Notes under the pieces: model-generated | What the model saw: only the letters and a program-made list of their open reading frames with translations | The model's database searches: none | Told to the model about the DNA's origin: nothing | Shown: one piece after another, positions 1 through 64,000 of the stretch | Position numbering within the stretch: position 1 is the stretch's first letter | Layout: every line of letters starts with the position of its first letter | Virus record (IMG/VR): IMGVR_UViG_3300023174_002543 | Span: 248,001 to 312,000 of that record | Reading direction: 5' to 3' (one strand) | Length of the DNA stretch: 64,000 bases | Translations under genes and position numbers: made by a program

Positions 1-1318
1 TGAAAAGAATCTTTTCAAAACGCTGACTCATTAACATACTTGGAATTACACCTTGTTCATACTTACGATTAGCCTCTTGTACAGCATTCATGTGCATCCA
101 AACATTATGACTTTGAATCAATGTATAACTCAATGTATCCCAACTTGTTTTAGTTTCTTTACCATGCTGACCTAAGAAACCTTGACCACGATAACACATA
201 TCCTTAAGTACTAGTTTATCAGTTATTGGACTATCTGTAAAGACTTTATGGATACCTTCAGCCACAACTGCATCACTATATTTGCGAGTGTCATTTGCAT
301 ACGACTTTTTCTCCGCAGTCTTTTCCATACTATATGACCACTTCTTGTTGTGTTCAATACTAGTATTAAAATATGCTAAGCCTTTTGCCGCGCCAAAGAA
401 TGGGCTTGCACAATCAAATGTAATTTTGAGATTTGAGTTATGATATTTGCGTATTGCTTTTTGAATATCAGTAAATAATACCGCATACTCCATAATACTT
501 GTACCCAAACAATGAATCAAATCGTGTTTTCCTGGTTGTAGTAAACCATCATGAATTATACCAACCATGCGTTTAAGCATTAACTCAACATCAATCTTAT
601 TCTGTCCACCAAATGCCCAACCGTTAAAGTGATTGTCTGGATAGATATTTGGGTCACAATACTTTTTCATTTCTTCATACCAACTATCACTTTGTGTATG
701 AGTACGACCTTGCAATACGTTTAAGAACTTACAACTACCATTGCGATTCTTAATGAAGTATTCATTATTGATATGTGTTGCTTTAATAGCATCTTCAATA
801 GTTTTAATACCATGCGCTGATGTTTTAGTCTTTGGGTCTTGAATATGATAAGTTGTCAATGACTGTGAAGGAATATCTAAACACATACCGTAGTTCATGT
901 ATGTATCCATCCATGTCAATACTTGTTGACGTTTCTTCATAGCACGGGGACAGTTAGGATCTTTCCAATCAGCGGGCCATTGTGCTTTAAGAATTTGGAA
1001 ACCACCTGAATCACCTAACATAAATGTGTTAGGGTCACGTTTACGAATAATTGATTCGTTATTGTCATCCTTAGTTACATCTAAGTTTGCATGACCTGCA
1101 CTATACAAGCCCCACTTATAATAGTAAAGACCTTTTTGTGCGTTTAAAAAGTTAAGACATTCAACATCACCATTGAACTGTGCAGGGATACGTGCAGCAT
1201 CAAAATAGTTCTCGCCTTCACGTTGTTTACCTAAGCCAGCAATATAAAAACTACTAATAGCAGGCAAGAATGTTGCCCACTCATCATTATGTTTTTGTGA
1301 TAAATTGTCTTGTTCCAT
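1..1318 (-). CDS. dpdA: TGT/DpdA-family (DpdA2-like) 7-deazaguanine transglycosylase, 3' end runs off the window
   Basis: Not in the ORF track; translated by hand from ATG at 1318 (TAATG overlap with the upstream stop): MEQDNLSQKHNDEW...MLGDSGGFQILK...CLDIP...NVLQG...GWAFGG...IHCLG...FDCASP...SHNVW. These are the TGT-barrel motifs in the expected order. Confidence 0.72.
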   Translation of the reverse strand, partial: MEQDNLSQKHNDEWATFLPAISSFYIAGLGKQREGENYFDAARIPAQFNGDVECLNFLNAQKGLYYYKWGLYSAGHANLDVTKDDNNESIIRKRDPNTFMLGDSGGFQILKAQWPADWKDPNCPRAMKKRQQVLTWMDTYMNYGMCLDIPSQSLTTYHIQDPKTKTSAHGIKTIEDAIKATHINNEYFIKNRNGSCKFLNVLQGRTHTQSDSWYEEMKKYCDPNIYPDNHFNGWAFGGQNKIDVELMLKRMVGIIHDGLLQPGKHDLIHCLGTSIMEYAVLFTDIQKAIRKYHNSNLKITFDCASPFFGAAKGLAYFNTSIEHNKKWSYSMEKTAEKKSYANDTRKYSDAVVAEGIHKVFTDSPITDKLVLKDMCYRGQGFLGQHGKETKTSWDTLSYTLIQSHNVWMHMNAVQEANRKYEQGVIPSMLMSQRFEKILF

Positions 1319-1707
1319 TAGCTTCCCATCATTTCTACTGGCTCATTACCTGGACTCTTAATAAGGGTTCTAATCATTTTGATTTGGTATTTTTTCTTTT
1401 CAATATCATTAACTAAGTCTTTGATACTAGGATGTTCTTGGGCTAATGCTTGTAATTCAAGTTCTTCAATACGTTTTTGTCTAGCCCAGTCAAGTAGACT
1501 TTCTGCTTCACCCGTGAGTCCTATGCTTGGCATAGCCATATTAAGCATGACCCAATTACTACCATCAAACACTTCCATATTTTGCGAACTAGTATTGTAT
1601 CGCATGTTACCCACACCTTGCAATCCTGAGTGCCCATTTACATAGGTACTAGCTATAGAATTGGTAACTGTTATATAACGCCCGAATGGTGTAATACTCT
1701 TAATCAT
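1318..1707 (-). CDS. hypothetical phage protein
   Basis: 129-aa ORF, overlap-coupled on both sides; contains a GNMRYNTSSQNMEVFDGSNW fibre-like motif and a C-terminal coiled coil. Confidence 0.7.
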   Translation of the reverse strand: MIKSITPFGRYITVTNSIASTYVNGHSGLQGVGNMRYNTSSQNMEVFDGSNWVMLNMAMPSIGLTGEAESLLDWARQKRIEELELQALAQEHPSIKDLVNDIEKKKYQIKMIRTLIKSPGNEPVEMMGS

Positions 1708-2426
1708 TTTGTGTGTGCTGGCAATAAGTAACTGTAATTAGCAAGACCGCTATCAACTGTAATCTCTAATGCACCTGCACCATTGATACGGAATACTTTG
1801 TCACCGGGAAGATTCAAAATACTGATTACATGCGTAATAGGCCACTTGAGTTTCTTTGACAATGAACCAGTAACACCACTTTGGAATACAAAATTACCAT
1901 TGTGTGTACTTACATCACCGAAGTCAAAATACAAATTACCATTTGCAATACGTGTTGCAAATGTTTCTTCTTCGCTATGCACCTGTGATTGTTTCTTTAG
2001 TCGCAGAATACTTTCTACGCTAGGAACAAATTCAACGTCCCAGTCTTTACCTTTGTATGCAAAAATCTTTACTTGGTCATCTGCAATTTCTTTGCTCATT
2101 AAACGATAGTCGTTTACAAAGTCACCGTTTTTGCTTTCAAAGTGAATACACTCTGGTAACGTTGCAGCATTGCGAACCATTGAGATTTTACTATCTTCAC
2201 CATACTCGTCAAAACTCAAAATAGTTTTTAGTTTAGGTAGATTAGGCATACCGAATGTACCAATGAAGTCTGGGCTAGCGTTTTTGAACGTTCCAGTAAT
2301 CATTACTGTTTGTTTTTCACTACTAGCATTGATTTTAGTTTCTTGTTCAGTGCCAGTTACCTTAATAAGGTCAATAAATCCCAATGCACTTGTGTGTGCA
2401 ATCATGTCTTGCAAATAATCTTTCAT
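1704..2426 (-). CDS. DNA polymerase sliding clamp (gp45-like)
   Basis: 240 aa, beta-rich, directly downstream of the polymerase; ends GALEITVDSGLANYSYLLPA like clamp C-termini; SD AAGGA. Confidence 0.65.
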   Translation of the reverse strand: MKDYLQDMIAHTSALGFIDLIKVTGTEQETKINASSEKQTVMITGTFKNASPDFIGTFGMPNLPKLKTILSFDEYGEDSKISMVRNAATLPECIHFESKNGDFVNDYRLMSKEIADDQVKIFAYKGKDWDVEFVPSVESILRLKKQSQVHSEEETFATRIANGNLYFDFGDVSTHNGNFVFQSGVTGSLSKKLKWPITHVISILNLPGDKVFRINGAGALEITVDSGLANYSYLLPAHTK

Positions 2427-2470
2427 GTGTTTCCTTTAATTTGTTAACTATTTAAATAGTTTGATTGTGT

Positions 2471-2499
2471 ATTATAGATGGCTTTAATGAATAAGTCAA
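2471..2499 (-). promoter_or_regulatory. sigma70-type promoter TTGACT-N17-TATAAT for the clamp/dpdA operon
   Basis: -35 at 2499-2494, -10 at 2476-2471, 17-nt spacer; palindrome AACTATTTAAATAGTT (2446-2461) containing TTTAAATA lies downstream. Confidence 0.75.
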
Positions 2500-2515
2500 C
2501 ATCAGTTTAACCATA

Positions 2516-5224
2516 TTAGGCTAAACTGAATAAATCATCGAAGGTTGTGCTTACATCTGTATTCTCACGGATCTTCCAATCCAATACACCGAGTAAGTTA
2601 TCAATCTTTTCATCCACTAATGTTTGTTCCATTGCGTCATCGTCAAATGGTAAGTCTTTGAACCATTTTGGTAATCGTAGTTCATCAGTTGGATAAGCAA
2701 TACTTGTATAGCCAAGAGGATTACTTCTTAGTTTACATACAACTACTTTCATACCATCGACAATTTTCATACTATACTGGTCACCATTCATGTTACGCAA
2801 ATAGTTATAGTTGATTGCCGCACGAACGTGTCCGGGCATGTTTGTTTTGCCTTCACGCTTTTCTTTTTCGGCATACATCGTCAACTTGTTTACTGATTTA
2901 GGTGAGCCTTTAGTCCAACTTTCTTGCTCTGATAGAACACGTTTAAACTCTTTTACCTTTTCAATGACTTCTTCACGACCATAACCATCTTGAATTACCA
3001 TGCACAATACACTCATTAAGAACTCTTGCACATATTTAGGTGTGTCAGCACGTTTCAAGTCAAGACCCATAGCCTTAACATCACCCTTGTTACCATCCTT
3101 ATCCTTACGTTTACCTTCTTTATCAAAGATATTGATAGCATAGCGTTTCTTTGTAATAAAGATACTACGATCACCGATCAGTTCACGACCAGCCTTAATG
3201 ATTGAACCATTTTTGCGAGGTGTATGAAATGCACGTTCCATGAATGCAGGGAAACTTTCGTTAGTTTCTTCGGCAATACTATCGTATAACTGAATACAAA
3301 CATCTTTGTCCCAGACTAATTCACCATCGTCTATTTGTTTTTTAAGTGATGGGAGTGCAGTAAAATAGCAACTATCAGTATCACCATAAACAATAGCATC
3401 ACCGTCATGTGTATACTTGCCTGTTACAATCTCATTGATTTGGCTCATCATATGACGAACAATTTGACGACCACACAATGTAACACTTTGACCAATACGC
3501 TTGTCATAGAAACGACAATGCTCATTCAACAATGCACCATAAGCAGAATTCAATAAAATTTTACGAACCAATTGTCGCTTATCCCAATATTCACGGTCTT
3601 CATCAGTAGTTGATTCACGCAATTTCTTTTGCATTTCTTTTCTATCACTATACCAACGACTCAATAATCCTGGAACAACACCTTCAGTTTCATATGTAAA
3701 GATTGTACCATTCGCACTAAGCATCCAGGGCTTATGACTGTCAAAGATAAGTTTCCATATCTCTGCCGCACTCATTTCTTCACTACGACCATCTTCATAA
3801 TCAAGGGTAAGAATGGTACCACGTTCTTGGTTCATAATACTAGTATACTCTAATGCACCAAACAAATTTTCCCATAGAATAGCACCACCAACGTCATCAT
3901 CGCCGTCTTTGTATCTTTTCTTTTCTTGTGCTAATCTAAGACCTTTGTCTTTCATATATTGGTTTGTAAGAGTTTGCCTAACTTGTCCGATGATTGTTTC
4001 ACCTGCCATGTTGAGGGCCCTAATAACCGAGGGGTAGAGCGAGTTAATGTCAACTGCTCCGACATATTCGTGCATGCCTGTTTTGGGCGTAGCAACGAAG
4101 GCACCTGCTGCTTGTTGTTCGTCTTCATGTTCACTCCTATGTTTCTTGTCTGGAACCATTAATCCACGATTGTGGGCTTCATTAAAGATAGCCATTTCAA
4201 TCATTGCTACAGAACCCATTACTGTTGGTAACAATACTGTATTCTCATGCGCTAATTGATTAGCCAATTCTAAAAACTTTGTCTTACGATGAATCTTAAC
4301 CAACAACATAGTATCTTGTCTGTTGTATTCAATGAACTTTTTAAAGTCTTTATTATACAATTGGTCAAGAGTGCCTTCATATTGTGTTTTGTTTTCACCA
4401 ACCTCCATTTCACCGATAGCATCTAGTTTGTAACTATGGCGACTTTCATAATTGTATTTCTTATACAATTGCAAATAGTCCATATGAATACGACCTACTA
4501 AGTCATATGTTGTTTCTTCTTTACCAAAACGTTCATACTTTCTTGGCTTGGGTAATTGACCCATTAAACAAAACTTGCGTGTGTCATCTTTACTCATTAC
4601 ACGTGTGACACGATTAACCATATAAGGTATATCATATCCTTCTGAGTTCCAACCAGTCAATACATCAGCATCTTCAATCAATTGAAAGAACACATCAAAC
4701 ATTTCCTTTTCACTATTGAAAAGCATAGTGTTATTGAAACTTCTAACAATCTCCCATGCAGATTCATTACTCATGTGCTTAGGTGGGATAACTAATGTTA
4801 CCAATTGGTCTAGCCAATCTAAGTAACAACTAATTGCTGTTACTGGATTGAATGGGTCATCGGTTGGGCTAAAACCTTTTTCAGGATCAAAGTCAACTTC
4901 AATATCAAAGAAACAAGTATGAAGTTTAGGTGCATCTACCTCTAAATAGTTTTCACTAAGACAACGAAATACAACATTAACATCACTTTCAAAAAGTGGT
5001 TTGCCATGATACATTCGTCTTTCTTTTTCAAACTCAGTGCGCTTTCGTGTACTAAATCTGCTTAATGAATCTCCATAAATACTGCGAAACTTGCCTTTCC
5101 TATCTGGATAATAGAAAACATAATTTGCAGGATACTCGTTGTAATAACGCTTACCGTCATTACCTCGTTCCACTACATAAATTCTATCTTCATCCCTTGC
5201 ATGGATGGCATCTACATAACTCAA
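2516..5224 (-). CDS. gp43: family B DNA polymerase (T4 gp43-like)
   Basis: Exo motifs FDIEV, GWNSEGYDIPY, YNRQD; polymerase motifs DINSLYPS, KILLNSAYG, YGDTDS, KKRYA; no intein visible. Confidence 0.97.
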   Translation of the reverse strand: MSYVDAIHARDEDRIYVVERGNDGKRYYNEYPANYVFYYPDRKGKFRSIYGDSLSRFSTRKRTEFEKERRMYHGKPLFESDVNVVFRCLSENYLEVDAPKLHTCFFDIEVDFDPEKGFSPTDDPFNPVTAISCYLDWLDQLVTLVIPPKHMSNESAWEIVRSFNNTMLFNSEKEMFDVFFQLIEDADVLTGWNSEGYDIPYMVNRVTRVMSKDDTRKFCLMGQLPKPRKYERFGKEETTYDLVGRIHMDYLQLYKKYNYESRHSYKLDAIGEMEVGENKTQYEGTLDQLYNKDFKKFIEYNRQDTMLLVKIHRKTKFLELANQLAHENTVLLPTVMGSVAMIEMAIFNEAHNRGLMVPDKKHRSEHEDEQQAAGAFVATPKTGMHEYVGAVDINSLYPSVIRALNMAGETIIGQVRQTLTNQYMKDKGLRLAQEKKRYKDGDDDVGGAILWENLFGALEYTSIMNQERGTILTLDYEDGRSEEMSAAEIWKLIFDSHKPWMLSANGTIFTYETEGVVPGLLSRWYSDRKEMQKKLRESTTDEDREYWDKRQLVRKILLNSAYGALLNEHCRFYDKRIGQSVTLCGRQIVRHMMSQINEIVTGKYTHDGDAIVYGDTDSCYFTALPSLKKQIDDGELVWDKDVCIQLYDSIAEETNESFPAFMERAFHTPRKNGSIIKAGRELIGDRSIFITKKRYAINIFDKEGKRKDKDGNKGDVKAMGLDLKRADTPKYVQEFLMSVLCMVIQDGYGREEVIEKVKEFKRVLSEQESWTKGSPKSVNKLTMYAEKEKREGKTNMPGHVRAAINYNYLRNMNGDQYSMKIVDGMKVVVCKLRSNPLGYTSIAYPTDELRLPKWFKDLPFDDDAMEQTLVDEKIDNLLGVLDWKIRENTDVSTTFDDLFSLA

Positions 5225-5481
5225 AGTGTCTTGCCTACAGTTTCTAAAATAGTATTGAGTTCTTCGTTATCAGCATTAGTTTGTGTTAAACTTGCTTTAT
5301 GGGCAACACGAATTGCCTTTTTAAGTACACTGGGTTTTACTTCTAGTTCTTCTGCAATTGCCTTTACAGTATCGCTTAGTCCCTCGTTGAGGGTATCAAT
5401 CTCATGTAAGACAGTCATGCCTTCATTAATGAGTTGTGTTAGTTTGATTTTTTGATCGCCACTGAAAATTTTAGCTGCCAT
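5221..5481 (-). CDS. small dsDNA-binding protein (T4 DsbA-like)
   Basis: Likely start ATG 5481 (SD AGGAG); helical 86 aa with IAEELEVKPSVLKKAIRVAHK. Confidence 0.6.
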   Translation of the reverse strand: MAAKIFSGDQKIKLTQLINEGMTVLHEIDTLNEGLSDTVKAIAEELEVKPSVLKKAIRVAHKASLTQTNADNEELNTILETVGKTL

Positions 5482-5502
5482 AAATGCTCCTATAAAGTAG
5501 TT

Positions 5503-5531
5503 ATTATACATTAACTACGTAGAGAAGTCAA
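5503..5531 (-). promoter_or_regulatory. sigma70-type promoter TTGACT-N17-TATAAT for dsbA-like gene and polymerase
   Basis: -35 at 5531-5526, -10 at 5508-5503. Confidence 0.8.
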
Positions 5532-5553
5532 ATTTTTTGTGTAAGGATTTGCC

Positions 5554-6486
5554 CTAACGAATGTTATTGAAGTTTACATTTACTGCATAACCCACATCTG
5601 GATTATACTTGACCAACGCCTGAACTATATTTTCAAAACTTTGCCCAAATCTCTTTACTAATTTATCTAATGCTATAGGTTGATCTTTTTCATTCATAAA
5701 TTGACCTTGATCGTCCGTATTATCAATCACAAAGTCTTCACCGTGAGTATGGTAATACTCATCAAGTTGATCACCCGAAGTTATGGGAATATCATCTATG
5801 AACACACTAAAGTATAACTGATATTTCTCACCCGTATATTGTGGTTGTTTTGGTAATAATATTACTAATGGAAAACTACTATGATAACTATCAAAATAAT
5901 TTGTTCCTGTTGTAGCCGCTGTGCACCAGCGAGTACCTTGACCATAATAACATGCCGCTTGTTTATTTTCAGGTATGATTGCTCTTACAGTATTATCTTG
6001 GTATAACTCTAATGCATTACCCTTTGCCATATTTGGATCAGTTGGGTCAGGATATTCATCTAGTACATCAAAAAAGTCTTCAAATGATCTGTACCCTAAA
6101 ATATCGTTACGTGGACTAGATATCTTTTTACGTAATACAAGGTTATAAAACTTTGTCAAATAGTCGGTTAGTGTACTGCGTAAATCTTCAAATAACGTGC
6201 CATGAATATATTTCCACTCATTAATATAAGTTTTAATTATCCAGGGAGTATATTGATTATTTCTAGTAGGATCAACATTTTCAAATGCTTGTATTACTCT
6301 TGGTAAGTAGGTTTCAGCATTATTTTGAATCTCTTGTTCTATAGCATCACTACCAGTGATAGGTTTACGTATACCCAATTGCAATATCATGGTAGTGTCA
6401 TTAACAATAGCTTGTAATAAGGCAGGACCAAACTTTTGAGTAGTTATAGCTCTGTTGTATTCAATTAAAAATTCGTTTGCTCTCAT
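5554..6486 (-). CDS. putative internal head protein with PcfJ-like region
   Basis: N-terminus MRANEFLIE (capsid-targeting-like); motif ACYYGQGTRWCTAA...NYFDSY...KYQL. Confidence 0.55.
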   Translation of the reverse strand: MRANEFLIEYNRAITTQKFGPALLQAIVNDTTMILQLGIRKPITGSDAIEQEIQNNAETYLPRVIQAFENVDPTRNNQYTPWIIKTYINEWKYIHGTLFEDLRSTLTDYLTKFYNLVLRKKISSPRNDILGYRSFEDFFDVLDEYPDPTDPNMAKGNALELYQDNTVRAIIPENKQAACYYGQGTRWCTAATTGTNYFDSYHSSFPLVILLPKQPQYTGEKYQLYFSVFIDDIPITSGDQLDEYYHTHGEDFVIDNTDDQGQFMNEKDQPIALDKLVKRFGQSFENIVQALVKYNPDVGYAVNVNFNNIR

Positions 6487-6502
6487 TTAATCATCCTTTA
6501 TG

Positions 6503-8002
6503 TTATTGAAACATTTCAGGGTGATCTTTACCGTATACTTTGATGTACTTACCAGCAGCCATATCCGCCAGCATTTCAATTGGGCTACCTGGATAGCTAT
6601 CACCATCTTTAATCATGTTCAATTGCATTTGACGATGATGTGTTAGTTCATGGAATATGGTACGGAAGATATCAATTAAGTTTCTGTTACCAACATATAC
6701 CCAAATATCATTACCTTTATGCACACCGGTATGATGACCTGCTTGTGCTACCTTAGTATTCTTACTAATAGTAATCTTTGGATAAGGTTTTTGCATGTTA
6801 AGTGTCTTGTATGACCACTTAATAAAGTCTTTTATCTTTTGTATATCTTCCGGGCCTTCTACGCCCTCATTCACATTACTTTTTTTTTGGGATAATGGCG
6901 TGATGTTACCTTCTGGTTCTTTAACATCACGTTGTGTTGGTGGAAAAGTTCTTTTACCGTGTTGAACTTTATTCATTGGGCGCTTTAGTGGTAATACATC
7001 ACCTTCCATCACACCTTGCTCATCTTCAGGTTTAGTAGTCAACACAAACTTCTTACCTGCATTAAATGACTTTGCCATCATTGTCCGAGCGGCTTTAGTA
7101 GCAGTTTCTTTGTTACGGTACTGATAGGGTGTGCCCATTTTATCTTTAACAATTTTACCATTAGCACGGATATACCATGTTCTTGTATCAACAGGATCTG
7201 GAACATGATATTCGTCATCTTCTCTATGACGCTTGCCTAAACTCGGGGAATTAGGATCTGCAAAACCATGACGATAACCGCTTTCCGCCACACCTTTAGT
7301 AACAATATAACCTTTGCCTTTACATTGTGGACAATTTGTAGCAACTTTTGTGCTATCTTTCTTTGTCATAGTATGATAACCTTTGCCATTACAATGTTTG
7401 CAATCGTGTGATGTGCTATCTTCCGCCACACCTAGTTTCTTATCTCTCTTTACAGCATCACTGTATGTTTTCAATACACTAGGATTCTTTTTAACAAGTT
7501 TGTTTAACTCTTTGCCACTTTCAATATCTTTTGACTTTTGAACATCTTTGGCGTATTTTTTAGTTAAGTCAGGTCTTGCCTTCAACAAATCTCTTAGCAT
7601 TTTATCATATTCATCTTCTTCTAAACTGCCTTCCGCCACACCTTGTCTTCTACGCATAATTTCATCAGTGATGGCAGCTATAATTTTTAATCCAATTTCA
7701 TCTCTTTTGATAGTTTTAATCATACGCAAAAGATCGGATGTTGAATAATTTCTATAATGAGCATGTCCGCTCTCGGTTACATCTTCTTCACCTAATCTGT
7801 TTTTGATTTTCTTAATCCAAGTATCAGGGGTATGTCCATATTTCTTAACAAACATGTCGTGTAATTTTTTACCCGTGATTTTATGCTTAACAGAAATGTT
7901 TTGCATTAAACGGTCAATAGTGTCGTAGTTGTGGCGCTTAAGTTTAGGTAATCTATTCTTAAGTTCGTCTACGGCGGATTCTTCTAATTCGTGTGCTCTC
8001 AT
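6503..8002 (-). CDS. modular putative head polyprotein (GVAE-delimited modules, CxxCxGxG Zn finger, C-terminal HExxH zincin-like domain)
   Basis: MRAHELEE leader; junctions GVAEG, GVAED, GVAES, GVMEG, NVNEG; CKHCNGKG...CPQCKGKG; RTIFHELTHHRQ...SPIEMLAD. Confidence 0.7.
   Translation of the reverse strand: MRAHELEESAVDELKNRLPKLKRHNYDTIDRLMQNISVKHKITGKKLHDMFVKKYGHTPDTWIKKIKNRLGEEDVTESGHAHYRNYSTSDLLRMIKTIKRDEIGLKIIAAITDEIMRRRQGVAEGSLEEDEYDKMLRDLLKARPDLTKKYAKDVQKSKDIESGKELNKLVKKNPSVLKTYSDAVKRDKKLGVAEDSTSHDCKHCNGKGYHTMTKKDSTKVATNCPQCKGKGYIVTKGVAESGYRHGFADPNSPSLGKRHREDDEYHVPDPVDTRTWYIRANGKIVKDKMGTPYQYRNKETATKAARTMMAKSFNAGKKFVLTTKPEDEQGVMEGDVLPLKRPMNKVQHGKRTFPPTQRDVKEPEGNITPLSQKKSNVNEGVEGPEDIQKIKDFIKWSYKTLNMQKPYPKITISKNTKVAQAGHHTGVHKGNDIWVYVGNRNLIDIFRTIFHELTHHRQMQLNMIKDGDSYPGSPIEMLADMAAGKYIKVYGKDHPEMFQ
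7002..7645 (-). repeat. in-frame direct repeats AGGTGTGGCGGAA (3 exact + 1 variant)
   Basis: Plus-strand ttccgccacacct at 7283-7295, 7421-7433 and 7631-7643; variant ccttccatcacaccttg at 7002-7018; spacings 210, 138 and 279 nt. Confidence 0.92.
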
Positions 8003-8007
8003 ACTTA

Positions 8008-8015
8008 TATTTATC
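8008..8015 (-). promoter_or_regulatory. T4-like late promoter GATAAATA, 5 nt before ATG
   Basis: GATAAATA-TAAGT-ATG(8002); the same motif recurs upstream of many structural genes in the window. Confidence 0.75.
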
Positions 8016-8028
8016 TCAAAATAAGAAA

Positions 8029-8113
8029 GTGCTCACTTTTGAGGTCCAGTAGCGAATTGGATGACTCAAGCCAGCAGCCGGCTACACATAACCCAAAGGG
8101 TCCTAAGGTGTGT
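8029..8113 (-). ncRNA. candidate structured RNA/DNA element (three hairpins, possible pseudoknot)
   Basis: GC-enriched intergenic: ACACA[CCTTAGG]ACCC-TTT-GGGT[TA]TGTGT, AGCCGG-CTG-CTGGCT, TGAG..TCCA-ATTCGCTAC-TGGA.CTCA, then AAGTGAGC that can pair with loop TTCGCT. Confidence 0.5.
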
Positions 8114-9580
8114 TTATTTTAAACCTGCGAGTGATTTAATTCTGTTTAGTGATTTAGATTCATCTGCTTGCACTGATGATACATCTTCATCAGGTAATTT
8201 GTCATTTTTATTATCGGTTGATACTGAAGGGTTACTAGATGCTAATTGAGTTTTAGCAATACCGTCTAATGTATCACCACGTTTTATTGTATAATCTTGT
8301 CCACCTACTTTAATAGTATCTCCGGCTCTAATTTTGTTAACATCTTTAATTTTATCAGCATTTGCTTGCTGAATTGACTGTGCTCCTGCAGAGCCTTTAT
8401 AACCTGAATCAGGTGATGCAACATTACGTGAATTTGGTGTAGTATTATTCGGTTCTGGTACATCTACACCTTTTTCATCAGTGTTGGGTGTGGTAGGGGG
8501 TGCAACAGCAGGCGCCGGCGGTTGTGATTTAACAGATGGCTGAACAGGTGATTGACCACCTCGTCCGGTCATACCTTTGTTTGCTGCAGCAGCATTGGCT
8601 GCACTCGTAACAGGATTTAGATTAGTAGACTTTGCAGGAGAGTTATATGCATCTCTAGCCGCATTGACTCCCATTGCACCAAAAGATATTGCAGGACCAA
8701 AACCCGGCACAAACCCGCCGGCTGCGCCTAATGCAGATATAACTGCACCTGTTCTATCACCTTTTTGATATCTTCTATATGCTTCTTCAGCATCTAATGC
8801 TATACCTGCACCGGGAATAACTCTTCCCAATACTTTTTTACCTATTGACTTTGCTCCGGCTTTTGCTCCAGCCTCTGCACCCGCTTCGACCCCTGTTGCT
8901 ACGTTAGGTCTATTAGCAGGAACCTCTTTACCCATAACTGGATCTATTCTAGTACTGGTATCTAATGCCGGTGTTTTTTGACCAAGTGTTGATGATATCT
9001 TTCCTTTAGCCGCATCGACCCCGGCATCAATGGTGGCTCTAACTTTTTTACCTGCATTGTAACCTGTATCATATGCGGCAGTATTAGCTGGTGGTGTAGA
9101 AGCCGGTTTAACAGGGACTTCTCTGCCCATAGAAGGTTCACCGGGTCTAGCTGTCCCTACATTATCATTAGGAACCGGTCTTCCGCCTACAGATGCTCCA
9201 GGTTTATCTATTCCAACTCTATTTGGTATATTTCCAGATGATGTGTTAGAGACAGGTGGTGTTGATGATACTTGTCCAGTTCTGTTATTTTTCCATACTG
9301 CTGGGTCGGAACTAGAGACGGGTGGTGTTGAAGAAGTTACACCAGTTCTTGGGTTAGTCCAAACTGATGGCTTATTATTTACTGTACGTGCAGGATCATA
9401 TCCTAGGTCCTGCATAGTTTTTATTTGACTAGGTGTTAATGGTGTATTGGTTTTATTTAACGGTACGCCTGCTTTTTCTAAATCTAATTGTGCTTTATAT
9501 ACAGCCGCTTGTCTAGGATCAGCTAAGTTTACAGTAGGCTTAGTTGCTTCGTTAATTTTATTAAATTCACTGAATCTCAT
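8114..9580 (-). CDS. putative virion/ejection protein with Gly-rich hydrophobic segment and permuted LysM-like motif
   Basis: MRFSEFNKINEA leader; Pro/Thr-rich repeats; KKVLGRVIPGAGIAL...GAVISALGAAGGFVPGFG; NKIRAGDTIKV...YTIKRGDTLDGIAK; C-terminal SLNRIKSLAGLK. Confidence 0.6.
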   Translation of the reverse strand: MRFSEFNKINEATKPTVNLADPRQAAVYKAQLDLEKAGVPLNKTNTPLTPSQIKTMQDLGYDPARTVNNKPSVWTNPRTGVTSSTPPVSSSDPAVWKNNRTGQVSSTPPVSNTSSGNIPNRVGIDKPGASVGGRPVPNDNVGTARPGEPSMGREVPVKPASTPPANTAAYDTGYNAGKKVRATIDAGVDAAKGKISSTLGQKTPALDTSTRIDPVMGKEVPANRPNVATGVEAGAEAGAKAGAKSIGKKVLGRVIPGAGIALDAEEAYRRYQKGDRTGAVISALGAAGGFVPGFGPAISFGAMGVNAARDAYNSPAKSTNLNPVTSAANAAAANKGMTGRGGQSPVQPSVKSQPPAPAVAPPTTPNTDEKGVDVPEPNNTTPNSRNVASPDSGYKGSAGAQSIQQANADKIKDVNKIRAGDTIKVGGQDYTIKRGDTLDGIAKTQLASSNPSVSTDNKNDKLPDEDVSSVQADESKSLNRIKSLAGLK

Positions 9581-9597
9581 ATATATATATTTATCTA

Positions 9598-9675
9598 TTA
9601 AACCGGGCTGTATGGATTGCGAAATTTATCGTAACCGTCATCTTCAGGGTATACAGGATAATCGTTTGGATTCAT
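9598..9675 (-). CDS. 25-aa micropeptide MNPNDYPVYPEDDGYDKFRNPYSPV
   Basis: ATG overlaps the dps stop (TAATG) and the ORF fills the gap up to the late promoter at 9595-9588. Confidence 0.5.
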   Translation of the reverse strand: MNPNDYPVYPEDDGYDKFRNPYSPV

Positions 9676-10115
9676 TATTCACGCTCAGTTTTAAGAATAC
9701 TACGAATGAACCAAGCCTTCTTACCATATAAGTCTTGTAGTTCAGCCATATAGTTAGCAATACCTTGTTGACGGTCTTCTGTTGCTTGGTCAAACATTGT
9801 AGTAACTAACTCAAGCATTTTTTCAATGTCTTGTAATGTTTCTGCAAACATTAATTGAGCACGTGGAATTTTTGTTTGGTCTTCAATAATAGTTAGTTCA
9901 GCATATCGTTGTAAACTACCTGGAGTATAACTACCTACTATTCTGATATACTCTGCAATAGTATCAATTGTTTCATTTACATCTTGGTATAGTGTATCAT
10001 AGAATTGATGATATTGTGGGAAATTACTACCTTCAATGTTCCAATGAAAGTTTTGACTTTTAATAGCAAAACTCTGTGTGCTTGCTAATAATATTTTTAG
10101 GCTATCTGATAACAT
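9675..10115 (-). CDS. dps: Dps/ferritin-like DNA-protecting protein
   Basis: QNFHWNIEGSNFPQYHQFYDTLY...IDTIAEYIR and C-terminal KKAWFIRS: Dps ferroxidase motifs. Confidence 0.92.
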   Translation of the reverse strand: MLSDSLKILLASTQSFAIKSQNFHWNIEGSNFPQYHQFYDTLYQDVNETIDTIAEYIRIVGSYTPGSLQRYAELTIIEDQTKIPRAQLMFAETLQDIEKMLELVTTMFDQATEDRQQGIANYMAELQDLYGKKAWFIRSILKTERE

Positions 10116-10170
10116 TTTGGAAGAGTCCCTCTGTTCTTTAAATAAAAATCTACTAAATCTTGATCCATGA

Positions 10171-11814
10171 TTAGTGTTTCAATAACAATGTACTTAGTAC
10201 ACCTGTATCATTAGCACTTAAATCTGGCTCACCGGGTGCTACGATAACATTATATTTCATACTAGTGTTTTGGCTTTTCTTTACTGCCCACTCATCATAA
10301 CTTAATATTGAGTTAGCACTAATGCCATATTCTTTTGCTAGTCGTTGTTTTAGTTCAGGTAGTTGGTCCGGTTTTACTTGCCACTGTCCTTCAGTACCTT
10401 TGACTAAATTACCCTTAGCATCTTTAACTAATAAGTCTTGGAATAGTCCAGTTGGTACAATACGACTATTCTTAGTTTTATCTAAGTTAGGATCAGCAGC
10501 TTTAACTTGTTTCTCTTGTGAAGTGTGTGCGCCCTCACTCCAATTAATAATGAAGTTGCTTGGTTTTTGTGCAAGTGCAGCATTAGCCATTTTAGTATAA
10601 GCATAGAATTTAACGTCAGGTAAACTTTGTGCTAACTTAAATGCCAAGTCTAAGTATTCTGGACTAAAGAAGTCGCCAGCATCATGCCAGCGAATACTAA
10701 CAGAGTATCCACCCTTCTTACCTAAACTTTCTTCTTTAGCAATTTCATTTGCTAGTTGTTCAAAGAAACCATCTGGGTTATTCAATAGATATGTAATAAT
10801 ACGACCATCACTTAACCATGCGGCTTCAAACTGAATCTTACCACCTTTCATAGCAAAGCAATCTATTTTACAACTACCAGCACCCGGACATGTGTTGACT
10901 ACAATTAAGTTGTTTGTGTTTTCATCTAGTGCAAGACCAACTAATGCAGCAAAGCCAATGTTAAAGAACTGTTCTAAGTCACCGTTGCTGTGCTTCATCT
11001 TTTCATTTTGCTTTAGTAACTTTTTAGGACGAACTGCTAATGCTTGTTTAACATCTTCTTCGCGGTATCTTTTACCAGTAGCATCATAATACTTGATTAC
11101 GCTACTACGATGAATGTAAGGCATACGATATTTGTCTTGCTTTGTTTTACCAGACACATATTTCTCTTTGCCTTTTTTATCTAATTTAACTTGACCTGTT
11201 TTCTTATCAATGTCAGGAGTACCCGCAATACGTGTCATGTAGTCTTGGAATTCTTGCCCAGCAATGTCACGCTGGTCAATAGGTAGTTTAGTTGCTTCAT
11301 CTATACCCATATCTTTGTGACGTTGGGCTATTGATTCTTTAGCGCCTAATTGACTAAGTGCTTCTGCAGCTTTTGCTAGAGCCTCAGGGTTAGCAGAAGG
11401 GAATTTATTCATAATAAACTGTACTATGCTATTACTCCAAAGATACATTTTTTCTTTGTTATTCAAATCATGTTCAATTGATGGAGTAGGTACATAATAT
11501 TGTTTATTAGATTTATATTCCTGCCATAATCTGTCATATTGAGTTGAATCTACAGGAGTAACGATATTATGCATCATGCGTTGAAATGCTTCTTGATTCT
11601 TATCAATTCCGGTCTTTTTACCTAATATTCTGAGAACATAATTTTTTAATTTGTTTATTCCATTACTAAAAGCACCTTCGTCTAATTCTTCATTATCATC
11701 AAAGTCATCTGCCTCAGGATGTTGAACAAACTGGTCAACACTCATAATTTTAATGCCGCTAGGCGCACCGGGTAATTTAGGCGTTGCGCCTTCCATTAAT
11801 TCTATGATATTCAT
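10171..11814 (-). CDS. GP88-family (radical-SAM-like) domain fused behind N-terminal modules
   Basis: KQNEKM...TCPGAGSCKIDCFAMKG...IRWHDAGDFFS...FYAYTK; leader MNIIELMEG; junctions LDEG, IDEA. Confidence 0.7.
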   Translation of the reverse strand: MNIIELMEGATPKLPGAPSGIKIMSVDQFVQHPEADDFDDNEELDEGAFSNGINKLKNYVLRILGKKTGIDKNQEAFQRMMHNIVTPVDSTQYDRLWQEYKSNKQYYVPTPSIEHDLNNKEKMYLWSNSIVQFIMNKFPSANPEALAKAAEALSQLGAKESIAQRHKDMGIDEATKLPIDQRDIAGQEFQDYMTRIAGTPDIDKKTGQVKLDKKGKEKYVSGKTKQDKYRMPYIHRSSVIKYYDATGKRYREEDVKQALAVRPKKLLKQNEKMKHSNGDLEQFFNIGFAALVGLALDENTNNLIVVNTCPGAGSCKIDCFAMKGGKIQFEAAWLSDGRIITYLLNNPDGFFEQLANEIAKEESLGKKGGYSVSIRWHDAGDFFSPEYLDLAFKLAQSLPDVKFYAYTKMANAALAQKPSNFIINWSEGAHTSQEKQVKAADPNLDKTKNSRIVPTGLFQDLLVKDAKGNLVKGTEGQWQVKPDQLPELKQRLAKEYGISANSILSYDEWAVKKSQNTSMKYNVIVAPGEPDLSANDTGVLSTLLLKH

Positions 11815-13625
11815 TTGTTATTTCCTGATAGTCTAAGTAAGTTATTTAATTCAACTGTAGATTCACCTAAATCTTTTGGTTTTTCTTGTTGTTTATTTTT
11901 GGCATCTTGTTCTTGTGCTTTACGCTTTAAGTTAGCAATCATTTTAGCCCATTGTTCAGGAGTATATAGTCCACCAATTAAGCCATCATCTTCATCATCT
12001 TTTACTTCTGCTACTTCTTTTTTGTCATTTGGTTCATCTGGTATTGGAACTGGTTTAACTGAGTGCCAACCCGGCCCGGGTGGTGCCATCACTACATCAA
12101 AGTTTTTACCACCACCTAATTCTAATATCTTTTTGATATTATTCATTGTTTTAGTTTCAGAAGAATTTTTAACAACAACAGTACCATCTGGTTTAATTTC
12201 ATGTACTAATTGCTGAACAATATTAGACATGCCGGGCATTTTTTTTGAACCACGATTCAATGCTTTCTTAGCGGCAGCTGCCTGTGGGCTAGAATTCTCA
12301 TGTATTTGTTTTTGCATTGACGATGCAGGTACTATAGTCCAATTACTATCATATGGGTGTGTTTTATGTAATTCGGTACTTGCTTGTACTTTAGGTATTG
12401 GCCCGGTTACATCATCACCCTTTCCGTGATATTTTCCGTGAAAATCTAAATTACCGCGCATCACTATATACCACTGGTCATTAGATACAAGTTCATTTAG
12501 TTCAACGGATTCGTTATGTTTTTTTTTACTGACAGAATCTTTAAATGATTGTGCAGTTGGTGCACCTTTGCTACCCGGCTTACGCATATGCTCACCTGAA
12601 CCATTTTTGATTCGTTTTTGTTTAGCATGTATGTTAGCCCATAGACCCTTGCTTTCTTCTTCTATTTCGTCACCGGGTGTAGGTGTCGTTGGTGCTGCGG
12701 TAGGTGTTGCGGCTGGGTTGCCTCCAGCAGTAGCCGGAGGATAATCGGCCGCTGTTTTACGGGCACTCGGCGCTACTCCATTTGTATATTGTGTTGGTTT
12801 CAACGTAGCATTAGGCATGTTGTTTGGGTTAACTACACTTTTAGCCATTCCCTGAATATTTGATGCCGCTTGATTAGCATCAAATTTTTCTAACTCATCT
12901 GGATTAGCAGAGTTAATAGTTTGTTGTGCTTGCAGATATTGCTGTTGTTGTTGCGGTGATAATCTTGCGTATTCAGGGTCTTTTGTTGGGTCTTGGCCTC
13001 TGAATCTTCTAACGTCATTAGAAACACCTCTCATTAATTGAGGTGTAAATTGTCTAATAGCATTACCGGCTTGTTGTGCTTGTTGTGCTGGGTTACCTGC
13101 TTCTTTTAGTTTTGAAATTTTTTGTTCAGCAATCATTACTAATTGTTTTAGTTCTTGTACACTCTCACAATGCCATCTACGTAAACTCTTATTGATATTA
13201 CTGTTTGGATCTCTTGCAGTCTTAGCACCTGTACGATGCTTTTTCATACCACGCATTCTAGCACAGAAACTAGCACGGCGTTTTGCAGATTTACTACCCT
13301 TTTTTAATTTACTAGGCTTAGTAGTTACAGCAGTTTGAATTTTACTACCTGGATGACTACGGCGATAACTCTTTACAGATTTTTGACTCATGCCGCCTGC
13401 ACGTGGATTGTTATGCTTGCTCCAGTTCTCACCTTCCGCCAATTCATCTTTTTTAGAAATAGCAATTGCTGCCTGTTGTTTGGCATTAGCGGCTTCATTT
13501 GCCGGTACACAATTGTTAACTCTAACTCCGCCCTTCATTTTAGTGCCTTGCTTTTTATAGCCTGTCCAGCACTTAGGATCAAGTCGTTTCTTTTCTTCTA
13601 CAATCGTAATTTGATTTATTTTCAT
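11811..13625 (-). CDS. modular basic putative head polyprotein (CWTGY module, SFCARM/RRWHC module, GLWANIHAK module)
   Basis: MKINQITIVEE leader; small basic modules of the kind common in T4-like environmental phages, separated by ANEA, LAEG, LKEA, IEEES, LNEL, IHEN, VAEV, LGES. Confidence 0.65.
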   Translation of the reverse strand: MKINQITIVEEKKRLDPKCWTGYKKQGTKMKGGVRVNNCVPANEAANAKQQAAIAISKKDELAEGENWSKHNNPRAGGMSQKSVKSYRRSHPGSKIQTAVTTKPSKLKKGSKSAKRRASFCARMRGMKKHRTGAKTARDPNSNINKSLRRWHCESVQELKQLVMIAEQKISKLKEAGNPAQQAQQAGNAIRQFTPQLMRGVSNDVRRFRGQDPTKDPEYARLSPQQQQQYLQAQQTINSANPDELEKFDANQAASNIQGMAKSVVNPNNMPNATLKPTQYTNGVAPSARKTAADYPPATAGGNPAATPTAAPTTPTPGDEIEEESKGLWANIHAKQKRIKNGSGEHMRKPGSKGAPTAQSFKDSVSKKKHNESVELNELVSNDQWYIVMRGNLDFHGKYHGKGDDVTGPIPKVQASTELHKTHPYDSNWTIVPASSMQKQIHENSSPQAAAAKKALNRGSKKMPGMSNIVQQLVHEIKPDGTVVVKNSSETKTMNNIKKILELGGGKNFDVVMAPPGPGWHSVKPVPIPDEPNDKKEVAEVKDDEDDGLIGGLYTPEQWAKMIANLKRKAQEQDAKNKQQEKPKDLGESTVELNNLLRLSGNNK

Positions 13626-14269
13626 ATCAGTCCACCATTTTCTACTAATTCTTTATGTGCATTTAATATACTAGCAACATCAGGCTTTTCCATAAAAGGT
13701 TTATTATTAATAACACTTACATGTGTGGGAGGATATCCTTCCCATAATTGATGTATATCTTCGGTTGTTATTGTGTTTTTATTGTGTATTCTATGTAATT
13801 CTTTTGCTACTGCGTGTGGACCATGATACCAGAAGTCATTATCTTCTTCTATCATATTCATTTCTTCCAGCATTGCTTGCTCAATTTGTTTTCTAAGAAG
13901 CACATCAGATATAGTTCTACGTTTACCTAAATCACGTAGTTTTGCTTTTTTAAACAATTCTTCTTGTCTTTGTTTAGCAAGTAGATTTTCTTCACTTATT
14001 TCATCTTCATAGATGCCGGCTTTACTACTGTTAGCATATTTTTTACTAGTTTTAATACCTGAGAATATACTATTACTACGCTTATTCATCTCACCCATTG
14101 GTTGTGCAATAGTTGCTACACATCCTGAAGTCATTTCTTCTACTTTGTCAATCTTCTTTTCTTTTTCTAAGACAGTAGGATGACGACCAAAACGAGGTGC
14201 GTCACCGGCATTCTGAGTAATCCCAGGATCTCCGGCGACTGAACCTTCTTGTAAATGACTGATTTTCAT
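13622..14269 (-). CDS. putative head-associated modular protein
   Basis: MKISHLQEG leader; VEEM, IYED, ISEE, IEED junction-like sites; late promoter GCTAAATA at 14297-14290. Confidence 0.55.
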   Translation of the reverse strand: MKISHLQEGSVAGDPGITQNAGDAPRFGRHPTVLEKEKKIDKVEEMTSGCVATIAQPMGEMNKRSNSIFSGIKTSKKYANSSKAGIYEDEISEENLLAKQRQEELFKKAKLRDLGKRRTISDVLLRKQIEQAMLEEMNMIEEDNDFWYHGPHAVAKELHRIHNKNTITTEDIHQLWEGYPPTHVSVINNKPFMEKPDVASILNAHKELVENGGLI

Positions 14270-14305
14270 AATATATTCCGAATATCTTATATTTAGCTTA
14301 TTTTG

Positions 14306-17300
14306 TTAGGCTATCTTTATTCCAAATACTGCCCAGTTATAACCATCACTCCAAACATCCCAATATTGGGTAGTAGCTTGTGCTAACACTTTGGTACTTG
14401 CAGAACTACCGCTTGGACCATAGAAGTTACCTGCTGGTGTACTTAATGTAATGTTTTGTGAAGTGTTTTGCCAGAATCTATAACCAATACCTGAGTTAGC
14501 AGCCTGTGTTGGGTCTGGTAGCGTAACAGTATATGTACCTGAACCAGCAAATTCAATAAATCCACTAGCATCTGAAGTTGTTAATGTAGTAGTTGTAGTA
14601 AGCACTCTAGCACTCTTGCGTATGCCACCAGTAACACTTAAATTACCTTGTATTATTGTATTTCCAGAAACAGATAAATTACCTGCAGTTTTTAAATGAC
14701 CGGCTGATGCATCAATAGTAACTTTAGATGTGTGCTTTAAATTTCCATCATATATCATTACATCCATATCACCTGCACTAGCATTATCTAGTGTTGGAGT
14801 AGATGATGTAATAAATCCACTTAATATACTTGTACCATTAGCATAGTTAATTTTAGAAGTATCAGATGGTAATGTTAAATTACCGTTTTCATCGAATGTC
14901 CAACGATGTGCTATACCGTCACTTGCTTTCTGATTTTCAATGTATACTTGAGGTTTGTTTATTAAATTATCTTTGAATGTTACATCTATCCAAGACCATG
15001 CATCATTAGGTCCAGTAGCAACATCTTCTACGTATACATCCCAAACACCTGCTGTTTGATACTCTACTGTTCTATAATTTTCAAATGTTGTAGTGAGTTG
15101 CAATGATGTATCAGAAGTTATGTTACCTGTAGGGACTGTTGTAGTTCCGTCAGTACCAAATGTCCATTGATTGTTATTTGTACTAGTTCCAACAACAACA
15201 TTGCCGCCGTTCTTTTCAATCTTAACATACTGGTCGTCATCGCCCAAGTACATGTCAGTAATTGAAGGATCGCCGGCTATTAAGTGAACATGATGGTCTT
15301 CACTACTACCACTTCTTGTTAGTGTAAGCGGTGATATCAATCCACCAATACTAAACCCTACAGCATTGCTAAGGGTGATAGTGAAAGTTGTCATAGTACT
15401 TGATACTGGTATAGTCCAAGTTATTAGTTTAGAAGGCTCACTAGTAAATGTCAATGTACCTGTTAACGCTCTACCTAATTGTTGTTGAGTACAATCAGTA
15501 AATGTATAATCTACTGTTCCGGTAACTGGGGTAAGGTTATAATCAGGAATTATAGTTATAGTTATAGTATCACCGTCCGCAAATCCACCAGGATGATCGG
15601 AACTAATTCCTTGAGCACCTGTTAGGCGAACTACTAAACTTTGTCCAGCCAATGCATTCGGTGGTGTGATGGCTGTTGAGTTGGCTGTTTCACTTAAGAT
15701 AGTACCTTGTGGTAATGCTAAGTTACCATCTTTATCAAATGTCCAAGTACTAGTGACTCCATATGAATTAACAGTTTGCAATCTAATATTGCCGGCAACC
15801 GTTACCACTTCAAAATCACTAGTGTCAGGCGGTGTGATATTAAATGTTTTTTGTCCACCGTTATCCGTCGTTTGAGAAATATTAGCACCATTAGCAATTG
15901 TCAATACAGCATCATCATGGAAAGTCCATTGATATCCGTCGACTTCAATAGCAGCATAAGTTTCTTCTACCCAAATATAATTATTATGGCTTTGCATCGA
16001 GGCATAATTTAATCCAACGATATTAACTACATTGGTATCACCGTCATTATTAATTACACCACCTCCCGGTACTGTTAAATTACCATCTTTATCAAATACC
16101 CAATTCTTATTAGTAACAGTAGAAGTTGGGAAGTTGATACTAACAATTCCAGTCTGACCTGCAGGCAATGTTCCATCTATTCTACCACTATATCTTTGTC
16201 CATGGTCATGACCTGGATCATTTTGTCCTTGTCCTGTAAATTGCTGACTTAATACACTAGTAAATGTTTGATTTCCTGATAGTGTTGAGTAAGTAACAAT
16301 AACAGTTGCTCCTAAACTCGCACCAATTAATACACTCCATATAGGAGCCTGTGCCGTAAATATATTAATTTCAATTTGTTGTTGATTACGTTGACGCCAG
16401 CCGTCTATAACTCCAAAACCATTGCCGATATCTACATCAGTATAAAACTGAGAACCATTTGACCCTATAGTATGGTCAGTGGTTACAAATTCACCTGATC
16501 TTAATACTACATTACCATAATTGTTGAATAGTGTAGTAACTGCACCAGGATCTGTTCTACCATTATCAGGTAAGGTCAATCCAGCCGTTGCACCATGCGC
16601 TGTGTCACTATTATTAATTTGTCCGCCGGCATAGTTATATATTGTATCATTACGAAATTCCCAATTACCTGTACTTGCACCGCCTGTAGGTGCAGCCGCA
16701 AATACGCCATTGCCATAAAGAATATTACTTGCATTACCGTCTTTATCAATAGATGATATATTACCTAATGTTGGCTTACTAGTTAAGTCTGCATAACTAC
16801 CACTATACAAACTAGGTTTATTAGATAGATTGTTATAGTCACCATTAAACAAACTTGGCTTATTTGTTAAGTCTACATAGCTACCACTGAATAGACTTGG
16901 CTTATTTGTTAAGTCTGCATAACTACCACTAAACAATGCTGGCTTACCTGATATATTAGCCCATGTTGCTTTGTTATCAACATAAGTAGTAGTAGCATAA
17001 CTAGATAATGCACTAGTATCAACTTTTCCAGCTAATGCACTAGTGATTGTACTGGCATAACTACTATTATTTGCTAATGAATTTGCTAATTCTTTTAATG
17101 TATCCAATGCGGCGGGTGCCCCATCAACTAAATTATTAATTGCTGTAGTAACATATGATTGTGTAGCATAACTAGCAAGACTAGGTAGATTTAACAAATC
17201 ATTGTAACTACCGGACGTTGCAATTGTGGCAAAACTAGGTTTACCGGTAACATTAACATATGCAACTGAATTTGCAACATCTGCAATATTTGCACGGTAT

Positions 17301-17590
17301 GAACTCCCTACTGAACCACTATAGGTACTTAAGTAATTTTGTACAATAGTGTTAATTAATCTTGTCATAGATACGTTACTAACAACCGGATCTGTTGGGA
17401 TAGTAACTGTTGCAGTATTAGCAATGGGGGGAGTAACTAATGGTTTTTTAGAACCAGAACCAAATTGTGGATCTACTTTGGTATTAACAGTAGTAGATGA
17501 TGCTACTGATGACATATCAATGAACGTAGATTGCGTTGTTCTGATACTAGGATCTACTTTATTGTTTATTTTTTTATTTGTAGTTGCCAT
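14306..17590 (-). CDS. tail fibre protein
   Basis: Likely start MATT at 17590; LVDGAPAALDTLKELA motif; repeated SGSYxDLTNKP units; five WxFxxDGxLTxP-type repeats; beta-rich C-terminal tip. Confidence 0.8.
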   Translation of the reverse strand: MATTNKKINNKVDPSIRTTQSTFIDMSSVASSTTVNTKVDPQFGSGSKKPLVTPPIANTATVTIPTDPVVSNVSMTRLINTIVQNYLSTYSGSVGSSYRANIADVANSVAYVNVTGKPSFATIATSGSYNDLLNLPSLASYATQSYVTTAINNLVDGAPAALDTLKELANSLANNSSYASTITSALAGKVDTSALSSYATTTYVDNKATWANISGKPALFSGSYADLTNKPSLFSGSYVDLTNKPSLFNGDYNNLSNKPSLYSGSYADLTSKPTLGNISSIDKDGNASNILYGNGVFAAAPTGGASTGNWEFRNDTIYNYAGGQINNSDTAHGATAGLTLPDNGRTDPGAVTTLFNNYGNVVLRSGEFVTTDHTIGSNGSQFYTDVDIGNGFGVIDGWRQRNQQQIEINIFTAQAPIWSVLIGASLGATVIVTYSTLSGNQTFTSVLSQQFTGQGQNDPGHDHGQRYSGRIDGTLPAGQTGIVSINFPTSTVTNKNWVFDKDGNLTVPGGGVINNDGDTNVVNIVGLNYASMQSHNNYIWVEETYAAIEVDGYQWTFHDDAVLTIANGANISQTTDNGGQKTFNITPPDTSDFEVVTVAGNIRLQTVNSYGVTSTWTFDKDGNLALPQGTILSETANSTAITPPNALAGQSLVVRLTGAQGISSDHPGGFADGDTITITIIPDYNLTPVTGTVDYTFTDCTQQQLGRALTGTLTFTSEPSKLITWTIPVSSTMTTFTITLSNAVGFSIGGLISPLTLTRSGSSEDHHVHLIAGDPSITDMYLGDDDQYVKIEKNGGNVVVGTSTNNNQWTFGTDGTTTVPTGNITSDTSLQLTTTFENYRTVEYQTAGVWDVYVEDVATGPNDAWSWIDVTFKDNLINKPQVYIENQKASDGIAHRWTFDENGNLTLPSDTSKINYANGTSILSGFITSSTPTLDNASAGDMDVMIYDGNLKHTSKVTIDASAGHLKTAGNLSVSGNTIIQGNLSVTGGIRKSARVLTTTTTLTTSDASGFIEFAGSGTYTVTLPDPTQAANSGIGYRFWQNTSQNITLSTPAGNFYGPSGSSASTKVLAQATTQYWDVWSDGYNWAVFGIKIA
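16770..16950 (-). repeat. tandem 42-nt coding repeats (FSGSYADLTNKPSL)
   Basis: ALFSGSYADLTNKP / SLFSGSYVDLTNKP / SLFNGDYNNLSNKP / SLYSGSYADLTSKP. Confidence 0.8.
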
Positions 17591-17603
17591 TTTTTCGTCT
17601 TTC

Positions 17604-19349
17604 TTATGGTTGTAGTGTCGGTGGCGTTCCGTCACGTTTTATTTTGCTACCTAATTTCTTAGCATTTTGTTGCATTGTGTATGGTGTAATATCTACTGTT
17701 AATGCAGTTTTAAATCTAGGGTCGTTACGTTCTTTTTCACTTGGTATATATCCTGACGCTTCCTTCATTAGATTCTTAGCATCACTTTTTTTAATTAGTT
17801 TTCCCCAACCGTCAGGATAAAGATTGAGGTTATCTTTACCCCAACCACGCCACATCTTTTTTCCTAATTTTGTTTGATTTAATTCACCTTCATTGTCAGT
17901 GCTTTTCTTAATATCATTACCCAACATTTTAGCATAAGCATATATTTGATATGCAATATTCTGTCCTCTATAATCTGGTTCTACTCTAGTCATATCGCTT
18001 TCTAGCCAATGTTCGCCATTTTTATCTCTATGAGCAATAAAGTTTGTGTATGCTATAGGATTTTTTGTACTATTATATGGATCAAATACCTCAATAGTTA
18101 ATCCGGGACTGTCTTCACCCCAATCATATCCCTTGCTTGTATATGTATTTGCTCCTTCAGTGCCAGTCGCTATATAAATATACCTGCCAAACTTCATTTT
18201 ATGTTTGAAATTAGGATTTAATGTGTTTGTATCTACAGCCTCATTGATATTTTCTTTCATTAGATGTTTAGCGTCTTTGCCCCATTTCTTCCACATTTTG
18301 TTACCCGCAACGGTCTGATACTTACTAGGTCTAACAGAAAATCCTAAACTCTTGGCAACTGCATACATCATAGCGGCAATTCCCTTACCTTGATGACTAT
18401 CATCTACCATTGTGTCATCACTTTCTAACCAACTATCATTCTCGTCCTGGTGAAGAACTAATTCTGCGGTACCTACTATTTGTTCATTTTTTGGTAATTT
18501 GGGATCATACGCAGTAATAAACATACCCGGAATATAATCAAAACCATTTAATGTATTTTGTACTCTGAATACATAACCGCCAAACTTAACTACTTTAGAA
18601 AGTGCCTTAGGTTCATAAAGAAAGTCTTTATTTACTGATTCAGGTAAACTTAGTTTCTTATCGTGTAATGTCTGTAGTTTTTCATATAATCTTTTAATAA
18701 TACCCTTGCTACGTAGTATTTTAAATGCTAGATTTTCTGGACTAAATTCTCCGCCCTCATCTAATCCTGCTTGACGATATTTCTTTATTGTTTTAAGTAC
18801 ATATTTAATCTTGTGTGAATCACTACTACGCATAGCGTATTCAGCCAATTTATATAATTTACGATATTTATTCTTTGTAGCAACTTGACTTATATGTGCT
18901 TTTCGCTTTCTTGGCAATTTAATCCAACTATCACGTAATATGCTATATTCACCTAAACTAATTACGGGTTCGTTACTATCTTGTACATATAATTCTACGT
19001 CAATTCCACCAATTGTTATGCTATGTGTATCATTATATATTGTCTTTTTAGCATCAAAGAATTCACGGTAAACTGGATCATTATTAAATTTACTCATATC
19101 TACTAATATATGTAAATCAATATCACTATGCTTTGTATAACTATATGCCGCATTACTTCCGCTTAATGTAATATCTTGTACTTCTATGTCATTAATTCCT
19201 AAATGATCCACAAAATCCTGTGCAATTAATAATAATTGGTCATGGACTTGAGGCTTTAATCTATCCCCATTGAACAACTCCGGGTTTAATTCTTCGTGGA
19301 AATGTATAGCGTCTAATAGGCTAAAACTGTCAAATTCTAATAGGTTCAT
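17604..19349 (-). CDS. pol-beta-family nucleotidyltransferase fused to two GNAT-like acetyltransferase domains
   Basis: SGSNAAYSY..SDIDLHILVD...VELYVQD; GNAT motif A twice (VDDSHQGKGIA, VEPDYRGQNIA); junctions LPES, INEA, MKEA. Confidence 0.75.
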   Translation of the reverse strand: MNLLEFDSFSLLDAIHFHEELNPELFNGDRLKPQVHDQLLLIAQDFVDHLGINDIEVQDITLSGSNAAYSYTKHSDIDLHILVDMSKFNNDPVYREFFDAKKTIYNDTHSITIGGIDVELYVQDSNEPVISLGEYSILRDSWIKLPRKRKAHISQVATKNKYRKLYKLAEYAMRSSDSHKIKYVLKTIKKYRQAGLDEGGEFSPENLAFKILRSKGIIKRLYEKLQTLHDKKLSLPESVNKDFLYEPKALSKVVKFGGYVFRVQNTLNGFDYIPGMFITAYDPKLPKNEQIVGTAELVLHQDENDSWLESDDTMVDDSHQGKGIAAMMYAVAKSLGFSVRPSKYQTVAGNKMWKKWGKDAKHLMKENINEAVDTNTLNPNFKHKMKFGRYIYIATGTEGANTYTSKGYDWGEDSPGLTIEVFDPYNSTKNPIAYTNFIAHRDKNGEHWLESDMTRVEPDYRGQNIAYQIYAYAKMLGNDIKKSTDNEGELNQTKLGKKMWRGWGKDNLNLYPDGWGKLIKKSDAKNLMKEASGYIPSEKERNDPRFKTALTVDITPYTMQQNAKKLGSKIKRDGTPPTLQP

Positions 19350-19362
19350 ATATGTATTTATG

Positions 19363-19391
19363 AAAAAAGGCTGTCAAATGACAGCCCTTTT
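19363..19391 (-). terminator. intrinsic terminator
   Basis: GGCTGTC-N4-GACAGCC hairpin flanked by A/T runs on both sides; late promoter CATAAATA (19362-19355) follows immediately. Confidence 0.85.
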
Positions 19392-19409
19392 AGTTAGTAT
19401 TAAGTAAAA

Positions 19410-20357
19410 TTACTTCTTACTTGCTCTTGCTTTTTTTGCAGATGCGGGTGCTTCTTCAGTTTGAACTGTAGTGGCGGTTGCAGTTTGTTGTTCCTGTTGT
19501 TTCTTTTGAACTTCAGCAACATACATAGGTCCAATAGTCTCTAATAGATGATTCTGATTTTCCATACAGAATACATAAGAACCACTGTGACGTAACAATA
19601 CACGTTTGTCAACATATACTTTACCACCGATATCACGCCAGTTTTCACAGAATGTCCAGTCTTCTGAATAGTAACGGCCTTGACGAACTGCTGTGTCAAA
19701 ATATGTCTTCAAATGCTTGTCATACTTTGGATCTAGTCCGATATCATTCTTGTATGGCTTAACAGCTGGGTGACTGTTTAGTTTCTCAAATACATGACGC
19801 TTCATTAACAAGAATCCTGTACCTGCTTTACTAACTTCTTGGAATCCATCTGGTCCTTCTTCAGCACCTTCAAATCCATTAACTACCCACTTGATGGGCA
19901 TAGTCTTCATTGGGTATAGTCCACCAATAACATCAACGTCACGGTTCAATAATACTAACAAGTGCCATGGCTCCCAACCAATATCAGCGTCAACAAAGAA
20001 TAAATGTGTTGCACCTTCTTGTTCTAGGAACTTAGCAGTTAGTGTATTACGGGCACGTGAAATCAATGATTCATTTACCATTGTTTCTAATGTCCAGTCA
20101 ATACCAAGTTGACGGGCTGTGTTTGCCCACTTAATAAATGACATGAATGTAGATTCAGTCAACATTCCACCGTAGCATGGCATTGCTATGTGGACCTTTG
20201 TTGTACGTAAGAAGTCTACGTTAACTTGAACTTGCCCTGCTGCAGGTGCTTGTTCTTTGTTTTCTGCTGATTCAGCGGCTGCTTGTTCAGCAATTTCTTC
20301 TACCTTTTCAACGGGTACTGTTGCTTCGGTTTGTGCTTTGGTTTTCTTTGTTGCCAT
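19410..20357 (-). CDS. GT-A fold glycosyltransferase-like protein
   Basis: HIAMPCYGG, ESLISRARN, LFFVDADIGW (DxD), GTGFLLMKR, SEDWTFC. Confidence 0.75.
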   Translation of the reverse strand: MATKKTKAQTEATVPVEKVEEIAEQAAAESAENKEQAPAAGQVQVNVDFLRTTKVHIAMPCYGGMLTESTFMSFIKWANTARQLGIDWTLETMVNESLISRARNTLTAKFLEQEGATHLFFVDADIGWEPWHLLVLLNRDVDVIGGLYPMKTMPIKWVVNGFEGAEEGPDGFQEVSKAGTGFLLMKRHVFEKLNSHPAVKPYKNDIGLDPKYDKHLKTYFDTAVRQGRYYSEDWTFCENWRDIGGKVYVDKRVLLRHSGSYVFCMENQNHLLETIGPMYVAEVQKKQQEQQTATATTVQTEEAPASAKKARASKK

Positions 20358-20407
20358 AATTTCCTCTTAAAAGATAATAATATTTACTATCTTTCTAGGG
20401 GGTCAAA

Positions 20408-22417
20408 TTATTTTTCTTCTAAATAATCGCTAGAATCTTCGTTGGTTTGGTGAACCTCAAGCGGCTTAACTATGATAGCCCTCATTATGCTTTGTATAGA
20501 GAATTTCTTCCCGGTGGTATCACGTAAATACAAATATGCTACGATTGCATACTTCTTTATATTTTCATCTGTATAATCTACAGGTTCTTTAGTTAGTAAT
20601 ATAGGCTTTTGTTTATAAACTAATACTAAATTTACTTTAGACCCGGCATAGATAATTCTATTCTCAATTATTCCTGTGCTACGGCGAACTTCAAAATGAA
20701 AGTCTGAATCACCTGGATGATATTCTTTAATGAACTTCTCAAAATATTGTCTTGCTAATTCAGGAGAATTGGCTTCAAATCTATCAATTATCCTACTAGG
20801 ATTTTCAACATCGTATATTTCATAATTCTTGTTTAAGCGTTCACGTGCTTGACTCATACGGTCTAGTCTATTACTAACATGACGGTCTGCTTTACCCAGA
20901 TAACTTTGTAATGTTTCGTCACTAATTTCGTTAATACCTTCACTTTGTCTTGTAACTGTAGCAATAGTTGGACCAGTTGTAGTAGGTTTAATTGGGGCAG
21001 TATTAAGTGGTTGTTGTGTTTTGAAAAAGTCACGCATATCGCTCGTTTGACCTTCATCTACTATTAAGTCTTCATGTGGCCATGATATGTAACTTTTACC
21101 GTTAACATCACCGGCACGTACTACAAATACACCACCGTCATCATATCCTTCATCTTCACCAATTTCCCAACCCATTGATGCTAATGTGCGTTCAGCACGA
21201 ATCATATCTTGTTCGTTACCAAGCCACCATTGTTTTGCTAATCTAAACAATATTTCTTCTTCGTCTGGTCCACTGTCATCTCCACCGGGTGATGCAAATT
21301 CATCTACTACTTTTTTACCGGTTATTGGATCTAGTTTTGTCTTGCTAACATATTCTTCTGGGCCATGATATATTTTTTGTTTTTTTGTTTCGGGTTTATT
21401 AAAATATGAGTGATAGTCATTAGGACTAGTTTCTTTATTCTTTAATGGTTCTTTGGGCTTATTTATATTGAAGAAACTAATTTCATCTACTTTTTTAAAT
21501 TCTTCTCTATATAACTCAACTAATTCTGCACTAGTTAATAATTCTAAATCACTTAAATCATATTTTCCAGTATCCAATAACTTCATTAATAATTTTGATC
21601 TTTGGTGCCCGTCAAGAAATTCTTTACCTACTATTTGGCCCAATGATTCTTTCATTAATTTAAGAAATTTATATTTCTGTACCGGATTTGCTTCTTTCAA
21701 TAATGGACGAATACGTTGTATTTGTTCACTTAATTTTTTTGCTTTTAATTTATCAATTGCACTAGACTTAGGTTTGACAACTGTATCATTAGTTTTTGGT
21801 GCAAGTGATTGTGCGTCAGTAGCTCCGATATATTTGTCTAATACTTTTCTAATCATTAATTCATTAGGGCTATTAGGATACATATCCTTAACAATACGAT
21901 TACGCATTTCATTATCAGCACTTGCATACATATTACGTACTTGCGTTCCGCTATATACAGTCTGACCGGCTAAATTAAATTCTTCTTTTTGTGTGACAAA
22001 TACATAACCATGTCCACCTGCTTGACCATTAAATGGCTTGCATTTATTAATATTAACGAATGGTTGATAATATCCGGGCGTACCGTCTTTTCTATTATAT
22101 GCTACTGGATCACGTTCACTGCGGACTAATATGAATATATCCTGGTCTGGATTATATTGGCTTAATATTTCTACAGGATTTAATGGACTTTTAACTGCTA
22201 CATTACGGAAATCTTGTTCGCTAACACCTGCTTGTTTAGCTAACCATTGTTTTTCTTTAAAAGGAATAGGACGTGTATTAGTATTATCGCTGGCAGTTAC
22301 ATAAAATTCAGTGTTGGGGAACTTCCCAAACTTCTCTTTGGCTTGTATATAACTACTAAAGTGACCAGCGTGAAAAGGCTGAAATCCACCACCATAAACA
22401 ACAACTATTTTGCCCAT
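20408..22417 (-). CDS. HxGH cytidylyltransferase-like domain plus C-terminal module array
   Basis: VYGGGFQPFHAGH...SGTQVR; later junction-like sites VDEI, VDEF, VDEG, INEI, IIEN, TNED. Confidence 0.7.
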   Translation of the reverse strand: MGKIVVVYGGGFQPFHAGHFSSYIQAKEKFGKFPNTEFYVTASDNTNTRPIPFKEKQWLAKQAGVSEQDFRNVAVKSPLNPVEILSQYNPDQDIFILVRSERDPVAYNRKDGTPGYYQPFVNINKCKPFNGQAGGHGYVFVTQKEEFNLAGQTVYSGTQVRNMYASADNEMRNRIVKDMYPNSPNELMIRKVLDKYIGATDAQSLAPKTNDTVVKPKSSAIDKLKAKKLSEQIQRIRPLLKEANPVQKYKFLKLMKESLGQIVGKEFLDGHQRSKLLMKLLDTGKYDLSDLELLTSAELVELYREEFKKVDEISFFNINKPKEPLKNKETSPNDYHSYFNKPETKKQKIYHGPEEYVSKTKLDPITGKKVVDEFASPGGDDSGPDEEEILFRLAKQWWLGNEQDMIRAERTLASMGWEIGEDEGYDDGGVFVVRAGDVNGKSYISWPHEDLIVDEGQTSDMRDFFKTQQPLNTAPIKPTTTGPTIATVTRQSEGINEISDETLQSYLGKADRHVSNRLDRMSQARERLNKNYEIYDVENPSRIIDRFEANSPELARQYFEKFIKEYHPGDSDFHFEVRRSTGIIENRIIYAGSKVNLVLVYKQKPILLTKEPVDYTDENIKKYAIVAYLYLRDTTGKKFSIQSIMRAIIVKPLEVHQTNEDSSDYLEEK

Positions 22418-22420
22418 TTT

Positions 22421-22768
22421 TTAATAACTAACCTTAACATGTTCTATTGTACCACTAGTGAAGTCATCAAGTGCAATACGTATCCAAGTAAAGTTACCTA
22501 TAATATTAATAAATGTGTTGACTGTCTCACCGGCTTGAGCATTATACACTGCATTATATGTATTAACCCAATGACGGTCATCAGTAGGATTATCTACAAT
22601 ACTGGTTTGAATTATGATAGTCCCTCTAAATTGAGAAATAGACCAGGTTACTGTCTGCATATCTTGACCGCTTACATAATAACTGGCTGCTGGAAATGTA
22701 TTTCCAGTAGTTGGTGCGTTACTATAAACAGTCTGTGGTAACAATATTAATGTAGTAGCTTGTGACAT
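22421..22768 (-). CDS. small beta-sandwich putative virion protein
   Basis: 115-aa beta-rich ORF (FRGTIIIQTS...GNFTWIR), coupled to the upstream ORF. Confidence 0.6.
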   Translation of the reverse strand: MSQATTLILLPQTVYSNAPTTGNTFPAASYYVSGQDMQTVTWSISQFRGTIIIQTSIVDNPTDDRHWVNTYNAVYNAQAGETVNTFINIIGNFTWIRIALDDFTSGTIEHVKVSY

Positions 22769-22932
22769 TAGGCTTTTTCCACTTCTACTACAACACTATC
22801 ACCGGCTAATTCTTGGGCTACTTGTTCAAGGGCCGCTTGTATATCAGGATTAGCAATACCAGAAACGGTATCATTATCCTTAACAATTTTGCTAAATTTG
22901 ATGATTACTACATCTTCTACAATCTTTGCCAT
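22768..22932 (-). CDS. 54-aa hypothetical protein MAKIVEDVVIIKFSKIVKD...VVVEVEKA
   Basis: Below the ORF-track cutoff; SD GGAG, late promoter GATAAATA at 22962-22955, stop overlaps the next ATG. Confidence 0.75.
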   Translation of the reverse strand: MAKIVEDVVIIKFSKIVKDNDTVSGIANPDIQAALEQVAQELAGDSVVVEVEKA

Positions 22933-22934
22933 GA

Positions 22935-22962
22935 AAATACTCCATATAATAGAGTATTTATC
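22935..22962 (-). promoter_or_regulatory. late promoter embedded in an RBS-masking hairpin
   Basis: Minus strand GATAAATACTCTAT-TAT-ATGGAGTATTT-TC-ATG: 11-bp stem (one G-U pair) covers GGAG. Confidence 0.7.
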
Positions 22963-22965
22963 ATT

Positions 22966-23682
22966 TTAGACAGGGTCTGGGCGTTTTTCTAGTTTGTATG
23001 ATTTAGAAATAATACCAGAGAACATGAGGGAAAACAATGTAAGTGTGCTTTCATCATCGTAATCTATGAAGTAATTACTACTGGTATAGGACTTGTTCCA
23101 GTGATAGGACCAGCTTCCCCTAACATAATTACTGTCATCTTTTAGCCAATGAGCCAATGATCCACTAGGAATTATAACCGTATCAGTATCTTTATATCTT
23201 TCAATAAAGTTCTGCAATTTAGTTCGGAAATCGTCATTAACTCGTTTGCTTTTTAGATATATTCTGTACTTATGTTTAGGTTCTCTAACAAAGTATTTTA
23301 CACCGGATATAATCGTATCATCTACTTCGGTGTAATCTACATGACACCCTATATTTTCTAGTGTTTTTAGTAAATCTAAATCGTTAGAAAATACACTAGC
23401 AACTTCACCCTCAATACGTACTGTTGCAGTTTTATTTTTCTTAGTAGCTATTTTCCAAGTATAAAAGTCCATTATATGTTTACTGTTTGCGCCAGAAAAT
23501 CTAGTAGGGAACTTTTTAATCTTTTCAACAATCTCATCGATAGTGTAATTAAACCATGCCAGTGTTACACCTCTGCAATGAAATCTTGCACGATACTTGA
23601 ATTTGTTGTAATAGAGTGAAGCACGTTGGTCAATAAACTCTATGCCGTCAATTCTTTTAGTTGGTAACTGTGATAATGCCAT
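22966..23682 (-). CDS. hypothetical protein (internally duplicated: KFKYRARF / KHKYRIYL)
   Basis: 238-aa ORF downstream of clpA. Confidence 0.65.
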   Translation of the reverse strand: MALSQLPTKRIDGIEFIDQRASLYYNKFKYRARFHCRGVTLAWFNYTIDEIVEKIKKFPTRFSGANSKHIMDFYTWKIATKKNKTATVRIEGEVASVFSNDLDLLKTLENIGCHVDYTEVDDTIISGVKYFVREPKHKYRIYLKSKRVNDDFRTKLQNFIERYKDTDTVIIPSGSLAHWLKDDSNYVRGSWSYHWNKSYTSSNYFIDYDDESTLTLFSLMFSGIISKSYKLEKRPDPV

Positions 23683-25942
23683 CTGGTCCTACGTTTACTG
23701 CTGAGGGTAGTAATCTTTGTTGGATATCAAATACAATCTTGTTTTCAATATCAATATGAACATTGATTGTAGCATGTTTAATTCGTTCAAACAAGATTTT
23801 TTTACTTAGAGGTACCCGAATCAATTCGTCAATCTTACGACCTAGAGGACGAGCACCCATCTTCTTATCATATCCCTTTTCTGCTAGATAATCAACAACT
23901 GGCTCACTTAGATTCAATGTGATATCATGTGTATCACGCAATGACTTCTTCAACTCATCCGTAAATTTAATAACAATCTTTTTAATTGCCAATGTGTCTA
24001 GTTTGTTGAACTTGGTAATCAAATCAATACGATTTCTAAACTCTGGTTTAAAGAACTCTTTCAATGCTTTGTCATCTTCGCCCGACTTTTCTTGACTACC
24101 GAAACCAATTTGATTTCTATCATTATCAGTAGCACCCAAGTTACTTGTCATAATGACAATACAATTTTTAGCATTAACAACTTTTCCATTACTACCAGTT
24201 ACTTTGCCTTCATCCAATAATTGCAAGAAGATATTAAAGATATCTGGGTGAGCCTTTTCAACCTCATCAAACAATAAGATACAATGTGGATTCTTGCTTA
24301 AATCATTAATCAATCGTCCTCCACCTAATTGACCTTCACCGAAGCCAACATATCCTGGAGGCGGACCTAGTAATGCTGACACAGTAAATTTCTCACTATA
24401 TTCTGACATATCATACTTGATTAATGGCATTTCTAGGTTAGTACTTAACAAACGTGCTAGTTCGGTTTTACCTGTACCAGTTGGACCCAAGAATAAGAAA
24501 CTACTCATTGGCTTAGTTGGATTACCGATACCAGCAAAACTTACATATACACGTTCAAGTACTTTATCTACAGTTTCATCTTGACCATATAGTTTGTCTT
24601 TGATATTACTCTCTAGTCCAACAACTAAACTTGCTTTATCATCGTTTAGTTTATCAGCAGTAACACCCGTCATACGTTCTATTTGTTCATAGATGTTTTC
24701 TTTTATAATGATTGCTTGGTCATTTTCTAACACACGTTGTTTAGCACAAGCCGCATCTAGTAAATCAATAGATTTATCTGGATTTTTACGGTCATGCATA
24801 TATCGTGTTGCACCATCTACACTAGCCTTAATAGCCTCGTCTGTAATAATAACATTATGAAACTGATTAAGTCTATCTGTTAGTCCTGCTAAGATTTTTA
24901 TTGTACTATCATAACTTGGTTCATCTACGCTTACACGATAGAACCTACGCATTAATGCACGGTCCTTCTCAAAACTCTCATAGTACTCTTCCCAGGTTGT
25001 ACTGGCAATAACTTTTAGTTTACCCTTAGTAATAGCGGGTTTAATCATGTTTGCAAAGTCAACACTACCACCACTAGCATTACCTGCACCTTGCATAGTA
25101 TGTGCTTCGTCAATAAAAAGAATTGCTTTCTTTTTAGTAGCAAGTGCTTCCAATACTGATTTGACCTTTTCCTCAAAGTCACCCCGATATTTACTACCGG
25201 CTAATAGATTACTAACTTCTAAACTATAAACCTCATGTCCCTTCAAGAACTCCGGTACAACTTTATCGTATATCTTTTGTGCAAGACCTTCTGCAATTGC
25301 AGTTTTACCAACGCCCGGATCACCCACCATCAATACATTACTCTTAAACTTTTTAGCAAGAACGTTGACAATATCATCAACTTCTTTTTCACGACCAATC
25401 ATTGGTTCGATTTTGCCCTGTTCAGCCAATTTAGTTAAGTTAATAGTGTATTCTTCTAATACATCATCTGCTTGACTATCAGACATTTTATTAGAAGTTT
25501 CTTGACCTTTATAATGACGTTGCCAGAATGGAACAAATTCATTCTTATTAATTCCATATTTTAGCAAGTAATAATGGGCATGGCTATTGGTTTCTGAACT
25601 GATACTTAAATATAAATCTACTGTAGTTACTACTTTACGACCAGTAAACAATACTTGCGTAACACTACGATTCATTACACGTTCTAAACTATTAGTTTTT
25701 CTCGGCGTAACTTCTTGACCTTGCTCAACAGGAACAACAATAGCCTTTAGCCCATCTAAATAGGCATTGACTTCCATTGTCATTGTATCGCTATCAACTC
25801 CGAAATCGTCCAAACATTTTTTAAATGGTGCATATGTAATTAATGCTAATAGTAAATGTTCAACAGTGCAATATTGATGGTTGCGTTGTTTGGCTGAACT
25901 TACTGCTTGTTCAATGATTGTATCAATTTCTGGTGAGTGCAT
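23657..25942 (-). CDS. clpA: ClpA-like AAA+ chaperone
   Basis: Clp-N (TVEHLLLAL), GDPGVGKT, LFIDEAH, GPTGTGKT, LFDEVEKAHP, IGF ClpP-docking loop, GARPL; no ClpB middle domain. Confidence 0.93.
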   Translation of the reverse strand: MHSPEIDTIIEQAVSSAKQRNHQYCTVEHLLLALITYAPFKKCLDDFGVDSDTMTMEVNAYLDGLKAIVVPVEQGQEVTPRKTNSLERVMNRSVTQVLFTGRKVVTTVDLYLSISSETNSHAHYYLLKYGINKNEFVPFWQRHYKGQETSNKMSDSQADDVLEEYTINLTKLAEQGKIEPMIGREKEVDDIVNVLAKKFKSNVLMVGDPGVGKTAIAEGLAQKIYDKVVPEFLKGHEVYSLEVSNLLAGSKYRGDFEEKVKSVLEALATKKKAILFIDEAHTMQGAGNASGGSVDFANMIKPAITKGKLKVIASTTWEEYYESFEKDRALMRRFYRVSVDEPSYDSTIKILAGLTDRLNQFHNVIITDEAIKASVDGATRYMHDRKNPDKSIDLLDAACAKQRVLENDQAIIIKENIYEQIERMTGVTADKLNDDKASLVVGLESNIKDKLYGQDETVDKVLERVYVSFAGIGNPTKPMSSFLFLGPTGTGKTELARLLSTNLEMPLIKYDMSEYSEKFTVSALLGPPPGYVGFGEGQLGGGRLINDLSKNPHCILLFDEVEKAHPDIFNIFLQLLDEGKVTGSNGKVVNAKNCIVIMTSNLGATDNDRNQIGFGSQEKSGEDDKALKEFFKPEFRNRIDLITKFNKLDTLAIKKIVIKFTDELKKSLRDTHDITLNLSEPVVDYLAEKGYDKKMGARPLGRKIDELIRVPLSKKILFERIKHATINVHIDIENKIVFDIQQRLLPSAVNVGPDGIITVTN

Positions 25943-25950
25943 ATTGCCCT

Positions 25951-26757
25951 TTATTTGTTAGATGCTTTGATAGCATCAATGATTGTTTTGTCTATTATAT
26001 CAGGCATATAGGGTTTAAGTAAAATCAATTGGTCACCATAACCATGTTGCTTTGGTAAACCCTCTCCCACAATACGTAAAGTACTATTAGGTCCTGTTTG
26101 GGGTCTTACACTAACATCCAATGACTTTCCACTTATAGTAGTGAATTTGAAACTTGAACCGACAATTAAGTCTAAGATGCTAACGTTCTGTTCAGCTACT
26201 AAATCAAACCCGTTACGTTGAAATTTCTGATGAGGTAATACTCTAAAATCAACAAACAATATTGCATCTTTAAGTAGATTATCATACTTTAAAGTAGCTC
26301 CATTCTCAATGCCTTTTGGAATCTGAATTTTTACAGTCGTATTATTTCCCTGGTCATTGAATTGCAATGTTTGTTCATCACCGTTATATACTTGTTCTAA
26401 TGTTACTGCTACAGTAGTTCTGTACTGCTGTTTTTGTGGTTGCCTATGTCCAAAGGGATTACCTCCGAACATTTGTCCAAACACATCATTCATGTCGAAT
26501 GTCTGTTGCTGAAAGTGGAAATTAAACGGTGAGCCACCGGGGTGACCAAAGTTCATACCACCAAATGGATTTGGATTATCAAACTGTTGTTTCTTTTGCG
26601 GATCGCTTAGTGTTTCATAAGCCTCTTGAATTTTTTGAAATGTAGCAGTATCACCACCTTTGTCTGGGTGGTGTTGTCCTGCTAATTTTCTATATGCTTT
26701 TTTGATTTCATCGGGAGAAGCATTACGATTAACCCCAAGTGTTTTATAGTAGTCCAT
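25951..26757 (-). CDS. dnaJ: DnaJ/CbpA-type co-chaperone (class B, no Zn finger)
   Basis: MDYYKTLGV...HHPDKGGD J-domain, G/F region, C-terminal substrate domain. Confidence 0.92.
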   Translation of the reverse strand: MDYYKTLGVNRNASPDEIKKAYRKLAGQHHPDKGGDTATFQKIQEAYETLSDPQKKQQFDNPNPFGGMNFGHPGGSPFNFHFQQQTFDMNDVFGQMFGGNPFGHRQPQKQQYRTTVAVTLEQVYNGDEQTLQFNDQGNNTTVKIQIPKGIENGATLKYDNLLKDAILFVDFRVLPHQKFQRNGFDLVAEQNVSILDLIVGSSFKFTTISGKSLDVSVRPQTGPNSTLRIVGEGLPKQHGYGDQLILLKPYMPDIIDKTIIDAIKASNK

Positions 26758-26767
26758 AATATTATTG

Positions 26768-26796
26768 ATTATAACAAATTAGTTGTTATCTGTCAA
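26768..26796 (-). promoter_or_regulatory. consensus sigma70 promoter TTGACA-N17-TATAAT for dnaJ-clpA
   Basis: -35 at 26796-26791, -10 at 26773-26768. Confidence 0.88.
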
Positions 26797-26802
26797 TATT
26801 TA

Positions 26803-27465
26803 TTATGCAACTCCGGCTACTTTTTCTTTTGTTCTGCCGTAAGCTGCGATACCAAGTACTGCACCCATTGCGATATGGTATAATCCAGCACCTTGTAGTG
26901 TTAGTGGTTGCCATTGACTTGTAACTTGACCATGGCTTAATGCTTGCAATAATGACCATAATACTGGGAAGATAACAAAGTCACATGTACATGTTAACAT
27001 GTATACCCAACCCATCATTGGGCGCATTTTCTTGTTAATCCAATCTGTTGCATCTTTGTCTAACTTAACTGTAGATTCTGCACCTTCTTGCATCGCGCCG
27101 CCACCGCTCTTTAGTGACTCTGCTTGATTTTGTGTTATTTGTACTGTTCCTACTGCTGAAGGTCCTGCACTGACACTTGAACCTGTACTGGCTCCGAAGC
27201 CACTACTAGTTGTTGAAGCTGGACTACTACTGGTTGAACCGAATCCTCCTGTCGTAGTAGAGCCAAATGTTGAATTGCCGGCTGTTGTGTTGGTTGTTGC
27301 ATTTCCGAATCCTCCTCCGAATCCTGTTGATGTATTTGTCATAGTAGTTCCTTGTGGAAATTGTGATATTGTAGGATCACTCGCTAATGTTTCATGATGG
27401 TCGTCATTTGTTGTGATTGCATTATCTTGTGGTCCTGATTTTTTTGCTAATAACGTTGTTGCCAT
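26803..27465 (-). CDS. holin-like membrane protein (GTA 3TM-holin-like C-terminus) with low-complexity N-terminus
   Basis: WINKKMRPMMGWVY...FVIFPVLW...GLYHIAMGAVLGIAAYGRTKEK. Confidence 0.6.
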   Translation of the reverse strand: MATTLLAKKSGPQDNAITTNDDHHETLASDPTISQFPQGTTMTNTSTGFGGGFGNATTNTTAGNSTFGSTTTGGFGSTSSSPASTTSSGFGASTGSSVSAGPSAVGTVQITQNQAESLKSGGGAMQEGAESTVKLDKDATDWINKKMRPMMGWVYMLTCTCDFVIFPVLWSLLQALSHGQVTSQWQPLTLQGAGLYHIAMGAVLGIAAYGRTKEKVAGVA

Positions 27466-27467
27466 TT

Positions 27468-28004
27468 TTACAAACCTGCCTTTGATATAAAATCTTTTAA
27501 TATTGAATCGTGTACACCATATAGTTTCTTGGGTTCTGAACCTGATAATTCTCTCATTTCATTTAAACCTTCTTCTTTGGTTTCACGATATTCTTGCGGA
27601 CTTAATATCATCTGTGATTTAATTTGATTAACTTCGCAATCAAAGTTTTCATCATTGATAGTAACTGTCCAGTCTTTAGTTTTTAGACCAGTCAATGTTT
27701 CCAAGTCTTCTACTAATTCTACTATTTTTGCCGGGGTAGATGTTCTACGATTTATCTCTACAAACACTAGATATTTACCTGGACTTAATTCACCGTCACT
27801 AACTGCGGCATCAATGATCCAGTTATATCCACGTTCAAACCATTCAACTAAGTCTTTACTTGCTTGCTCACCTTTAATAGTGAATGCTACTGTAACAATC
27901 TCGTCATCTGTACCTGTCTTTGCACTATATTCATCAATAGAAATTTCAGGGATAACTTGATTTTCTAAATCCATATGGTCAAAACCTTCTAGTAATAAAT
28001 GCAT
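27468..28004 (-). CDS. hypothetical protein (possible virion protein)
   Basis: 178 aa; MHLLLEG leader; LNEMRELSG motif. Confidence 0.65.
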   Translation of the reverse strand: MHLLLEGFDHMDLENQVIPEISIDEYSAKTGTDDEIVTVAFTIKGEQASKDLVEWFERGYNWIIDAAVSDGELSPGKYLVFVEINRRTSTPAKIVELVEDLETLTGLKTKDWTVTINDENFDCEVNQIKSQMILSPQEYRETKEEGLNEMRELSGSEPKKLYGVHDSILKDFISKAGL

Positions 28005-28642
28005 TACATCATCCCTCCCATACCAGGCTGCGGGGGAGGAGCCATTCCTGGTGGGCCGCCCATTCCCATGTCAGGTGGCATTTGTTGGCCTTGACCCTGA
28101 GATTGATCTTCACCGCCCTCAGTATCTTCTTTTTGTAAGTCATCATCATATGCGCTATCTAACTCATCTAAGTCAATAGTCTGACCTGCTAAGTCAATAG
28201 AACCTTCACGTATGTCATCCATCAATTCTTTTGGCATTTCAATACGAACTAACCAAATTTCACGTTCTTCCATCTTTGGGTAGTGTGTTCCGGGCTTATA
28301 GTCACCGGGACTATCTATTTCCATTGGAACACTGATTTTTGTCTTTTTATATTTGATATTAACGCCCACTTGAAGTAGACGCTTAGACCCTCTAGGGTCA
28401 GGCATTAGTTTATATGGGTACATAAACATACATGCTACTGTATATCGTTTTACGTCAGGGCCGCTTACTAGTTCTCCTAGTTCCCAGTTCTTATACGCAT
28501 ATAAGTCAGCTTCGTCTAAAACACGCTCAAAGTCTAACAAAACGCTCATTGTACCGTCACTAGAATACAGGCCCTTAATGGTGTCGATTATGCTAGGATA
28601 ATCTATACTGTTAAAGAAGGTATCTGAAGGATTATTGCTCAT
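28004..28642 (-). CDS. hypothetical late protein
   Basis: 212 aa; GATAAATA 4 nt before ATG; acidic and Pro/Gly/Met-rich tail. Confidence 0.65.
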   Translation of the reverse strand: MSNNPSDTFFNSIDYPSIIDTIKGLYSSDGTMSVLLDFERVLDEADLYAYKNWELGELVSGPDVKRYTVACMFMYPYKLMPDPRGSKRLLQVGVNIKYKKTKISVPMEIDSPGDYKPGTHYPKMEEREIWLVRIEMPKELMDDIREGSIDLAGQTIDLDELDSAYDDDLQKEDTEGGEDQSQGQGQQMPPDMGMGGPPGMAPPPQPGMGGMM

Positions 28643-28810
28643 TGTGTATTTATCACTATTGCAATGATATAGAGCATTAAAGTTTTTCTGGGGTAAGCAT
28701 AATATTTATCATATAATTTTACACAAAAACTGTACTATTATAATTGGGTTATTAGGGTTTAAATACTATTTGAGTGATATGAGAACTCGGCTCTACAAAG
28801 GAGAATTACT

Positions 28811-29584
28811 TTGAGCAAACGAAAAACAGGCGCATTACGTAAACAAGAGGATACAAGATTCGCATATTCAAAAAAAGATACACAGACTTTTTACACGCAC
28901 GATTCAAACACTATAAACTTCAATCCTAGGGTAAAGCACAGTAATAAAAGTGTTCAACTCGTACCAAAATCAGTAAATCAAGAAAAATACATACTAGCAC
29001 TACTTGACGACAATACAGATATCGTAGTCGTGGGTGGGCCAGCCGGTACAGGTAAAACTTATCTTGCTATGTTAGCGGCTATCAAAGCCCTAAAAGCAGG
29101 TGAAGTTGACCGTATTATATTGACACGACCTGCAGTTGGGGTTGAAGATGAAAAGCACGGGTTTTTACCCGGCGACTTAAATCAAAAGATGGAACCGTGG
29201 ACTCGACCATTATTGGACGTGTTAAGAGAGTATTATAATACTAAAGAAATCGCACACATGCTAGAAGAACAAATAGTGGAAATAGCACCACTAGCATTCT
29301 GTCGTGGTAGAAACTTTAAACACAGTTACGTGGTATTAGATGAGGCACAAAATGCAACACCTGGGCAACTCAAAATGATTATGACCAGGATCGGTGTCGG
29401 CAGTAAGATTGTAATTACTGGTGACGTAGAACAAGCCGATAGAAAGACAGCCGACAATGGGCTAATGGACTTACAAAATCGATTGGGGAAGGGGGTGATT
29501 CCAGGGTTGCAATTGTGTAACTTTGAACTAAAAGATGTTCAAAGACACCGCATCATTGAGCATGTACTCCGACTTTATAAGTAA
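28811..29584 (+). CDS. phoH: PhoH-family ATPase
   Basis: GPAGTGKT, ILTRPAV, GFLPGDL..KMEPW, RGRNF, LDEAQN, GDVEQAD; TTG start with SD AAGGAG. Confidence 0.96.
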   Translation: MSKRKTGALRKQEDTRFAYSKKDTQTFYTHDSNTINFNPRVKHSNKSVQLVPKSVNQEKYILALLDDNTDIVVVGGPAGTGKTYLAMLAAIKALKAGEVDRIILTRPAVGVEDEKHGFLPGDLNQKMEPWTRPLLDVLREYYNTKEIAHMLEEQIVEIAPLAFCRGRNFKHSYVVLDEAQNATPGQLKMIMTRIGVGSKIVITGDVEQADRKTADNGLMDLQNRLGKGVIPGLQLCNFELKDVQRHRIIEHVLRLYK

Positions 29585-29604
29585 GCAGTACTAGTAAGAG
29601 CATA

Positions 29605-29627
29605 AAGAGGGGCTCATATCCCCTCTT
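29605..29627. terminator. hairpin between convergent genes
   Basis: AAGAGGGG-CTCATAT-CCCCTCTT. Confidence 0.6.
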
Positions 29628-29635
29628 ACCATTTG

Positions 29636-29890
29636 TTACTCAGAAGTATTATCTTTTTCTAAATCAGCAATCAAATCAGGATAGATTTGTTTGTAGTAGT
29701 CTACCATTTTATTCCAATCTTTGGGAATAGGTTTACCATTAACGTGTGCATTTTGCACCACCTTTTCTTTAAAATCTAAAATTATATTACATGTGGTAAT
29801 ATCACGTTCTTTTAAATTTTCAGAAACTTGCACTTGTTCATCAATCTGTTGATTGGGTTTTTTGATATAGGTAATTAGCATGTATCTCAT
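29636..29890 (-). CDS. hypothetical protein
   Basis: 84-aa ORF with SD AAGGA. Confidence 0.65.
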   Translation of the reverse strand: MRYMLITYIKKPNQQIDEQVQVSENLKERDITTCNIILDFKEKVVQNAHVNGKPIPKDWNKMVDYYKQIYPDLIADLEKDNTSE

Positions 29891-29900
29891 ATTTTATTCC

Positions 29901-30824
29901 TTATGCAGTAAGTTCAATTAGTGTTGCCGCTAAGTTAATTTCTGGGATACCCACTAAACTTAAATTCGCTAATCCATTACGAATTGTAATGATACTAGCA
30001 TCACGCTTGTCGCTACTATCTCCCCACAACTCTAAATTGTTATACATCCATTTGTATATATCTTCAATACGTCCAGGGTATAAACTTAGATGTTGTAATA
30101 GTTGTTGGCGACCCTCAATGATTTTACCTGCCTTGAATAATTGAGTAGCCGCAAGTAACAATTCATCTTCGCTATTGCCGATAGAAACCATTGGCAACAA
30201 CTTACCACTATTACTGTTGACTTGTAATTGATTTAAACATTTACGTAAGTCTGGATAACTTGCACCAACATAGGTATCTAATACATCTAAATCAAACTCA
30301 ATATCTTCTTTTACTAGTACTGTAGCCGCTCTTGCAGTAAACTCGTCTTTATCTGTTTTACTGATGTGAAATTCATGGCATCTGCTCTTAAGTGCAGGGA
30401 TAATTCTATGCTGATAGTTACAGGTTAGAATAAATCGTGCGGTCATGTGATATGATTCCATATCACTACGCAATGCTGCTTGACCTGCTGGAGTTAAATA
30501 ATCAGCCTCGTCTAATAGAACAACCTTGAATTTACCGAAAGGCATTGTTTGTACAAAACCTACAATCTTGTCACGAACCACATCAACACTATTCTCACGA
30601 CTTGCGTTGATTTCTAGTACATCATATTCTTCTACACCAAGTTCATTGATAAGAACTTTAGCAAGTGTAGTCTTACCTGTACCTGGGTCACCACTGAATA
30701 ATAGATGAGGAATACTCTCATCTTTAATCCAGCCTGCTACCTGTTCACGTTGACGTTCATCTGCAAACACATAGTCTTCTACGGATTGTGGTCTATATTG
30801 TTCTACCCAAAGTTGATTCTTCAT
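29901..30824 (-). CDS. gp44: clamp loader AAA+ subunit (gp44/RFC-small-like)
   Basis: WVEQYRP, GDPGTGKT, EINASRE, LLDEAD, ALKSRC, YPDLRK. Confidence 0.93.
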   Translation of the reverse strand: MKNQLWVEQYRPQSVEDYVFADERQREQVAGWIKDESIPHLLFSGDPGTGKTTLAKVLINELGVEEYDVLEINASRENSVDVVRDKIVGFVQTMPFGKFKVVLLDEADYLTPAGQAALRSDMESYHMTARFILTCNYQHRIIPALKSRCHEFHISKTDKDEFTARAATVLVKEDIEFDLDVLDTYVGASYPDLRKCLNQLQVNSNSGKLLPMVSIGNSEDELLLAATQLFKAGKIIEGRQQLLQHLSLYPGRIEDIYKWMYNNLELWGDSSDKRDASIITIRNGLANLSLVGIPEINLAATLIELTA

Positions 30825-31510
30825 TTACGGTCACCAAATAAATTTAAAAGATTTAAGAATATGTTAACAAAATCTAGGTACAATGTCAATGCCCCTACTA
30901 CCTCCTGTGTAGCCGAATTTTCATTCTCTACCATAAGCATTTCACGTATTTGTTGGGTATCATATGCAGTAAGGCCCAAAAAGATAATAATAGCCAACGC
31001 ACTAATAATTGTAGCCATAACACTTGATCCAATGAAGATATTAACAATACTGGCAATAAAGATAGCAATCAACCCAATAAACATAAACTGCCCTAGACTT
31101 TCGAGACTGCGTTTAGTGAAGTAACCATAAATACTCATAGTACCAAATAGTATTGCCGCACCCATAAATGCAGATACAATACTACCCATTGTAAACACGG
31201 CAAATATAGTAGCAAAACTTAATCCCATTAATGCTGCAAAACCATGTAACATTAATACTGCTGTTTGTTTAGGAGGATTGCTATTTAAAGCAACTGTAAT
31301 TAACATGATTGCCACTAGTGGTGAAAAGATTACGATCCACTTTGTTACACCTGTAAAAAAGAATTGAAGCAATTCTGGACTTGTACCAATAAAATAACTT
31401 ACAAGCATACTAGTAAGTACTGCTAATGACATATGTTTATACACATTTGCCATACTTGTATTGATTTCTTCCGCTGAGCGGTAACTATTGTAAACTGTTT
31501 CGTATATCAT
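30821..31510 (-). CDS. Bax inhibitor-1/YccA family membrane protein
   Basis: About 7 TM segments; AYDTQQI and GALTLYLDFVNIFLNLL signature. Confidence 0.92.
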   Translation of the reverse strand: MIYETVYNSYRSAEEINTSMANVYKHMSLAVLTSMLVSYFIGTSPELLQFFFTGVTKWIVIFSPLVAIMLITVALNSNPPKQTAVLMLHGFAALMGLSFATIFAVFTMGSIVSAFMGAAILFGTMSIYGYFTKRSLESLGQFMFIGLIAIFIASIVNIFIGSSVMATIISALAIIIFLGLTAYDTQQIREMLMVENENSATQEVVGALTLYLDFVNIFLNLLNLFGDRK

Positions 31511-31513
31511 ATT

Positions 31514-31804
31514 TTATTTCCTCAACATTTCATAAGTGATAATATGTGCAATACCTTGACCCAAGTCTTGGTCAGTTGGAATGATATGCAGTCTGTGTTC
31601 GTGCCTATCTGTTTTTTCATCATAAGAACTATATTCCATGATGTTGCCTCCTACTGCTTGATAGATTGTAAATCCCATACCACGACTTTCAAAACTTCTA
31701 CTAGTAGAAAGACCCACTCTATTAGCACGTTTCGGACTGACAACACAGTCATCCTGTTCAGTACTAAGTATCCAATTACGTAATTTATCTTTCAACCAAC
31801 TCAT
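31514..31804 (-). CDS. hypothetical protein
   Basis: 96-aa coupled ORF. Confidence 0.65.
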   Translation of the reverse strand: MSWLKDKLRNWILSTEQDDCVVSPKRANRVGLSTSRSFESRGMGFTIYQAVGGNIMEYSSYDEKTDRHEHRLHIIPTDQDLGQGIAHIITYEMLRK

Positions 31805-32172
31805 ACTTTATCCCCCATTGTTGTATCATTGACAGGTTCGTCACTAATTAATAGTATATCATTCTCGTCAACTCTACGCAATGTTTTTGGGCCCTCTTCG
31901 TCTTCAACTTCGATACCTCTTGTCCAACGACCATGACTGATACATAACCAACTACCAATTTTAATTTCATCATCGGTATATTCTGGACCAAGTGCATACA
32001 CCCTGCACCATCTTGGGCGAATGCCCGAACTTTTCATATCATCATTTGGAATAATAATTCCACCTCTGCTGATACGCTCATCAAAATGCATATCACTTAC
32101 AATGATATGTCTACCTAATGGTTTAAAGTTTTTCTTTTCAAACTTATGAGCATCAAATGCAAATTTTGTCAC
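31801..32172 (-). CDS. groES: GroES-like co-chaperonin
   Basis: FKPLGRHIIV...SRGGIIIP...VYALGP...RVDENDIL. Confidence 0.8.
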   Translation of the reverse strand: MTKFAFDAHKFEKKNFKPLGRHIIVSDMHFDERISRGGIIIPNDDMKSSGIRPRWCRVYALGPEYTDDEIKIGSWLCISHGRWTRGIEVEDEEGPKTLRRVDENDILLISDEPVNDTTMGDKV

Positions 32173-32504
32173 TTTATTTCCTCATCATCTTCGTCTTCAA
32201 ACAATTCTTGTTCTTCTGGTGTCAACTCTACCGGAGTATCATCAATTGTTAATCCTGGATCATGCAATTCATTATCCTGCAATGTGCTACTGGCTATTGT
32301 TGGTTTTAATCCCATATTATCATCTACTACGCTTTGATTATATGACGATTCAACTCGTTTGTTTGCATTTGTAATAATATTGTTATTACTATCTAGCAAA
32401 TCTCCCCTAGCATTAACTCTCATGTTACCGACTGCACGTACTTTTTCATTACGTGAAACCAATGCTGACATATTAATTTCTCTACCTAATGCGCTTCTTG
32501 CCAT
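32169..32504 (-). CDS. hypothetical protein
   Basis: 111 aa; AVGNMRVNARGDLL; SD AAGGAG. Confidence 0.65.
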   Translation of the reverse strand: MARSALGREINMSALVSRNEKVRAVGNMRVNARGDLLDSNNNIITNANKRVESSYNQSVVDDNMGLKPTIASSTLQDNELHDPGLTIDDTPVELTPEEQELFEDEDDEEIK

Positions 32505-32514
32505 GATTATCTCC

Positions 32515-33021
32515 TTATTTTAAAAATTCGTCTATTGACAAATCATAGTGAATACTATTTATTCTGTGGATACCTAACAAATACAGAACATAACTGCTAA
32601 CACTACTTCCCCTGCCAACTCCCCATACTATGTTATGTTTACGCATAGTATCAACCATATACTTACAATATCGCAATAATGGAAACATATCACGTTCTTG
32701 GAACTTAATTAGTTCTTCACCTACTCGTTGCAATTCATAATCTTCCTTGCACATATCAAGTGCATATTGTGCTATATCCATAATATAATAGTCATTTGGC
32801 ATATACCAGTTATTTTGACATTCAATGTCAAAATCCTCAACTGATATATCAGTTTCTTTATATACTATAATTTTGGGTTTTTGTTGTAGCTCCAGTATAT
32901 CATCAAAGTTGATTGGCTTTTCAACCAAACATTGTCTGATACATAGATCGGGATCGGTCATGTAGGCAACGAATAACTCGTCTTCTCCCAGTATTTGTCT
33001 ACCATACTTATCATTACGCAT
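32515..33021 (-). CDS. stand-alone fragment of DNA polymerase III alpha (DnaE)
   Basis: QRVGEEL...MVDTMRKHNIVWGVGRGSSVSSYVLYLLGIHRINSIHYDL..EFL matches the DnaE GxGRGS region but stops before PDIDxD; likely start 33021. Confidence 0.75.
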   Translation of the reverse strand: MRNDKYGRQILGEDELFVAYMTDPDLCIRQCLVEKPINFDDILELQQKPKIIVYKETDISVEDFDIECQNNWYMPNDYYIMDIAQYALDMCKEDYELQRVGEELIKFQERDMFPLLRYCKYMVDTMRKHNIVWGVGRGSSVSSYVLYLLGIHRINSIHYDLSIDEFLK

Positions 33022-33026
33022 AACGC

Positions 33027-33055
33027 ATGATAACACAAATAGATAGACAAATCAA
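33027..33055 (-). promoter_or_regulatory. sigma70-type promoter TTGATT-N17-TATCAT (extended -10), 5 nt before ATG
   Basis: -35 at 33055-33050, -10 at 33032-33027. Confidence 0.55.
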
Positions 33056-33058
33056 GTA

Positions 33059-33673
33059 TTATTTGCCCGTTTTGTTGTCAAAATTAACGTAAACTATCTC
33101 GTTGGCTATGTCTTGTATAATTGGTTCTTCTGTTTTATCCCAATTTAGAAATACATCTGACCATTCTACTAGTTTTGTTAACTTCAATATTTTTTTATTT
33201 TTAGGTGAATATTTGTAACTATTAATTTTGGTGTTGTTCTCATTCCACCAATCTTTGACAACAAACGGACCGATGTTGTCTTCAATATCTTGCATACAAC
33301 TTACACCATCACTCATGCGTGAACTGATACTAATATCGGTAATTACTAATCGTCCTTCGGCAATTGCATTGAGTTTGGTCATTAACATAATGCCCACTAT
33401 TTGGTCATATGGTTCTTCGGGTAGTACTGATACCTTCAAATTAGCTGACAAGTATCTTTCTATTGCATCTTCCTCTTTGTCATATACAAATATACTATTT
33501 TCTAAACATTCGGATAGATAGAACTTGATACGTTCTAATGCAATGGTTTGTTCTTTGATATTTTCAGTCTCTACATTGAAGTGTAGGTCGATATCATATA
33601 TATTAAGGTAAAATACTCCAGTAAAGTGTACTCCCATTTGTAAGTCAAAGCTACGTTGGATTCTTGCTGTCAT
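33059..33673 (-). CDS. hypothetical protein, possibly degenerate QueD/T-fold
   Basis: 204 aa; residue pattern reminiscent of QueD but lacking the His ligands. Confidence 0.5.
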   Translation of the reverse strand: MTARIQRSFDLQMGVHFTGVFYLNIYDIDLHFNVETENIKEQTIALERIKFYLSECLENSIFVYDKEEDAIERYLSANLKVSVLPEEPYDQIVGIMLMTKLNAIAEGRLVITDISISSRMSDGVSCMQDIEDNIGPFVVKDWWNENNTKINSYKYSPKNKKILKLTKLVEWSDVFLNWDKTEEPIIQDIANEIVYVNFDNKTGK

Positions 33674-33906
33674 TCTTTTTTATTTACGATTTGTATAGAA
33701 TTATTAAGATTGTATTTTTTATACATCTCGCTCATCCTCTTGTTATACTCTGCGTTATAACTGTCAATTACCATTAATAACTGTCCATACATTGATGTGT
33801 TATTCATTCTAGCTACAAATGATAACCGTTTGTTTAACTCAGCAATCTTTTCTTGTAAATCGTCCATTGACAATTTAGACAAGTCAGAGATGAAGGGATG
33901 TTCCAT
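33670..33906 (-). CDS. small coiled-coil protein
   Basis: 78 aa; ACTAAATA 5 nt before ATG. Confidence 0.65.
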   Translation of the reverse strand: MEHPFISDLSKLSMDDLQEKIAELNKRLSFVARMNNTSMYGQLLMVIDSYNAEYNKRMSEMYKKYNLNNSIQIVNKKE

Positions 33907-33914
33907 GCAAATAT

Positions 33915-34946
33915 TTAGTATATGCCGGGGGCTGGTACAAAAAAGTCATCGGGCGTCATGGCCCAAACAACATAGTATGGTAACTGACTCCATCTTGAAG
34001 ACCCATTACCCTTTTTAAATTTACCAGTATTAGTTTCTTTACCAAAAATACCGTTAGCTAATATAGTACTAGTGTCACTAGTCCATTGTGCTGCCGTCTT
34101 TTTATTGATATTATCGACATATGCTGGATAAGGATTGATACATAGATAAATTCTAGCACCATCCATACAGATAGCACCAGGCATATCACCTGGTTCGCCT
34201 ATACCGGTAGGGCTTCTAAAACTAATCTGTGTACTTTTATGACTTCTGTTTACGGGTACGATATCCATTGTTGTACCGCAATCTTCACTAGTAACCCTAA
34301 AATGTAATTCTTTTACTCCGGCAGGTATACCAATACTATTAGTGTGTGTTATTCCTACTCCGCCCGGGGCAAGGTCAGTATCAATAGTTATATATAATGG
34401 CTGATTAGTTGCAGCATTGAACGAACTATAATTCTCTATATCTCTAATCATTGGGTTCATGCCTTTAGCAACAACTCCTTGTGAATCATATGAAGAATTT
34501 TGAAAACTAATAGTTGTATTTGCTACATCAGTATCAGATTGAATTATCAAATGCAGGTCTACACCGTTCTTAGTTCCTGCAGGTGCCCAACCAGCAAAAA
34601 TCAAATCAGTTTTACCAGTAATAATACCCCTATGTACATCTGCTGCACTAACATCTATAATAACTGCGTCCGGTTGATTTGCTAATATGCCATAATCTTT
34701 TAATGTGGATCTGAAATTTCGTGTTGAGGCATAACTGATAACAGAATTACCCATATTATTATCCAATGAGGTTCCGTCTAACGCTGATTTAAGTACAACT
34801 TTGTCTTGCAAATCAGTTAATTCGACTCTAGCGGTAGTTAAATTATTTTTTATACTTGCAAAATTATCCCTAAATCCCTGACTGGAATTATTAACTCCGG
34901 GAATTGGAAAGGTTGCATCAATTGAATTTGTGTTTATATTGCTCAT
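33915..34946 (-). CDS. baseplate/fibre-associated virion protein
   Basis: NNSSQGFRDNFASIK N-terminus; C-terminal TAAQWTS..ILANGIFGKETNTGKFKKGNG..WSQLPY (Mtd-N/hyaluronidase-N-like motif). Confidence 0.65.
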   Translation of the reverse strand: MSNINTNSIDATFPIPGVNNSSQGFRDNFASIKNNLTTARVELTDLQDKVVLKSALDGTSLDNNMGNSVISYASTRNFRSTLKDYGILANQPDAVIIDVSAADVHRGIITGKTDLIFAGWAPAGTKNGVDLHLIIQSDTDVANTTISFQNSSYDSQGVVAKGMNPMIRDIENYSSFNAATNQPLYITIDTDLAPGGVGITHTNSIGIPAGVKELHFRVTSEDCGTTMDIVPVNRSHKSTQISFRSPTGIGEPGDMPGAICMDGARIYLCINPYPAYVDNINKKTAAQWTSDTSTILANGIFGKETNTGKFKKGNGSSRWSQLPYYVVWAMTPDDFFVPAPGIY

Positions 34947-34960
34947 ACTTTATTTATCCT

Positions 34961-37120
34961 TTAGCTGTTAGGCAAAATTGTTTTCTTTGGGAAAAGAACC
35001 GTTACGTCACGGCTGTCCAATGGATTTGGTACTGGGTTAGCACTGGGTAGTTCTTGCCAACTTGGTGTTAATAACCTATTATTAAAATTATATGAATAAC
35101 TCTTATCTATAATATATCTATCAATAGTAAAGTCAATTTCATTTAATCTATGTGGCCAGTAATTAATTATATTGCGTTGAATGAGCCTAGCTGCCCCGGG
35201 TAATGTATAGCATATAATCCATACGGGTTTATATCCTATAACGTTTCCATCTGTTTGTTGACTAGTCATCCATTTAGGTAATACACTTAACTCGTCTCCC
35301 TGACCTATACTAGAGACTAACTCACTTCTCATGGTAGGTAAACTTTCGGGATTCAAATATCGTGCAGTTTTTAATGCAGAACTTACATTATAACTAGTTT
35401 GGCTTATGTTAATAGTTGTGTTATTAATATCATATGCCCCTCGATTTAGTGGAATATTTACAGGCCATAATATCTGATTAGGTATACTTTTACCATTAGG
35501 ATTAACTAACTCGTCAACTATTTCACTATACACTATTTCATACATAGATACAAAATTTTCATCACGTGCTAATGCAGTTTTTATATCACCTAATATAATT
35601 TTTCTTTCGTAATGATTTTGCATTGCTTTGATATAATTATCAGTATATGTTGAATGTAAACCATATGCATGAATATATCTTACATCTTTTGCTTTGCCAA
35701 AATAAGGATCACTAGGCCTGTATAGTAAGTTACTAGGTATAATATTCTCATCAGTCAATAATGATTGTATTACTTTTCTTCCTGACACATTACATAATGC
35801 CTTAACGTATACGTTTTCTAAAGGTACGTCATGTGTAAATATAACTTTTAATGTAAATTCTCGTATTGATTGCAACAATGGATATTGTGGACAGAACGCC
35901 ATAATTTCAAATTTGTAATATATCTCAGTTCCCACATTGATAAAACTACCCGTCGGTTGTTCTGCTACCCTACCTATTATATCACCATTGGGTAATAAGT
36001 TAAGATTTAGAGGTAGGTGACCTGAATGTAATCTATAATTTAATCGTTGAACACTTTTAGCCTTGACTGATAATGTGCTTATGCCACCGTTTTCAATGTC
36101 TCCTAAATTTTCTAGTGTTACCCATGTTACATCCTGCACGACACCGTTGATAACATGCACAGTGAATTCGATATTACCGCAATTGATTAATGGATTACTT
36201 GCCTTCTCTACACTAACATTAAATTTATATCTTACAATGCCCACCGCAGGTAACACAGGATAACCAGTTATCCAACCTGTTACAACGTCTCCTGTTAAAC
36301 CAGGAGGTAATGTAAAATATCTATATCGTATATCGCTACCATCAAAATCATGCCCTATTACTTTGAAAGAAAAATAATTTCCAGTAACAAAATCAGGTAA
36401 TACCCCAGATTCAGTATAGTAATTATATAGACTATCTGTAGTATCAATGGGGTAAATTAATGGTTGTTTGTTTAAAATTACAGGTCTACGACTATTTGGT
36501 GGATTATTAATTCTTTGATTTATAATCGTCATTGAATACGTTGCGCTATCGAATCCCAAATCACTAACTAATTGAACAGTAAATGTATATGTAATTTTTG
36601 TAGGACTATTATTCAGTAATGTAGGTGGTTTGGGATAACCTAAAATTCTACCATCATCTAATAACTGCAATCCTGGAGGCAAAGATCCAGACATCAATAA
36701 TATTCCTACAATATTACTGGTAATAGGATTACTATATTCAATTTTAGTATTAACGTAGACACTATCTATTGTGTGAATCAGTTCACCGGGCGGAGTTGTA
36801 ATTTTAGGGCTATTAGCGCCGACCAAAGTAAAACTGAATGTTCTATCTGCTATGTTGTCATAGTTATCTATTGCACGAATAGTAAATGTATATGTTGTTT
36901 CTTTTGCAATATTTTTTGGGATTCCGCTAATGATTCCGGCTTTAGGATCAAGCCTCATATAGGTGTTTTCTATGGGTTCTGGAAAATAACCACTTACCAA
37001 ACTATATGCTACGCTTGTTCCGGGTGGAAGTGCGTATGCAAATACCTTAATATTTAAATTACTGTCAGTAGGATACGTACCTAGATCGCCAGCATCTGTT
37101 ACCCATATTGGTTGAGCCAT
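34961..37120 (-). CDS. baseplate wedge-like protein with putative Ig (He_PIG) repeats
   Basis: Repeated SGSLPPGLQL..GRILGYP / LPPGLTG..GWITGYP units; structural operon context. Confidence 0.65.
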   Translation of the reverse strand: MAQPIWVTDAGDLGTYPTDSNLNIKVFAYALPPGTSVAYSLVSGYFPEPIENTYMRLDPKAGIISGIPKNIAKETTYTFTIRAIDNYDNIADRTFSFTLVGANSPKITTPPGELIHTIDSVYVNTKIEYSNPITSNIVGILLMSGSLPPGLQLLDDGRILGYPKPPTLLNNSPTKITYTFTVQLVSDLGFDSATYSMTIINQRINNPPNSRRPVILNKQPLIYPIDTTDSLYNYYTESGVLPDFVTGNYFSFKVIGHDFDGSDIRYRYFTLPPGLTGDVVTGWITGYPVLPAVGIVRYKFNVSVEKASNPLINCGNIEFTVHVINGVVQDVTWVTLENLGDIENGGISTLSVKAKSVQRLNYRLHSGHLPLNLNLLPNGDIIGRVAEQPTGSFINVGTEIYYKFEIMAFCPQYPLLQSIREFTLKVIFTHDVPLENVYVKALCNVSGRKVIQSLLTDENIIPSNLLYRPSDPYFGKAKDVRYIHAYGLHSTYTDNYIKAMQNHYERKIILGDIKTALARDENFVSMYEIVYSEIVDELVNPNGKSIPNQILWPVNIPLNRGAYDINNTTINISQTSYNVSSALKTARYLNPESLPTMRSELVSSIGQGDELSVLPKWMTSQQTDGNVIGYKPVWIICYTLPGAARLIQRNIINYWPHRLNEIDFTIDRYIIDKSYSYNFNNRLLTPSWQELPSANPVPNPLDSRDVTVLFPKKTILPNS

Positions 37121-37122
37121 AC

Positions 37123-37743
37123 TTATCCCTGTAACAATTGCAATGCAAGTTTATAATGATGTATTCTATCTTCTAATCCAATCGTGCCACCATTGATACG
37201 TTTTGTTAACGTAACAAAATCATCCTTGTCGCAGTATTGATTTAAGTTATTGTTATCCCAAAACCAACCAGCACTACTAACAGCGCCAGCCGGTGTCTCT
37301 AAGTATGCAACGGTATCTTCTATACTAATACCTAAATCAGCTGCAAACTTAGTATAGTTATTACGACCAGTCAATTGAATTAATCCACGACCACAGAAAC
37401 GATAACCATCACCACTGGCTTCATCACCATTACCCATGCGACCGCCATATACACGATTGGCAATTTTTTCTGGCTTGCGTTCATATTGTTTTGCTAATTC
37501 TTCATTAGGAAAATATTTCTTAAATGTAGTCATTAAACCTTTTGCACCGTAACTCAAGTTTTCTTTAACAAAGTTAAATCCACCTGATTCATGTGCAGTT
37601 TGTGCTACAAAGGCAGCTGCACGGTTCATGTTTACATACATATCGTAATATTCTGCTACTTCGTGTAGTGGTACTGCATATTTCTCTAAAACACTTTTCT
37701 TTGTTTTAGGGCACAACTGTTGTAATATGTCTAACGTAATCAT
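37123..37743 (-). CDS. GH19 chitinase-like lysin
   Basis: AFVAQTAHESGGF...ENLSY...GDGYRFCGRGLIQLTGRNNY...SAGWFW...TKRINGG..GLEDR. Confidence 0.93.
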   Translation of the reverse strand: MITLDILQQLCPKTKKSVLEKYAVPLHEVAEYYDMYVNMNRAAAFVAQTAHESGGFNFVKENLSYGAKGLMTTFKKYFPNEELAKQYERKPEKIANRVYGGRMGNGDEASGDGYRFCGRGLIQLTGRNNYTKFAADLGISIEDTVAYLETPAGAVSSAGWFWDNNNLNQYCDKDDFVTLTKRINGGTIGLEDRIHHYKLALQLLQG

Positions 37744-40700
37744 TGTTTATCCTTTAATAAATTCATAATAGCATCAATTTGATCTTGCAATGACTTTATG
37801 TCTTTTGCATGATTTTCTTCTTGTTCTACAATAGCTTGTAGTGCTAATGCAGATAATTTTTCATAGTCAACTGCAAGAGTACCATCTTCTTTAGTTCTTG
37901 CTGCTTCTGGGAAATGTTCTAGTACATCGTTAGCAATTACACCAAAGTCTGCTTTTCTATGGAAGTAATTATCTGCACCACCTCTGGCGTTTAGATAATC
38001 ATCTTTCCAATCAAATAACTTACCACCAATACTAATTGCTTTTTCTAATGCGTTTGGAATAGGTCTAACATTTTCTTTGAATCTAATATCAGACCCGGCA
38101 TACGCAGTTATATTATCATATGATTGAATTGCACCATATGAATTTAGCAATGTGCTTGCAGTAGTACTGGATCCTAATGTTAGACTACCAAAAGTTACTG
38201 CACTACCAGTACCAACTGCTTGACCTATGCTTACTGTAAATGTTCCGCCGGCTGTACCAGAAACACCAACGCCAGTACCAGCACTTAATCCAACAACACC
38301 GTTGTTAGTTATGTAGCCACCGCTTACACTTAAACCTGTACTTACAATAACACCACCTAAACTAGTTGTAGTAGCTCCAGGTAATACATATGCAGCCGGG
38401 ATAACAGGTGGAGTATATTGTAATGTAGTTCCACTAAATGATAATGAACCGCTACCACTAGCAGAAAGCGTTTGAGTAGTATAAGTTGGTATCGCGGCTG
38501 GAGTGAAACTGAATCCAGTAGTAGTACTATAAGTAAATGACCCGCCACCTGACGCTGCAGCAGTTGAAACAGTAGTATTTGGTTTATTAGCAGTAATAGC
38601 ACTATAATCTAAGTTAGTTAAACTTGCACCGTTACCACTAAACAACTTAGCACTAAACGTACCATTAGGTGCACTAATACCACCATTAACTAAGTTAACT
38701 GCCCCAGTAATATTAGCACCACCTTGAACTGTCATTGAAGTATTATTAGGTGATACTGTGATTTGAGTACCTGAACCGAATCCCGTCCATCCTGGATCAC
38801 TTGCTATTGCAGTACCGGTGCCCGCTCTACCTATAGTTACACTTGTTGAGGTAGCTGAATGTACTGTATAATCAGTATTGTTTAACGAACTAAATCCAGT
38901 AAGTATTATTAGTTGTCCTTGAACAAAGGGAGTAACTGCCTGTTGACCAAAGTTAATGGTGACACCTAATCCAACACCATTATATGTGTAATTAGTTGCT
39001 TGAATACCACTACTACCAACTGCATGTATGCCAGTAATAGTATGGTTGCCACCTATCCTTACTACACCCGATGCCAACAATGCATTGCCACCTGCATCAC
39101 CTCTTAATGTAACGACACCACCGGTGATACTACTCACCGCAGTGATATTACCAATGTTTGCATTACCTTGAACAGTAATTATACCTTGAACACTTAATGT
39201 TGATTGATGCGTGATTGACGCAGTACCTGTAATAGTCCCGGGATTGCCTATGTAGGCATAGCTAACTGTAGTTGTTGTGGGAGTACCGGTAACTACTACA
39301 CTACCGTTTAACGCAGCAGGAGTAAGTCCGGATACAGTTATGATTTGACCTACTGTGAAGGGTACTGTAGCAACACCTAACAAAGGTTGTGAATTAAATG
39401 TCAACGTTACTACATCGCTAGCCCACGCTGCAGTTGCATTAGTAATTCCTGCACCAGTACCTGCAGGAGCTGCATATGGATTAGTTACAAGAACTGCCTG
39501 TGTGCCACCTACTCTTGTGTTGCCTGCTACAAAATGATTATTTGAAGTGTAACTATTACCAGTAACTGTAAGTGAATTTCCGGCTTGCGGTGCAGTACCA
39601 CCTACTACACCGATGCCACCTACAATATGATTAGTAGATGTATAGCTATTACCATTAACACCAAATGCATTACCAGCACTTAGCGACCCGGCACCGACAT
39701 AGTGACTTGAAGCACTAATACCACTGTCCATTCTATGTGTACCTGATGTATATGCATTTCCATTAACACCAAATGCATTACCTGCGGATAATGAACCAGA
39801 ACCTACATAATGATTAGATGAACTTATACCGGCTGACATAGTATGTAAGCCTGATGTATATGCATTACCATTAGCAGTCAATACATACCCTGCCTGAGCA
39901 CTTCCCCCGCCTATAACACTAAATCCACCTACGGTATGATTGCCACTAACGTTTGCATTTCCCGGTGTTACTATGTTACCTAAGTTAGCGGTTCCACCTA
40001 CAAAATGAGTACCCGATATATAACCGTTACCATTAGCAGTTAATATATAACCTGACTGGCGAGTGCCTCCACCTATAACAGTAAATCCACCCACTGTTTG
40101 ATTAGTTGATACAAATAGATTTCCGTTTGTAGTTAATGCATGACCTGCTTGTGCTGAACCTCCGCCTACTATACCAGTTGTAAATAATGCATTACTCATA
40201 CTTGCAGTACCGGCTATAGTATGGTCACCTGATGTATAACTATTACCCGCGACAGTCAATGTATTACCTGCTTGAGCAGCAGTACCGCCAATTACATGAG
40301 TTCCGGTTGTTACACCATAACCCATAGTATGAGTATTAACAGTATATGCACTGCCATTAGCAACTAATACATTACTTCCTACTGTTGCGCCGGCTGCACC
40401 TATATAATGACTATTACCAGTTACACCATCCTGCATTATATGTGTACCTGATGTATATGCATTTCCATTAACACCGAATGCATTGCCTGCTGATAATGTA
40501 CCAGCACCTACATAATGACTTGAAGCACTGACACCACTATCCATTCTATGTGTACCTGAGGTGTATGCATTACCATTAACACCAAATGCATTACCCGCAA
40601 CCAATGCACCGCTACCTACATAATGACTTGAGGCACTTATACCACTAGCCATTCTGTGTGTGCCTATTGTTCTACTATTGCCACCTACATAATGGTCAGA

Positions 40701-43670
40701 TGATGTAAAACTATTACCAGTAACTGTTAACGAATTTCCGGCTTGTGCAGAACTACCACCTACAACATGTGCACCAGCTACAAAACTATTAGAACTCACA
40801 TAATGAGTACCTGCTACATATCCATTACCGTTAAGAGTAAATGCATTCCCTGCTTGTGCAGTCCCGCCACCAACAACACCATTTGCAAATACAGCATTAG
40901 CCATATTAGCAGTACCCATATAATGTGTACCAGTAGTGAACGCATCACCATTAGCAACTAACACATTACTACCAGTAGATACACCTGATGCACCTATATA
41001 ATGACCTAAATTGCTTACGCCCTGTTCTATGGTATGTATACCTGATGTATATGCATTACCAGTAACTGTTAAATTAGTATCTGTTCTTAGTGTTCCGCCA
41101 CCCACTAAGTGGGCGCCTGATGTAACACTACTACCCATCACATGAGTACCAGTAGTATATGCACTACCATTAACACCGAAGGCATTGCCGGCTGCCAACG
41201 ACCCAGCGCCGACATAGTGATTAGATGCGCTTAATCCAGAGGTCATTCTATGTAGACCATTAGTGAAACTATTACCATTAGCAGTTAATATATAACCTGC
41301 TTGTTGTGAACCACCACCTATAACGCTAAATCCACCTACGGCATGATTATTAAGTATGACGCTATTAGCTACTGTGTGGTTGCCACTGGTATATGCATCA
41401 CCATTGACTGTTAGTTTATTTGATCCTTGCTGAGTTCCTCCACCAACAATACCATTAGCAAAAGATGCATTAGCTATATTAGCAGTACCAATATGGTGTA
41501 TACCTACTGTACGTGCATCACCGTTAGCAATTAATACATTACTACCTGCACTAACACCAACTGCACCTACATAATGCACTCCTATTGTGGTAGTATTACC
41601 TTGACTTATAATATTACCAACGTTTGCAGTACCAGATATATTAGCATTACCTTGGCTGACAATATTACCAACGTTAGCAGTACCAGATATATTAGCATTA
41701 CCTTGACTTATTAAATTACCTACGTTTGCTACACCACTAGTTATTAATCCACCGACATTAGCAGTACCTATGATATTAGCATCACCTTGACTTACAATGG
41801 CACCTACGTTTGCTAAGCCAACAGTTATTAATCCACCGACACTAGCAGTACCAGTGATGTTTGCAGAACCAGGTGTTGCTAAATTACCAAAACTTGCGTT
41901 ACCACTAATGGTAGCATTTAATGTAATTAGATTACCTACGTTAGCTGTGCCAGCTATATTTGCATTGCCTTGACTTATTAGGGTGCCCACGTTAGCTGTA
42001 CCACTTGTTAATAGATTACCTACGTTAGCAGTTCCAGCGATATTAGCCGCACCCTGACTGACTAAGGTACCTACATTAGCTATACCACTAGTCACTAAGT
42101 TACCTACATTAGCAGTTCCACCAATGTTGGCCGCCCCCGGTGTTACTAAGTTACCAACATTGGCTGTACCGGCAATGTTGGCTGCTCCTGGACTAACTAA
42201 ATTACCTACGTTAGCTGTACCTGAAATATTTGCAGAGCCTGGACTAACTAGATTACCCACATTGGCTGTACCGGCAATGTTGGCTGCTCCTGGTGTTATA
42301 ATATTTCCTACGTTTGCAGTACCAGTAATATTGGCGCCTGATGCAACACTCAATATACCAGTAGTAACTAAATTACCACCACTTACGTTACCAGCAATAC
42401 TTAATAAATTTGTACTTGAGTTATATGTAACACCTGATATGGCTGCAGTATTACCACCACTGTTAAACAACAATTGACTATCTGCACCGGGTGCAGTTGC
42501 AGGTGGTGCTACTGCACCCGGGGCTGTTGTAATGGCACCGTTTGATGTAATAATTGTATTACCTATTTGCAGTGAACCGTTAGAACCAATAGTAGTATTA
42601 CCAATAGTAAGTGCACCGTTTGAAGAAATAGATGTACCGCCACCTGAAATTGTACCTGCAACAGTTTGAGGACCAGCAGTAGTACCTGCAAATGTTACAC
42701 TTGTTGCGTTACTAGTTACAACTGTTTTAGTTCCATTAAATCCTGTGGGAGTAACGCCGGCTACAGTAATTGTTTGCCCAGCAGTAAACGGAGCAGATGA
42801 TTGTAGAGCAAATGTTAATATTGAATTACCACTAACACTTGATGCACCGGTTGTAGTAAGATTAGTGCCACCTACAGTAATTGCACCGTTTGCATCAATA
42901 GTAGTTCCACCAACTGCGGCACTTGCCGCAACAATAGTTACAGATGTAATGTTTGCTACGTTTAAGTTATTGTTGATAACAATATTACCACTGGTCATGT
43001 TTCCAGATACAGTAATATTAGGTACTTGTAGACTACCACCTGCACTTGTAATTGTAGTAGTACCAACGTTAATAGTTGGGCTTGTTACTGTAGAACTTGT
43101 AACTTGAGTTGTTACAATACTAGATGCAACATTCAAACTTCCCATACTAATAGCTGTTCCGTCTGATCCAATTAATGCACCACCCAAGTCAATCGTTTGT
43201 GCAGCAACAAATAATGTTTTCCAACGTTTAGTAGGGCTACCTATATTATACACGCTATCAGCACTAGGTACTAGATTTGAACTAATAGTATTTGTTATGT
43301 TAAGTGTATTAGTAGTTATTGTCCCTGTAAAAGTACCATTGCTAGTTGAAATATTTGGTGCTAAATCTATTTTGAAGGGTGTGCTATAGCTTGCAATAGT
43401 GGCTCGGTTACCACTAGCAACACCCACACCGACTATCAAACTATTACCTGTTTGAATAGTAACGTTTGAAATATTAGCCACTAATACTACGTTACCTGAC
43501 GTTCTGTTTTGTCCTAATCCAGTGCCGGTCGTAATAGTTTGAACACCAGTGGATTGTGCGGTATTGTATAATTCTGTAAAGTTATTCTGTATCTTTTCAA
43601 ATGCCGCACGTATTGCATCCGCACTTGGATCATTTGGGAATGCCCCGAAATCAATTTTTTGTTGAGCCAT
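37740..43670 (-). CDS. long tail fibre/spike (1976 aa) with C-terminal intramolecular chaperone (peptidase S74-like)
   Basis: N-terminal DPSADAIRAAFEKIQNNFTELY; long beta-helix-like repeats; SDIRFKENVRPI...GVIANDV...AVDYEKL. Confidence 0.85.
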   Translation of the reverse strand: MAQQKIDFGAFPNDPSADAIRAAFEKIQNNFTELYNTAQSTGVQTITTGTGLGQNRTSGNVVLVANISNVTIQTGNSLIVGVGVASGNRATIASYSTPFKIDLAPNISTSNGTFTGTITTNTLNITNTISSNLVPSADSVYNIGSPTKRWKTLFVAAQTIDLGGALIGSDGTAISMGSLNVASSIVTTQVTSSTVTSPTINVGTTTITSAGGSLQVPNITVSGNMTSGNIVINNNLNVANITSVTIVAASAAVGGTTIDANGAITVGGTNLTTTGASSVSGNSILTFALQSSAPFTAGQTITVAGVTPTGFNGTKTVVTSNATSVTFAGTTAGPQTVAGTISGGGTSISSNGALTIGNTTIGSNGSLQIGNTIITSNGAITTAPGAVAPPATAPGADSQLLFNSGGNTAAISGVTYNSSTNLLSIAGNVSGGNLVTTGILSVASGANITGTANVGNIITPGAANIAGTANVGNLVSPGSANISGTANVGNLVSPGAANIAGTANVGNLVTPGAANIGGTANVGNLVTSGIANVGTLVSQGAANIAGTANVGNLLTSGTANVGTLISQGNANIAGTANVGNLITLNATISGNASFGNLATPGSANITGTASVGGLITVGLANVGAIVSQGDANIIGTANVGGLITSGVANVGNLISQGNANISGTANVGNIVSQGNANISGTANVGNIISQGNTTTIGVHYVGAVGVSAGSNVLIANGDARTVGIHHIGTANIANASFANGIVGGGTQQGSNKLTVNGDAYTSGNHTVANSVILNNHAVGGFSVIGGGSQQAGYILTANGNSFTNGLHRMTSGLSASNHYVGAGSLAAGNAFGVNGSAYTTGTHVMGSSVTSGAHLVGGGTLRTDTNLTVTGNAYTSGIHTIEQGVSNLGHYIGASGVSTGSNVLVANGDAFTTGTHYMGTANMANAVFANGVVGGGTAQAGNAFTLNGNGYVAGTHYVSSNSFVAGAHVVGGSSAQAGNSLTVTGNSFTSSDHYVGGNSRTIGTHRMASGISASSHYVGSGALVAGNAFGVNGNAYTSGTHRMDSGVSASSHYVGAGTLSAGNAFGVNGNAYTSGTHIMQDGVTGNSHYIGAAGATVGSNVLVANGSAYTVNTHTMGYGVTTGTHVIGGTAAQAGNTLTVAGNSYTSGDHTIAGTASMSNALFTTGIVGGGSAQAGHALTTNGNLFVSTNQTVGGFTVIGGGTRQSGYILTANGNGYISGTHFVGGTANLGNIVTPGNANVSGNHTVGGFSVIGGGSAQAGYVLTANGNAYTSGLHTMSAGISSSNHYVGSGSLSAGNAFGVNGNAYTSGTHRMDSGISASSHYVGAGSLSAGNAFGVNGNSYTSTNHIVGGIGVVGGTAPQAGNSLTVTGNSYTSNNHFVAGNTRVGGTQAVLVTNPYAAPAGTGAGITNATAAWASDVVTLTFNSQPLLGVATVPFTVGQIITVSGLTPAALNGSVVVTGTPTTTTVSYAYIGNPGTITGTASITHQSTLSVQGIITVQGNANIGNITAVSSITGGVVTLRGDAGGNALLASGVVRIGGNHTITGIHAVGSSGIQATNYTYNGVGLGVTINFGQQAVTPFVQGQLIILTGFSSLNNTDYTVHSATSTSVTIGRAGTGTAIASDPGWTGFGSGTQITVSPNNTSMTVQGGANITGAVNLVNGGISAPNGTFSAKLFSGNGASLTNLDYSAITANKPNTTVSTAAASGGGSFTYSTTTGFSFTPAAIPTYTTQTLSASGSGSLSFSGTTLQYTPPVIPAAYVLPGATTTSLGGVIVSTGLSVSGGYITNNGVVGLSAGTGVGVSGTAGGTFTVSIGQAVGTGSAVTFGSLTLGSSTTASTLLNSYGAIQSYDNITAYAGSDIRFKENVRPIPNALEKAISIGGKLFDWKDDYLNARGGADNYFHRKADFGVIANDVLEHFPEAARTKEDGTLAVDYEKLSALALQAIVEQEENHAKDIKSLQDQIDAIMNLLKDKQ
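39560..42340 (-). repeat. coding repeats: about 17-aa GAANIAGTANVGNLV units followed by GNAFGVNGNAYTSGTH units
   Basis: Visible at both protein and DNA level within the fibre gene. Confidence 0.85.
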
Positions 43671-43720
43671 GTCTATCCTACCTTATCTATTATTTATCGT
43701 TTTCAATATGAGTGGTAGCC

Positions 43721-43751
43721 AAAAAAATAGCCCGGGATTAGCGGGCTATTT
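43721..43751 (-). terminator. intrinsic terminator
   Basis: AAATAGCCCG-N7-CGGGCTATTT followed by a T-run on the minus strand; late promoter GATAAATA at 43698-43691 restarts transcription. Confidence 0.85.
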
Positions 43752-43766
43752 AAAGTACGGTTTATA

Positions 43767-46700
43767 TTATTTTATACCGCTTAATTTTTTCCAATCAGTT
43801 AACAATTCTGTTGCGTCTTTTAGTAATTTTGTTTCCATTGTAACTTTTTGAATATTTCCTGTTGATTGGGTGCGTTTTTCTCTATGCAAATCATTACCCA
43901 TAGATAACAATTCTTTTAGTTGCAATAATTCTGTATCACCCATTGCGTCTCCACCTGCGTCATTTGAATAGCCTTCTTCAACATGGTCACAACCACATGA
44001 TTCCATTGGGTAACCACATTCGTTGCAATTTTCTTGCCCTTCTTCAATAGAACTAGTGTCTTTATATGACTTATCACCCATCTTAAATTCGCCACCTTTT
44101 GGTGTTTGTGCTAATTTACCAGTGAATGCATTACCTTCTTCCATGTCACCTTCTTCAATAGAACTAGTGTCTTTATATGACTTATCACCCATCTTGAATT
44201 CACCACCTTTTGGTGTTTTTCTTAATTTATCAGTGAATGCATTACCTTCATCAACTTCATCGTCATCTTGTTCCGGTGGGTCATAAGTTATAGTTGGTTC
44301 TGGATTCATTTTTCTAAGACCGCCCATTCCTGATTCAGGTTCTTCATCAGAATCACGCCACTTCATAGTTACAGTTTGAGGTCTTGTAGGTGTCACACCA
44401 TCATCGTCTTCCGGTAACTCTGTGCTACCACCAGGATATTCTGCTCTTAATTCAGATACTTGTCCATCACTGCCGGGTGTAGCAGGAGGGGGTGCGGGTG
44501 TTGATGGTGGATGAGTATCATCTGGGCTTGGTTTAGCAACAATAGGTTCTGATAGATATTGTTCATCTACTTCTTCATTACCTTCTTCATCTTCGTAATC
44601 ACCTTCAACTGACCCGGGTGTACCTGGATCGCTTGCTATACCTGACATTTTCTTAATTAATGCAAGCATGTCATCACCGTCACCAACTACATCTGGACTT
44701 GGTGCAATTTTAATGCCTTGATGAAATTCTTCTTCGTCACCCTCATCACCTTGCATAGGTGCGCCATAACCACTGTTTTGTTCTTTACTTCCACCAAACA
44801 TTCCCATGCCTGAATTACGTAAAATACTCATCAATTCACCTGCATCATGCTCAGTTGCATTAATGCTCAATGAATCAGGTGATCCTTGTTGGCCAGTACT
44901 ATGTGATACTGTAATACCTTCTACTAATAAACTGTTGAGTTCACGTTCCCAGCTTTCAAATTGTTTATCTTTCATATCATTACTTTCGTTAAATGTTTGC
45001 GGTGTACTTAATGTTTTTAAGAATCCATTACTACCGGTAGCAGGAGTTCTTGGAACTGCCATTGGGCTACCTGGCTTACTAAAATCGCTACCTGGCTTAG
45101 CACCAGGATTTTGTCTATAACTACTTAAATCATTAGGTGTACGTGTAGCAAATCTTTCTTTATCTGCATTTGCAAAAGTGTTGAATGGTAATTCTTTTTC
45201 ATGGGCTAGATATTTCAATGTTTGATTTACTAATTCATTTTGACTAGAGTTATCTAAACCATCATATTCATCACCGTGTTTAACTAATGCTTTTAAGATT
45301 TCTTCGGCCTGTTGAACGTTTCGTGCTTTCTTAAGGTCAAATACACTGCCATCACCTTTATGTGATTCTACGTCAGAGTAGAAGTTAATTAGTAGGTCCT
45401 TCATTGCACCTTCTGTTAATTGTGTTGCTTTCATAGTTGTGCTTTCTTTGACTTTTTTCTTGTTGTCATACTTGTCATACTTGTTACGGATAGTATCTAA
45501 TTTCTTTTCACTAGCACCTTCACGACCAGCCTTGGCCAATGCTTCCATGCCTTCTTTGCCGTATTTTTCATGACCTTTAGCTGCACGACTCATACGTTTC
45601 TTGTCTTCTGATACATTTTCTTCATCCACTGTTAAATCAACATTAGTCACTGACGGATGTGGAGAACTATCTCCGCGTGTGGGCGGGGACAACTCATTAT
45701 GTCTACGTGGCTGCATTGGATTGATTAGTTTCTTTCCGGCTGGAAGATCTTCAAAATCAGGACCAAAACCACGGATTTCAACACGTGGTATATCGTACTG
45801 GGCGTATTCGTCAGAGTTTTCTAACTTTAATGGATTCAATCTATTATCATCACCTGGTCTTCTACCACCAAGTCCTGTACCGCCGCCCATACCACCACCT
45901 CGACCTGCACTACCACCGGGTGTATTCATTGGGATACGGCCTACTTTAGTGTCAGTAACTGCTGGCACAACTTTTGAAGCAAGACGACCGTCACCGGGAG
46001 TAACAATTTCTTTTCCACTTTGTTTAAAACTAGGATTCTTGTCATAGAAATCCTGATGTGATTTATTCATCCTAGAGGTATCTAAGTCTGGTTTACCGTA
46101 ACGTTGATTCATTGAATCTTTATATTCTTGATTGCTAAGTTTTCCTGGGTTGGACATTGAAACTTCGTCTTCTTCCATTGGGCGCTTGGCACCACCGTGA
46201 TTCATTCTGAAAAGTTGTTTAAACTCTTTAGATATTGGTATTGGTGACTGTTGTGCAGGAGGTGTATTTTGTGATGCATCTTCACCAACATGGTCAGGTA
46301 GACCTTTGTGTTTAGTCTTTGCAAAGTCTTTGGCATCTTTCTTGCCGATATCTTTTGCAACACCTTTTAATTCTTTACTTGCACCAGGAACTTTCTTTCC
46401 TTTTTGCATTGCATGAACCATACCAAAGAAACGTTGTTGGGCCTTACTCTTAGCCTTCTCGCTGATAACACCTTCTTCACCAGTTTCACGTTCCATATCA
46501 CGTTCTTTTTCACTAGCAATATAATCCATTACACCAACCATCATGCCTTTTGCCTGACTAACTTTTTCTTGTACCCATTCAGGTAAGTCTTCTGAGTCAC
46601 TTAGTTTTTCTTCTAAATGACTAGTTACTCTTGCAATAGTATGTAATTGGTTCTTTACGTAATCACCTTCCATGCCATATTCAGCTGGATCATGTGAACC

Positions 46701-47258
46701 GTGTTCTTCATCATCAAACTCATCTTCACCTAAAGAATTATTAACACCTTGGTCAGCATCACCTGCACCCGGTAATGATATATCACCGGTAGCCATTAAG
46801 TCTTTAATCTTTGTTGCAGATTGTTGATCCTTAGCAGTAATACCAGTTGGTTGATTATTCATTGTAATTTCACTTGCGCCTGGCAGTGGCTTAACACCTA
46901 AACTAGCATCTTCATTCAATGCCAATTCTGCTTCTTCAATATATTCTTTCAATGAGTGTTTAACAGATTTCTTACCTACTTCTTTGCTTGGCTTCTTGCC
47001 ACCACCAAATACTGAACCTAATGTTGCTGTGTCGTATTTTTTAACTTCACCTGAATCATCAGCACCCTTCTTAGGACGACCACGACCCTTTTTAGGTGCT
47101 TCTTTTTTATCTTCTGCACCTTTGTTTACTTTACCAACTTTATGCCCATATTGGTCACGAACATCTTCTTTGCCATAACTGTTACCATAAGTACCTTTAT
47201 GAACTTTACTATCTTCATTAATAGCATCTAGTGATTGTATTAGGCTTCTGAAATCCAT
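43767..47258 (-). CDS. large acidic/basic modular putative head (core) polyprotein
   Basis: MDFRSLIQSLDAINED leader; many [LIV]xE junctions; modules: AT-hook GRGRP, LPEWVQEK helix, SKAQQRFFGMV, KYGKEGM, CNECG..CGC; C-terminal WKKLSGIK. Confidence 0.65.
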   Translation of the reverse strand: MDFRSLIQSLDAINEDSKVHKGTYGNSYGKEDVRDQYGHKVGKVNKGAEDKKEAPKKGRGRPKKGADDSGEVKKYDTATLGSVFGGGKKPSKEVGKKSVKHSLKEYIEEAELALNEDASLGVKPLPGASEITMNNQPTGITAKDQQSATKIKDLMATGDISLPGAGDADQGVNNSLGEDEFDDEEHGSHDPAEYGMEGDYVKNQLHTIARVTSHLEEKLSDSEDLPEWVQEKVSQAKGMMVGVMDYIASEKERDMERETGEEGVISEKAKSKAQQRFFGMVHAMQKGKKVPGASKELKGVAKDIGKKDAKDFAKTKHKGLPDHVGEDASQNTPPAQQSPIPISKEFKQLFRMNHGGAKRPMEEDEVSMSNPGKLSNQEYKDSMNQRYGKPDLDTSRMNKSHQDFYDKNPSFKQSGKEIVTPGDGRLASKVVPAVTDTKVGRIPMNTPGGSAGRGGGMGGGTGLGGRRPGDDNRLNPLKLENSDEYAQYDIPRVEIRGFGPDFEDLPAGKKLINPMQPRRHNELSPPTRGDSSPHPSVTNVDLTVDEENVSEDKKRMSRAAKGHEKYGKEGMEALAKAGREGASEKKLDTIRNKYDKYDNKKKVKESTTMKATQLTEGAMKDLLINFYSDVESHKGDGSVFDLKKARNVQQAEEILKALVKHGDEYDGLDNSSQNELVNQTLKYLAHEKELPFNTFANADKERFATRTPNDLSSYRQNPGAKPGSDFSKPGSPMAVPRTPATGSNGFLKTLSTPQTFNESNDMKDKQFESWERELNSLLVEGITVSHSTGQQGSPDSLSINATEHDAGELMSILRNSGMGMFGGSKEQNSGYGAPMQGDEGDEEEFHQGIKIAPSPDVVGDGDDMLALIKKMSGIASDPGTPGSVEGDYEDEEGNEEVDEQYLSEPIVAKPSPDDTHPPSTPAPPPATPGSDGQVSELRAEYPGGSTELPEDDDGVTPTRPQTVTMKWRDSDEEPESGMGGLRKMNPEPTITYDPPEQDDDEVDEGNAFTDKLRKTPKGGEFKMGDKSYKDTSSIEEGDMEEGNAFTGKLAQTPKGGEFKMGDKSYKDTSSIEEGQENCNECGYPMESCGCDHVEEGYSNDAGGDAMGDTELLQLKELLSMGNDLHREKRTQSTGNIQKVTMETKLLKDATELLTDWKKLSGIK
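44038..44249 (-). repeat. 111-nt tandem duplication (EGNAFTxKLxxTPKGGEFKMGDKSYKDTSSIEEG)
   Basis: Two near-identical copies offset by 111 nt (44038 and 44149). Confidence 0.9.
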
Positions 47259-47270
47259 TATATGTAATCC

Positions 47271-47483
47271 TTATTTTTTCTTATCTAACTTATCTTCAAT
47301 ACGGATAAGTTGTTTTTTTAAATCTTCTAATTTATCGTTATTGTTTTGTACATTTACACTAGTAACTTCCATTTTAGTGTCTAATTTTTGCATAGCAGCA
47401 TCCATAGTCATGTATCCGGTACCGCCCATGCTACATGCTCCAATTACTATCCATGTCAGTTGACTAGTTGAAAAATCTACCAT
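47271..47483 (-). CDS. small membrane-anchored coiled-coil protein
   Basis: N-terminal hydrophobic segment then LKKQLIRIEDKLD. Confidence 0.6.
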   Translation of the reverse strand: MVDFSTSQLTWIVIGACSMGGTGYMTMDAAMQKLDTKMEVTSVNVQNNNDKLEDLKKQLIRIEDKLDKKK

Positions 47484-47485
47484 GA

Positions 47486-48097
47486 TTATTTACCTTTGTT
47501 TATTCTAGCATTACCCGTCAGTGGTTTCTGAATGGGGGTTATCTTTGACATTGGACTTTGTGTATTGATACCTTCTTTGCTCTTGTTAGGACTTGATGGA
47601 GTCTTTGGCGCATCAAATACATAGTCAATACTAGGTCTCTTAGGGACCACTTTGTCTAGGTACTGATTAGCATAATCTTTACTAGCTTGCTTACCATTGT
47701 CTTCCATTTCAGGTTGCAGTAATAATGGCTCTGCCTTCATTTCATTTCCAAACTTTTCACTTTCTGCATTGATACTATCATTGTAATCAGTAGTAGTAAC
47801 TCTAACTTTATTGATGTTGCATCCTAATAATTGTGCAACTTGCTGAATCATTGGTTCATTAGCTGGGTATTTGAATTCAGCTTTAATTATGGTAATTGAT
47901 TCGTTTTGCAGTTCAGGAAATCCATATGGATCTTTTTGAATAGGGGTGGTTTTTGGATCTTCAATTTTAACTGGGTCAAATTTTGAAAGATTATGCATGA
48001 ACATATCCAAGAAATTCTTATCTAAATCACCTGCGATTTTGATAGTATACTTGTATGTTCTTGCTGATTCCATTAGATAGTGACGAAGGCTTTTCAT
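47486..48097 (-). CDS. putative head protein
   Basis: MKSLRHYLMES capsid-targeting-like leader; late promoter at 48122-48115. Confidence 0.6.
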   Translation of the reverse strand: MKSLRHYLMESARTYKYTIKIAGDLDKNFLDMFMHNLSKFDPVKIEDPKTTPIQKDPYGFPELQNESITIIKAEFKYPANEPMIQQVAQLLGCNINKVRVTTTDYNDSINAESEKFGNEMKAEPLLLQPEMEDNGKQASKDYANQYLDKVVPKRPSIDYVFDAPKTPSSPNKSKEGINTQSPMSKITPIQKPLTGNARINKGK

Positions 48098-48123
48098 ATT
48101 TTATTCCTATATAATATTTATCT

Positions 48124-48609
48124 TTATTGCGTTTTTTTGCTTTCCAATATACTCTTAAGGAGTTCATTGCGATCCAATAAAGCACCCTCACCAGCCGGAA
48201 CTGCTTCAATTTCTTTTACTTTTTCAGTAATCTTATGGTCTAGAGCTGCTTTCTTCAATTGCAAGTCAAGCATTTTTAGTTTTTTGTTGATTTTAGCAGT
48301 CTTTGCAGTAATAGCATGACCTAACATACTACTAGCACTATTGAATATTTCACTAGCAAAGCGACTATCAACTTGCATACCTAGATCCATTAAGTCTTTA
48401 TAACTTCCTGTAGCCATCTTAGCAAGTTCGTCCATTTCATTGTCACTTGCTTCAAGGCCTCTAATTTGAGGTAATGCGTTTTCTATCTTTTCTAATGTAG
48501 AATATGCTTCTTGTGATATTATTTCCATTTCCTTATTTTGAATAATATCCTCATTGAGTGTATCATCCAGTTGCGGAAGTTCAAATAATTCTTCAAGTTT
48601 TTTTGTCAT
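48124..48609 (-). CDS. possible terminase small subunit (gp16-like helical hairpin)
   Basis: 161-aa helical protein: ...DLMDLGMQVDSRFASEIFNSASSML...LDRNELLK, architecture like gp16; tentative. Confidence 0.45.
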   Translation of the reverse strand: MTKKLEELFELPQLDDTLNEDIIQNKEMEIISQEAYSTLEKIENALPQIRGLEASDNEMDELAKMATGSYKDLMDLGMQVDSRFASEIFNSASSMLGHAITAKTAKINKKLKMLDLQLKKAALDHKITEKVKEIEAVPAGEGALLDRNELLKSILESKKTQ

Positions 48610-48637
48610 ACTACTATCCTAATAATAGTAGTATTTA

Positions 48638-49075
48638 TTACTTTCTTTTACCCTGATAGAAAAGGTCGTCTTCTGTGATGACGCGGAAAGTAAGACCGTT
48701 TTGTTTACAAAATGCCATAGCACTTGCCCATTTAGCATGATTGACTGCTACGACTGCCCGGTCTCTTGCACTTGCTACACGACTTTCAATCAAACTTTGT
48801 TTTTTGGGTTTAATTTCAACAATTTCTGCTCTTTGTTGACCGTGTTTATTTTCATATACAACTAAAAAATCAGGTATATAGTTTGTTCTTTTACCTGTCA
48901 ATGGATGCATATACGGTATAACAATCGACTCACTAGACCATTGAATAATATTTTTATTTTTATCACAGAATTGCATAAAGGTAAATTCCCAACCACTACG
49001 ATATTTAGGGTTATGTTTTCCTATATATTTCTGAGGTTGAGTAGGTACAAATATACCCTGTGCATAATTAGCCAT
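48638..49075 (-). CDS. gp4: head completion nuclease (T4 gp4 / TnsA-like)
   Basis: KYRSGWE..FM.FCD....QWSSE...IPY...YIPDF...EIKPKKQ...VNHAKW..A..FC...F.VITE. Confidence 0.88.
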   Translation of the reverse strand: MANYAQGIFVPTQPQKYIGKHNPKYRSGWEFTFMQFCDKNKNIIQWSSESIVIPYMHPLTGKRTNYIPDFLVVYENKHGQQRAEIVEIKPKKQSLIESRVASARDRAVVAVNHAKWASAMAFCKQNGLTFRVITEDDLFYQGKRK

Positions 49076-49437
49076 TATAATATAATATTACGCTGAACGT
49101 TTTCGTTGGGTTGCGGCATGACACTAATACCATACAGTGCAGTTTTACTTTTGATGTTATTCAAATAATAAATCATAATAGCATTTGCTTCTAATTTTGT
49201 TTTACCCTGAACAAAACTTAATAATGTCAATGGATCATTGCCAGTGATTCCTGATATTCTAAAAACCATAGTTGCAAAATTAGCTGCAATAGTATCGCTA
49301 TTGTTTATTGATTTAAAATAACTACGAACTATTTCGTACTTAGTGGCATCTACTACCATATCGTAGTTGTAAAAACTATCAAATAATTTTACCGATGTGT
49401 CTAGAGTTGAACTAGGTGCGTCTACTGTATTTGCCAT
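49075..49437 (-). CDS. hypothetical structural-region protein
   Basis: 120-aa coupled ORF. Confidence 0.6.
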   Translation of the reverse strand: MANTVDAPSSTLDTSVKLFDSFYNYDMVVDATKYEIVRSYFKSINNSDTIAANFATMVFRISGITGNDPLTLLSFVQGKTKLEANAIMIYYLNNIKSKTALYGISVMPQPNENVQRNIIL

Positions 49438-49439
49438 AA

Positions 49440-50849
49440 TTATCTACCGTTGTTAATGCTTTTAATCTGTTGATTAACTTGGGCGTTAGTCAAACTAGCA
49501 GTACTAGGACTTATATTATTAATTTGCTGATTAACTTGTGACTGTGGAATATTGACATTGGAAGCCATTACACTGATTTGATTATTTACTGTAGCAGTAC
49601 TTACTCTATCACTTGTACGATCCATTTGATTTACATATGAACTTGATGATGGGCTATTTGAGCCACTAGTAGAAGATGTATTAACATAATTACTAACACT
49701 AGTCGATGCACCTGATATACCACTAACGATTCCAGAGTTAACATCATTAACTACACTTGTAGGCGTAGCGTTTTGTGTAGGAAAATTGAACAAATTATTT
49801 CTATTAGGAGTGCCTGCTAACCAGCTAGTTCCAGCAGCTAATGCTTCACCTTTTACTGAGTTAATTAATGTTTGTGGATTTTTAAATGTTCTAGCAGTAT
49901 TAGTTATGCCTCTCGCAGCACCTAGTATATTTCCATTTTGGATATCTTCCATAATACCACCGGCACTTGCAATCAAGCCACCTTGACCCATAATACTAGA
50001 GTTACTACCAGGAGCTGCCAACGGGCTTAATCTCTTATCATAATGTGCTTCTTGACCAAACTTAGGTACTACTTGCTCTGGATTTTTACCATCAACTGCA
50101 CCTGTATAGTACTTAACTGTTTCATATTCAAGAGTCATTGAATTTTCCATGATACCGTTAGTTTCACTATAACTATATGTGTCATGGTTAAAACTTTGAA
50201 TCATTGGATTAATTAATCTATACAATACAAAATTATGTTGATTAAATCCATATATGTTTATAGACCTAAAGAAAGGATCTTTAGTGTAACTAGAACTAGA
50301 TGTGTCGGGTTCTCCTATATAGCCCCAATCGTCATCTTGACTTATACTAGGATCATATAGAGTTCTTTTGTTTATATCTCTTGTTTTTCTTTTATCACCG
50401 TTTAGTCTAGTAGAAGTAGAACCAACCGGATCAGATTGCAATGCATCCTTATAATAATAGGTATAATATGCATACCATAACTTATTAATTAGATTACTAT
50501 TATCATCATGGAATTGAATTTGAATAGGATCATATTTGATTTTAGTTTGTACGATTCTTTTGCGATTATACTGGTTCATCGTATGCAAATCAAAACTATA
50601 TTTTGGCAATTGAACAGATTTAACTGCTAGCCCATAATTTCTATCAGTGGGCATTGTTGGCTCTTGTAATGCAGTTATAAGATTATCATTGGTTTCAAAG
50701 TATACATGAAATAAAAATTTATACTTGGGAGCATAACCATATCCATTTGATACAAAGGTTTTACTTGCGTGAGTATAATCACGCAAGTAATCATTAGTTA
50801 AGAAACCTTTTGCAACGTCACCTAAGAACTGTTGAAAGAAGCCGGCCAT
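49440..50849 (-). CDS. tail tube-like baseplate/tube initiator protein (gp19/gp54 fold)
   Basis: VKSVQLPKYSFD..MNQYNRK...KYDPIQIQFHDD...LINPMI...MTLEYE. Confidence 0.7.
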   Translation of the reverse strand: MAGFFQQFLGDVAKGFLTNDYLRDYTHASKTFVSNGYGYAPKYKFLFHVYFETNDNLITALQEPTMPTDRNYGLAVKSVQLPKYSFDLHTMNQYNRKRIVQTKIKYDPIQIQFHDDNSNLINKLWYAYYTYYYKDALQSDPVGSTSTRLNGDKRKTRDINKRTLYDPSISQDDDWGYIGEPDTSSSSYTKDPFFRSINIYGFNQHNFVLYRLINPMIQSFNHDTYSYSETNGIMENSMTLEYETVKYYTGAVDGKNPEQVVPKFGQEAHYDKRLSPLAAPGSNSSIMGQGGLIASAGGIMEDIQNGNILGAARGITNTARTFKNPQTLINSVKGEALAAGTSWLAGTPNRNNLFNFPTQNATPTSVVNDVNSGIVSGISGASTSVSNYVNTSSTSGSNSPSSSSYVNQMDRTSDRVSTATVNNQISVMASNVNIPQSQVNQQINNISPSTASLTNAQVNQQIKSINNGR

Positions 50850-50851
50850 TA

Positions 50852-51487
50852 TTACCTTGTACTACCGATACCTGTTACAGCAGTACCACCGAACGCACGA
50901 CCTACATTAGTACCAATACCAGAAGACAATGGTGATTGAACTGCATTATCGAAACGAATTGACAATTGAATTGTCGCTGGTTCATTTGACTTATAATCCA
51001 TATTGTTATAATTTACAGTCTTAATGAAGCACCCATATAATTCCCATACTTCTAATGTGTTAGGAACTAATACGCCGTTACCACCGTCAAGTACTTCATA
51101 AGTAATTTGAAATTTATAATCTTGTCCAGTAGCTGCAGATGCCTGTTCAACAAAGTCAAATTGTTTCTGAATTTGTTGACCTACTAATTTACTTACATTA
51201 CCTGCGGCATCATCACGTAAATTAATCTGTGTCTCCTGCCATGTTGGTTTACCAGTAATGTATATTTTTGAATTGTAAATTGGAAGTTCGATTTCGTCAA
51301 ATTGAATTTGAGGACGTTGAATATCCATAACTTGTTTAGTCAATTCTTGGGTAGAACCACCGACACCAAAGTTAAGAAACAATGCTCTAAAGCGATACTG
51401 TAACTTAGGCATTAACAAGCCCTGAGAACTAGGGGTGTTGTCTGACCCTACTGTCATGTTAAACAGTGAATTTGAGGCTGTTGCCAT
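50852..51487 (-). CDS. gp19: tail tube protein (gp19-like)
   Basis: PKLQYRFR...GKPTWQ..INLRDD...WELYGCF..VNY..MDY...IQLSIRFDNA; immediately after the sheath gene. Confidence 0.85.
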   Translation of the reverse strand: MATASNSLFNMTVGSDNTPSSQGLLMPKLQYRFRALFLNFGVGGSTQELTKQVMDIQRPQIQFDEIELPIYNSKIYITGKPTWQETQINLRDDAAGNVSKLVGQQIQKQFDFVEQASAATGQDYKFQITYEVLDGGNGVLVPNTLEVWELYGCFIKTVNYNNMDYKSNEPATIQLSIRFDNAVQSPLSSGIGTNVGRAFGGTAVTGIGSTR

Positions 51488-51514
51488 TTTTATATCTCCT
51501 TAATATTATTTATC

Positions 51515-54500
51515 TTACTGTGAACTCAAGGTTCCTGTGTTAACTATACGTACTGGAATATAGATGAATTCAGCAGCTTTCACTGGTTCAATTGCAACGT
51601 CAATCCAAAGTTCATTTCTATCAATGCGTGATGGAGTATTATTAGTTTCATCACATATTACTAGATAGTCATATAGACCACGTTTTGCTACTAAATCAAT
51701 AAACAATGACTGAACAACAGCAGTTATTTGACTACGTGTTAATGAATCATTTGGTTCAAATACAAACGGACGAGCTGCAATTTGTAATTGATATCGTATA
51801 TAACAAATCAATCTTGCAACGTTAACTCTATCTAATGAACTATTACTTGCGTATGATGTTTTATTACCATAGTTCAATAAACCCACACCAGTAAAGTATG
51901 CTAATGGATTAATCTGATTTTCATATAATACATCACGAATACTCATACGATTCTTAACTGATTGGAATTCACCAGTATTACCGTCTAAGTAACCAATATT
52001 TGTAGCATTAGTAATGTTACCTCTACGAACACCTGCCGCTGCTAACCAAGGATAAGCGATAGTATCATTTGTTAAGAATGTACGCAATATCATATGACTT
52101 GCTGGTACAACTGCGCTTGCACCTGATAAGTCTGTTGTGATGCCGTTTGGATAGAATACACCTAAATATGTATCACGTGTTACCCAACCATCTTCACCTG
52201 TTTCAGTTGCCATCATTTGATTAGTTGCCCAACTAGTTAAACTAGTTGCTTGGTCATCTAATCTCAATGGAGTGTCACCGATGATGAATGCAGTTTGATT
52301 ACGGTCATTATTCAATGTAATCATATCTGCTTGCAACTCAGGATAGTTAGGTGCAGCAATTAGATTAATGAATGTGTCTTCTTCACGTATCTGCATGTTA
52401 GTATTGATTGCTTCTTTCAATGCTTGCACAACCATATTACGTTGAGCCTTACGACCCATATAAGCTGAACCATCTTCTTTCTTACCACTAGCACTAACCC
52501 ATGCATACGGAACGTCTGGAAGTTTTGGTACATGTGCTGGATTTGTATCGTTCGCTGGATATGCATTTGGATAGTTTGCAGGGGTGAACCAATTTGGTTC
52601 AAAACGCTTAACGTTAAATCCGCTACGTCTTGTGTTGAACAATAACATACCCTGTGGATATAAACGAGCCTCTGGACAATCTAAATCTATATAATTACTT
52701 GAAATTAAACTAGTTATAGACGGTACTGGATCGTTGACTGGATCTACTAATCCGCTATTAGCCCAACGTGCGTCTGCGAACAATATACCTGAACTTGATA
52801 CTTGGTCTGAATTATCAATAGATACCCATTGATCCACATTGCTCACTTGTTCCCAACGACTTAAATTTGGATAGTTTTCTAAATCTGCTGAGTTCAACCA
52901 TAAATCACCATACACTAATGCTGATCCATCATCTTGTGTAACTGGAATACTTGCAGATATGATGACACCTGCAGGATTAATAGTACCTGTGCCGCTTAGT
53001 AAAGGTCCAGTAGGACCGCCACTTGTGTCATACGCAGTATTCTTATAACCTACCCATTGAGTACCCTTTTTGACCATGATGTCAACTTCAGTAGCAGTAC
53101 TATAGTACCAATGTTTCTGTGGGGTAGGTAGAGCAGCTGGAGCACCTTCATTAGAGATATAGTCTAATGGATACCAGTTACTCAACGTAGCAAAGTAAAT
53201 TGGTTTCGCTACACCTGACAATATTGTTACTGTATTGATTGTTCCAGATCCGCCGATTTCTTGCACAACCAATGTTAAATCATTAGCTGGACTCAATCCT
53301 GCTAAACGATCACCTGTAATTTTAATACGATCTCCTACAGTATACCCTGTACCTGCGGCAGTCACACCATTTACAACGTAATGTCCTCGGTCATTAGAAA
53401 TATTAAATGTTGCACCAGTTCCTGCACCAGCACTACCATTTGCATACGTAGTACTATTCTGTGGTACTGCAGGACTTGTAAATGTATCCAAGAAGCCTCT
53501 TCTTACGCCCGGTGTACGTATCCCGTCTGTACTAAATCCTAATGCATAACCTAGATTTTGTGGTGTACCAGTAGGAGATGCAGTACCTATATATATGTCA
53601 CCTCCTAATGTATGCGTGATTTGCAATGCACCGTCAGTTGTAATAGTTGCTTTAGTATAAGGAATTTGTTGTGCCGCCCATACAGTAACAAATGTTGCTA
53701 GTGTAGCATCAACCACTGATATGCTATACGTATTACTAACGGTAGTAGATCCTGGCATTGTTACTGCAACTTTAAGTGATGCACCAATATAACCTGAAAG
53801 ATCCGGATTTGATACTGAACCAGTAACTATTGTAGGTCCAGTTGAACTTCTATAATAAAACTGTATTGCGGCTTCCGGAATATATTGCGGATTTAGCGTA
53901 GCAATTACTGTTCCAGCTGGGATAGCTGCACCACCGGTGGCATCTAATTCAGCTAATGCAGTTAGTTCGGTTTGAGCTATACCTACTCGTTTAGCTACAA
54001 ACTGTCCTTTAGCAGAACTATATTGACTCAATGATAAATCCATTCCCGCGCCAGTCTGACTTGTCTTGATCCATACAGATCCACTAGGTCTAGGACTATC
54101 TTGACTTGCAGTCCATAATGGCATTTGAGCACTTGAACCAAATGACACTTCAGGAGTGAAGTAAGAACCAGCAACGATACCTAAATCAGCTAATAAAGTT
54201 TCACTACCATAGCCACTTAATATAATTGATTTGTTTCTTCCATATTCACCGTAATATAATACCAATGAACCACTTTCTACCTTTGCAAACAAATCACCGA
54301 TAGCTAATGCATTAATAGCATTAGCTAAACCAGAAACAGTATTGTTTGGGCTTGCAGGAACTGAAACATCTCTGTTAACAGTTAATGTAGGAATATTAAT
54401 ATGAAGTCTTTGTCCAGCAGTTAAAGAGATTGGAGTAGCATTTCCAATCACTGTAGGATTAGACATTTTCCATTCTCTAGTACCAATTGGGACCCAAGTG

Positions 54501-55150
54501 TTATTAGATGGGCCGCCCATTGTTTTATAGAAGAATGTATGTGCAGATAACAATCCAAATGTGGCTTCGATTGGAATTACTGCATAGTCACCTGGATTAC
54601 CGATGGAATCAATAGGATAACGGTCATTGCCATTAGTAACAGTATTTGGACTTGTTAGCACATAAGGTGTAACTACTTCAAATTTATTAGTATTAGAATT
54701 AAATTCATAGATACCCCAAATACTATTAGTAGTATCTAACCAATATGTACCATCTGGAGGAGGTCCTTCTGGGCGTGTCAATGTTCCGATCAATTCAGCT
54801 AAGTCAATGTCAGCACGTAAAATATAGCAACTATTGGTAACTCCTAATAATGAGTATGCAGCCAATAAGCCATACTCGTTGAGTTCGTAACCGTGAATTG
54901 GTGTTCCGTCTGTTGTCTTATAGAAGAATGGTGTACCAAACAATGTTACCAAATCACGTTGACTTGTTAATTGATATAGTTTATTAGCATTACCTGCTAA
55001 TGTTCCGGGTGCTACTGTCCCCGCAGATGTAGAACTTGCTTTATCAGTTGCAGTTGCTAAAATTAGTAAAGGTATTGAATTTGATGCGGCAGGCAAATAT
55101 TGACTTTGGTCAATGATTGATACTTGTACGCCTGGTGAATTTAATGCCAT
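51515..55150 (-). CDS. gp18: tail sheath protein (gp18-like)
   Basis: MALNSPGVQVSIIDQS; C-terminal PWLAAAGVRRG, RVNVARL, FVFEPND, ICDETNNTP..IDRNELWIDVAIEPVKAAEFIYIP. Confidence 0.95.
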   Translation of the reverse strand: MALNSPGVQVSIIDQSQYLPAASNSIPLLILATATDKASSTSAGTVAPGTLAGNANKLYQLTSQRDLVTLFGTPFFYKTTDGTPIHGYELNEYGLLAAYSLLGVTNSCYILRADIDLAELIGTLTRPEGPPPDGTYWLDTTNSIWGIYEFNSNTNKFEVVTPYVLTSPNTVTNGNDRYPIDSIGNPGDYAVIPIEATFGLLSAHTFFYKTMGGPSNNTWVPIGTREWKMSNPTVIGNATPISLTAGQRLHINIPTLTVNRDVSVPASPNNTVSGLANAINALAIGDLFAKVESGSLVLYYGEYGRNKSIILSGYGSETLLADLGIVAGSYFTPEVSFGSSAQMPLWTASQDSPRPSGSVWIKTSQTGAGMDLSLSQYSSAKGQFVAKRVGIAQTELTALAELDATGGAAIPAGTVIATLNPQYIPEAAIQFYYRSSTGPTIVTGSVSNPDLSGYIGASLKVAVTMPGSTTVSNTYSISVVDATLATFVTVWAAQQIPYTKATITTDGALQITHTLGGDIYIGTASPTGTPQNLGYALGFSTDGIRTPGVRRGFLDTFTSPAVPQNSTTYANGSAGAGTGATFNISNDRGHYVVNGVTAAGTGYTVGDRIKITGDRLAGLSPANDLTLVVQEIGGSGTINTVTILSGVAKPIYFATLSNWYPLDYISNEGAPAALPTPQKHWYYSTATEVDIMVKKGTQWVGYKNTAYDTSGGPTGPLLSGTGTINPAGVIISASIPVTQDDGSALVYGDLWLNSADLENYPNLSRWEQVSNVDQWVSIDNSDQVSSSGILFADARWANSGLVDPVNDPVPSITSLISSNYIDLDCPEARLYPQGMLLFNTRRSGFNVKRFEPNWFTPANYPNAYPANDTNPAHVPKLPDVPYAWVSASGKKEDGSAYMGRKAQRNMVVQALKEAINTNMQIREEDTFINLIAAPNYPELQADMITLNNDRNQTAFIIGDTPLRLDDQATSLTSWATNQMMATETGEDGWVTRDTYLGVFYPNGITTDLSGASAVVPASHMILRTFLTNDTIAYPWLAAAGVRRGNITNATNIGYLDGNTGEFQSVKNRMSIRDVLYENQINPLAYFTGVGLLNYGNKTSYASNSSLDRVNVARLICYIRYQLQIAARPFVFEPNDSLTRSQITAVVQSLFIDLVAKRGLYDYLVICDETNNTPSRIDRNELWIDVAIEPVKAAEFIYIPVRIVNTGTLSSQ

Positions 55151-55267
55151 TTTGTTTTCCTTTAAATGTTATGTATAGGGTTCATTCCCGTCATAGTAAT
55201 ATTTAGCATAGGATCGTAAAAATACCCCAATAACCATGCCTTCGAAGGTTATTTGCTAAATAATAGC

Positions 55268-55609
55268 ATGAGACCTATATGCAAGACCTGCAACAAAAAT
55301 TTTTGTGCTATTAATTATAAACGTGATGATGTTACACACTATCGTAGCGGATGTGATGAGTGTGGTAGAAAGAAGAAAAAGTTAGTAGCTAGGATGCCCG
55401 GATGGCAAAAAGCAAATTACAAGAAAAAAACCACATGTGATTTGTGCGGTTTTCATAGTATCTATCCCAGTCAAACATTAGTCTATCACATAGACGGTGA
55501 TTTGAAAAATGTAAAATTTAACAACCTCAGAACTATATGTTTAAACTGTGTTGAGGTTATTAAACGCAAAGAAGTTACATGGCGTAGGGGTGACTTAGCA
55601 GTTGATTAA
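55268..55609 (+). CDS. Zn-binding HNH-like protein
   Basis: Likely start 55268 (GCTAAATA-ATAGC-ATG); CxxC x3, VYHIDGDLKN...NLRTICLNC. Confidence 0.7.
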   Translation: MRPICKTCNKNFCAINYKRDDVTHYRSGCDECGRKKKKLVARMPGWQKANYKKKTTCDLCGFHSIYPSQTLVYHIDGDLKNVKFNNLRTICLNCVEVIKRKEVTWRRGDLAVD

Positions 55610-56230
55610 GTGTTCTATTTGACTGTGTAGATTGTCGATAGAGCCATTATTATCAATATAATAGTCATAATTTAACCCCACGCTACTATATTCACTAGCA
55701 TGAATTTTAAGTTTATCTAATTTAGATTTGCTCACTGCCCATAATGCATTACCGTCTGGACCTTTATTATAGTTAACTGCGGAATCATACCATTCTGGTC
55801 TTTCACCGCGCTCAACTCGCATAGTTATACCACCTGCATTTTTGATAGCATTAACTTCATTGGCAAAACGACAATCAGTAATTACGATATTATCTTTTGC
55901 TTTGCGTAGTTGATTTTCAACGCTTGCTACCCAAATATCATTATGAAACCCGTTACGACAAACTTCTGTTCCCCATTGTTGTAATACCCAGCGCGGGGTA
56001 AGTTCAGGCATATTTAAACGCTCACTCCACCATATATCTAGTTGTTCACGCCATTCTCTACTAGACTTTGTAGTACCTTCAAGCAATTCACGATCCCAAC
56101 CAAAGACTGCGGCACATGCATCCTTCAATGTACCTGCAAAACTAATACGTTTATATCCGTGAAATGTTGTAAGATAATCTGCAATAGTGTCCTTACCACT
56201 ACCAATAAACCCTGTAATACCTATAATCAT
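55595..56230 (-). CDS. deoxynucleoside monophosphate kinase (gp1-like)
   Basis: MIIGITGFIGSGKDT, SFAGTLKD, TPRWVLQQWGTE, ITDCRFANE, HASE; start 56230 with SD AGGAG. Confidence 0.92.
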   Translation of the reverse strand: MIIGITGFIGSGKDTIADYLTTFHGYKRISFAGTLKDACAAVFGWDRELLEGTTKSSREWREQLDIWWSERLNMPELTPRWVLQQWGTEVCRNGFHNDIWVASVENQLRKAKDNIVITDCRFANEVNAIKNAGGITMRVERGERPEWYDSAVNYNKGPDGNALWAVSKSKLDKLKIHASEYSSVGLNYDYYIDNNGSIDNLHSQIEHLINC

Positions 56231-56290
56231 AAAACAAAACTCCTGTAATATAATTATACTACAATAGTGTGACAAAAGTAAATGATTAGG

Positions 56291-57130
56291 TTATATTAAT
56301 TTAGAAAGATTTGGGTCGGATAAAATAAATTGTTTTGCTTTTTTAATATCCGTTTCACTTACACCTTCCATAGTGTAAACATAACGGGCATCTTCTTCTG
56401 ATATTGGTACTAGTTTGATACTTTCAATCTTATTGTTAAAGTATAAATTTTTAGGCTTTCCACGATGAAGACCATCAACGTCTATCCATTCTATTTGGTC
56501 AAATGATTTTACACAACAAATATGAGAAATTTCTGTACTGTCTTCTTCTTCAAAATCATCATAATAGTATCCAGTCCATGCACCTAGGGGTAATTTTGTT
56601 AGTTGATGTAGTGCCATAGCAAATGCATCACACATTCCAGACCTATATATTGATTTAGAATCAGATTCATTAACTTGTTTTGGTCTAGTCAACGTGAATC
56701 TTAATCCATACTCTGGGCTATAATCTTCCTCTGCATCCCAATTTGGTAATAGTCTTTGAACCATTTTTCTATATAGTGCGATACGACTATTCTCTTTTGC
56801 GTCAAATGCAATTTGTTGTACACTATCACCATAGTATTGTAAAAATTCACGCATAATGTCTACTGCGATTGACATTACTTCTGCTGAGTTCCCTGTACCT
56901 GTTGTACCGAATAATTCTAATTTTTCAGGGTCACTTGCTTGTCGCACTAGACGAAATTGTACTTCCCATTTATGTGGTTTATCATCTCTAAAATGGCTAA
57001 ATGCTTGCCATACATAGTCTCTATTACCTACAGTAAATTTAGCAATAGCCTCAGTATCAGCCTTGTATTTCCAAGTCCAGTTTTGTTTACCATGTTGGAA
57101 TAATTCAGCAATGAATTCAGTTGCTCTCAT
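56291..57130 (-). CDS. two-module putative internal head protein (second module papain/transglutaminase-like Cys-His-Asp)
   Basis: Start MRATEFIAE at 57130 (TAATG overlap); junction KQVNES; GMCDAFAMAL...HICC...DVDG. Confidence 0.6.
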   Translation of the reverse strand: MRATEFIAELFQHGKQNWTWKYKADTEAIAKFTVGNRDYVWQAFSHFRDDKPHKWEVQFRLVRQASDPEKLELFGTTGTGNSAEVMSIAVDIMREFLQYYGDSVQQIAFDAKENSRIALYRKMVQRLLPNWDAEEDYSPEYGLRFTLTRPKQVNESDSKSIYRSGMCDAFAMALHQLTKLPLGAWTGYYYDDFEEEDSTEISHICCVKSFDQIEWIDVDGLHRGKPKNLYFNNKIESIKLVPISEEDARYVYTMEGVSETDIKKAKQFILSDPNLSKLI

Positions 57131-57891
57131 TAACCTTGAATCCAAGTCAATGGTTGGCTATAGTCTACGTAATTCTTTAAGTCTAATAATAACTGGTCTT
57201 GCATTGCTTTGGCTTCTGACTTAAGTGCAGTTCCATTTAATGTAGATCCACCACCTGGTCCTGCAATAGTACCAAATTTTTCACGTGCTTCGCCTATAGT
57301 TAGTTTAAGTTGGCTAAGTGTCCAATCTCCAATCCAAACGCCTGCACCCGGGTCTTGTAATAATTCTGACTCAGGTCTTTGAGTATCGGCCCAAACTAAT
57401 ATTTGTTCACCGGAACCTTTGATGTTTCGTACTAAACGAATTTGTTTTGTTACAGGATTGAATGTGTAAACAATATATCCACCAAACATACGTGCGGCTA
57501 GTTCGATATACCCTGCATAAAAATCATAGGTTGCTAAACCGCCGGCGGCATTATAATTAAGCAAATATGTATTGAGAATAGCACTTGAAAATGGATCAAA
57601 ACTACTAGCAGCTGGTCCTGTTTCTAGACCAATTGTTCTACGAAATACTTGTCTAACATTTATAAATTCAGGAGGCAAGGTATAAGTATCTACCCCTGAT
57701 TGCAACGTCATTAATGTGTATGATTCAACAGTAGCATTTTGAGCACGTTGGCGATATATTTTAACTGAATATCCATACGCAGCCTCAAAGTGCTCAGGAC
57801 CAATTTCTAAATCAATAATACCGTCACCTAAACGATATCGTAAACTTTGATATAATTCTTGTTTAAGTTCTTCTAAACTTTTTGTAGCCAT
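57130..57891 (-). CDS. gp13: neck protein (gp13-like)
   Basis: YRLGDGIIDLEI...LTIGEAREKFGTIAGPGGGSTLNGTALKSEA. Confidence 0.85.
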   Translation of the reverse strand: MATKSLEELKQELYQSLRYRLGDGIIDLEIGPEHFEAAYGYSVKIYRQRAQNATVESYTLMTLQSGVDTYTLPPEFINVRQVFRRTIGLETGPAASSFDPFSSAILNTYLLNYNAAGGLATYDFYAGYIELAARMFGGYIVYTFNPVTKQIRLVRNIKGSGEQILVWADTQRPESELLQDPGAGVWIGDWTLSQLKLTIGEAREKFGTIAGPGGGSTLNGTALKSEAKAMQDQLLLDLKNYVDYSQPLTWIQG

Positions 57892-57895
57892 GTAA

Positions 57896-57924
57896 ATCTC
57901 CAGATAATGTATTTATCTGGAGAT
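57896..57924 (-). promoter_or_regulatory. late promoter inside a perfect 12-bp RBS-masking hairpin
   Basis: Minus strand ATCTCCAGATAA-ATACA-TTATCTGGAGAT-TTAC-ATG; GATAAATA spans the 5' arm and loop, GGAG is in the 3' arm. Confidence 0.8.
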
Positions 57925-57933
57925 CCGGGTACA

Positions 57934-58380
57934 TTACAAATCGCCGTCTTTACGATTCTCAGAGTGATATGCATCAAATGAACCACCGGGATAGCGTGAT
58001 TCTAGTTTCTTTACATTCTCTGCAATAACTTCATTGGGGTCTAGATTAAGTGCCCTACAAGCATTAATCCAGTACCACATAACATCACCCAACTCTCGTT
58101 TCATGTGAAACACATTTTCATCAGTTAGTGCTTTACCTTGAAAGAAAATCTTTTTAGGAATCTCAATAAATTCCCCTGACTCAGCAGCAAGTCCTAAACA
58201 TGCGGTTAACAATAAAGGAACATTAACGTTAGGTCCATGTTTCATTTGATTATCATTTAAATCTAGTTCATAGTTTGCATCTATGCGATCCAATGTATCT
58301 ATGAATGTAGTTAAATCATTGCTTGCTTGACTTGTCACCGCCTCTACAAAATCCGCGTACTTGTTCAAATCAATATTCAT
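57934..58380 (-). CDS. mazG: MazG-like nucleotide pyrophosphohydrolase
   Basis: LGLAAESGEF.EI.KK...KRELGDVMWY...NVKKLESRYP. Confidence 0.9.
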   Translation of the reverse strand: MNIDLNKYADFVEAVTSQASNDLTTFIDTLDRIDANYELDLNDNQMKHGPNVNVPLLLTACLGLAAESGEFIEIPKKIFFQGKALTDENVFHMKRELGDVMWYWINACRALNLDPNEVIAENVKKLESRYPGGSFDAYHSENRKDGDL

Positions 58381-58556
58381 GGCATATTCCAGGCATCAAA
58401 TACAATAACAGTACCTACAAAAATTTGCACAAGACCAGTACTAGGTTGACCATAACCAAGTAAAGACATTATACCACTTAGTATACTAAGTGTACCCAAT
58501 GAATATCCAATTTTTTTACGGTTTTCAGTAAACCAAAATACAAATTTATCAATCAT
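58377..58556 (-). CDS. 59-aa two-TM membrane protein (MIDKFVFWFTENRKKIGYSLG...FDAWNMP)
   Basis: Below the track cutoff; ATGA overlaps at both ends; SD AAGGAG. Confidence 0.7.
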   Translation of the reverse strand: MIDKFVFWFTENRKKIGYSLGTLSILSGIMSLLGYGQPSTGLVQIFVGTVIVFDAWNMP

Positions 58557-58735
58557 TTCAATAACTCCTTAAACATTTGTTTTCTGCCTTGCACACCAAT
58601 TTGATTATCAAATATTTCTTTAACACGTTGCATCATAGCACATGCCAACATTAGCATTTCCTCGTCATTATCAGTTAATTGTATACACTTATTAACTGGT
58701 TCCATCATTTCTATCATTCGTTTTTCTATATCCAT
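58553..58735 (-). CDS. hypothetical protein
   Basis: 60-aa coupled ORF. Confidence 0.6.
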   Translation of the reverse strand: MDIEKRMIEMMEPVNKCIQLTDNDEEMLMLACAMMQRVKEIFDNQIGVQGRKQMFKELLK

Positions 58736-59892
58736 TAGAACGCCTTTAAAATAATCATATTTTCATTAAAGCGTCCTGTTGGTACAGTACCTACTGCTTT
58801 AATATCTTTAAAATATTTACGTGCCGCGGGCTTACTTCCCATAATTTCTTTAATTTGTTCGCCGGGTTTACGTAGTGTTTTAATTTCACTGGTAGTATTA
58901 TCAAATCCAAGAATCGTATTACCTTTTACAGTAAACGCTTTTGAATAATCATCTGCAATATAGTGATGCAATTTACGCCTTGCAGTGTCATAGACCCATG
59001 CCTCGCTTGCACCATGCAACTTAGTTGGATGTACACTAATCAAGTCAAGTTTATTAGCAGGTTCTTTAAACTCTTTCAAGTACTTAAGTTTGCTAACAAT
59101 CTTTTCTACAGGCACTGCCTTCTTTTTGCGAGGTGCTTTACTTGCTTTCTTAATGCTAATATAACTATTGAGGTCACTTAGTACCTGTTCAATGAATTTA
59201 AGTGTATTACGTAATTGGACCTTACCTAAATTGCCATAAGCCTCTTTAAGTTCTTTGTCATCAGTTTCGGATACTTCCTCAAATTCTAATTGTTTCTTCT
59301 TCCATATCTCAACAATCAATGGAATATGTTGTGGCATGACATTAAATTTTGCAACTAAATCAACTGTCTTTTGCGTTACTTTACCTTCAGTAATAAATTC
59401 ATCAAAAATGCCTTCAAGTTCACCTGCCGCATCACGTGCTTTTTCACGCATCAATTCCTGAATGTTAGGGCGATTACTAGGTGCTACTTCTTTTTCAATG
59501 ACTTCTGGTTTGTTCACTACTTTAACTAGTCGGCTAATTTCATTTTGTAATGTAAGTTCTTCATGCTCGGTTAATTCTAATCCACGCAATGTCATGCGGG
59601 CAAGCCAACACAATGTCATTAAAAATTCTTTTTCATCAACCTTGCGAATAATCTTGGCATCAGACTCACGATTATTGTGGTCTAAATATTGTGCTAGTAG
59701 TTCTTTGGCGTCTTTTTTTCCATAGAAACGATTGTACCATGTAAAACCATATGTAAGTGCGACTGTACGACTTCCGCCCTCAGGTTGAACTGGAAAAAAG
59801 GGCTCGTCACCCATATACTTTGTATCAGCATCACGCGGATTCAATGCTTTGATAAAGTGGTCTGATGTTGCTTTGGGTTTACGTGTTGCCAT
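58735..59892 (-). CDS. hypothetical early protein
   Basis: Likely start ATG 59892 (SD AGGAG); C-terminal KTLRKP...GRFNENMIILKAF. Confidence 0.7.
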   Translation of the reverse strand: MATRKPKATSDHFIKALNPRDADTKYMGDEPFFPVQPEGGSRTVALTYGFTWYNRFYGKKDAKELLAQYLDHNNRESDAKIIRKVDEKEFLMTLCWLARMTLRGLELTEHEELTLQNEISRLVKVVNKPEVIEKEVAPSNRPNIQELMREKARDAAGELEGIFDEFITEGKVTQKTVDLVAKFNVMPQHIPLIVEIWKKKQLEFEEVSETDDKELKEAYGNLGKVQLRNTLKFIEQVLSDLNSYISIKKASKAPRKKKAVPVEKIVSKLKYLKEFKEPANKLDLISVHPTKLHGASEAWVYDTARRKLHHYIADDYSKAFTVKGNTILGFDNTTSEIKTLRKPGEQIKEIMGSKPAARKYFKDIKAVGTVPTGRFNENMIILKAF

Positions 59893-59917
59893 AAATACTC
59901 CTGTTACGATAAGACAT

Positions 59918-59946
59918 ATTATACGATATATCCTATTTATTGTCAA
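59918..59946 (-). promoter_or_regulatory. consensus sigma70 promoter TTGACA-N17-TATAAT
   Basis: -35 at 59946-59941, -10 at 59923-59918; divergent late promoter GATAAATA on the + strand at 59984-59991. Confidence 0.88.
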
Positions 59947-60012
59947 GCCTAAAAAGGTAATACTTACTTACTACAAATGGGCTGATAAATACTAGATATA
60001 TCGGATACAAAC

Positions 60013-61929
60013 ATGCCTAGACTCTCCTTATACCGTAGTGAAAAATCAAATGATTATAGATTTTTTGACAGAACCATAGCAGAAATGCTAGATGTTGGTG
60101 CGACTGATTTGTACATTCACAAGTACAAGGGTATCCAAGACAATGGTCCTACTGATAGCTTGAGTACTCCTAGACAAACTAGTACCGATCCAACAAAGAT
60201 ACAAGACTTATTATTCTTAGAGAATCGTGACCGTGTATATGACAAAGACATTTATAGATTGCGAGGGCACTATAATGTTCAAAACTTGGATTTTGATTTA
60301 AGTCAGTTTGGATTATTCCTCAATAATGATACAATTTTTATCACAGTACATTATAATAAGATGATAGAAATTGTTGGACGTAAATTAATGGTTGGTGACG
60401 TTATTGAATTACCTCATCTAACAGATTATCATCCATTAAATGAAACAATACCCACTAGTTTACGCAGATATTATCAAATTACAGATGGTAACTTTGCCAG
60501 CGAAGGATTTAGTAATACTTGGTATGCACATTTATGGCGTATTAAATGTGAGCCATTAGTAGATACTCAGGAGTTTAGTAATATTCTTAAGCAACCAACA
60601 AGTACAGATAATTATCTAGGTGACTGGAATAAGACAGCCACATATGTCCCGGGATATGTAGTTAGTTATGGTAATAAAAATTATATCTCCCAACAAAATG
60701 TACCAGTAGGTACACCTTGTACAAAAATAGATCCATATACAGGGACATACGTAGTTAATTCACCGTTCTGGGCACTAGATACCGCAGACAATTTAAAAGA
60801 TATATTAGGTAGATATAATCAAAACATTGAAGTAAATGACGCACTGGTCGCAGAAGCTACTAGAATTCTTCCTAGTTCAGGGTACGATAGGCGTCAATTA
60901 TATCTTGTACCGACTGATCCTAGTACAAGACAGCCGCAATTACCTAAGGGTATATTAACTAGCAAGGGTGCTCCATTAACCGCAACAGTTCAAATGGTTC
61001 AAGGATCAAGATATAGTCCTAGCCCTGGTATCATTATTGGTGCTGGTGCATTGAAAAACTTTTTAGACCAACCAATCGGCAGTAGTGATTTATTAAAAGC
61101 CTTTATGAAGATGACATTAGAGGTTGAACAAGTTGAGCCTGATAGATTAGACACTGGTGGTGGCCAAGTGTCAGGTGATTTTGTTATTGCCGCAAGTGCA
61201 ACTGCATTAATTGATAGACCATACGGCACAAGTGATAATACATATTCAGTTTCTAGTGATTATCCAAGTAGCATTGTAACCACGGTTGTTGCTCCTGCAG
61301 GTGCTACAGTTATTAATGTATTAGAATCTCCCAAAGATGCACATCCAGGTATTGATTTAACTGCAACCATTACTACATTGAATGGTCAAACCGCTGAAGT
61401 ATTTGATACCGGTACAGTAATTGTAAGTAGAGATTTAGTTAATAAAACGTTTACAATAAATAAACCAACATTGTTTGCAATGCCAGTTAACACAACAATT
61501 ACTATTGCGGGTCGTAGTTTTACCGGTACAATAACAGAAGAAATGGATTATCGTGCTGACGCTGATCCAAGATTCAACTATGTTGTAAATTATACTCCAA
61601 CAGGATTTGGTTATTCTGGTGGATACATGACAGGTGACGGGACTGCACCCAATGGATTACCTTTTGAATCAGGAATAACATTTCCTAATAATCCTGCATT
61701 AGGTGATTACTTCTTAAGAACAGATTATCTTCCACAGACTATGTATCGTTATGATGGTAGTTTATGGGTACAAATAAGTAAAAATGTACGTGCTAGTGTT
61801 GGACCAAATAGTAATCAAACACAAATGGGTTCATTTATTAATAATACTGCAACTACAACGTTGACTGATGGTACTGTAATTCCACAAAGTCAAGCACTAT
61901 CATCACTATTCAAAATAACACCAGATTAA
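60013..61929 (+). CDS. gp14: neck/head-closure protein (gp14-like) with inserted domains
   Basis: IQDLLFLENRDR.Y...DLSQFGLFL..DTIFIT.H...GDVIELPH; C-terminal GDYFLRTDYLP. Confidence 0.75.
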   Translation: MPRLSLYRSEKSNDYRFFDRTIAEMLDVGATDLYIHKYKGIQDNGPTDSLSTPRQTSTDPTKIQDLLFLENRDRVYDKDIYRLRGHYNVQNLDFDLSQFGLFLNNDTIFITVHYNKMIEIVGRKLMVGDVIELPHLTDYHPLNETIPTSLRRYYQITDGNFASEGFSNTWYAHLWRIKCEPLVDTQEFSNILKQPTSTDNYLGDWNKTATYVPGYVVSYGNKNYISQQNVPVGTPCTKIDPYTGTYVVNSPFWALDTADNLKDILGRYNQNIEVNDALVAEATRILPSSGYDRRQLYLVPTDPSTRQPQLPKGILTSKGAPLTATVQMVQGSRYSPSPGIIIGAGALKNFLDQPIGSSDLLKAFMKMTLEVEQVEPDRLDTGGGQVSGDFVIAASATALIDRPYGTSDNTYSVSSDYPSSIVTTVVAPAGATVINVLESPKDAHPGIDLTATITTLNGQTAEVFDTGTVIVSRDLVNKTFTINKPTLFAMPVNTTITIAGRSFTGTITEEMDYRADADPRFNYVVNYTPTGFGYSGGYMTGDGTAPNGLPFESGITFPNNPALGDYFLRTDYLPQTMYRYDGSLWVQISKNVRASVGPNSNQTQMGSFINNTATTTLTDGTVIPQSQALSSLFKITPD

Positions 61930-61937
61930 GGTAAACA

Positions 61938-63317
61938 ATGGCACAATATTTTTATGACCAACAGATACGTAGATTTTTGATTCAATTTGCAAGAATCTTT
62001 AGTGACTGGAATGTAACTAAAGGAAACGATCCTGCAGGAAATCCAATCATTGTGCGTGTACCTATTCAGTATGGTGATCAAAGTCGTCAAACCGCAGTGA
62101 TTCAAGCAAACAACAGTTCTAGTACTATGCCAAGCGCACCGATGATTACATATTATATCACCGGTTTAGAATACGACCAAAAGCGTACACAGGATCCATA
62201 TTTTATTGATAAAGTCAGTGTTCGACAGCGCACGTTTAATCAAACAACACAAAGTTATGAACAAACTCAGGGACAAGCATTTACTGTTGAACGTGTTATG
62301 CCTGTGCCATACACACTAAAAGTTACTGTAGATTTTTGGACTAGTAATTATAATCAAAAATTAGAACTCATAGAACAGTTAGGTGTGTTATTTAACCCTG
62401 CAATGGAAATACAAAGTACAGATAACTTTATTGATTGGACTAGTTTAAGTGTTATATACCAAGATGGATTGACTTTTAGTAGTAGGACTGTGGCACCAAC
62501 CACAGGTAATCCAATCGATATTATGACATGGAAGTTCTATATGCCTATATGGTTAAGTACACCTGCTAAAGTTAAGAAACTCGGTGTCATTCATAAAATC
62601 ATTGCAAGTATCTTTAAAGGTAATGCACTTACCGATATGCAAGATGACCATTTGTTATTGGGTACAAGACAAAAGATTACACCATACGGATATAAATTAT
62701 TATTGATAGGTAATACATTACAGATATTACCAGCTAATCAAACATTCTACCCAGACAATAGCGCAATTGATTTACCACCTAATCCTAATACTGCATTATA
62801 TTGGACTAGTGTATTGAATGTGTATGGCACGGTAAGACCGGGAATCAGCCAAATATGGTTACAGAATCCATATATGGATACTGATATTGTAGGTACTATT
62901 AATTATAATGCAGACGATGATAGATTATTAATATTCAATATTGATACTGATACATTGCCGTTGAACACCTTAAAATCAGTTGACAGTATTATCAATCCGC
63001 AACTCAAAGGTCCCGGGCATGGTTTGCCTAATGTTGCTTCGGGACAACGGTACCTGATTGTAGAACCTATAGGTAGTACCATTAACGCTAGTGTAGATTA
63101 TAGTGTATGGGGTAGTATAGTAGCAAATGCAAATGATATTATTGAGTATAATAGCACAGCTAGTAAGTGGGAAATTAGTTTTGACAGTAGTGCAGAAACT
63201 ATTGTCGAATACGTTACTAATCTTACTTCAGGTGTGCAATATAGATTTGCAAATAATACTTGGATGAAATCATTTGAAGGTTGGTATGAAGAAGGTGATT
63301 ACAACATAGTAATTTAA
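61938..63317 (+). CDS. gp15: tail sheath stabiliser/terminator (gp15-like)
   Basis: YFYDQQIRRFLIQFARIFS, RVPIQYGD, PVPYTL, QKLELIEQL..LFNP. Confidence 0.82.
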   Translation: MAQYFYDQQIRRFLIQFARIFSDWNVTKGNDPAGNPIIVRVPIQYGDQSRQTAVIQANNSSSTMPSAPMITYYITGLEYDQKRTQDPYFIDKVSVRQRTFNQTTQSYEQTQGQAFTVERVMPVPYTLKVTVDFWTSNYNQKLELIEQLGVLFNPAMEIQSTDNFIDWTSLSVIYQDGLTFSSRTVAPTTGNPIDIMTWKFYMPIWLSTPAKVKKLGVIHKIIASIFKGNALTDMQDDHLLLGTRQKITPYGYKLLLIGNTLQILPANQTFYPDNSAIDLPPNPNTALYWTSVLNVYGTVRPGISQIWLQNPYMDTDIVGTINYNADDDRLLIFNIDTDTLPLNTLKSVDSIINPQLKGPGHGLPNVASGQRYLIVEPIGSTINASVDYSVWGSIVANANDIIEYNSTASKWEISFDSSAETIVEYVTNLTSGVQYRFANNTWMKSFEGWYEEGDYNIVI

Positions 63318-63347
63318 TGGATATATTCATCTATGATAAATCATAGT

Positions 63348-63764
63348 ATGATGAATATTTCAGGTGGTGTTTTCTTTTACGCACAACACACTAAAAGATT
63401 TTTATACTTGTTACGCAATGATCCTAGGAACGTAGGTAACTGGGGAATTCCAGGTGGAAAAATAGAAGAAGATGAAACATTATTAGATGGTGTTACACGT
63501 GAGTGTATGGAAGAAATAGGTTACTTTCCTAATGACGCTAAACTTGTACCTATACAAAAGTTCATCAATAATAAATTTGTCTATCATACATTTTTCTGCA
63601 AGATAGAAGAAGAATTTATTCCTATACTTAATAATGAACACAGCGGTTATTGCTGGATAGATTATGAACAGTATCCAAAGCCAATGCATCCGGGATTATT
63701 TAATACAATCAACTTTGATGTTGTACAAGATAAATTAAAAGAGTTGGTTAAAAAAGGGTCCTAA
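63348..63764 (+). CDS. NUDIX hydrolase
   Basis: WGIPGGKIEEDETLLDGVTRECMEEIG Nudix box; LNNEHSGYCW; likely start 63348. Confidence 0.92.
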   Translation: MMNISGGVFFYAQHTKRFLYLLRNDPRNVGNWGIPGGKIEEDETLLDGVTRECMEEIGYFPNDAKLVPIQKFINNKFVYHTFFCKIEEEFIPILNNEHSGYCWIDYEQYPKPMHPGLFNTINFDVVQDKLKELVKKGS

Positions 63765-63775
63765 GACCCTTTTTT
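63750..63775. terminator. bidirectional intrinsic terminator
   Basis: AAAAAAGGGTC-CTAA-GACCCTTTTTT between convergent genes. Confidence 0.85.
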
Positions 63776-63791
63776 GTTGTGCTTAAATTAA

Positions 63792-64000
63792 TTAAGCGTT
63801 GTCAATCTTTACAGAAGTATTTAATACTGCAGCATCAAAAGACCACGGTACACTTGAATTAGTAGCAAATTGTGTACCTGTGCCACGTGTTAGTGTACAA
63901 CGACGGGCTCCAATTTTAGTAACAAAATATGTACCGCCTGCGCTATCTGTAGCACCAATAGTCATTTTACCGGTATCTGTTGCTGCAGATGAAGACAATG
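63792..64000 (-). CDS. C-terminal end of a probable structural protein (starts beyond the window)
   Basis: ...MTIGATDSAGGTYFVTKIGARR...VPWSF...; open to the right edge. Confidence 0.55.
   Translation of the reverse strand, partial: LSSSAATDTGKMTIGATDSAGGTYFVTKIGARRCTLTRGTGTQFATNSSVPWSFDAAVLNTSVKIDNA

Follow-up and report, generated by a model that had tools for sequence, protein, structure and literature searches.

The block at positions 5554-22417 of the window (the whole 64,000-nucleotide stretch of DNA analysed here) is probably a hypervariable, late-type locus for cargo proteins built of shuffled modules and equipped with prohead-core addressing and processing signals. We have demonstrated these signals and their statistics, the mosaicism of the proteins and an associated promoter motif. 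Because the start, end and spacer signals are the same as those of head-scaffold proteins, the cargo probably enters the head, is cleaved there and reaches the host together with the DNA. A polyprotein payload of this kind had been proposed in an earlier note on this DNA. The idea gains from the signals, the motif statistics, a scaffold-type tail, the promoter motif, module shuffling at the sites and stand-alone homologues that bear leaders; it loses from an internal motif excess that is significant in only two of eleven leader proteins, and from a mosaic protein (20408-22417) that lacks a leader.

The source phage is an uncultivated jumbo myovirus of about 367-370 kb with T4-type core genes, and it belongs to the RaK2/Atu_ph07 group, not to the phiKZ group. 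The block adjoins polB and represents a hypervariable locus of mosaic polyproteins common to a large uncultivated clade. In megablast searches it had no match in cultured phages, and tblastn with its proteins gave single-module matches only, in cyanophages, pelagiphages and mycobacteriophages. Agrobacterium phage Atu_ph07 is collinear with the window; the proteins of its syntenic block are without leaders, polyprotein architecture or homology, gp305 excepted. The virion proteins of Atu_ph07 identified by mass spectrometry fall into three clusters, one of them numbered CDS 284-329 (PMC6102473); the equivalence of the window to this cluster is approximate, since the gene numbers used there may differ from the RefSeq numbers on which the synteny is based.

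Leader genes of the block and beyond

All eleven leaders listed in the earlier note are found at the given gene starts, on the minus strand: MRANEFLIE (6486), MRAHELEE (8002), MRFSEFNKINE (9580), MNIIELME (11814), MKINQITIVEE (13625), MKISHLQE (14269) and MNLLE (19349) in the block, where 7 of 11 genes carry a leader, and MHLLLE (28004), one at 47258, MKSLRHYLME (48097) and MRATEFIAE (57130) outside it. The leaders are 5-15 residues long and end in hydrophobic-x-Glu with V, L or I at P3. They resemble the N-termini of ipII/ipIII, gp24, gp22, gp21 and gp67 in the T4 record, and the mature parts behind them are mutually unrelated by Pfam and PHROG. When the pattern is loosened to [LIVMF]xE within the first 18 residues, it is not discriminating on its own, because about 22 of the 50 genes in the window match it. 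In an independent set of ORFs seeded by spacer DNA, a leader was present in 46%, against 24% of the other ORFs at these loci (P=1e-4) and 18% of internal windows. Near-identical leaders occur on non-homologous proteins, as in MRANEFLIE and MRATEFIAE, or, at another place in the genome, in MRA(S/T)EFITE on three genes in a row. A second leader cluster of the same genome comprises three genes with an identical leader, one of which encodes a LysM+GH19 protein that has a QGVAE|G spacer. Homologous domains are found either stand-alone with a leader of their own or fused behind a spacer.

The first gene of the block (5554-6486; leader 6460-6486) encodes a 310-residue protein with a conserved CYYGxGTxWC core, and its homologues in L002 and L014 have the same leader. 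It has no Pfam match, and its AF2 model is of low confidence and without a meaningful fold match; the papain-like label of the earlier note is therefore neither supported nor excluded. The adjacent gene (6503-8002; leader 7979-8002) encodes a 499-residue polyprotein, in which the leader is followed by a conserved N-terminal module, a Lys-rich mobile module (residues 125-194), a DnaJ-type zinc-finger module, two more modules and a C-terminal HExxH module (residues 381-499). Relatives retain the end modules and swap those in the middle. The 488-residue protein encoded at 8114-9580 (leader 9548-9580) has Pro/Ala/Gly-rich low-complexity sequence, a LysM near the C-terminus and a scaffold-type tail, SLNRIKSLAGLK (8117-8152, minus strand); leader and tail are both kept in the orthologues in L002 and L003.

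Beyond a ferritin/Dps-like gene without a leader (9675-10115) lies the gene for a 547-residue protein with a GP88 domain (10171-11814; leader 11791-11814). Its variable insert is bordered by ELDE|G (11674-11688) and GIDE|A (11293-11307); L003 and L015 lack it, and in L023, L026, L014 and L002 other modules stand in its place. The 604-residue protein encoded at 11811-13625 (leader 13593-13625) combines DUF6321 with other small basic modules, also present in T4-like cyanophages, and ends in the scaffold-type tail LNNLLRLSGNNK (11814-11849, minus strand). The 215-residue protein encoded at 13622-14269 (leader 14246-14269) has a 90% identical orthologue in L003 and longer mosaic relatives in L013 and L015. 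After a tail-fibre-like gene without a leader (14306-17590) comes the gene for a 581-residue protein (17604-19349; MNLLE at 19335-19349) with an N-terminal phrog_36119 module, the putative nucleotidyltransferase of the earlier note, containing a GS..DxD motif recognized by eye, and two GNAT repeats. Its junctions carry SLPE|S, NINE|A and LMKE|A, and a stand-alone homologue of its GNAT in L014 has its own leader, MRAKEFVSE. The block ends with a phrog_1574 gene without a leader (19410-20357) and the gene for the leaderless 669-residue mosaic protein (20408-22417, minus strand). The latter has a cytidylyltransferase-like N-terminal module, whose homologues in L015 and L016 are leader-bearing, and other modules common to leader proteins of relatives.

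Outside the block, the 178-residue protein encoded at 27468-28004 (MHLLLE|G) is a homologue of Atu_ph07 gp305, which is annotated as 'virion structural protein' and has the N-terminus MKIVE|G. The 1163-residue protein encoded at 43767-47258 (leader 47214-47258) contains DUF3008, 16 motif sites, a 37-residue tandem repeat (44037-44246) and an internal tail-like LALIKKMSGI (44637-44666), and ends in the scaffold-type tail LLTDWKKLSGIK (43770-43805, minus strand). It is the largest mosaic protein of the window; those of relatives reach 1562 residues. The gene for a 203-residue protein (47486-48097; MKSLRHYLME|S) adjoins a head-closure gene, and that for a 279-residue protein (56291-57130; MRATEFIAE) lies between a gp13-like neck gene and a dNMP-kinase-like gene. 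Among the domain labels, cytidylyltransferase-like, GNAT, GP88, LysM, DUF6321, DUF3008 and DnaJ-type zinc finger held up; for the zincin of the earlier note, the HExxH module is present and the likeness to zincins is weak.

Cleavage-type motif, scaffold tail and promoter motif

The motif [LIVM]xE[GASD] is enriched in the eleven leader proteins. With leaders excluded they contain 38 sites against 18.4 after shuffling (z 4.7; 2.1-fold), whereas the other proteins of the window contain 34 against 34.5 (1.0-fold). An Asp variant and the reversed motif show no excess. The excess derives chiefly from the proteins encoded at 6503-8002 (7 against 1.4, 5-fold) and 43767-47258 (16 against 6, 2.7-fold), and is individually not significant in the remaining nine. 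Presumed prohead-protease substrates served for calibration: the gp22-like scaffold of the clade has 13.9 sites against 2.9 after shuffling (4.9-fold), with control values of 1.1-fold for the reversed motif, 0.4-fold for Lys, 0.6-fold for Gln and 0.8-fold for shifted spacing, and T4 gp22 has 10 against 3.2.

The sites also tend to coincide with module borders. Homology breakpoints relative to related proteins lie at most 8 residues from a site in 41% of cases, compared with 17% by chance (P<0.0005). The same modules turn up in different proteins, in every case with spacers at their borders. Module borders were confirmed at the GVAE sites, in the 10171 gene at ELDE|G and GIDE|A, in the 11811 gene at ELAE|G, in the 17604 gene at NINE|A and SLPE|S, and in the 20408 gene at IVDE|G. 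Two sites are not borders: GLDEG (17604 gene) falls inside the phrog_36119 match and MVNES (19410 gene) inside a conserved domain.

The scaffold-type C-terminal tail is present on 77 of 2785 ORFs, compared with 0.26 in shuffles. The 77 comprise 64 scaffolds and 13 other proteins, the latter mostly mosaic proteins with a leader or spacers, and the three window proteins that end in the tail are all leader proteins. The scaffolds of the cultured relatives K64-1, pEa_SNUABM_47, SD-15_S21 and Phosso carry it as well. Since both the N- and the C-terminal signals are common to scaffold, the proteins could be addressed to the prohead and cut there as parts for assembly (extra scaffold, core or inner body, or basic peptides that condense DNA in a very large head) and not as injected effectors. 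Many of the predicted cleavage pieces are small and basic (pI 9-11), basic modules such as DUF6321 and DUF3008 are common among T4-like cyanophages, and large internal protein masses are known in giant phages (PMC5694885). We nevertheless consider an assembly role unlikely. Enzyme-type modules (GNAT twice, cytidylyltransferase-like, GH19+LysM, ParB_N, SOD-like) and a hypervariable mosaic content are sooner to be expected of conflict cargo than of conserved parts for assembly, and the whole block is missing from the collinear region of Atu_ph07, where it is therefore dispensable for assembly.

A promoter-like motif, GATAAATA, precedes the 6503-8002 gene (8008-8015, minus strand). Further copies are located before the leader genes starting at 9580 (9588-9595) and 48097 (48115-48122), before the tail tube gene (51507-51514) and before the gp13-like neck gene (57910-57917). 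All 11 copies are on the coding strand and are followed by a start after 6-60 nt, and the genes downstream encode tail tube, neck, baseplate and virion proteins in addition to the leader proteins starting at 8002, 9580 and 48097. The sequence TATAAATA, the late promoter of T4, is depleted (2 against 12.5 expected) and is therefore not in use here. The block is apparently expressed late.

Spacers, module exchange and candidate proteases

The spacers of the 6503-8002 gene are DVTE|S (7769-7783), GVAE|G (7628-7642), GVAE|D (7418-7432), GVAE|S (7280-7294), GVME|G (7001-7015) and NVNE|G (6863-6877), all on the minus strand. Three of the sites share the DNA core GGTGTGGCGGAA without any difference, where 0.01 matches would be expected. 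The codons GGT GTG GCG GAA, which are rare, are used in 19 of 27 spacers against 0.4% expected and are conserved across relatives, and at least 120 contig stretches contain the exact 17-mer. Transfer of a 70-residue module from protein to protein takes place exactly at spacers, where the DNA identity of the module ends. This conservation of synonymous sites points to a constraint at the nucleotide level that proteolysis leaves unexplained. A role of the spacer as an internal start or Shine-Dalgarno-like pause site was rejected by eye because no start codon is found at a suitable distance.

The conserved rare codons, the recurrent 17-mer and the module whose DNA identity stops at spacers would also suit proteins that stay uncleaved as beads on a string, with the spacer as flexible linker and DNA-level recombination joint, and with the likeness among leaders due to translation-start or other constraints. 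The lack of a significant internal excess in most leader proteins and the frequency of the loose leader pattern by chance are in keeping with this. It is distinctly improbable, however, as it leaves unexplained why the amino-acid motif is the one enriched 4.9-fold in scaffolds, why three proteins carry the scaffold tail and why the leaders are like those of T4 head-core proteins. Furthermore, in variant spacers (GMAE, GVME, NVNE and other [LIV]xE) the residues at P3 and P1 are retained and the DNA is not, and the different spacer of another lineage still contains L-x-E. On the favoured reading, one short spacer sequence seems to act both as protease site and as recombination joint. A more speculative, and in our view unlikely, extension is that the modules are mobile in-frame cassettes, for which the spacer of 13-17 nt is a recombination or homing joint into any head-addressed gene. 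Insertion would be tolerated because the spacer also encodes a site for the prohead protease, at which the module is cut out of the host protein, in the manner of a 'proteolytic intron'. The capsid would then be a plug-and-play cargo hold, with rapid turnover of injected proteins across the clade.

The HExxH module offers another candidate for the cutting enzyme. Self-processing by an embedded metallopeptidase was proposed for polyvalent proteins (Iyer et al., 2017), and a zincin-like module could cut the spacers in cis or in trans instead of the prohead protease. In the 6503-8002 family, the HExxH and a downstream Glu are invariant in a C-terminal module that is confidently folded in the model, the best, weak fold matches (Foldseek) are to zinc metallopeptidases, and the module recurs in 1781 protein clusters of highly variable length, mostly at the C-terminus. 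None of these fold matches is significant, and a profile search of the module against PDB sequences found nothing. The module is present in 1 of the 11 leader proteins of the window (6503-8002), and leaders with the same terminal motif are also found on proteins without a peptidase module. As the spacer motif is the one enriched in scaffold and T4 gp22, the presumed substrates of a serine prohead protease, we regard self-processing as very unlikely. The conservation of spacer DNA, the second (C-terminal) addressing signal and the embedded HExxH as alternative cutter are observations beyond the earlier note.

The prohead protease would be encoded elsewhere in the genome. The earlier note had placed its gene outside the window, and tblastn with T4 gp20-24 and head proteins of the clade indeed finds no T4-type head gene there; the same search revealed no protease, scaffold or capsid gene in the approximately 155 kb of the source genome that were examined. 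The flanking loci (about 80 kb in eight steps on one side and two steps on the other) contain replication, nucleotide-modification, chaperone and small early-type genes as well as the second leader cluster, and no head genes. The source contig was not among the matches listed in two pattern scans with protease alignments, and synteny with K64-1 and Phosso gave no prediction of the location of its head module. The clade has a T4-type head module, with a gp21-like protease in more than 600 contig stretches and in cultured relatives, and one clade contig has both a gp21-like protease (L136) and QGVAEG polyproteins (L217). The predicted maturation site of the capsid protein, YLAE|A, is not aligned position for position with the T4 site.

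In the favoured scheme of loading, cutting and delivery, the leader, the tail or both would co-assemble the polyprotein into the prohead core. The gp21-like protease would remove the leader and cut at the spacers, typically (Q)GVAE|G. The resulting folded modules of 5-40 kDa, of which many are basic, would be retained in the head until infection and then exit together with the DNA. The joint for module exchange between genes and genomes seems to be provided by the conserved DNA of the spacer as well.

Relation to known systems

The internal proteins of T4 carry a capsid-targeting leader, and the prohead protease gp21 cleaves at (L/I)-x-E. The packaging leader is the sole part common to these otherwise unrelated proteins (PMC12373910; PMC5694885). 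Homology to their mature parts is thus not expected, and tblastn with ipI, ipII and ipIII gave chance-level matches only. Ip1-3 and Alt share with the present system a short leader ending in hydrophobic-x-Glu on unrelated proteins, hypervariable loci and a presumed cleavage motif in common with scaffold and capsid proteins. They differ from it in that the proteins described here, known from sequence alone, are long strings of modules with repeated spacers, in some cases with scaffold-type tails, and with conserved spacer DNA.

Polyvalent proteins combine two to fifteen disparate domains per polypeptide in mosaic architectures, are encoded among late or structural genes and are predicted to move together with the DNA (Iyer, Burroughs, Anand, de Souza, Aravind 2017). 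The present proteins likewise have many unrelated small domains per polypeptide in a mosaic architecture, resemble them in gene setting and predicted transfer, and overlap with them in repertoire (GNAT, ParB-like/ParB_N, GH19 lysozyme, LysM and the weakly zincin-like HExxH). Across 50 polyproteins the top Pfam families include DUF6321, GP88, GNAT, GH19, ParB_N and LysM, and none of the hallmark polyvalent domains (ArdC-N, DarB-type methylase/helicase, ART, PBECR and others). Whereas release by an embedded peptidase was proposed for polyvalent proteins, most proteins here are without one and have spacers, a T4-type leader and a scaffold-type tail.

In phiKZ-like phages (phiKZ, 201phi2-1, SPN3US), head-internal proteins are cut by a T4-related protease at x-x-Glu, sometimes at several sites, and ejection or inner-body paralogues have shared N-termini (PMC5694885). 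Their propeptides exceed 100 residues and have a small P3 (A/S/G-x-E; PMC5694885), unlike the leaders of 5-15 residues with V, L or I at P3 seen here. The Dar proteins of phage P1 (DarA, DarB, DdrB, Hdf) are anti-restriction proteins carried in the head, and some of them undergo proteolytic processing before or during packaging, but they belong to another head type, have no common leader-spacer grammar and show no sequence relation to the present proteins. The polyproteins of RNA viruses are similar in an operational sense only: their single translation product is divided into its working units at short conserved sites, but the cleavage proposed here would be carried out inside the prohead by the capsid maturation protease and would yield cargo instead of replication machinery. 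Full-text literature searches found no description of polyproteins with prohead-protease-type spacers.

From the overlap of domain content with polyvalent proteins, it is plausible that the cargo is an effector set for host takeover, and we infer from the sequences that it may have an anti-defence role. If the proposed scheme is true, T4 capsid targeting would be extended to polyproteins, and the scaffold-tail peptide may be a second packaging tag, usable for cargo loading. Widespread uncultivated giant phages would load their heads with modular, fast-changing enzymes and small basic proteins. The leader-spacer-tail grammar can be read from sequence, and it would make injected proteins predictable in metagenomes; the few known inhibitors of restriction systems belong to this class.

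Modular proteins beside the polymerase gene

The source contig, IMGVR_UViG_3300023174_002543 (JGI 3300023174 Ga0214921_10000014), is 367,104 bp long, and further public assemblies contain this phage too, in one case at 369,957 bp (ENA ERZ27247972 k141_1370133). The minus strand carries nearly all genes in the window, at a GC content of about 36%. Its family-B DNA polymerase (polB, 2516-5224) shares 42–49% identity with the polymerases of Sinorhizobium phage Phosso, Agrobacterium phage Atu_ph07, Vibrio phage 2.275.O and the RaK2 group. These jumbo phages, whose core genes are of T4 type, fall into group 2.2 in the scheme of Iyer et al. (2021). Further window genes encode ClpB-like and DnaJ-like proteins, a clamp loader, and tail sheath, tube, neck and baseplate components; the stretch from polB to the sheath gene is collinear with Atu_ph07. 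PolB homologues accounted for 54 matches, the best at 78–86% identity, so that the polB-adjacent block of variable genes (5554-22417) characterizes a whole clade, whose large contigs reach up to about 260–340 kb.

An earlier note proposed that genes of this block share a short leader ending in Glu, which targets polyproteins to the head, where the prohead protease frees modules for injection. All the leaders it listed were confirmed at their start positions, and 7 of the 11 genes in 5554-22417 bear one. Because so loose a pattern is frequent by chance, independent tests were applied. When ORFs were chosen solely by their content of spacer DNA (spacers being inter-module sites such as (Q)GVAE|G, where the bar marks the presumed cut), 46% started with M-x(1-8)-[LIVMF]-x-E, compared with 24% of other ORFs from the same loci and 18% of internal windows. 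The window leaders are similar to the N-termini of T4 ipII/ipIII, gp24, gp22, gp21 and gp67, as taken from the T4 record. Within the leader proteins, [LIVM]xE[GASD] is about twice as common as expected (38 sites against 18.4 from shuffles), with most of the excess due to two proteins, one of 499 aa (6503-8002, minus strand) and one of 1163 aa (43767-47258, minus strand). The other window proteins are at shuffle expectation, and neither the Asp variant nor the reversed motif is in excess over shuffles in the leader proteins.

In the 1163-aa protein, a 37-residue unit that ends in IEE|G also occurs twice in tandem (44037-44246), and a Cys-rich knuckle comes next. Four more leader genes form a second cluster some 70 kb away from the block (locus L314, 13354-17987). 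One encodes a SOD-like protein with the leader MRDIISLLE|D. The other three, for a LysM+GH19 protein of 649 aa that carries a QGVAE|G spacer, a GNAT/ParB-like protein of 528 aa and a protein of 181 aa, all begin with the identical leader MRA(S/T)EFITE|A.

Module exchange at spacers

Scanning with the 499-aa protein yielded 27 related loci; they retain its N-terminal module and its C-terminal HExxH module and differ in the modules between. A Lys-rich module of about 70 residues recurs in at least six different proteins at 89–96% identity, flanked on both sides, without exception, by (Q/E)G(V/M)AE(G/D). GNAT and cytidylyltransferase-like domains have stand-alone homologues with their own leaders (in loci L014 and L016, respectively) and elsewhere sit behind a spacer inside a polyprotein. 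Together, the variable middle, the mobile module and the domains that occur both alone and fused rule out an integrated protein of invariant domain order. The placement of the motif at module borders, also part of the earlier proposal, was borne out: when all window polyproteins are taken together, 41% of the internal breakpoints in homology fall at most 8 residues from a motif site, compared with 17% by chance. The Pfam content of 50 spacer-bearing proteins comprises DUF6321, GP88, GNAT, GH19, ParB_N, LysM, zinc finger, cytidylyltransferase-like and DUF3008 domains. In Synechococcus phage S-RIM2, a cultured T4-like cyanophage, a 407-aa protein encoded near the terminase small-subunit gene (L029, 3113-4336) is made of the same small basic modules, DUF3008-like and DUF6321 among them, with VEE|G, QME|G and QNE|G at the joints, and the arrangement may thus be testable in a cultivable phage.

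Conservation of the spacers extends to the DNA. The sequence GGTGTGGCGGAA is common to all three GVAE spacers of the 499-aa gene (3 matches against 0.01 expected), and exactly the same codons are used in 19 of 27 independent GVAE spacers from loci found by protein similarity. Since GTG (15%) and GCG (7%) are rare codons in those loci, this choice is expected in 0.4%. The DNA of the mobile Lys-rich module is 95–97% identical in nine other contexts, with identity ending at the spacers. The exact QGVAEG 17-mer is present in at least 120 viral contig stretches; among the matches listed are 39 complete ORFs of 259–1562 residues with 1–6 spacers and mostly leader-like starts. The best-supported reading is that the spacer DNA also acts as a joint for module exchange.

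One possibility is that the spacers are cut by the HExxH module. Its fold is predicted with confidence (pLDDT 87), HExxH and a downstream Glu are retained, and neither fold nor sequence searches gave a significant match, the weak top matches being zinc peptidases. However, this possible alternative cutter is limited to one protein in the window. The module family comprises 1781 protein clusters of 115–2192 residues. A distant relative, P0082 (2192 aa), is a giant polyprotein whose modules are set apart by more than 20 copies of another conserved spacer, L-x-E-I-G-(V/I)-N-(K/N)-P, which again includes hydrophobic-x-Glu.

Ties to the head module

Head genes were not found in the window, nor was the head module in the approximately 80 kb walked past polB or the approximately 20 kb past the far window end. 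In relatives its order is portal, small protein, acidic protein, gp21-like protease, gp22-like scaffold and gp23-like capsid protein, and a protease of the gp21-like type and QGVAEG polyproteins occur together on one contig. [LIVM]xE[GASD] is 4.9-fold enriched in 59 clade scaffold proteins, in which five control motifs are not enriched, and is found 10 times against 3.2 in T4 gp22, which gp21 cleaves into pieces. The clade scaffold has a conserved C-terminal tail (e.g. ...DIRKLAGLK), also seen in K64-1, pEa_SNUABM_47, SD-15_S21 and Phosso. Of 2785 ORFs, 77 have such a tail, against 0.26 in shuffles. This 12-residue tail closes three proteins of the window, every one a leader protein. The same leader type starts the clade scaffold, protease and small core protein. 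Motif enrichment in the scaffold, the common tail and the common leader type thus tie the polyproteins to the head module.

The clade capsid protein has LLE|G at residues 16-18, in common with T4 gp23, and YLAE|A directly ahead of its conserved mature region, near the T4 65|66 site without being aligned to it. T4-like cyanophage-type proteases (L059-L116) have a conserved GIME|G immediately after the catalytic domain, and the aligned position in K64-1-type proteases reads VFE|S; both are candidates for the site of C-terminal self-cleavage that has been reported in related proteases.

In Atu_ph07, virion proteins identified by mass spectrometry form three clusters, one numbered CDS 284-329 (PMC6102473). 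This cluster would fall in the window-collinear region if the numbering in the paper and in RefSeq agree, a match that is approximate because the two appear to differ. The leader protein at 27468-28004 has a homologue in Atu_ph07, gp305, which bears the annotation virion structural protein; the polyprotein block is absent from Atu_ph07.

Promoters, gene context and implications

The sequence GATAAATA occurs 11 times in the window, always on the coding strand and 6–60 nt upstream of a start codon (minus strand: 8008-8015, 9588-9595, 22955-22962, 28647-28654, 28703-28710, 34951-34958, 43691-43698, 48115-48122, 51507-51514 and 57910-57917; plus strand: 59984-59991). It precedes tail tube, gp13-like neck, baseplate and virion-protein genes, and likewise the leader genes starting at 8002, 9580 and 48097. 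Of the T4 late promoter, TATAAATA, there are 2 copies where 12.5 would be expected, and ATAAATA as a whole is depleted too, with 23 against 40. GATAAATA is probably the late promoter of this phage group. Sigma-70-like TTGACA-N17-TATAAT pairs precede the DnaJ-like gene 25951-26757 (pair at about 26760-26800) and gene 58735-59889 (pair at about 59890-59945), which suggests that these two genes, unlike those behind GATAAATA, are of an early class transcribed by the host polymerase. Within the block, a G+C-rich hairpin with a T run (19363-19391, minus strand), followed by CATAAATA, separates genes 19410-20357 and 17604-19349 and resembles a terminator with a new promoter behind it.

The phage has a near-complete chaperone and proteolysis set, with ClpB and DnaJ in the window (23657-26757) and ClpX, ClpP, ClpS, Hsp70, Hsp20 and a SprT-like protein about 50–60 kb past polB (L311/L312), and it also encodes ribosomal protein S21 and an IF1-like protein. 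Just past polB (L307/L308), clustered GTP cyclohydrolase I, PTPS/QueD-like, radical-SAM and sugar-nucleotide enzyme genes suggest a pathway for DNA modification, of the 7-deazaguanine type or another. In the middle of the block, a ferritin/Dps-like gene lacks a leader (9675-10115); taken with the SOD-like gene elsewhere, which has one, it is a hint that the gene set includes functions in oxidative stress. The sole sizeable plus-strand ORF (28811-29584; 257 aa, TTG start) occupies a 993-nt gap in the minus-strand array and, having a 63%-identical homologue in L267, is probably a genuine gene.

An extended version of the earlier proposal is best supported, namely that these proteins are cargo polyproteins addressed to the head that bear a T4-type leader and, in some cases, a tail of scaffold type. 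The prohead protease would be expected to cut their spacers, and we infer that they are packaged, cleaved and injected. Among known systems, the nearest are T4 capsid targeting of Ip and Alt, polyvalent proteins, and the ejection proteins that are processed in phiKZ-like phages. A full-text literature search found no description of the leader-spacer-tail grammar or of DNA-level spacer conservation. One possibility is that the modules are mobile cassettes, tolerated since the protease would excise them.

What the first reader, a model, noticed from the sequence alone, without database searches (positions are those of the whole stretch)
7002..7645. In-frame cassette array: an identical GC-rich 13-bp DNA repeat marks module junctions (GVAE)
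Seen: AGGTGTGGCGGAA occurs exactly at 7643-7631, 7433-7421 and 7295-7283, with a 2-mismatch copy at 7018-7002 and a partial TGGCGGAAGG at 13441-13432 in another modular gene. The segments between copies (210, 138, 279 nt) are unrelated to each other: a helical repeat, a CxxCxGxG Zn finger and an unknown domain. The repeat keeps the codons GTG GCG, which are unusual in this A/T-ending genome, so conservation appears to be at DNA level and not only of the peptide. Inference: the motif doubles as a protease site and as a recombination/insertion site that adds or shuffles in-frame cassettes, like an integron inside one ORF. No recombinase is visible in the window.
Basis: partly seen in the sequence, partly recalled or inferred. 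Interest (0 to 1): 0.88.

Follow-up and report, generated by a model that had tools for sequence, protein, structure and literature searches.

The report
Domain cassettes joined by one DNA word
A giant uncultivated phage builds a multi-part protein from interchangeable domain cassettes, each joined by the same ~20-base DNA word that also encodes a likely protease cut site, and this word marks where related phages have swapped cassettes.

Summary
AGGTGTGGCGGAA occurs three times exactly and once degenerately, in frame as GVAE/GVME, in ORF 6503-8002(-).

It is part of a widespread, apparently undescribed system in uncultivated T4-related (Atu_ph07/Rak2-like) jumbo phages.

- **Codon conservation.** In 79 loci fetched by protein similarity alone, 36 of 48 GVAE sites use GGT GTG GCG GAA, against 0.5% expected from codon usage. 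Conservation extends to about 20 nt (xAG CAA GGT GTG GCG GAA GGC).
- **Gene layout.** The gene is a platform: a conserved 72-aa N-domain and a conserved C-terminal minimal zincin (HExxH...E). Most homologues are "empty" at about 195 aa. Others carry 80-680 aa of unrelated cassettes between the two domains.
- **Cassette exchange.** Syntenic genes about 90% identical in their ends hold entirely different cassettes. DNA homology breaks at the word. Of 308 junction pairs sharing a module on one side, 301 differ on the other.
- **Linkers.** Every junction lies in a predicted disordered linker and fits hydrophobic-x-Glu, the T4-type head-protease site.

Best reading: a packaged polyprotein cut at GVAE, whose junction DNA serves as portable homology for cassette exchange. 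Cleavage and the recombination mechanism are inferred. No recombinase or integron-type site was found.

The parts
6503..8002 (-). Platform gene (499 aa): N-domain, four cassettes, C-terminal zincin-like domain
   Evidence: ORF and translation. Over 200 homologues share the N and C ends with variable interiors. Syntenic orthologues are L256, L257 and L259.
7787..8002 (-). Conserved N-terminal domain (residues 1-72), starting with a T4 capsid-targeting-like tag MRAHELEE
   Evidence: 60-95% identical in over 100 proteins. Model confidence (pLDDT) about 96, four helices. The same small domain sits near the N-terminus of a cyanophage virion fibre.
7769..7780 (-). First junction, degenerate here (D-V-T-E)
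   Evidence: At the orthologous position, relatives have GVAE, GLAE (GGTTTGGCGGAA) or GVAE with GTA. It lies in a low-confidence stretch, residues 73-81.
7643..7768 (-). Cassette 1 (residues 79-120), helical
   Evidence: pLDDT 88-92. Present in only 2 of 119 homologues.
7628..7647 (-). Junction word copy 1 (core GGTGTGGCGGAA at 7642-7631; Q-G-V-A-E-G)
   Evidence: The 30-nt identity with L256 covers the word plus the following GSLEE codons.
7433..7630 (-). Cassette 2 (residues 125-190), helical repeat
   Evidence: Found in 0 of 119 homologues.
7421..7433 (-). Junction word copy 2 (L-G-V-A-E-D)
   Evidence: It is the 5' edge of the 158-nt block that is 93% identical to L256.
7295..7420 (-). Cassette 3 (residues 195-236), CxxCxGxG zinc finger
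   Evidence: Pfam DnaJ_CXXCXGXG and Anti-TRAP, both sub-threshold. The same cassette sits directly after the N-domain in L256, with different neighbours on both sides.
7283..7295 (-). Junction word copy 3 (K-G-V-A-E-S)
   Evidence: The homology block shared with L256 ends 7 nt past it.
7016..7282 (-). Cassette 4 (residues 241-329), folded alpha/beta module
   Evidence: pLDDT 87-95 for residues 271-325. A homologous module lies in a different position in L257.
7004..7016 (-). Degenerate junction word (GGTGTGATGGAA, Q-G-V-M-E-G)
6506..6865 (-). Conserved C-terminal minimal zincin-like domain. HELTH at 6652-6638; the third predicted metal ligand, Glu476, at 6577-6575
   Evidence: Invariant H451, E452, H455, E476 and D480 in 79 sequences. 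The model (pLDDT 86) shows a helix, three strands, the HExxH helix and a Glu helix. Best fold matches are Wss1 (TM 0.60, probability 0.96) and jannalysin, but E-values are not significant.
8008..8015 (-). GATAAATA, resembling a T4-type late promoter, 12 nt upstream of the ATG
   Evidence: Of 17 ATAAATA copies on the - strand, 10 lie within 40 nt upstream of gene starts. Function is inferred from knowledge of the T4 family.
13431..13442 (-). Decayed junction word (TTG GCG GAA GGx, L-A-E-G) in neighbouring modular ORF 11811-13625

Best explanation
ORF 6503-8002 is a 'platform' polyprotein of a T4-related jumbo phage. A conserved N-terminal domain carries a T4-like capsid-targeting tag, and a conserved C-terminal minimal zincin closes the protein. 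Between them sits an array of unrelated small domains.

Each domain ends in a disordered linker, (E/K)-Q-G-V-A-E-(G). After late expression the protein is probably loaded into the prohead. It is then probably cut after the Glu of V-A-E by the head-maturation protease, which in T4-type phages recognises hydrophobic-x-Glu. This would free several small passenger proteins that travel with the DNA.

The linker is encoded by a near-invariant word of about 20 nt, xAG CAA GGT GTG GCG GAA GGC. The word acts as portable homology. Recombination between copies, within a genome or between co-infecting relatives, deletes, inserts, duplicates and swaps cassettes in frame. This makes the cargo hypervariable while the platform stays constant. 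The word's synonymous sites are kept because only cassettes flanked by intact words keep moving, or because exchangeability is selected.

Shown: the repeat, its nucleotide-level conservation, the platform and empty-gene architecture, cassette turnover with breakpoints at the word, and the disordered linkers.

Inferred: packaging, cleavage and which enzyme cuts, and that general homology-driven recombination rather than a dedicated enzyme does the exchange.
For: **Codon fixation**
- 36 of 48 sites exact against 0.48% expected in protein-fetched loci.
- 13 of 13 in loci L121-L138.
- 60 of 117 after correcting for ascertainment.
- The control word built from the commonest codons never occurs twice in a locus (0 of 118), against 31 of 120 for the real word.
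- The EGVE peptide in the same proteins uses free codons.

**Extended logo**
- The codon two positions before GGT is AAG, GAG or CAG rather than AAA, GAA or CAA, across different amino acids.
- The codon after GAA is GGC 77 times against GGT 19, confirmed in the unbiased set.

**Cassette exchange**
- Orthologues in identical synteny have 88-91% identical ends but different interiors.
- The zinc-finger cassette is 93% identical to L256 over 158 nt. The block starts 1 nt before one word and ends 7 nt after the next.
- Internal blastn breakpoints fall at the word in 24-25% of cases against 2-5% at random. Protein alignment ends fall there in 29% against 7%.
- 301 of 308 junction pairs share only one flank.
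- The window's own cassettes occur in 0-2 of 119 homologues.
- Empty 190-210-aa genes make up 94 of 120 hits.
- One cassette lies in a different gene in L257.

**Maintenance**
- The word shows 0.5-0.8 mismatches per 12 nt, while adjoining shared modules are only 59-74% identical at DNA level.

**Protease site**
- All junctions fall in stretches with pLDDT below 50, between confident domains.
- Variants at the same position (DVTE, GLAE, EVEE, DVQE, INEF, LNEF) keep hydrophobic-x-Glu.
- Neighbouring and related ORFs start with M-[RK]-x-x-E-[FL], like the T4 capsid-targeting sequence, which is cut by gp21 (PMC9026906).
- A late-promoter-like GATAAATA lies upstream.

**Effector-type cargo in relatives**
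- Cargo includes sigma-70 region 4, HD domains, ART-PolyVal, LysM and DUF6321.

**Lineage**
- The sheath is closest to Atu_ph07 and Rak2-like T4-related jumbo phages (PMC6102473).

**Precedents**
- Motif-mediated shuffling without a dedicated recombinase is documented in T4-type phages (PMC2839356, PMC3157838).
Against: - No proteomic or biochemical evidence exists. No cultured phage carries the word.
- The head protease gene is not in the window and was not identified.
- 20 nt is short for efficient homologous recombination.
- Conservation over long divergence could instead reflect a direct nucleic-acid function.
- The orthologous junction in L122-L127 has decayed to GMSE, so the word is not needed in every lineage.
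- Many expanded homologues have no GVAE at all.
- Flanks of word copies are barely more alike within a locus than between loci (0.447 against 0.427, p about 0.05). This gives little sign of intragenomic homogenisation.
- Breakpoints at linkers would also be seen if random recombinants were simply filtered by selection for intact domains.
- Metagenomic loci are not fully independent samples.
Confidence: 0.55

Rival explanations
1. A dedicated, still unidentified phage enzyme (a site-specific recombinase or nuclease) recognises the ~20-nt word and catalyses in-frame cassette excision and insertion. This would be a true 'integron for protein domains'.
For: The conserved stretch (about 20 nt, including synonymous and flanking positions) is the size of a protein recognition site. 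The word is kept while adjacent DNA diverges to about 60% identity. Cassette turnover is extreme. The word is absent from cellular genomes and from cultured phages, so it is specific to this clade.
Against: The word has no dyad symmetry or hairpin (inspection). All copies are direct. Pfam and PHROG scans of about 37 window ORFs found no integrase, transposase or homing endonuclease. The T4-type precedents work without one (PMC2839356). Only 64 kb of a 367-kb genome was visible.
Confidence: 0.15
2. The fixed codons serve an RNA or translation role. Examples are a ribosome pause at domain boundaries caused by a G-rich island, an SD-like AGGUG, or a two-tetrad G-quadruplex. Cassette boundaries then coincide with the word only because both sit in linkers.
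For: The word is a G-rich island in a 36% GC genome. When the next codon is Gly it fits GG-N3-GG-N1-GG-N2-GG, and ViennaRNA predicts a G-quadruplex for site 1 and for the consensus. Positions kept across different amino acids (xAG, GGC) raise the G content.
Against: Window sites 2 and 3, and about half of all sites, lack the fourth GG tract and fold without a quadruplex. The predicted stability is small. The other rare codons (GTC, GCC, GGG) are not used, so rarity is not what is selected. The SD match is only 5 nt. A pause signal does not explain why DNA homology between relatives breaks exactly at the word.
Confidence: 0.12
3. The cutting step is different. The gene's own C-terminal zincin, not the prohead protease, cleaves the GVAE linkers, in cis or in trans, as proposed for metallopeptidase domains of polyvalent proteins. 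It may cut before the hydrophobic Val.
For: The zincin is invariant in all 119 homologues. It has the helix / three-strand / HExxH-helix / Glu-helix core described for polyvalent-protein peptidases. All junction variants have Val, Leu or Ile in the same position, which would also suit a thermolysin-like P1' preference. The platform gene occurs in 10-11 of 120 motif loci against 0 of 115 control loci.
Against: Most zincin-bearing genes are 'empty' and have no GVAE (2 of 120). In the unbiased set, 29 of 48 GVAE sites lie in other genes. The invariant Glu at the end of the motif and the T4-like N-terminal tags fit a prohead protease that cuts after Glu (PMC9026906, PMC10052503). Fold matches are not statistically significant.
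Confidence: 0.25
4. There is nothing special at the DNA level. A conserved peptide with ordinary codon bias, chance, or assembly artefacts at a short repeat produce the pattern.
For: Short repeats can cause chimeric metagenome assemblies. GGT and GAA are the preferred codons anyway.
Against: There is a 150-fold excess of one encoding in protein-fetched loci. The word is shorter than typical assembly k-mers. Arrays always stay in frame. The same arrays are recovered on several independent contigs and samples (P0018 on 6 contigs, P0001 on 3). The EGVE control shows free codon use.
Confidence: 0.01

Closest known systems
Polyvalent proteins of phages and conjugative elements (Iyer et al. 2017, PMC5512222)
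   Same: Many unrelated effector-type domains sit in one phage polypeptide. There is an embedded zincin-like metallopeptidase with HExxH plus a downstream Glu. Release of the domains by proteolysis and delivery with the DNA are predicted. One family member carries the ART-PolyVal domain.
   Different: Here the domains are separated by one fixed linker peptide, encoded by one fixed ~20-nt DNA word. The gene is a constant N/C platform with an empty form. No such junction word or cassette logic is described in that paper: a text search of it found no occurrence of the term 'linker'.
T4 internal proteins with capsid-targeting sequence, cut by prohead protease gp21 (PMC9026906); giant-phage ejection proteins cut at S/A-x-E or A-x-E (PMC10052503)
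   Same: Short N-terminal tags resemble the T4 capsid-targeting sequence. The motif ends in Glu with a hydrophobic residue at P3. The cargo is variable and not conserved, which suggests an arms race. Late expression is plausible.
   Different: In T4 each internal protein is a separate gene with its own tag. Here one tag or N-domain would carry a string of passengers separated by internal sites. Neither cleavage nor packaging has been shown, and the protease gene was not seen.
PeSL cassettes: promoter/stem-loop motifs that mediate modular shuffling in T4-type phages (PMC2839356, PMC4122927)
   Same: Short conserved DNA motifs flank variable units. Close relatives differ by insertion, deletion or replacement with breakpoints in the motif. 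No dedicated recombinase is known. The authors themselves draw the integron comparison.
   Different: PeSLs are intergenic regulatory elements flanking whole ORFs. The word here is coding, in frame, and flanks protein domains inside one ORF.
Conserved in-frame motifs in T-even tail-fibre adhesins (gp38 glycine-rich motifs, gp37 motifs) that allow swapping of specificity segments (PMC3157838)
   Same: In-frame conserved motifs separate hypervariable segments, and recombination between them exchanges segments.
   Different: In gp38 the motifs are structural parts of one domain, and their order and number are fixed. Here the units are autonomous domains of any kind and number. The motif is a disordered linker with strong synonymous-site conservation.
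Integrons (IntI, attI, attC gene cassettes)
   Same: There is a platform with an empty state and a variable array of cassettes bounded by a repeated site.
   Different: No integrase was found. The site is not an attC-like hairpin. Cassettes are protein domains in one reading frame rather than promoterless genes.

Membership tests
Polyvalent proteins (Iyer et al. 2017) | Two or more unrelated domains in one polypeptide encoded by a phage or mobile element | tested here: met
   The model shows five or more separate confident blocks joined by low-confidence linkers. Cassettes are unrelated to each other and to those of orthologues.
Polyvalent proteins (Iyer et al. 2017) | Zincin-like metallopeptidase domain (N-helix, three-stranded sheet, HExxH helix, Glu helix) | tested here: inconclusive
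   HExxH plus Glu and Asp are invariant, and the predicted topology matches. The best structural matches are zincins (Wss1 TM 0.60, jannalysin), but Foldseek E-values are 0.14 or higher. There is no Pfam match.
Polyvalent proteins (Iyer et al. 2017) | Effector domains typical of the class | tested here: met
   Among 79 family members: ART-PolyVal PF18760 (1), HD (1), sigma-70 region 4 (5), LysM (4). None of these is in the window protein itself.
Polyvalent proteins (Iyer et al. 2017) | Packaged in the virion and delivered into the host | not testable with these tools
   There is no cultured relative with the word and no proteome.
T4-type capsid-targeted internal proteins | About 10-residue N-terminal targeting tag ending in a protease site | tested here: inconclusive
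   M-[RK]-x-x-E-[FL]... followed by hydrophobic-x-Glu is seen in 7 neighbouring ORFs and in 109 of 209 related ORFs. This is a resemblance to the tag described in PMC9026906, not homology.
T4-type capsid-targeted internal proteins | gp21-type prohead protease in the genome, with cleavage after Glu | not tested
   The head module lies outside the 64-kb window. The lineage is T4-related by its sheath and other genes (PMC6102473).
Integron | IntI tyrosine recombinase next to the array | tested here: not met
   None was found among about 37 window ORFs scanned with Pfam and PHROGs. The rest of the genome was not seen.
Integron | attC sites: imperfect inverted repeats forming a hairpin | tested here: not met
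   The conserved stretch is about 20 nt with no dyad symmetry, and the flanks carry no information.
PeSL / conserved-motif modular shuffling in T4-type phages | Short conserved DNA motif flanking variable units, with breakpoints between close relatives inside the motif | tested here: met
PeSL / conserved-motif modular shuffling in T4-type phages | Motif is an intergenic early promoter plus a terminator stem-loop | tested here: not met
   The word is coding and in frame, with no stem-loop.
Shufflons / invertible tail-fibre segments | Inverted repeats plus an invertase | tested here: not met
   All copies are in direct orientation on the coding strand.
Diversity-generating retroelement | Reverse transcriptase, template/variable repeat pair, adenine-specific substitutions | tested here: not met
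   The variation is whole-module replacement, not point substitution. No reverse transcriptase was seen in the scanned ORFs.

The most novel reading that the evidence does not exclude
The ~20-nt word is the recognition site of a dedicated, unidentified phage machinery that assembles and reshuffles in-frame domain cassettes. This would be a natural 'domain integron' that builds polyproteins of injected effectors on a constant targeting/peptidase platform, across a large clade of environmental jumbo phages.
Probability: 0.15. Interest if true: 0.95.

Novelty: new variant of a known kind. Interest (0 to 1): 0.76.

Why it matters
If correct, this is a general way for large phages to carry many small passenger proteins on one capsid 'ticket' and to re-deal that hand quickly. 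The passengers include likely host-takeover or anti-defence factors such as sigma factors, an ADP-ribosyltransferase and nucleases or hydrolases.

The same short sequence would serve as a protease site in the protein and as the exchange point in the DNA. That is a clear natural case of selection on synonymous sites for evolvability or for cassette mobility.

It also has practical uses. The word is a search key for finding packaged effector cassettes in metagenomes. It defines hundreds of autonomous small domains with known boundaries. It suggests a design for loading several cargo proteins into phage heads.

Full-text searches of the held library found no description of it.

Tried and rejected
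- **Near-identical or cultured relatives.** Megablast of the gene against 50,697 phage records found nothing. A 30-nt query around the word gave only 16-nt chance matches.
- **Host repeat, Chi or uptake sequence.** The 20-mer occurs in only 6 loci among 185,579 species genomes. One of these is probably a mis-binned phage contig. Rejected.
- **Phage tRNAs for GTG or GCG.** There is no tRNA gene in the window.
- **Rare-codon pausing.** The other rare codons are not used.
- **Internal start at the in-frame GTG.** There is no SD at a usable distance, and nothing would terminate the upstream part. Rejected on inspection.
- **G-quadruplex.** One is predicted only where Gly follows the word, and it is weak.
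- **Intragenomic homogenisation of word flanks.** The effect is marginal (0.447 against 0.427).
- **Are exact words linked to 'switched' contexts more than variant words?** Uninformative, because almost all contexts are switched.
- **Whole-protein fold search.** No significant matches. The domain-only search gave zincin-like matches without significance.
- **Literature.** Searches for GVAE plus phage and for capsid-targeting polyproteins found nothing relevant.
- **Tool errors.** One repeat finder failed on a strand argument, and one paper search failed on term length.
Full report
**1. Observation**

On the - strand the 13-mer AGGTGTGGCGGAA occurs exactly at 7643-7631, 7433-7421 and 7295-7283. 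A 2-mismatch copy lies at 7016-7004. With up to 2 mismatches there are 6 matches where 0.8 are expected.

All four copies lie in frame in ORF 6503-8002(-), 499 aa, as Q/L/K-G-V-A-E and Q-G-V-M-E. GVAE occurs nowhere else in the six frames of the window. A partial copy (TTG GCG GAA GG, L-A-E-G) sits in the neighbouring ORF 11811-13625.

GTG and GCG are 8% and 6% of Val and Ala codons here. Only 0.27% of GVAE peptides should be written this way.

**2. The word is conserved at the DNA level across a large clade of uncultivated phages**

A scan of IMG/VR for the 14-mer hit the 120-locus limit. Nearly all matches are in frame as (K/E)(Q/E/K)GVAE(G/A/E/D) inside long ORFs. 31 loci carry 2-5 copies. 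A control word with the commonest codons (GGT GTA GCA GAA) also hit the limit, but never twice in a locus and mostly in unrelated proteins.

Because the first set was chosen by the DNA word, I used sets chosen by protein instead:
- 18 loci found with the N-terminal domain: 13 of 13 GVAE exact.
- Three syntenic orthologues found by exact protein look-up: GCG in 12 of 12 sites and GTG in 9 of 12.
- 79 metagenome loci found with the C-terminal domain: 36 of 48 exact (75%) against 0.48% expected.

A conserved peptide in the same proteins (E-G-V-E, ahead of the C-domain) uses GGC GTA, GGC GTT, GGT GTA, GGG GTA and GGC GTC freely. Peptide conservation alone therefore does not fix codons in these genomes.

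The logo of 176 exact sites shows information from -5 to +15. The consensus is xAG CAA GGT GTG GCG GAA GGC.
- The codon two positions before GGT is AAG (38), GAG (32) or CAG (17), against AAA (10), GAA (17) and CAA (4). This runs against the background preference and across different amino acids.
- The following Gly is GGC 77 times and GGT 19 times. The unbiased set confirms this, 18 against 6.

One-mismatch variants are mostly transitions. There are 36 synonymous and 25 non-synonymous variants, against 183 exact copies. This suggests some selection on the peptide plus much stronger maintenance of the nucleotides than neutral synonymous drift allows.

**3. What the gene is**

More than 200 proteins share the first about 72 residues at 60-95% identity but differ widely in length. 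Of 119 homologues, all keep the C-terminal about 120 residues and 107 keep the N-domain. The window's own four cassettes occur in 2, 0, 1 and 1 of them.

A search with the C-domain alone shows that 94 of 120 hits are 190-210 aa. These consist of the N-domain, a short acidic linker and the C-domain. This is an 'empty' gene, and only 2 of the 120 contain GVAE. The protein-fetched metagenome loci give the same length distribution: a peak at 150-250 aa and a tail to over 850 aa.

The C-domain has invariant H451, E452, H455, E476 and D480. Its model (pLDDT 86, pTM 0.83) is a helix, three strands, the HExxH helix and a Glu-bearing helix. That is the zincin core described for polyvalent-protein peptidases. 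The best fold matches are Wss1 (probability 0.96, TM 0.60), jannalysin, an M61 peptidase and CapP, but E-values are not significant.

The full-length model has confident blocks at residues 1-72, 82-122, 129-189, 271-325 and 380-499. Every junction lies in a stretch with pLDDT below 50.

**4. Cassettes are exchanged at the word**

L256, L257 and L259 share the window's gene order: Dps/ferritin, LysM protein, the modular gene, a DsbA-like ORF and PolB. They are 87-90% identical in DNA over more than 5 kb.

Their modular genes (593, 618 and 676 aa) match the window gene only in the first about 220 nt and the last 390-500 nt. The interiors are different sets of modules, each closed by the word.

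The zinc-finger cassette is shared with L256 at 93% over 158 nt. The block begins 1 nt before one word and ends 7 nt after the next, and its neighbours differ on both sides. Another cassette (window 12540-12659) sits in the DUF6321 gene here and in L259, but inside the modular gene in L257.

Across all collected ORFs:
- 24-25% of internal high-identity DNA breakpoints fall within about 10 nt of a word, against 2-5% at random.
- 29% of protein alignment ends fall at GVAE, against 7%.
- Of 308 junction pairs that share a module on one side, 301 have an unrelated module on the other.
- The word shows 0.5-0.8 mismatches per 12 nt next to modules that are only 59-74% identical in DNA. It is therefore maintained, not merely recent.
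- It can decay: the orthologous junction in L122-L127 reads GMSE.

**5. Why a protease site is likely**

At the junction after the N-domain, relatives carry GVAE, GLAE, DVTE, EVEE, DVQE, I-N-E-F or L-N-E-F. All are hydrophobic-x-Glu.

Neighbouring ORFs begin MRAHELEE, MRANEFLIE, MRFSEFNKINE, MNIIELME and MKISHLQE. About half of related GVAE-bearing ORFs begin similarly. These starts resemble the 10-residue capsid-targeting sequence of T4 internal proteins, which gp21 removes at a site ending in Glu. Giant-phage head proteases also cut after x-x-Glu motifs (PMC9026906, PMC10052503).

A GATAAATA, resembling a T4-type late promoter, lies 12 nt upstream of the ATG. Its interpretation rests on my own knowledge of T4-family late promoters.

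The phage itself is T4-related. It has a sheath, a sheath stabiliser, a ClpA-like ATPase, a J-domain protein and a PolIII-alpha fragment. Its sheath is closest to Atu_ph07 and Rak2-like jumbo phages (PMC6102473).

Cargo in relatives includes sigma-70 region 4, HD domains, ART-PolyVal, LysM and DUF6321/DUF5872. These modules also exist as small stand-alone proteins in cyanophages and pelagiphages.

The cutter could instead be the gene's own zincin, which I keep as a rival. Most zincin genes are empty, however, and most GVAE sites lie in other genes.

**6. Mechanism of exchange**

The word has no dyad symmetry, and all copies are direct. No recombinase, transposase, reverse transcriptase or homing endonuclease was seen in the ORFs scanned. 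The word is absent from cellular genomes and from cultured phages.

The nearest documented mechanisms are recombination between short conserved motifs in T4-type phages. These are the intergenic PeSL cassettes, which form mini-circles and were themselves compared to integrons, and the in-frame conserved motifs of tail-fibre adhesins (PMC2839356, PMC4122927, PMC3157838).

I therefore favour homology-driven exchange by the general recombination machinery. The word would be maintained because only cassettes with intact words keep spreading, or because exchangeability is selected. A dedicated enzyme or an RNA-level role cannot be excluded.

**7. Comparison and verdict**

The gene works like a polyvalent protein and like T4 internal proteins. 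Its cassettes move like PeSL units. It is not an integron, shufflon or DGR by their defining features.

What is new is the combination: a constant targeting/peptidase platform with an empty state, autonomous domain cassettes in one reading frame, and a single ~20-nt word that is both the linker or cut site and the exchange point. The word shows about 150-fold suppression of synonymous alternatives across hundreds of environmental phage contigs.

**Limits**
- Metagenomic loci are not fully independent.
- Cleavage, packaging and the recombination mechanism are inferred.
- Only 64 kb of a 367-kb genome was examined.

Noticed in passing
window 5537-6500 (ORF 5554-6486, - strand): This 310-aa ORF starts with the tag-like MRANEFLIEY. 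It is a whole-gene insertion absent from three syntenic relatives. The breakpoints lie just after the stop of the modular gene and before the DsbA-like ORF.
   Followed up: partly
window - strand, upstream of ATGs at 8002, 9580, 19349, 28642, 34946 versus 43670, 48097, 48609, 51487, 57891: NATAAATA, resembling a T4-type late promoter, lies only 11-14 nt before the ATG in the first group. That would give leaderless or nearly leaderless mRNAs. For the tail genes it lies 24-29 nt upstream, with room for a ribosome-binding site.
   Followed up: partly
window 5554-14269 and 17604-19349 (- strand): A run of ORFs begins M-[RK/N]-x-x-E/x-[FLI]... followed by hydrophobic-x-Glu. Their lengths differ between relatives: the DUF6321 gene is 604, 471 and 383 aa; the GP88 gene 547, 421 and 494 aa; the LysM gene 488, 508, 443 and 420 aa. 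They are probably further modular, capsid-targeted proteins.
   Followed up: partly
window 12540-12659 (- strand); L257:7219-7338: The small cassette 'ESKGLWANIHAK...' is also a stand-alone ~50-aa protein family in cyanophages. It lies in the DUF6321 gene here and in L259, but inside the platform gene in L257.
   Followed up: partly
window 23657-26757, 28811-29584, 30821-31510, 32515-33036, 9675-10115: Host-like genes typical of Atu_ph07/Rak2-like jumbo phages: a ClpA/B-like AAA+ protein next to a J-domain protein, PhoH (the only + strand gene in that stretch), a Bax-inhibitor-1-like membrane protein, a fragment of PolIII alpha, and a Dps/ferritin.
   Followed up: no
window 17604-19349 (- strand): This 581-aa ORF has an N-terminal nucleotidyltransferase-like region (PHROG 36119) followed by two similar repeats. 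The repeat sequences suggest acetyltransferase-like modules.
   Followed up: no
L256:2543-3340: A 266-aa cassette in an orthologue starts with a twin-arginine signal-like RRGFLKGMGAAAVAG. This is odd for a protein thought to be packaged in the capsid.
   Followed up: no
window 14306-17635 (- strand): The tail-fibre-like protein contains tandem 'SGSYADLTNKPSLF'-type repeats.
   Followed up: no
L267 (MAG contig CAILDT010000116.1, 8.9 kb): Three copies of the 20-mer lie on a short contig binned with an uncultured Bacteroidetes MAG. It is probably a mis-binned phage fragment, though it could be a weak hint about the host.
   Followed up: no

What the first reader, a model, noticed from the sequence alone, without database searches (positions are those of the whole stretch)
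8029..8113. Unassigned structured element directly upstream of the GVAE-array gene
Seen: about 85 nt of GC-enriched intergenic sequence in a genome whose gaps are short and AT-rich. The minus strand folds into three consecutive stems (ACACA/TGTGT with ACCC/GGGT; AGCCGG/CTGGCT; TGAG/CTCA with TCCA/TGGA), and loop TTCGCT can pair with downstream AGTGAG as a pseudoknot. It is not a tRNA or a simple terminator and I cannot match it to a known family. Inference: ribozyme, riboswitch-like RNA, processing signal or ssDNA recognition structure. Its position next to the cassette-array gene may or may not be functional.
Basis: partly seen in the sequence, partly recalled or inferred. Interest (0 to 1): 0.68.

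Follow-up and report, generated by a model that had tools for sequence, protein, structure and literature searches.

The report
Phage RNA with loops antisense to rRNA
The flagged 85-nt gap holds a real, strongly conserved three-hairpin RNA found once per genome in a large group of uncultured jumbo phages; it matches no known RNA family, and its invariant loops are exact antisense copies of universally conserved ribosomal RNA segments, which suggests that it targets the ribosome.

Summary
Window 8029-8118 (minus strand) is a structured RNA. On its own it folds no better than shuffled sequence. However, about 160 distinct homologues in IMG/VR phage contigs show compensatory changes in all 15 modelled base pairs.

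It is not a tRNA, it matches no Rfam 15 family, it is not a canonical terminator and it is not coding. It occurs once in the 367-kb phage genome. In 136 of 149 loci it starts at the stop codon of the gene upstream. It always lies upstream of a dsbA-like gene plus family-B DNA polymerase module. The GVAE gene follows it in only 31 of 156 loci and has its own late-promoter-like motif, so the link to that gene is incidental.

New finding: the nearly invariant loops are full-length exact antisense matches to E. coli rRNA.
- Loop 1 matches 23S 1920-1931, extended to 1919-1933 or 1914-1930 in variants.
- Loop 3 matches 23S 1929-1937, or 1968-1976 in an alternative loop type.
- Loop 2 matches 16S 519-527.

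Sense, reversed and complement controls match only 5-8 nt.

Best reading (about 0.45): an rRNA-directed antisense RNA sitting in a 3' UTR. Binding and effect are untested. The genome also carries 33 tRNAs and a bS21 gene.

The parts
8029..8118 (-). Whole element as matched by the covariance models: 5' flank, P1 with L1 and P1a, P2 with L2, P3 with L3, and the tail.
   Evidence: R1 scores 57.3 bits, E 2.5e-14. R2 scores 73.2 bits as the only real hit in the 367-kb genome; the next hit is 12.9 bits.
8114..8116 (-). UAA stop codon of the upstream gene 8114..9580 (488 aa, LysM domain). It directly abuts the 5' strand of P1.
   Evidence: The same arrangement holds in 136 of 149 loci.
8084..8113 (-). 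P1 hairpin. The 5' strand is ACACA at 8113-8109 and the 3' strand is UGUGU at 8088-8084. It encloses L1 and P1a.
   Evidence: All four modelled P1 pairs show compensatory changes, and 92% of cells are paired.
8099..8108 (-). L1, CCUUAGGACC. Together with A8109 it is an 11-nt exact antisense match to 23S rRNA 1921-1931. The family consensus is the 12-mer ACCUUAGGACCG, matching 1920-1931.
   Evidence: The block is 94-100% conserved per column.
8091..8101 (-). P1a, an optional inserted hairpin (ACCC UUU GGGU). It is absent in the short versions and is longer in others, where it tends to resemble the antisense of helix 69.
   Evidence: mean local score 5.6 against antisense H69, versus 4.2 sense and 3.3 reversed.
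8069..8083 (-). P2 hairpin (AGCC/GGCU) with the 7-nt loop L2, GGCUGCU, at 8079-8073. With its closing pair, CGGCUGCUG is a 9-nt exact antisense match to 16S rRNA 519-527.
   Evidence: P2 is 99% paired and all 4 pairs covary. Antisense match. Loop variants.
8040..8068 (-). P3, a two-part hairpin (UGAG/CUCA and UCCA/UGGA) with loop L3, AUUCGCUAC, at 8057-8049. UUCGCUAC is an exact antisense match to 23S 1930-1937. Most homologues have UUCGCUACC, matching 1929-1937.
8031..8039 (-). Invariant single-stranded tail, AAAGUGAGC. It could pair with L3 as a pseudoknot. It is followed by an A/U-rich, G-poor tract at 8028-8018.
   Evidence: 116 of 117 sequences found without requiring the tail still carry AGUGAGC. 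Composition after the tail.
8008..8015 (-). GATAAATA, resembling the T4 late promoter, 5 nt before the ATG (8002) of the GVAE gene 6503..8002. It separates the element from that gene.
   Evidence: Genome-wide, 34 of 71 such sites lie within 40 nt upstream of an ORF start.
2516..5511 (-). The conserved downstream module: a dsbA-like 96-aa gene (5221..5511) and a family-B DNA polymerase (2516..5224).
   Evidence: The dsbA-like gene lies downstream on the same strand in 122 of 156 loci and the polymerase in 117 of 156; neither is ever upstream.

Best explanation
The element is a non-coding RNA of a new family. It is carried once per genome by a clade of uncultured jumbo phages that have T4-like replication and late-gene features.

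It is transcribed with the genes as the 3' untranslated end of the operon that precedes the dsbA-like / DNA polymerase module. It may be cut out as a small RNA.

Three covarying hairpins serve as scaffolds that present invariant single-stranded loops. I propose that these loops act as antisense 'seed' segments. Loop 1 (plus the optional P1a hairpin) and loop 3 would dock on the junction strands around helices 69 and 71 of domain IV of host 23S rRNA (nt 1914-1937, or 1968-1976 in one loop-3 variant). Loop 2 might dock on the 530 loop of 16S rRNA. The RNA would therefore be ribosome-directed.

It would act either on exposed subunit-interface rRNA of free subunits or on nascent, not yet folded rRNA. 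The likely effect is on subunit joining, on assembly, or on tethering of ribosomes.

Shown here: the structure, the conservation, single copy, the position, the strand, and the exact complementarity with its statistics.
Inferred: transcription and processing, actual pairing with rRNA, and the physiological effect.
For: Structure and family.

Complementarity: five conserved blocks have full-length exact antisense matches in a real E. coli rRNA operon.
- The 12-mer matches 23S 1920-1931.
- The 15-mer variant matches 23S 1919-1933.
- The 9-mer of loop 3 matches 23S 1929-1937.
- The 9-mer of the type-3 loop 3 matches 23S 1968-1976.
- The 9-mer of loop 2 matches 16S 519-527.
Sense, reversed and complement controls reach only 5-8 nt. 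The chance of one exact 12-mer in 4,566 nt is about 2.7e-4, and of a 9-mer 1.7e-2. In addition, the loop 1 and loop 3 targets abut each other.

Matches of 11 nt or more among about 160 versions: the antisense ones pile up at 23S 1914-1933 (more than 100 sequences) and 16S 517-529 (61). The sense ones are six singletons, which is the chance level.

The loop 1 and loop 3 segments are not collinear with an antisense copy of 23S. A different loop-3 type matches another strand of the same junction. This argues for selection on pairing rather than a captured rDNA scrap.

Most loop 1 variants keep pairing through G-U: CCUUAGGGCC, CCUUGGGACC, CUUUAGGACC, UCUUAGGACC.

By the Rfam LSU consensus structure, the targeted stretches 1925-1934, 1936-1944 and 1963-1971 are largely unpaired junction strands.

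The 18-mer target is identical in all 86 rRNA copies found in 68 genomes of another phylum.

The phage also carries 33 tRNA genes and a ribosomal protein bS21 gene, so it invests in translation.
Against: - There is no expression or binding data; no RNA run was listed.
- Much of the target is folded or buried in mature ribosomes, so duplexes of 9-17 bp would need unfolding.
- The three loop 2 variants found change the central base, giving a mismatch to 16S C522. The commonest loop 1 variant, CCCUAGGACC, gives an internal mismatch to A1928.
- In many versions the 5' part of loop 1 is paired inside an extended P1.
- The invariant tail has no significant rRNA match: 7 of 8 nt, the same as the controls.
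- The loops are so invariant that co-variation with targets cannot be tested.
- Cultured relatives have a plain terminator at the syntenic site. A simpler 3'-end role is therefore possible.
Confidence: 0.45

Rival explanations
1. A cis-acting 3'-end element: an unusual terminator, processing site or stabiliser that closes the upstream operon and insulates it from the dsbA-like / polymerase promoter. The conserved loops would bind a phage or host protein, such as an RNase, RNA polymerase or a termination factor. The rRNA complementarity would have no functional meaning.
For: - It abuts the upstream stop codon in 136 of 149 loci and is followed at once by promoter-like sequences.
- At the syntenic spot, phages RaK2 and Vibrio 2.275.O have ordinary hairpin plus T-run terminators.
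- The tail is followed by an A/U-rich, G-poor tract.
- A loop 3 / tail pseudoknot would end just before that tract.
Against: - There is no canonical terminator in the window.
- In L124 and L148 a separate canonical terminator follows the element, so the element itself is not the terminator there.
- Terminators need no invariant loops of about 35 nt in total.
- It occurs only once per 367-kb genome, although the genome has many operon ends.
- It leaves a complementarity with a chance probability of about 1e-7 unexplained.
Confidence: 0.22
2. A guide RNA for a protein effector, in the manner of snoRNA guides or RNA-guided nucleases and recombinases. It would direct modification or cleavage of host rRNA, or action on the rRNA genes.
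For: There is bipartite, non-collinear antisense to adjacent rRNA segments presented in loops, as in guide RNAs and group II intron EBS loops. The targeted site, 23S 1930/1931, is from my own knowledge a classic target of rDNA-specific mobile elements (L1931 group I introns; the R2 site in 28S).
Against: - No reverse transcriptase, TnpB-type or IS110-type gene was found in the genome.
- No box C/D or H/ACA motifs are visible in the consensus.
- No protein gene is constantly adjacent other than the dsbA-like gene.
- A partner protein was not searched for systematically.
Confidence: 0.12
3. A self-cleaving ribozyme or ligand-binding aptamer. The invariant loops would form a tertiary core, and the rRNA matches would be coincidence.
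For: Many invariant unpaired nucleotides are held by covarying stems, as in ribozymes and aptamers. Phage genomes are rich in small ribozymes (own knowledge).
Against: - No Rfam ribozyme or riboswitch model matches, even at E<=10.
- The only Watson-Crick complementarity of more than 4 pairs that I found between the conserved blocks (by eye, no tool) is loop 3 with the tail, so a tertiary core would have to rest on other contacts.
- Loop 3 is swapped between four unrelated sequences while the rest stays fixed, which is odd for a catalytic core.
- There is no expression platform and no constant regulated gene.
Confidence: 0.08
4. A DNA-level or single-stranded-DNA element of the replication module: an origin, a primosome site or a protein landing site.
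For: Its position 5' of the DNA polymerase module is fixed, and it is single copy.
Against: - Covariation maintains hairpins on one strand, with G-U but not A-C in P2 (16:0).
- It is always co-oriented with transcription.
- It has no repeats or iterons, and it is GC-richer than its surroundings rather than an AT-rich unwinding region.
Confidence: 0.05

Closest known systems
mRNA-rRNA tethering signals (Shine-Dalgarno / anti-SD; the calicivirus TURBS motif pairing with 18S helix 26)
   Same: Short conserved single-stranded segments, presented by flanking structure, that are Watson-Crick complementary to conserved rRNA. They lie next to a stop codon or start region.
   Different: Those pair with small-subunit rRNA over 4-9 nt and act on initiation or re-initiation. 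Here the main targets are in 23S domain IV and span 12-17 nt. The element lies after the stop codon, with a promoter before the next gene. Binding is untested.
Ribosome-binding 3' elements of plant RNA viruses (3' CITEs such as the BYDV BTE and the TCV tRNA-shaped structure)
   Same: A compact multi-hairpin RNA in the 3' UTR just after an ORF. Some carry a stretch complementary to rRNA or bind ribosomal subunits directly.
   Different: Those belong to eukaryotic RNA viruses and have unrelated sequence and fold. No such element is known to me in phages.
snoRNA-type guide RNAs (box C/D, H/ACA) and group II intron EBS loops
   Same: Two separate antisense segments recognise adjacent parts of a conserved rRNA or exon sequence. 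The order of the segments is not that of a simple antisense copy.
   Different: There are no C/D or H/ACA boxes, no intron domains, and no associated protein genes. snoRNA-type guides are not known in bacteria or phages.
Kissing-loop antisense RNAs (ColE1 RNA I/RNA II, CopA/CopT)
   Same: Hairpin loops serve as seeds for antisense pairing. The P1a hairpin in long versions resembles the antisense of hairpin H69, so a loop-loop contact is conceivable.
   Different: Those are encoded opposite their target. Here the presumed target is a host rRNA encoded elsewhere.
Unnamed candidate structured RNAs catalogued from IMG/VR (PMC10690425)
   Same: Same data source and the same kind of object: an intergenic motif with covariation in uncultured phages. 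This motif could be one of the more than 10,000 listed there.
   Different: The main text mentions no 23S or rRNA complementarity and no motif at this locus. The lists are not held here, so identity could not be checked.

Membership tests
Any Rfam 15 family | A score to a covariance model at or near its gathering threshold. | tested here: not met
   0 hits in the whole window at gathering score. The only hit at E<=10 in 7950-8200 is a 15-bit snoRNA noise hit outside the element. 0 hits at E<=1 in 7 homologous loci.
tRNA / tmRNA | A cloverleaf with anticodon arm and T-loop that ARAGORN can detect. | tested here: not met
   ARAGORN finds 0 genes in the window. The same program finds 33 tRNAs elsewhere in the genome.
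Intrinsic (Rho-independent) terminator | A G+C-rich hairpin followed directly by a U run. | tested here: not met
   There is no minus-strand terminator-like site at the element. Only 2 of 155 loci have one just downstream, and it is separate from the element.
Riboswitch / cis-regulatory 5' leader of the GVAE gene | The element lies inside the 5' UTR of a constant regulated gene and has an expression platform. | tested here: not met
   A late-promoter-like GATAAATA lies between the element and the ATG. The GVAE-type gene follows in only 31 of 156 loci. The element abuts the upstream stop codon.
Small self-cleaving ribozymes (hammerhead, twister, twister-sister, pistol, hatchet, HDV-like) | The conserved catalytic core of a known class. 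| tested here: not met
   No Rfam ribozyme model matches.
Small self-cleaving ribozymes (hammerhead, twister, twister-sister, pistol, hatchet, HDV-like) | Self-cleavage activity. | not testable with these tools
   This needs an in vitro cleavage assay.
rRNA-directed antisense or guide RNA (working class, not an established phage family) | Conserved unpaired segments of 9 nt or more that are exactly complementary to rRNA, beyond what controls give. | tested here: met
   Full-length antisense matches of 12, 15, 9, 9 and 9 nt, against 5-8 nt for the sense, reversed and complement controls. The matches cluster at 23S 1914-1937.
rRNA-directed antisense or guide RNA (working class, not an established phage family) | Physical pairing with rRNA or binding to ribosomes. 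| not testable with these tools
   No RNA runs were listed. A duplex-energy scan was uninformative.
Box C/D or H/ACA guide RNA | Box C (RUGAUGA) and box D (CUGA), or an H/ACA box, placed next to the antisense segment. | tested here: not met
   The consensus of model R2 contains none of these boxes (read by eye).
RNA-guided mobile elements (group II intron, IS110 bridge RNA, TnpB omega RNA) | An associated reverse transcriptase, DEDD recombinase or TnpB gene. | tested here: not met
   PF00078, PF01548 and PF07282 find nothing in the 367-kb genome, while the control genomes respond.

The most novel reading that the evidence does not exclude
A phage-encoded, tRNA-sized RNA that base-pairs through hairpin loops with universally conserved rRNA: the helix 69 / helix 71 junction of 23S, and perhaps the 16S 530 loop. 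It would thereby disable, tether or re-programme host ribosomes. This would be a class of ribosome-directed antisense RNA not described in bacteria or their viruses, and it would work on any host because the target sequences are invariant.
Probability: 0.35. Interest if true: 0.95.

Novelty: categorically new. Interest (0 to 1): 0.82.

Why it matters
If the pairing is real, this would be the first natural trans-acting RNA in the bacterial world that addresses the ribosome through Watson-Crick complementarity to core 23S and 16S sequences. It would add an RNA-based way of taking over translation to the phage-encoded tRNAs and ribosomal proteins already known.

Because the target sequences are identical across phyla, the RNA could be tested directly on E. 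coli ribosomes. It could also become a tool for probing the subunit interface or ribosome assembly.

Even if the rRNA idea fails, this is a large new family of structured RNA with exceptionally clear covariation. It has a fixed genomic position in a poorly known clade of jumbo phages, and it has modular, swappable loops.

Tried and rejected
1. Single-sequence folding: not significant on either strand.
2. Similarity searches in cultured phages:
   - blastn with the flanking 4 kb found nothing.
   - blastn with the element found only chance hits.
   - The best of these, in Salmonella phage SPN1S, is not recognised by model R2.
   - The nearest cultured relatives by polymerase (Phosso, Atu_ph07, Vibrio 2.275.O, RaK2) lack the element.
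3. Prokaryote genomes: 12 pattern hits, of which only 2 have the structure. Both are on MAG contigs labelled Bacteroidota; the rest are at the chance level. I do not take this as a host assignment. Many loci show TTGACA/TATAAT promoters and AGGAG ribosome sites, which are unlike Bacteroidota.
4. RNA-seq: no run was listed.
5. RNAduplex of the whole element against whole rRNAs: too slow, and it gave meaningless long duplexes. Dropped.
6. Tail AAGUGAGC against 23S 1099-1105, and loop 2 against 23S 1070-1076 (GTPase centre): only 7 nt, no better than the controls. Rejected as evidence.
7. Many 8-9-nt matches to rRNA occur in both orientations by chance. Only matches of 11 nt or more, or full-block matches, were counted.
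8. I remembered nt 1933-1941 and 1968-1976 as the two strands of one helix. The Rfam consensus structure does not support this, so the idea was withdrawn.
9. Loop-3 types 2 (AGUCGUGC) and 4 (CCGGGAAU): only 6-7 nt of antisense to 23S 1964-1969 / 1938-1945, or to 16S sites. Suggestive at most.
10. Literature: five searches found no phage RNA with these loops.
11. The large protein searches, structure prediction and complex prediction were not used, because the question concerns an RNA.

Full report
**What is at the coordinates**

The window is bases 248001-312000 of a 367,104-bp IMG/VR phage record that CheckV rates as complete. Its G+C content is 36.5%. All neighbouring genes run on the minus strand.

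On that strand the order is:
- a 488-aa LysM-domain gene (8114..9580), which ends with UAA at 8116-8114;
- the flagged stretch;
- GATAAATA at 8015-8008;
- five bases later, the ATG (8002) of the 499-aa 'GVAE' gene (6503..8002), which carries a DnaJ-type zinc ribbon and an HExxH motif.

The stretch is GC-enriched at 0.49.

On its own the sequence folds no better than shuffles, with z = -0.42. ARAGORN finds no tRNA. Rfam 15 finds nothing at gathering score or at E<=10.

**Homologues and structure**

A search with the GVAE protein fetched 27 related IMG/VR loci. nhmmer and blastn found the element just upstream of that gene in 13 of them.

The aligned copies showed four invariant blocks (CCUUAGGACC, GGCUGCU, AUUCGCUAC, AAGUGAGC) separated by stems that change in a compensatory way. 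Three further patterns, each leaving one block free, also hit the limit. Together they gave about 160 distinct versions.

Two covariance models were built and searched:
- A model built from 7 sequences found exactly one hit in each of 100 loci, about 1 Mb in all.
- On the resulting alignment every one of 15 pairs has changes on both sides.
- 89% of cells pair, against 32-43% with slid partners.
- The covariation score is 0.70, against 0.04-0.08 slid and 0.20 shuffled (0 of 500 shuffles reach it).

G-U exceeds A-C 72:32 overall and 16:0 in P2. The folded strand is therefore the transcribed strand of the surrounding genes.

The region is not coding. Most versions have stops in all frames, and lengths from 78 to 113 nt show no multiple-of-3 pattern.

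The architecture, from 5' to 3', is:
- a 5' flank, AAAGAAC;
- P1, closing a loop L1 of 10-13 nt, with or without an inserted hairpin P1a;
- P2, with the 7-nt loop L2;
- a two-part P3, with loop L3;
- the single-stranded tail.

L3 comes in four unrelated sequence types, while everything else stays fixed.

**Copy number, distribution, position**

A second model built from 100 sequences finds one copy in the whole 367-kb genome, at 73 bits. The next candidate scores 12.9 bits.

Among one genome each of 185,579 prokaryote species the pattern hits 12 times. Only two of these have the structure, both on MAG contigs. The others are chance matches.

The polymerase is 42-49% identical to those of the cultured jumbo phages Phosso, Atu_ph07, Vibrio 2.275.O and RaK2. 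None of them has the element. At the syntenic place, RaK2 and the Vibrio phage carry ordinary hairpin plus T-run terminators.

Position relative to neighbouring genes:
- In 136 of 149 loci a same-strand ORF ends within -4 to +20 nt of UUAGG. In 38 of them the UAG inside L1 is itself the stop codon. The upstream genes belong to several unrelated families.
- Downstream, a dsbA-like 86-aa gene follows on the same strand in 122 of 156 loci, at a median of 1.1 kb. It matches phrog_12534 and phrog_639, with a weak Pfam Phage_DsbA hit.
- The family-B DNA polymerase follows in 117 of 156 loci.
- Neither gene is ever upstream.

Immediately after the tail come promoter-like sequences. They are either TTGACA-17-TATAAT before the dsbA-like gene, or GATAAATA a few bases before an ATG. 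Genome-wide, 34 of 71 RATAAATA sites lie within 40 nt upstream of an ORF start.

The GVAE-type gene is the direct neighbour in only 31 loci. Its link with the element is therefore an accident of gene insertion at this spot, not a functional coupling.

**The unexpected feature**

From memory, L1 and L3 looked like the antisense of 23S rRNA around position 1930. I checked this against the annotated rrnH operon of E. coli K-12.

| Block | Antisense match |
|---|---|
| Consensus L1, ACCUUAGGACCG | 23S 1920-1931, 12 of 12 |
| Frequent L1 variant with a CUA extension | 23S 1919-1933, 15 of 15 |
| Some long L1 versions | 23S 1914-1930, 17 nt |
| Commonest L3, UUCGCUACC | 23S 1929-1937, 9 of 9 (80 sequences) |
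| Type-3 L3, ACGCCAUUC | 23S 1968-1976 (up to 11 nt from 1966) |
| L2 with its invariant closing pair, CGGCUGCUG | 16S 519-527, 9 of 9 |

The same blocks taken as sense, reversed or complement match only 5-8 nt.

Among all matches of 11 nt or more, the sense ones are six singletons. That is what chance predicts. The antisense ones pile up at these two places.

The chance of an exact 12-mer in 4,566 nt is about 2.7e-4. The chance that a second 8-9-mer falls next to it is about 3e-4. The L1/L3 relation to 23S is therefore not accidental.

The 18-mer target is identical in all 86 rRNA copies seen in 68 genomes of another phylum. Laboratories use the same antisense sequence as a hybridisation oligonucleotide for this rRNA region.

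In the Rfam consensus structure of bacterial LSU rRNA:
- helix 69 is 1906-1911/1919-1924;
- helix 71 is 1945-1950/1956-1961;
- the stretches 1925-1934, 1936-1944 and 1963-1971 are largely unpaired junction strands.

The targets are thus mainly the single strands that join helices 69 and 71 in domain IV, plus the 3' strand of helix 69.

The inserted P1a hairpin tends to resemble the antisense of helix 69. Its mean local score is 5.6, against 4.2 for the sense and 3.3 for the reversed sequence. This is only a trend.

**Weighing the rRNA idea**

For:
- the statistics above;
- the L1 and L3 segments are not in the order of a simple antisense copy, and another L3 type matches a different strand of the same junction, which speaks for selection on pairing rather than a captured rDNA fragment;
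- most L1 variants keep pairing through G-U;
- the phage otherwise invests in translation, with 33 tRNA genes and a bS21 gene.

Against:
- nothing shows that the RNA is made or binds;
- the mature target is folded;
- the three L2 variants change the central base, and one L1 subfamily has an internal mismatch;
- in many versions part of L1 is paired inside an extended P1;
- the most invariant block, the tail (116 of 117), has no significant rRNA match.

I therefore rate L1/L3 against 23S as a solid sequence fact with a plausible functional meaning. I rate L2 against 16S as suggestive only (p about 0.02, and its variants are unfavourable). I rate the tail as unexplained.

**Alternatives**

- A 3'-end or terminator role fits the position and the terminators in cultured relatives. 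It does not explain the invariant loops, the single copy, or the two loci where a canonical terminator follows the element.
- A guide RNA for a protein effector is conceivable. However, no reverse transcriptase, TnpB or IS110 gene is present, and no snoRNA boxes are seen.
- A ribozyme or aptamer cannot be excluded without experiments. No known class matches, and a swappable L3 is unusual for a catalytic core.
- A DNA-level origin is disfavoured by the strand-specific G-U pattern.

**Verdict**

The element is a new, widespread, single-copy structured RNA of a clade of uncultured jumbo phages. Its best current explanation is an rRNA-directed antisense RNA (confidence about 0.45).

Five literature searches found no described counterpart. 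It may sit unnamed in a catalogue of more than 10,000 candidate viral RNAs (PMC10690425), whose lists I could not read.

Noticed in passing
window 9598-9675 (-), and upstream of the element in about 12 other loci (e.g. L013, L015, L041, L048): A conserved 25-codon mini-ORF, MNPNDYPVYPEDDGYDKFRNPYSPV, overlaps the stop of the Dps/ferritin-like gene in a TAATG arrangement. In other phages this same mini-ORF ends right at the element. In the window, the LysM gene with its own GATAAATA motif sits in between.
   Followed up: partly
window 6503-8002 (-), and homologues in L002, L003, L005, L006, L008, L013: The GVAE gene has a conserved N-terminal domain (MRAxEL..ESAVxELKxRLPKL..DYxTIDxLMQ), repeated GVAE-type junctions, a CXXCXGXG zinc ribbon and a C-terminal HExxH. 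Homologues range from about 190 to 887 aa, as if cassettes were gained and lost. The V-A-E spacing recalls prohead-protease cleavage sites (hydrophobic-X-E) known from T4-like phages (own knowledge), so it may be a polyprotein.
   Followed up: partly
window 8008-8015, 9588-9595 and 13 further minus-strand sites; genome-wide 71 sites: RATAAATA, like the T4 late promoter TATAAATA, lies 4-5 nt or 17-25 nt before ORF starts at 34 of 71 sites. The 4-5-nt class would give leaderless or nearly leaderless mRNAs.
   Followed up: partly
G000:C1:155234-170028 (outside the window): A cluster of 33 tRNA genes covering nearly all amino acids.
   Followed up: no
G000:C1:210495-210650 (-), outside the window: A phage-encoded homologue of ribosomal protein bS21 (PF01165, 51 bits, 77-aa open frame).
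   Followed up: no
window 5554-6486, 6503-8002, 8114-9580 (-): Three neighbouring genes begin with a similar N-terminus (MRANEF, MRAHEL, MRFSEF). The motif also recurs at the start of many genes next to the element in other loci. It may be a shared targeting or packaging signal.
   Followed up: no
window 39500-42330: Dense families of direct repeats with periods of 51, 84 and 108 nt (up to 15 copies), all multiples of 3. This is most likely a very long repeat-built fibre or beta-helix protein.
   Followed up: no
L130, L097, L098 (downstream of the element): In some relatives the family-B polymerase ORF is only 713-744 aa and starts inside the exonuclease domain. This suggests a split gene or an inserted mobile element.
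   Followed up: no
L046, L128, L166 (P1a insert): The long P1a insert contains CCUAAGG, identical to 23S 1924-1930. It can pair perfectly with L1 within the RNA, like an internal copy of the presumed target. In L166, L1 carries A-to-G, which still allows G-U pairing.
   Followed up: partly
L073, L083, L096, L143 and others with type-2 loop 3: The type-2 loop with its stem, (G)UAGGAGUC, is antisense to 16S 337-345. P2 versions ending in GCCU(C) make CUGCUGCCU(C) antisense to 16S 348/349-357. These are the two ends of the EUB338 probe site and lie in collinear order. The matches are only 8-10 nt, and similar chance matches occur, so the significance is unclear.
   Followed up: partly
window 9675-10115 and 10171-11814 (-): A Dps/ferritin-like gene (PF00210, phrog_3636) and a gene with a GP88 domain lie just upstream of the locus. 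A Dps-like gene also neighbours the element in L072 and L145.
   Followed up: no
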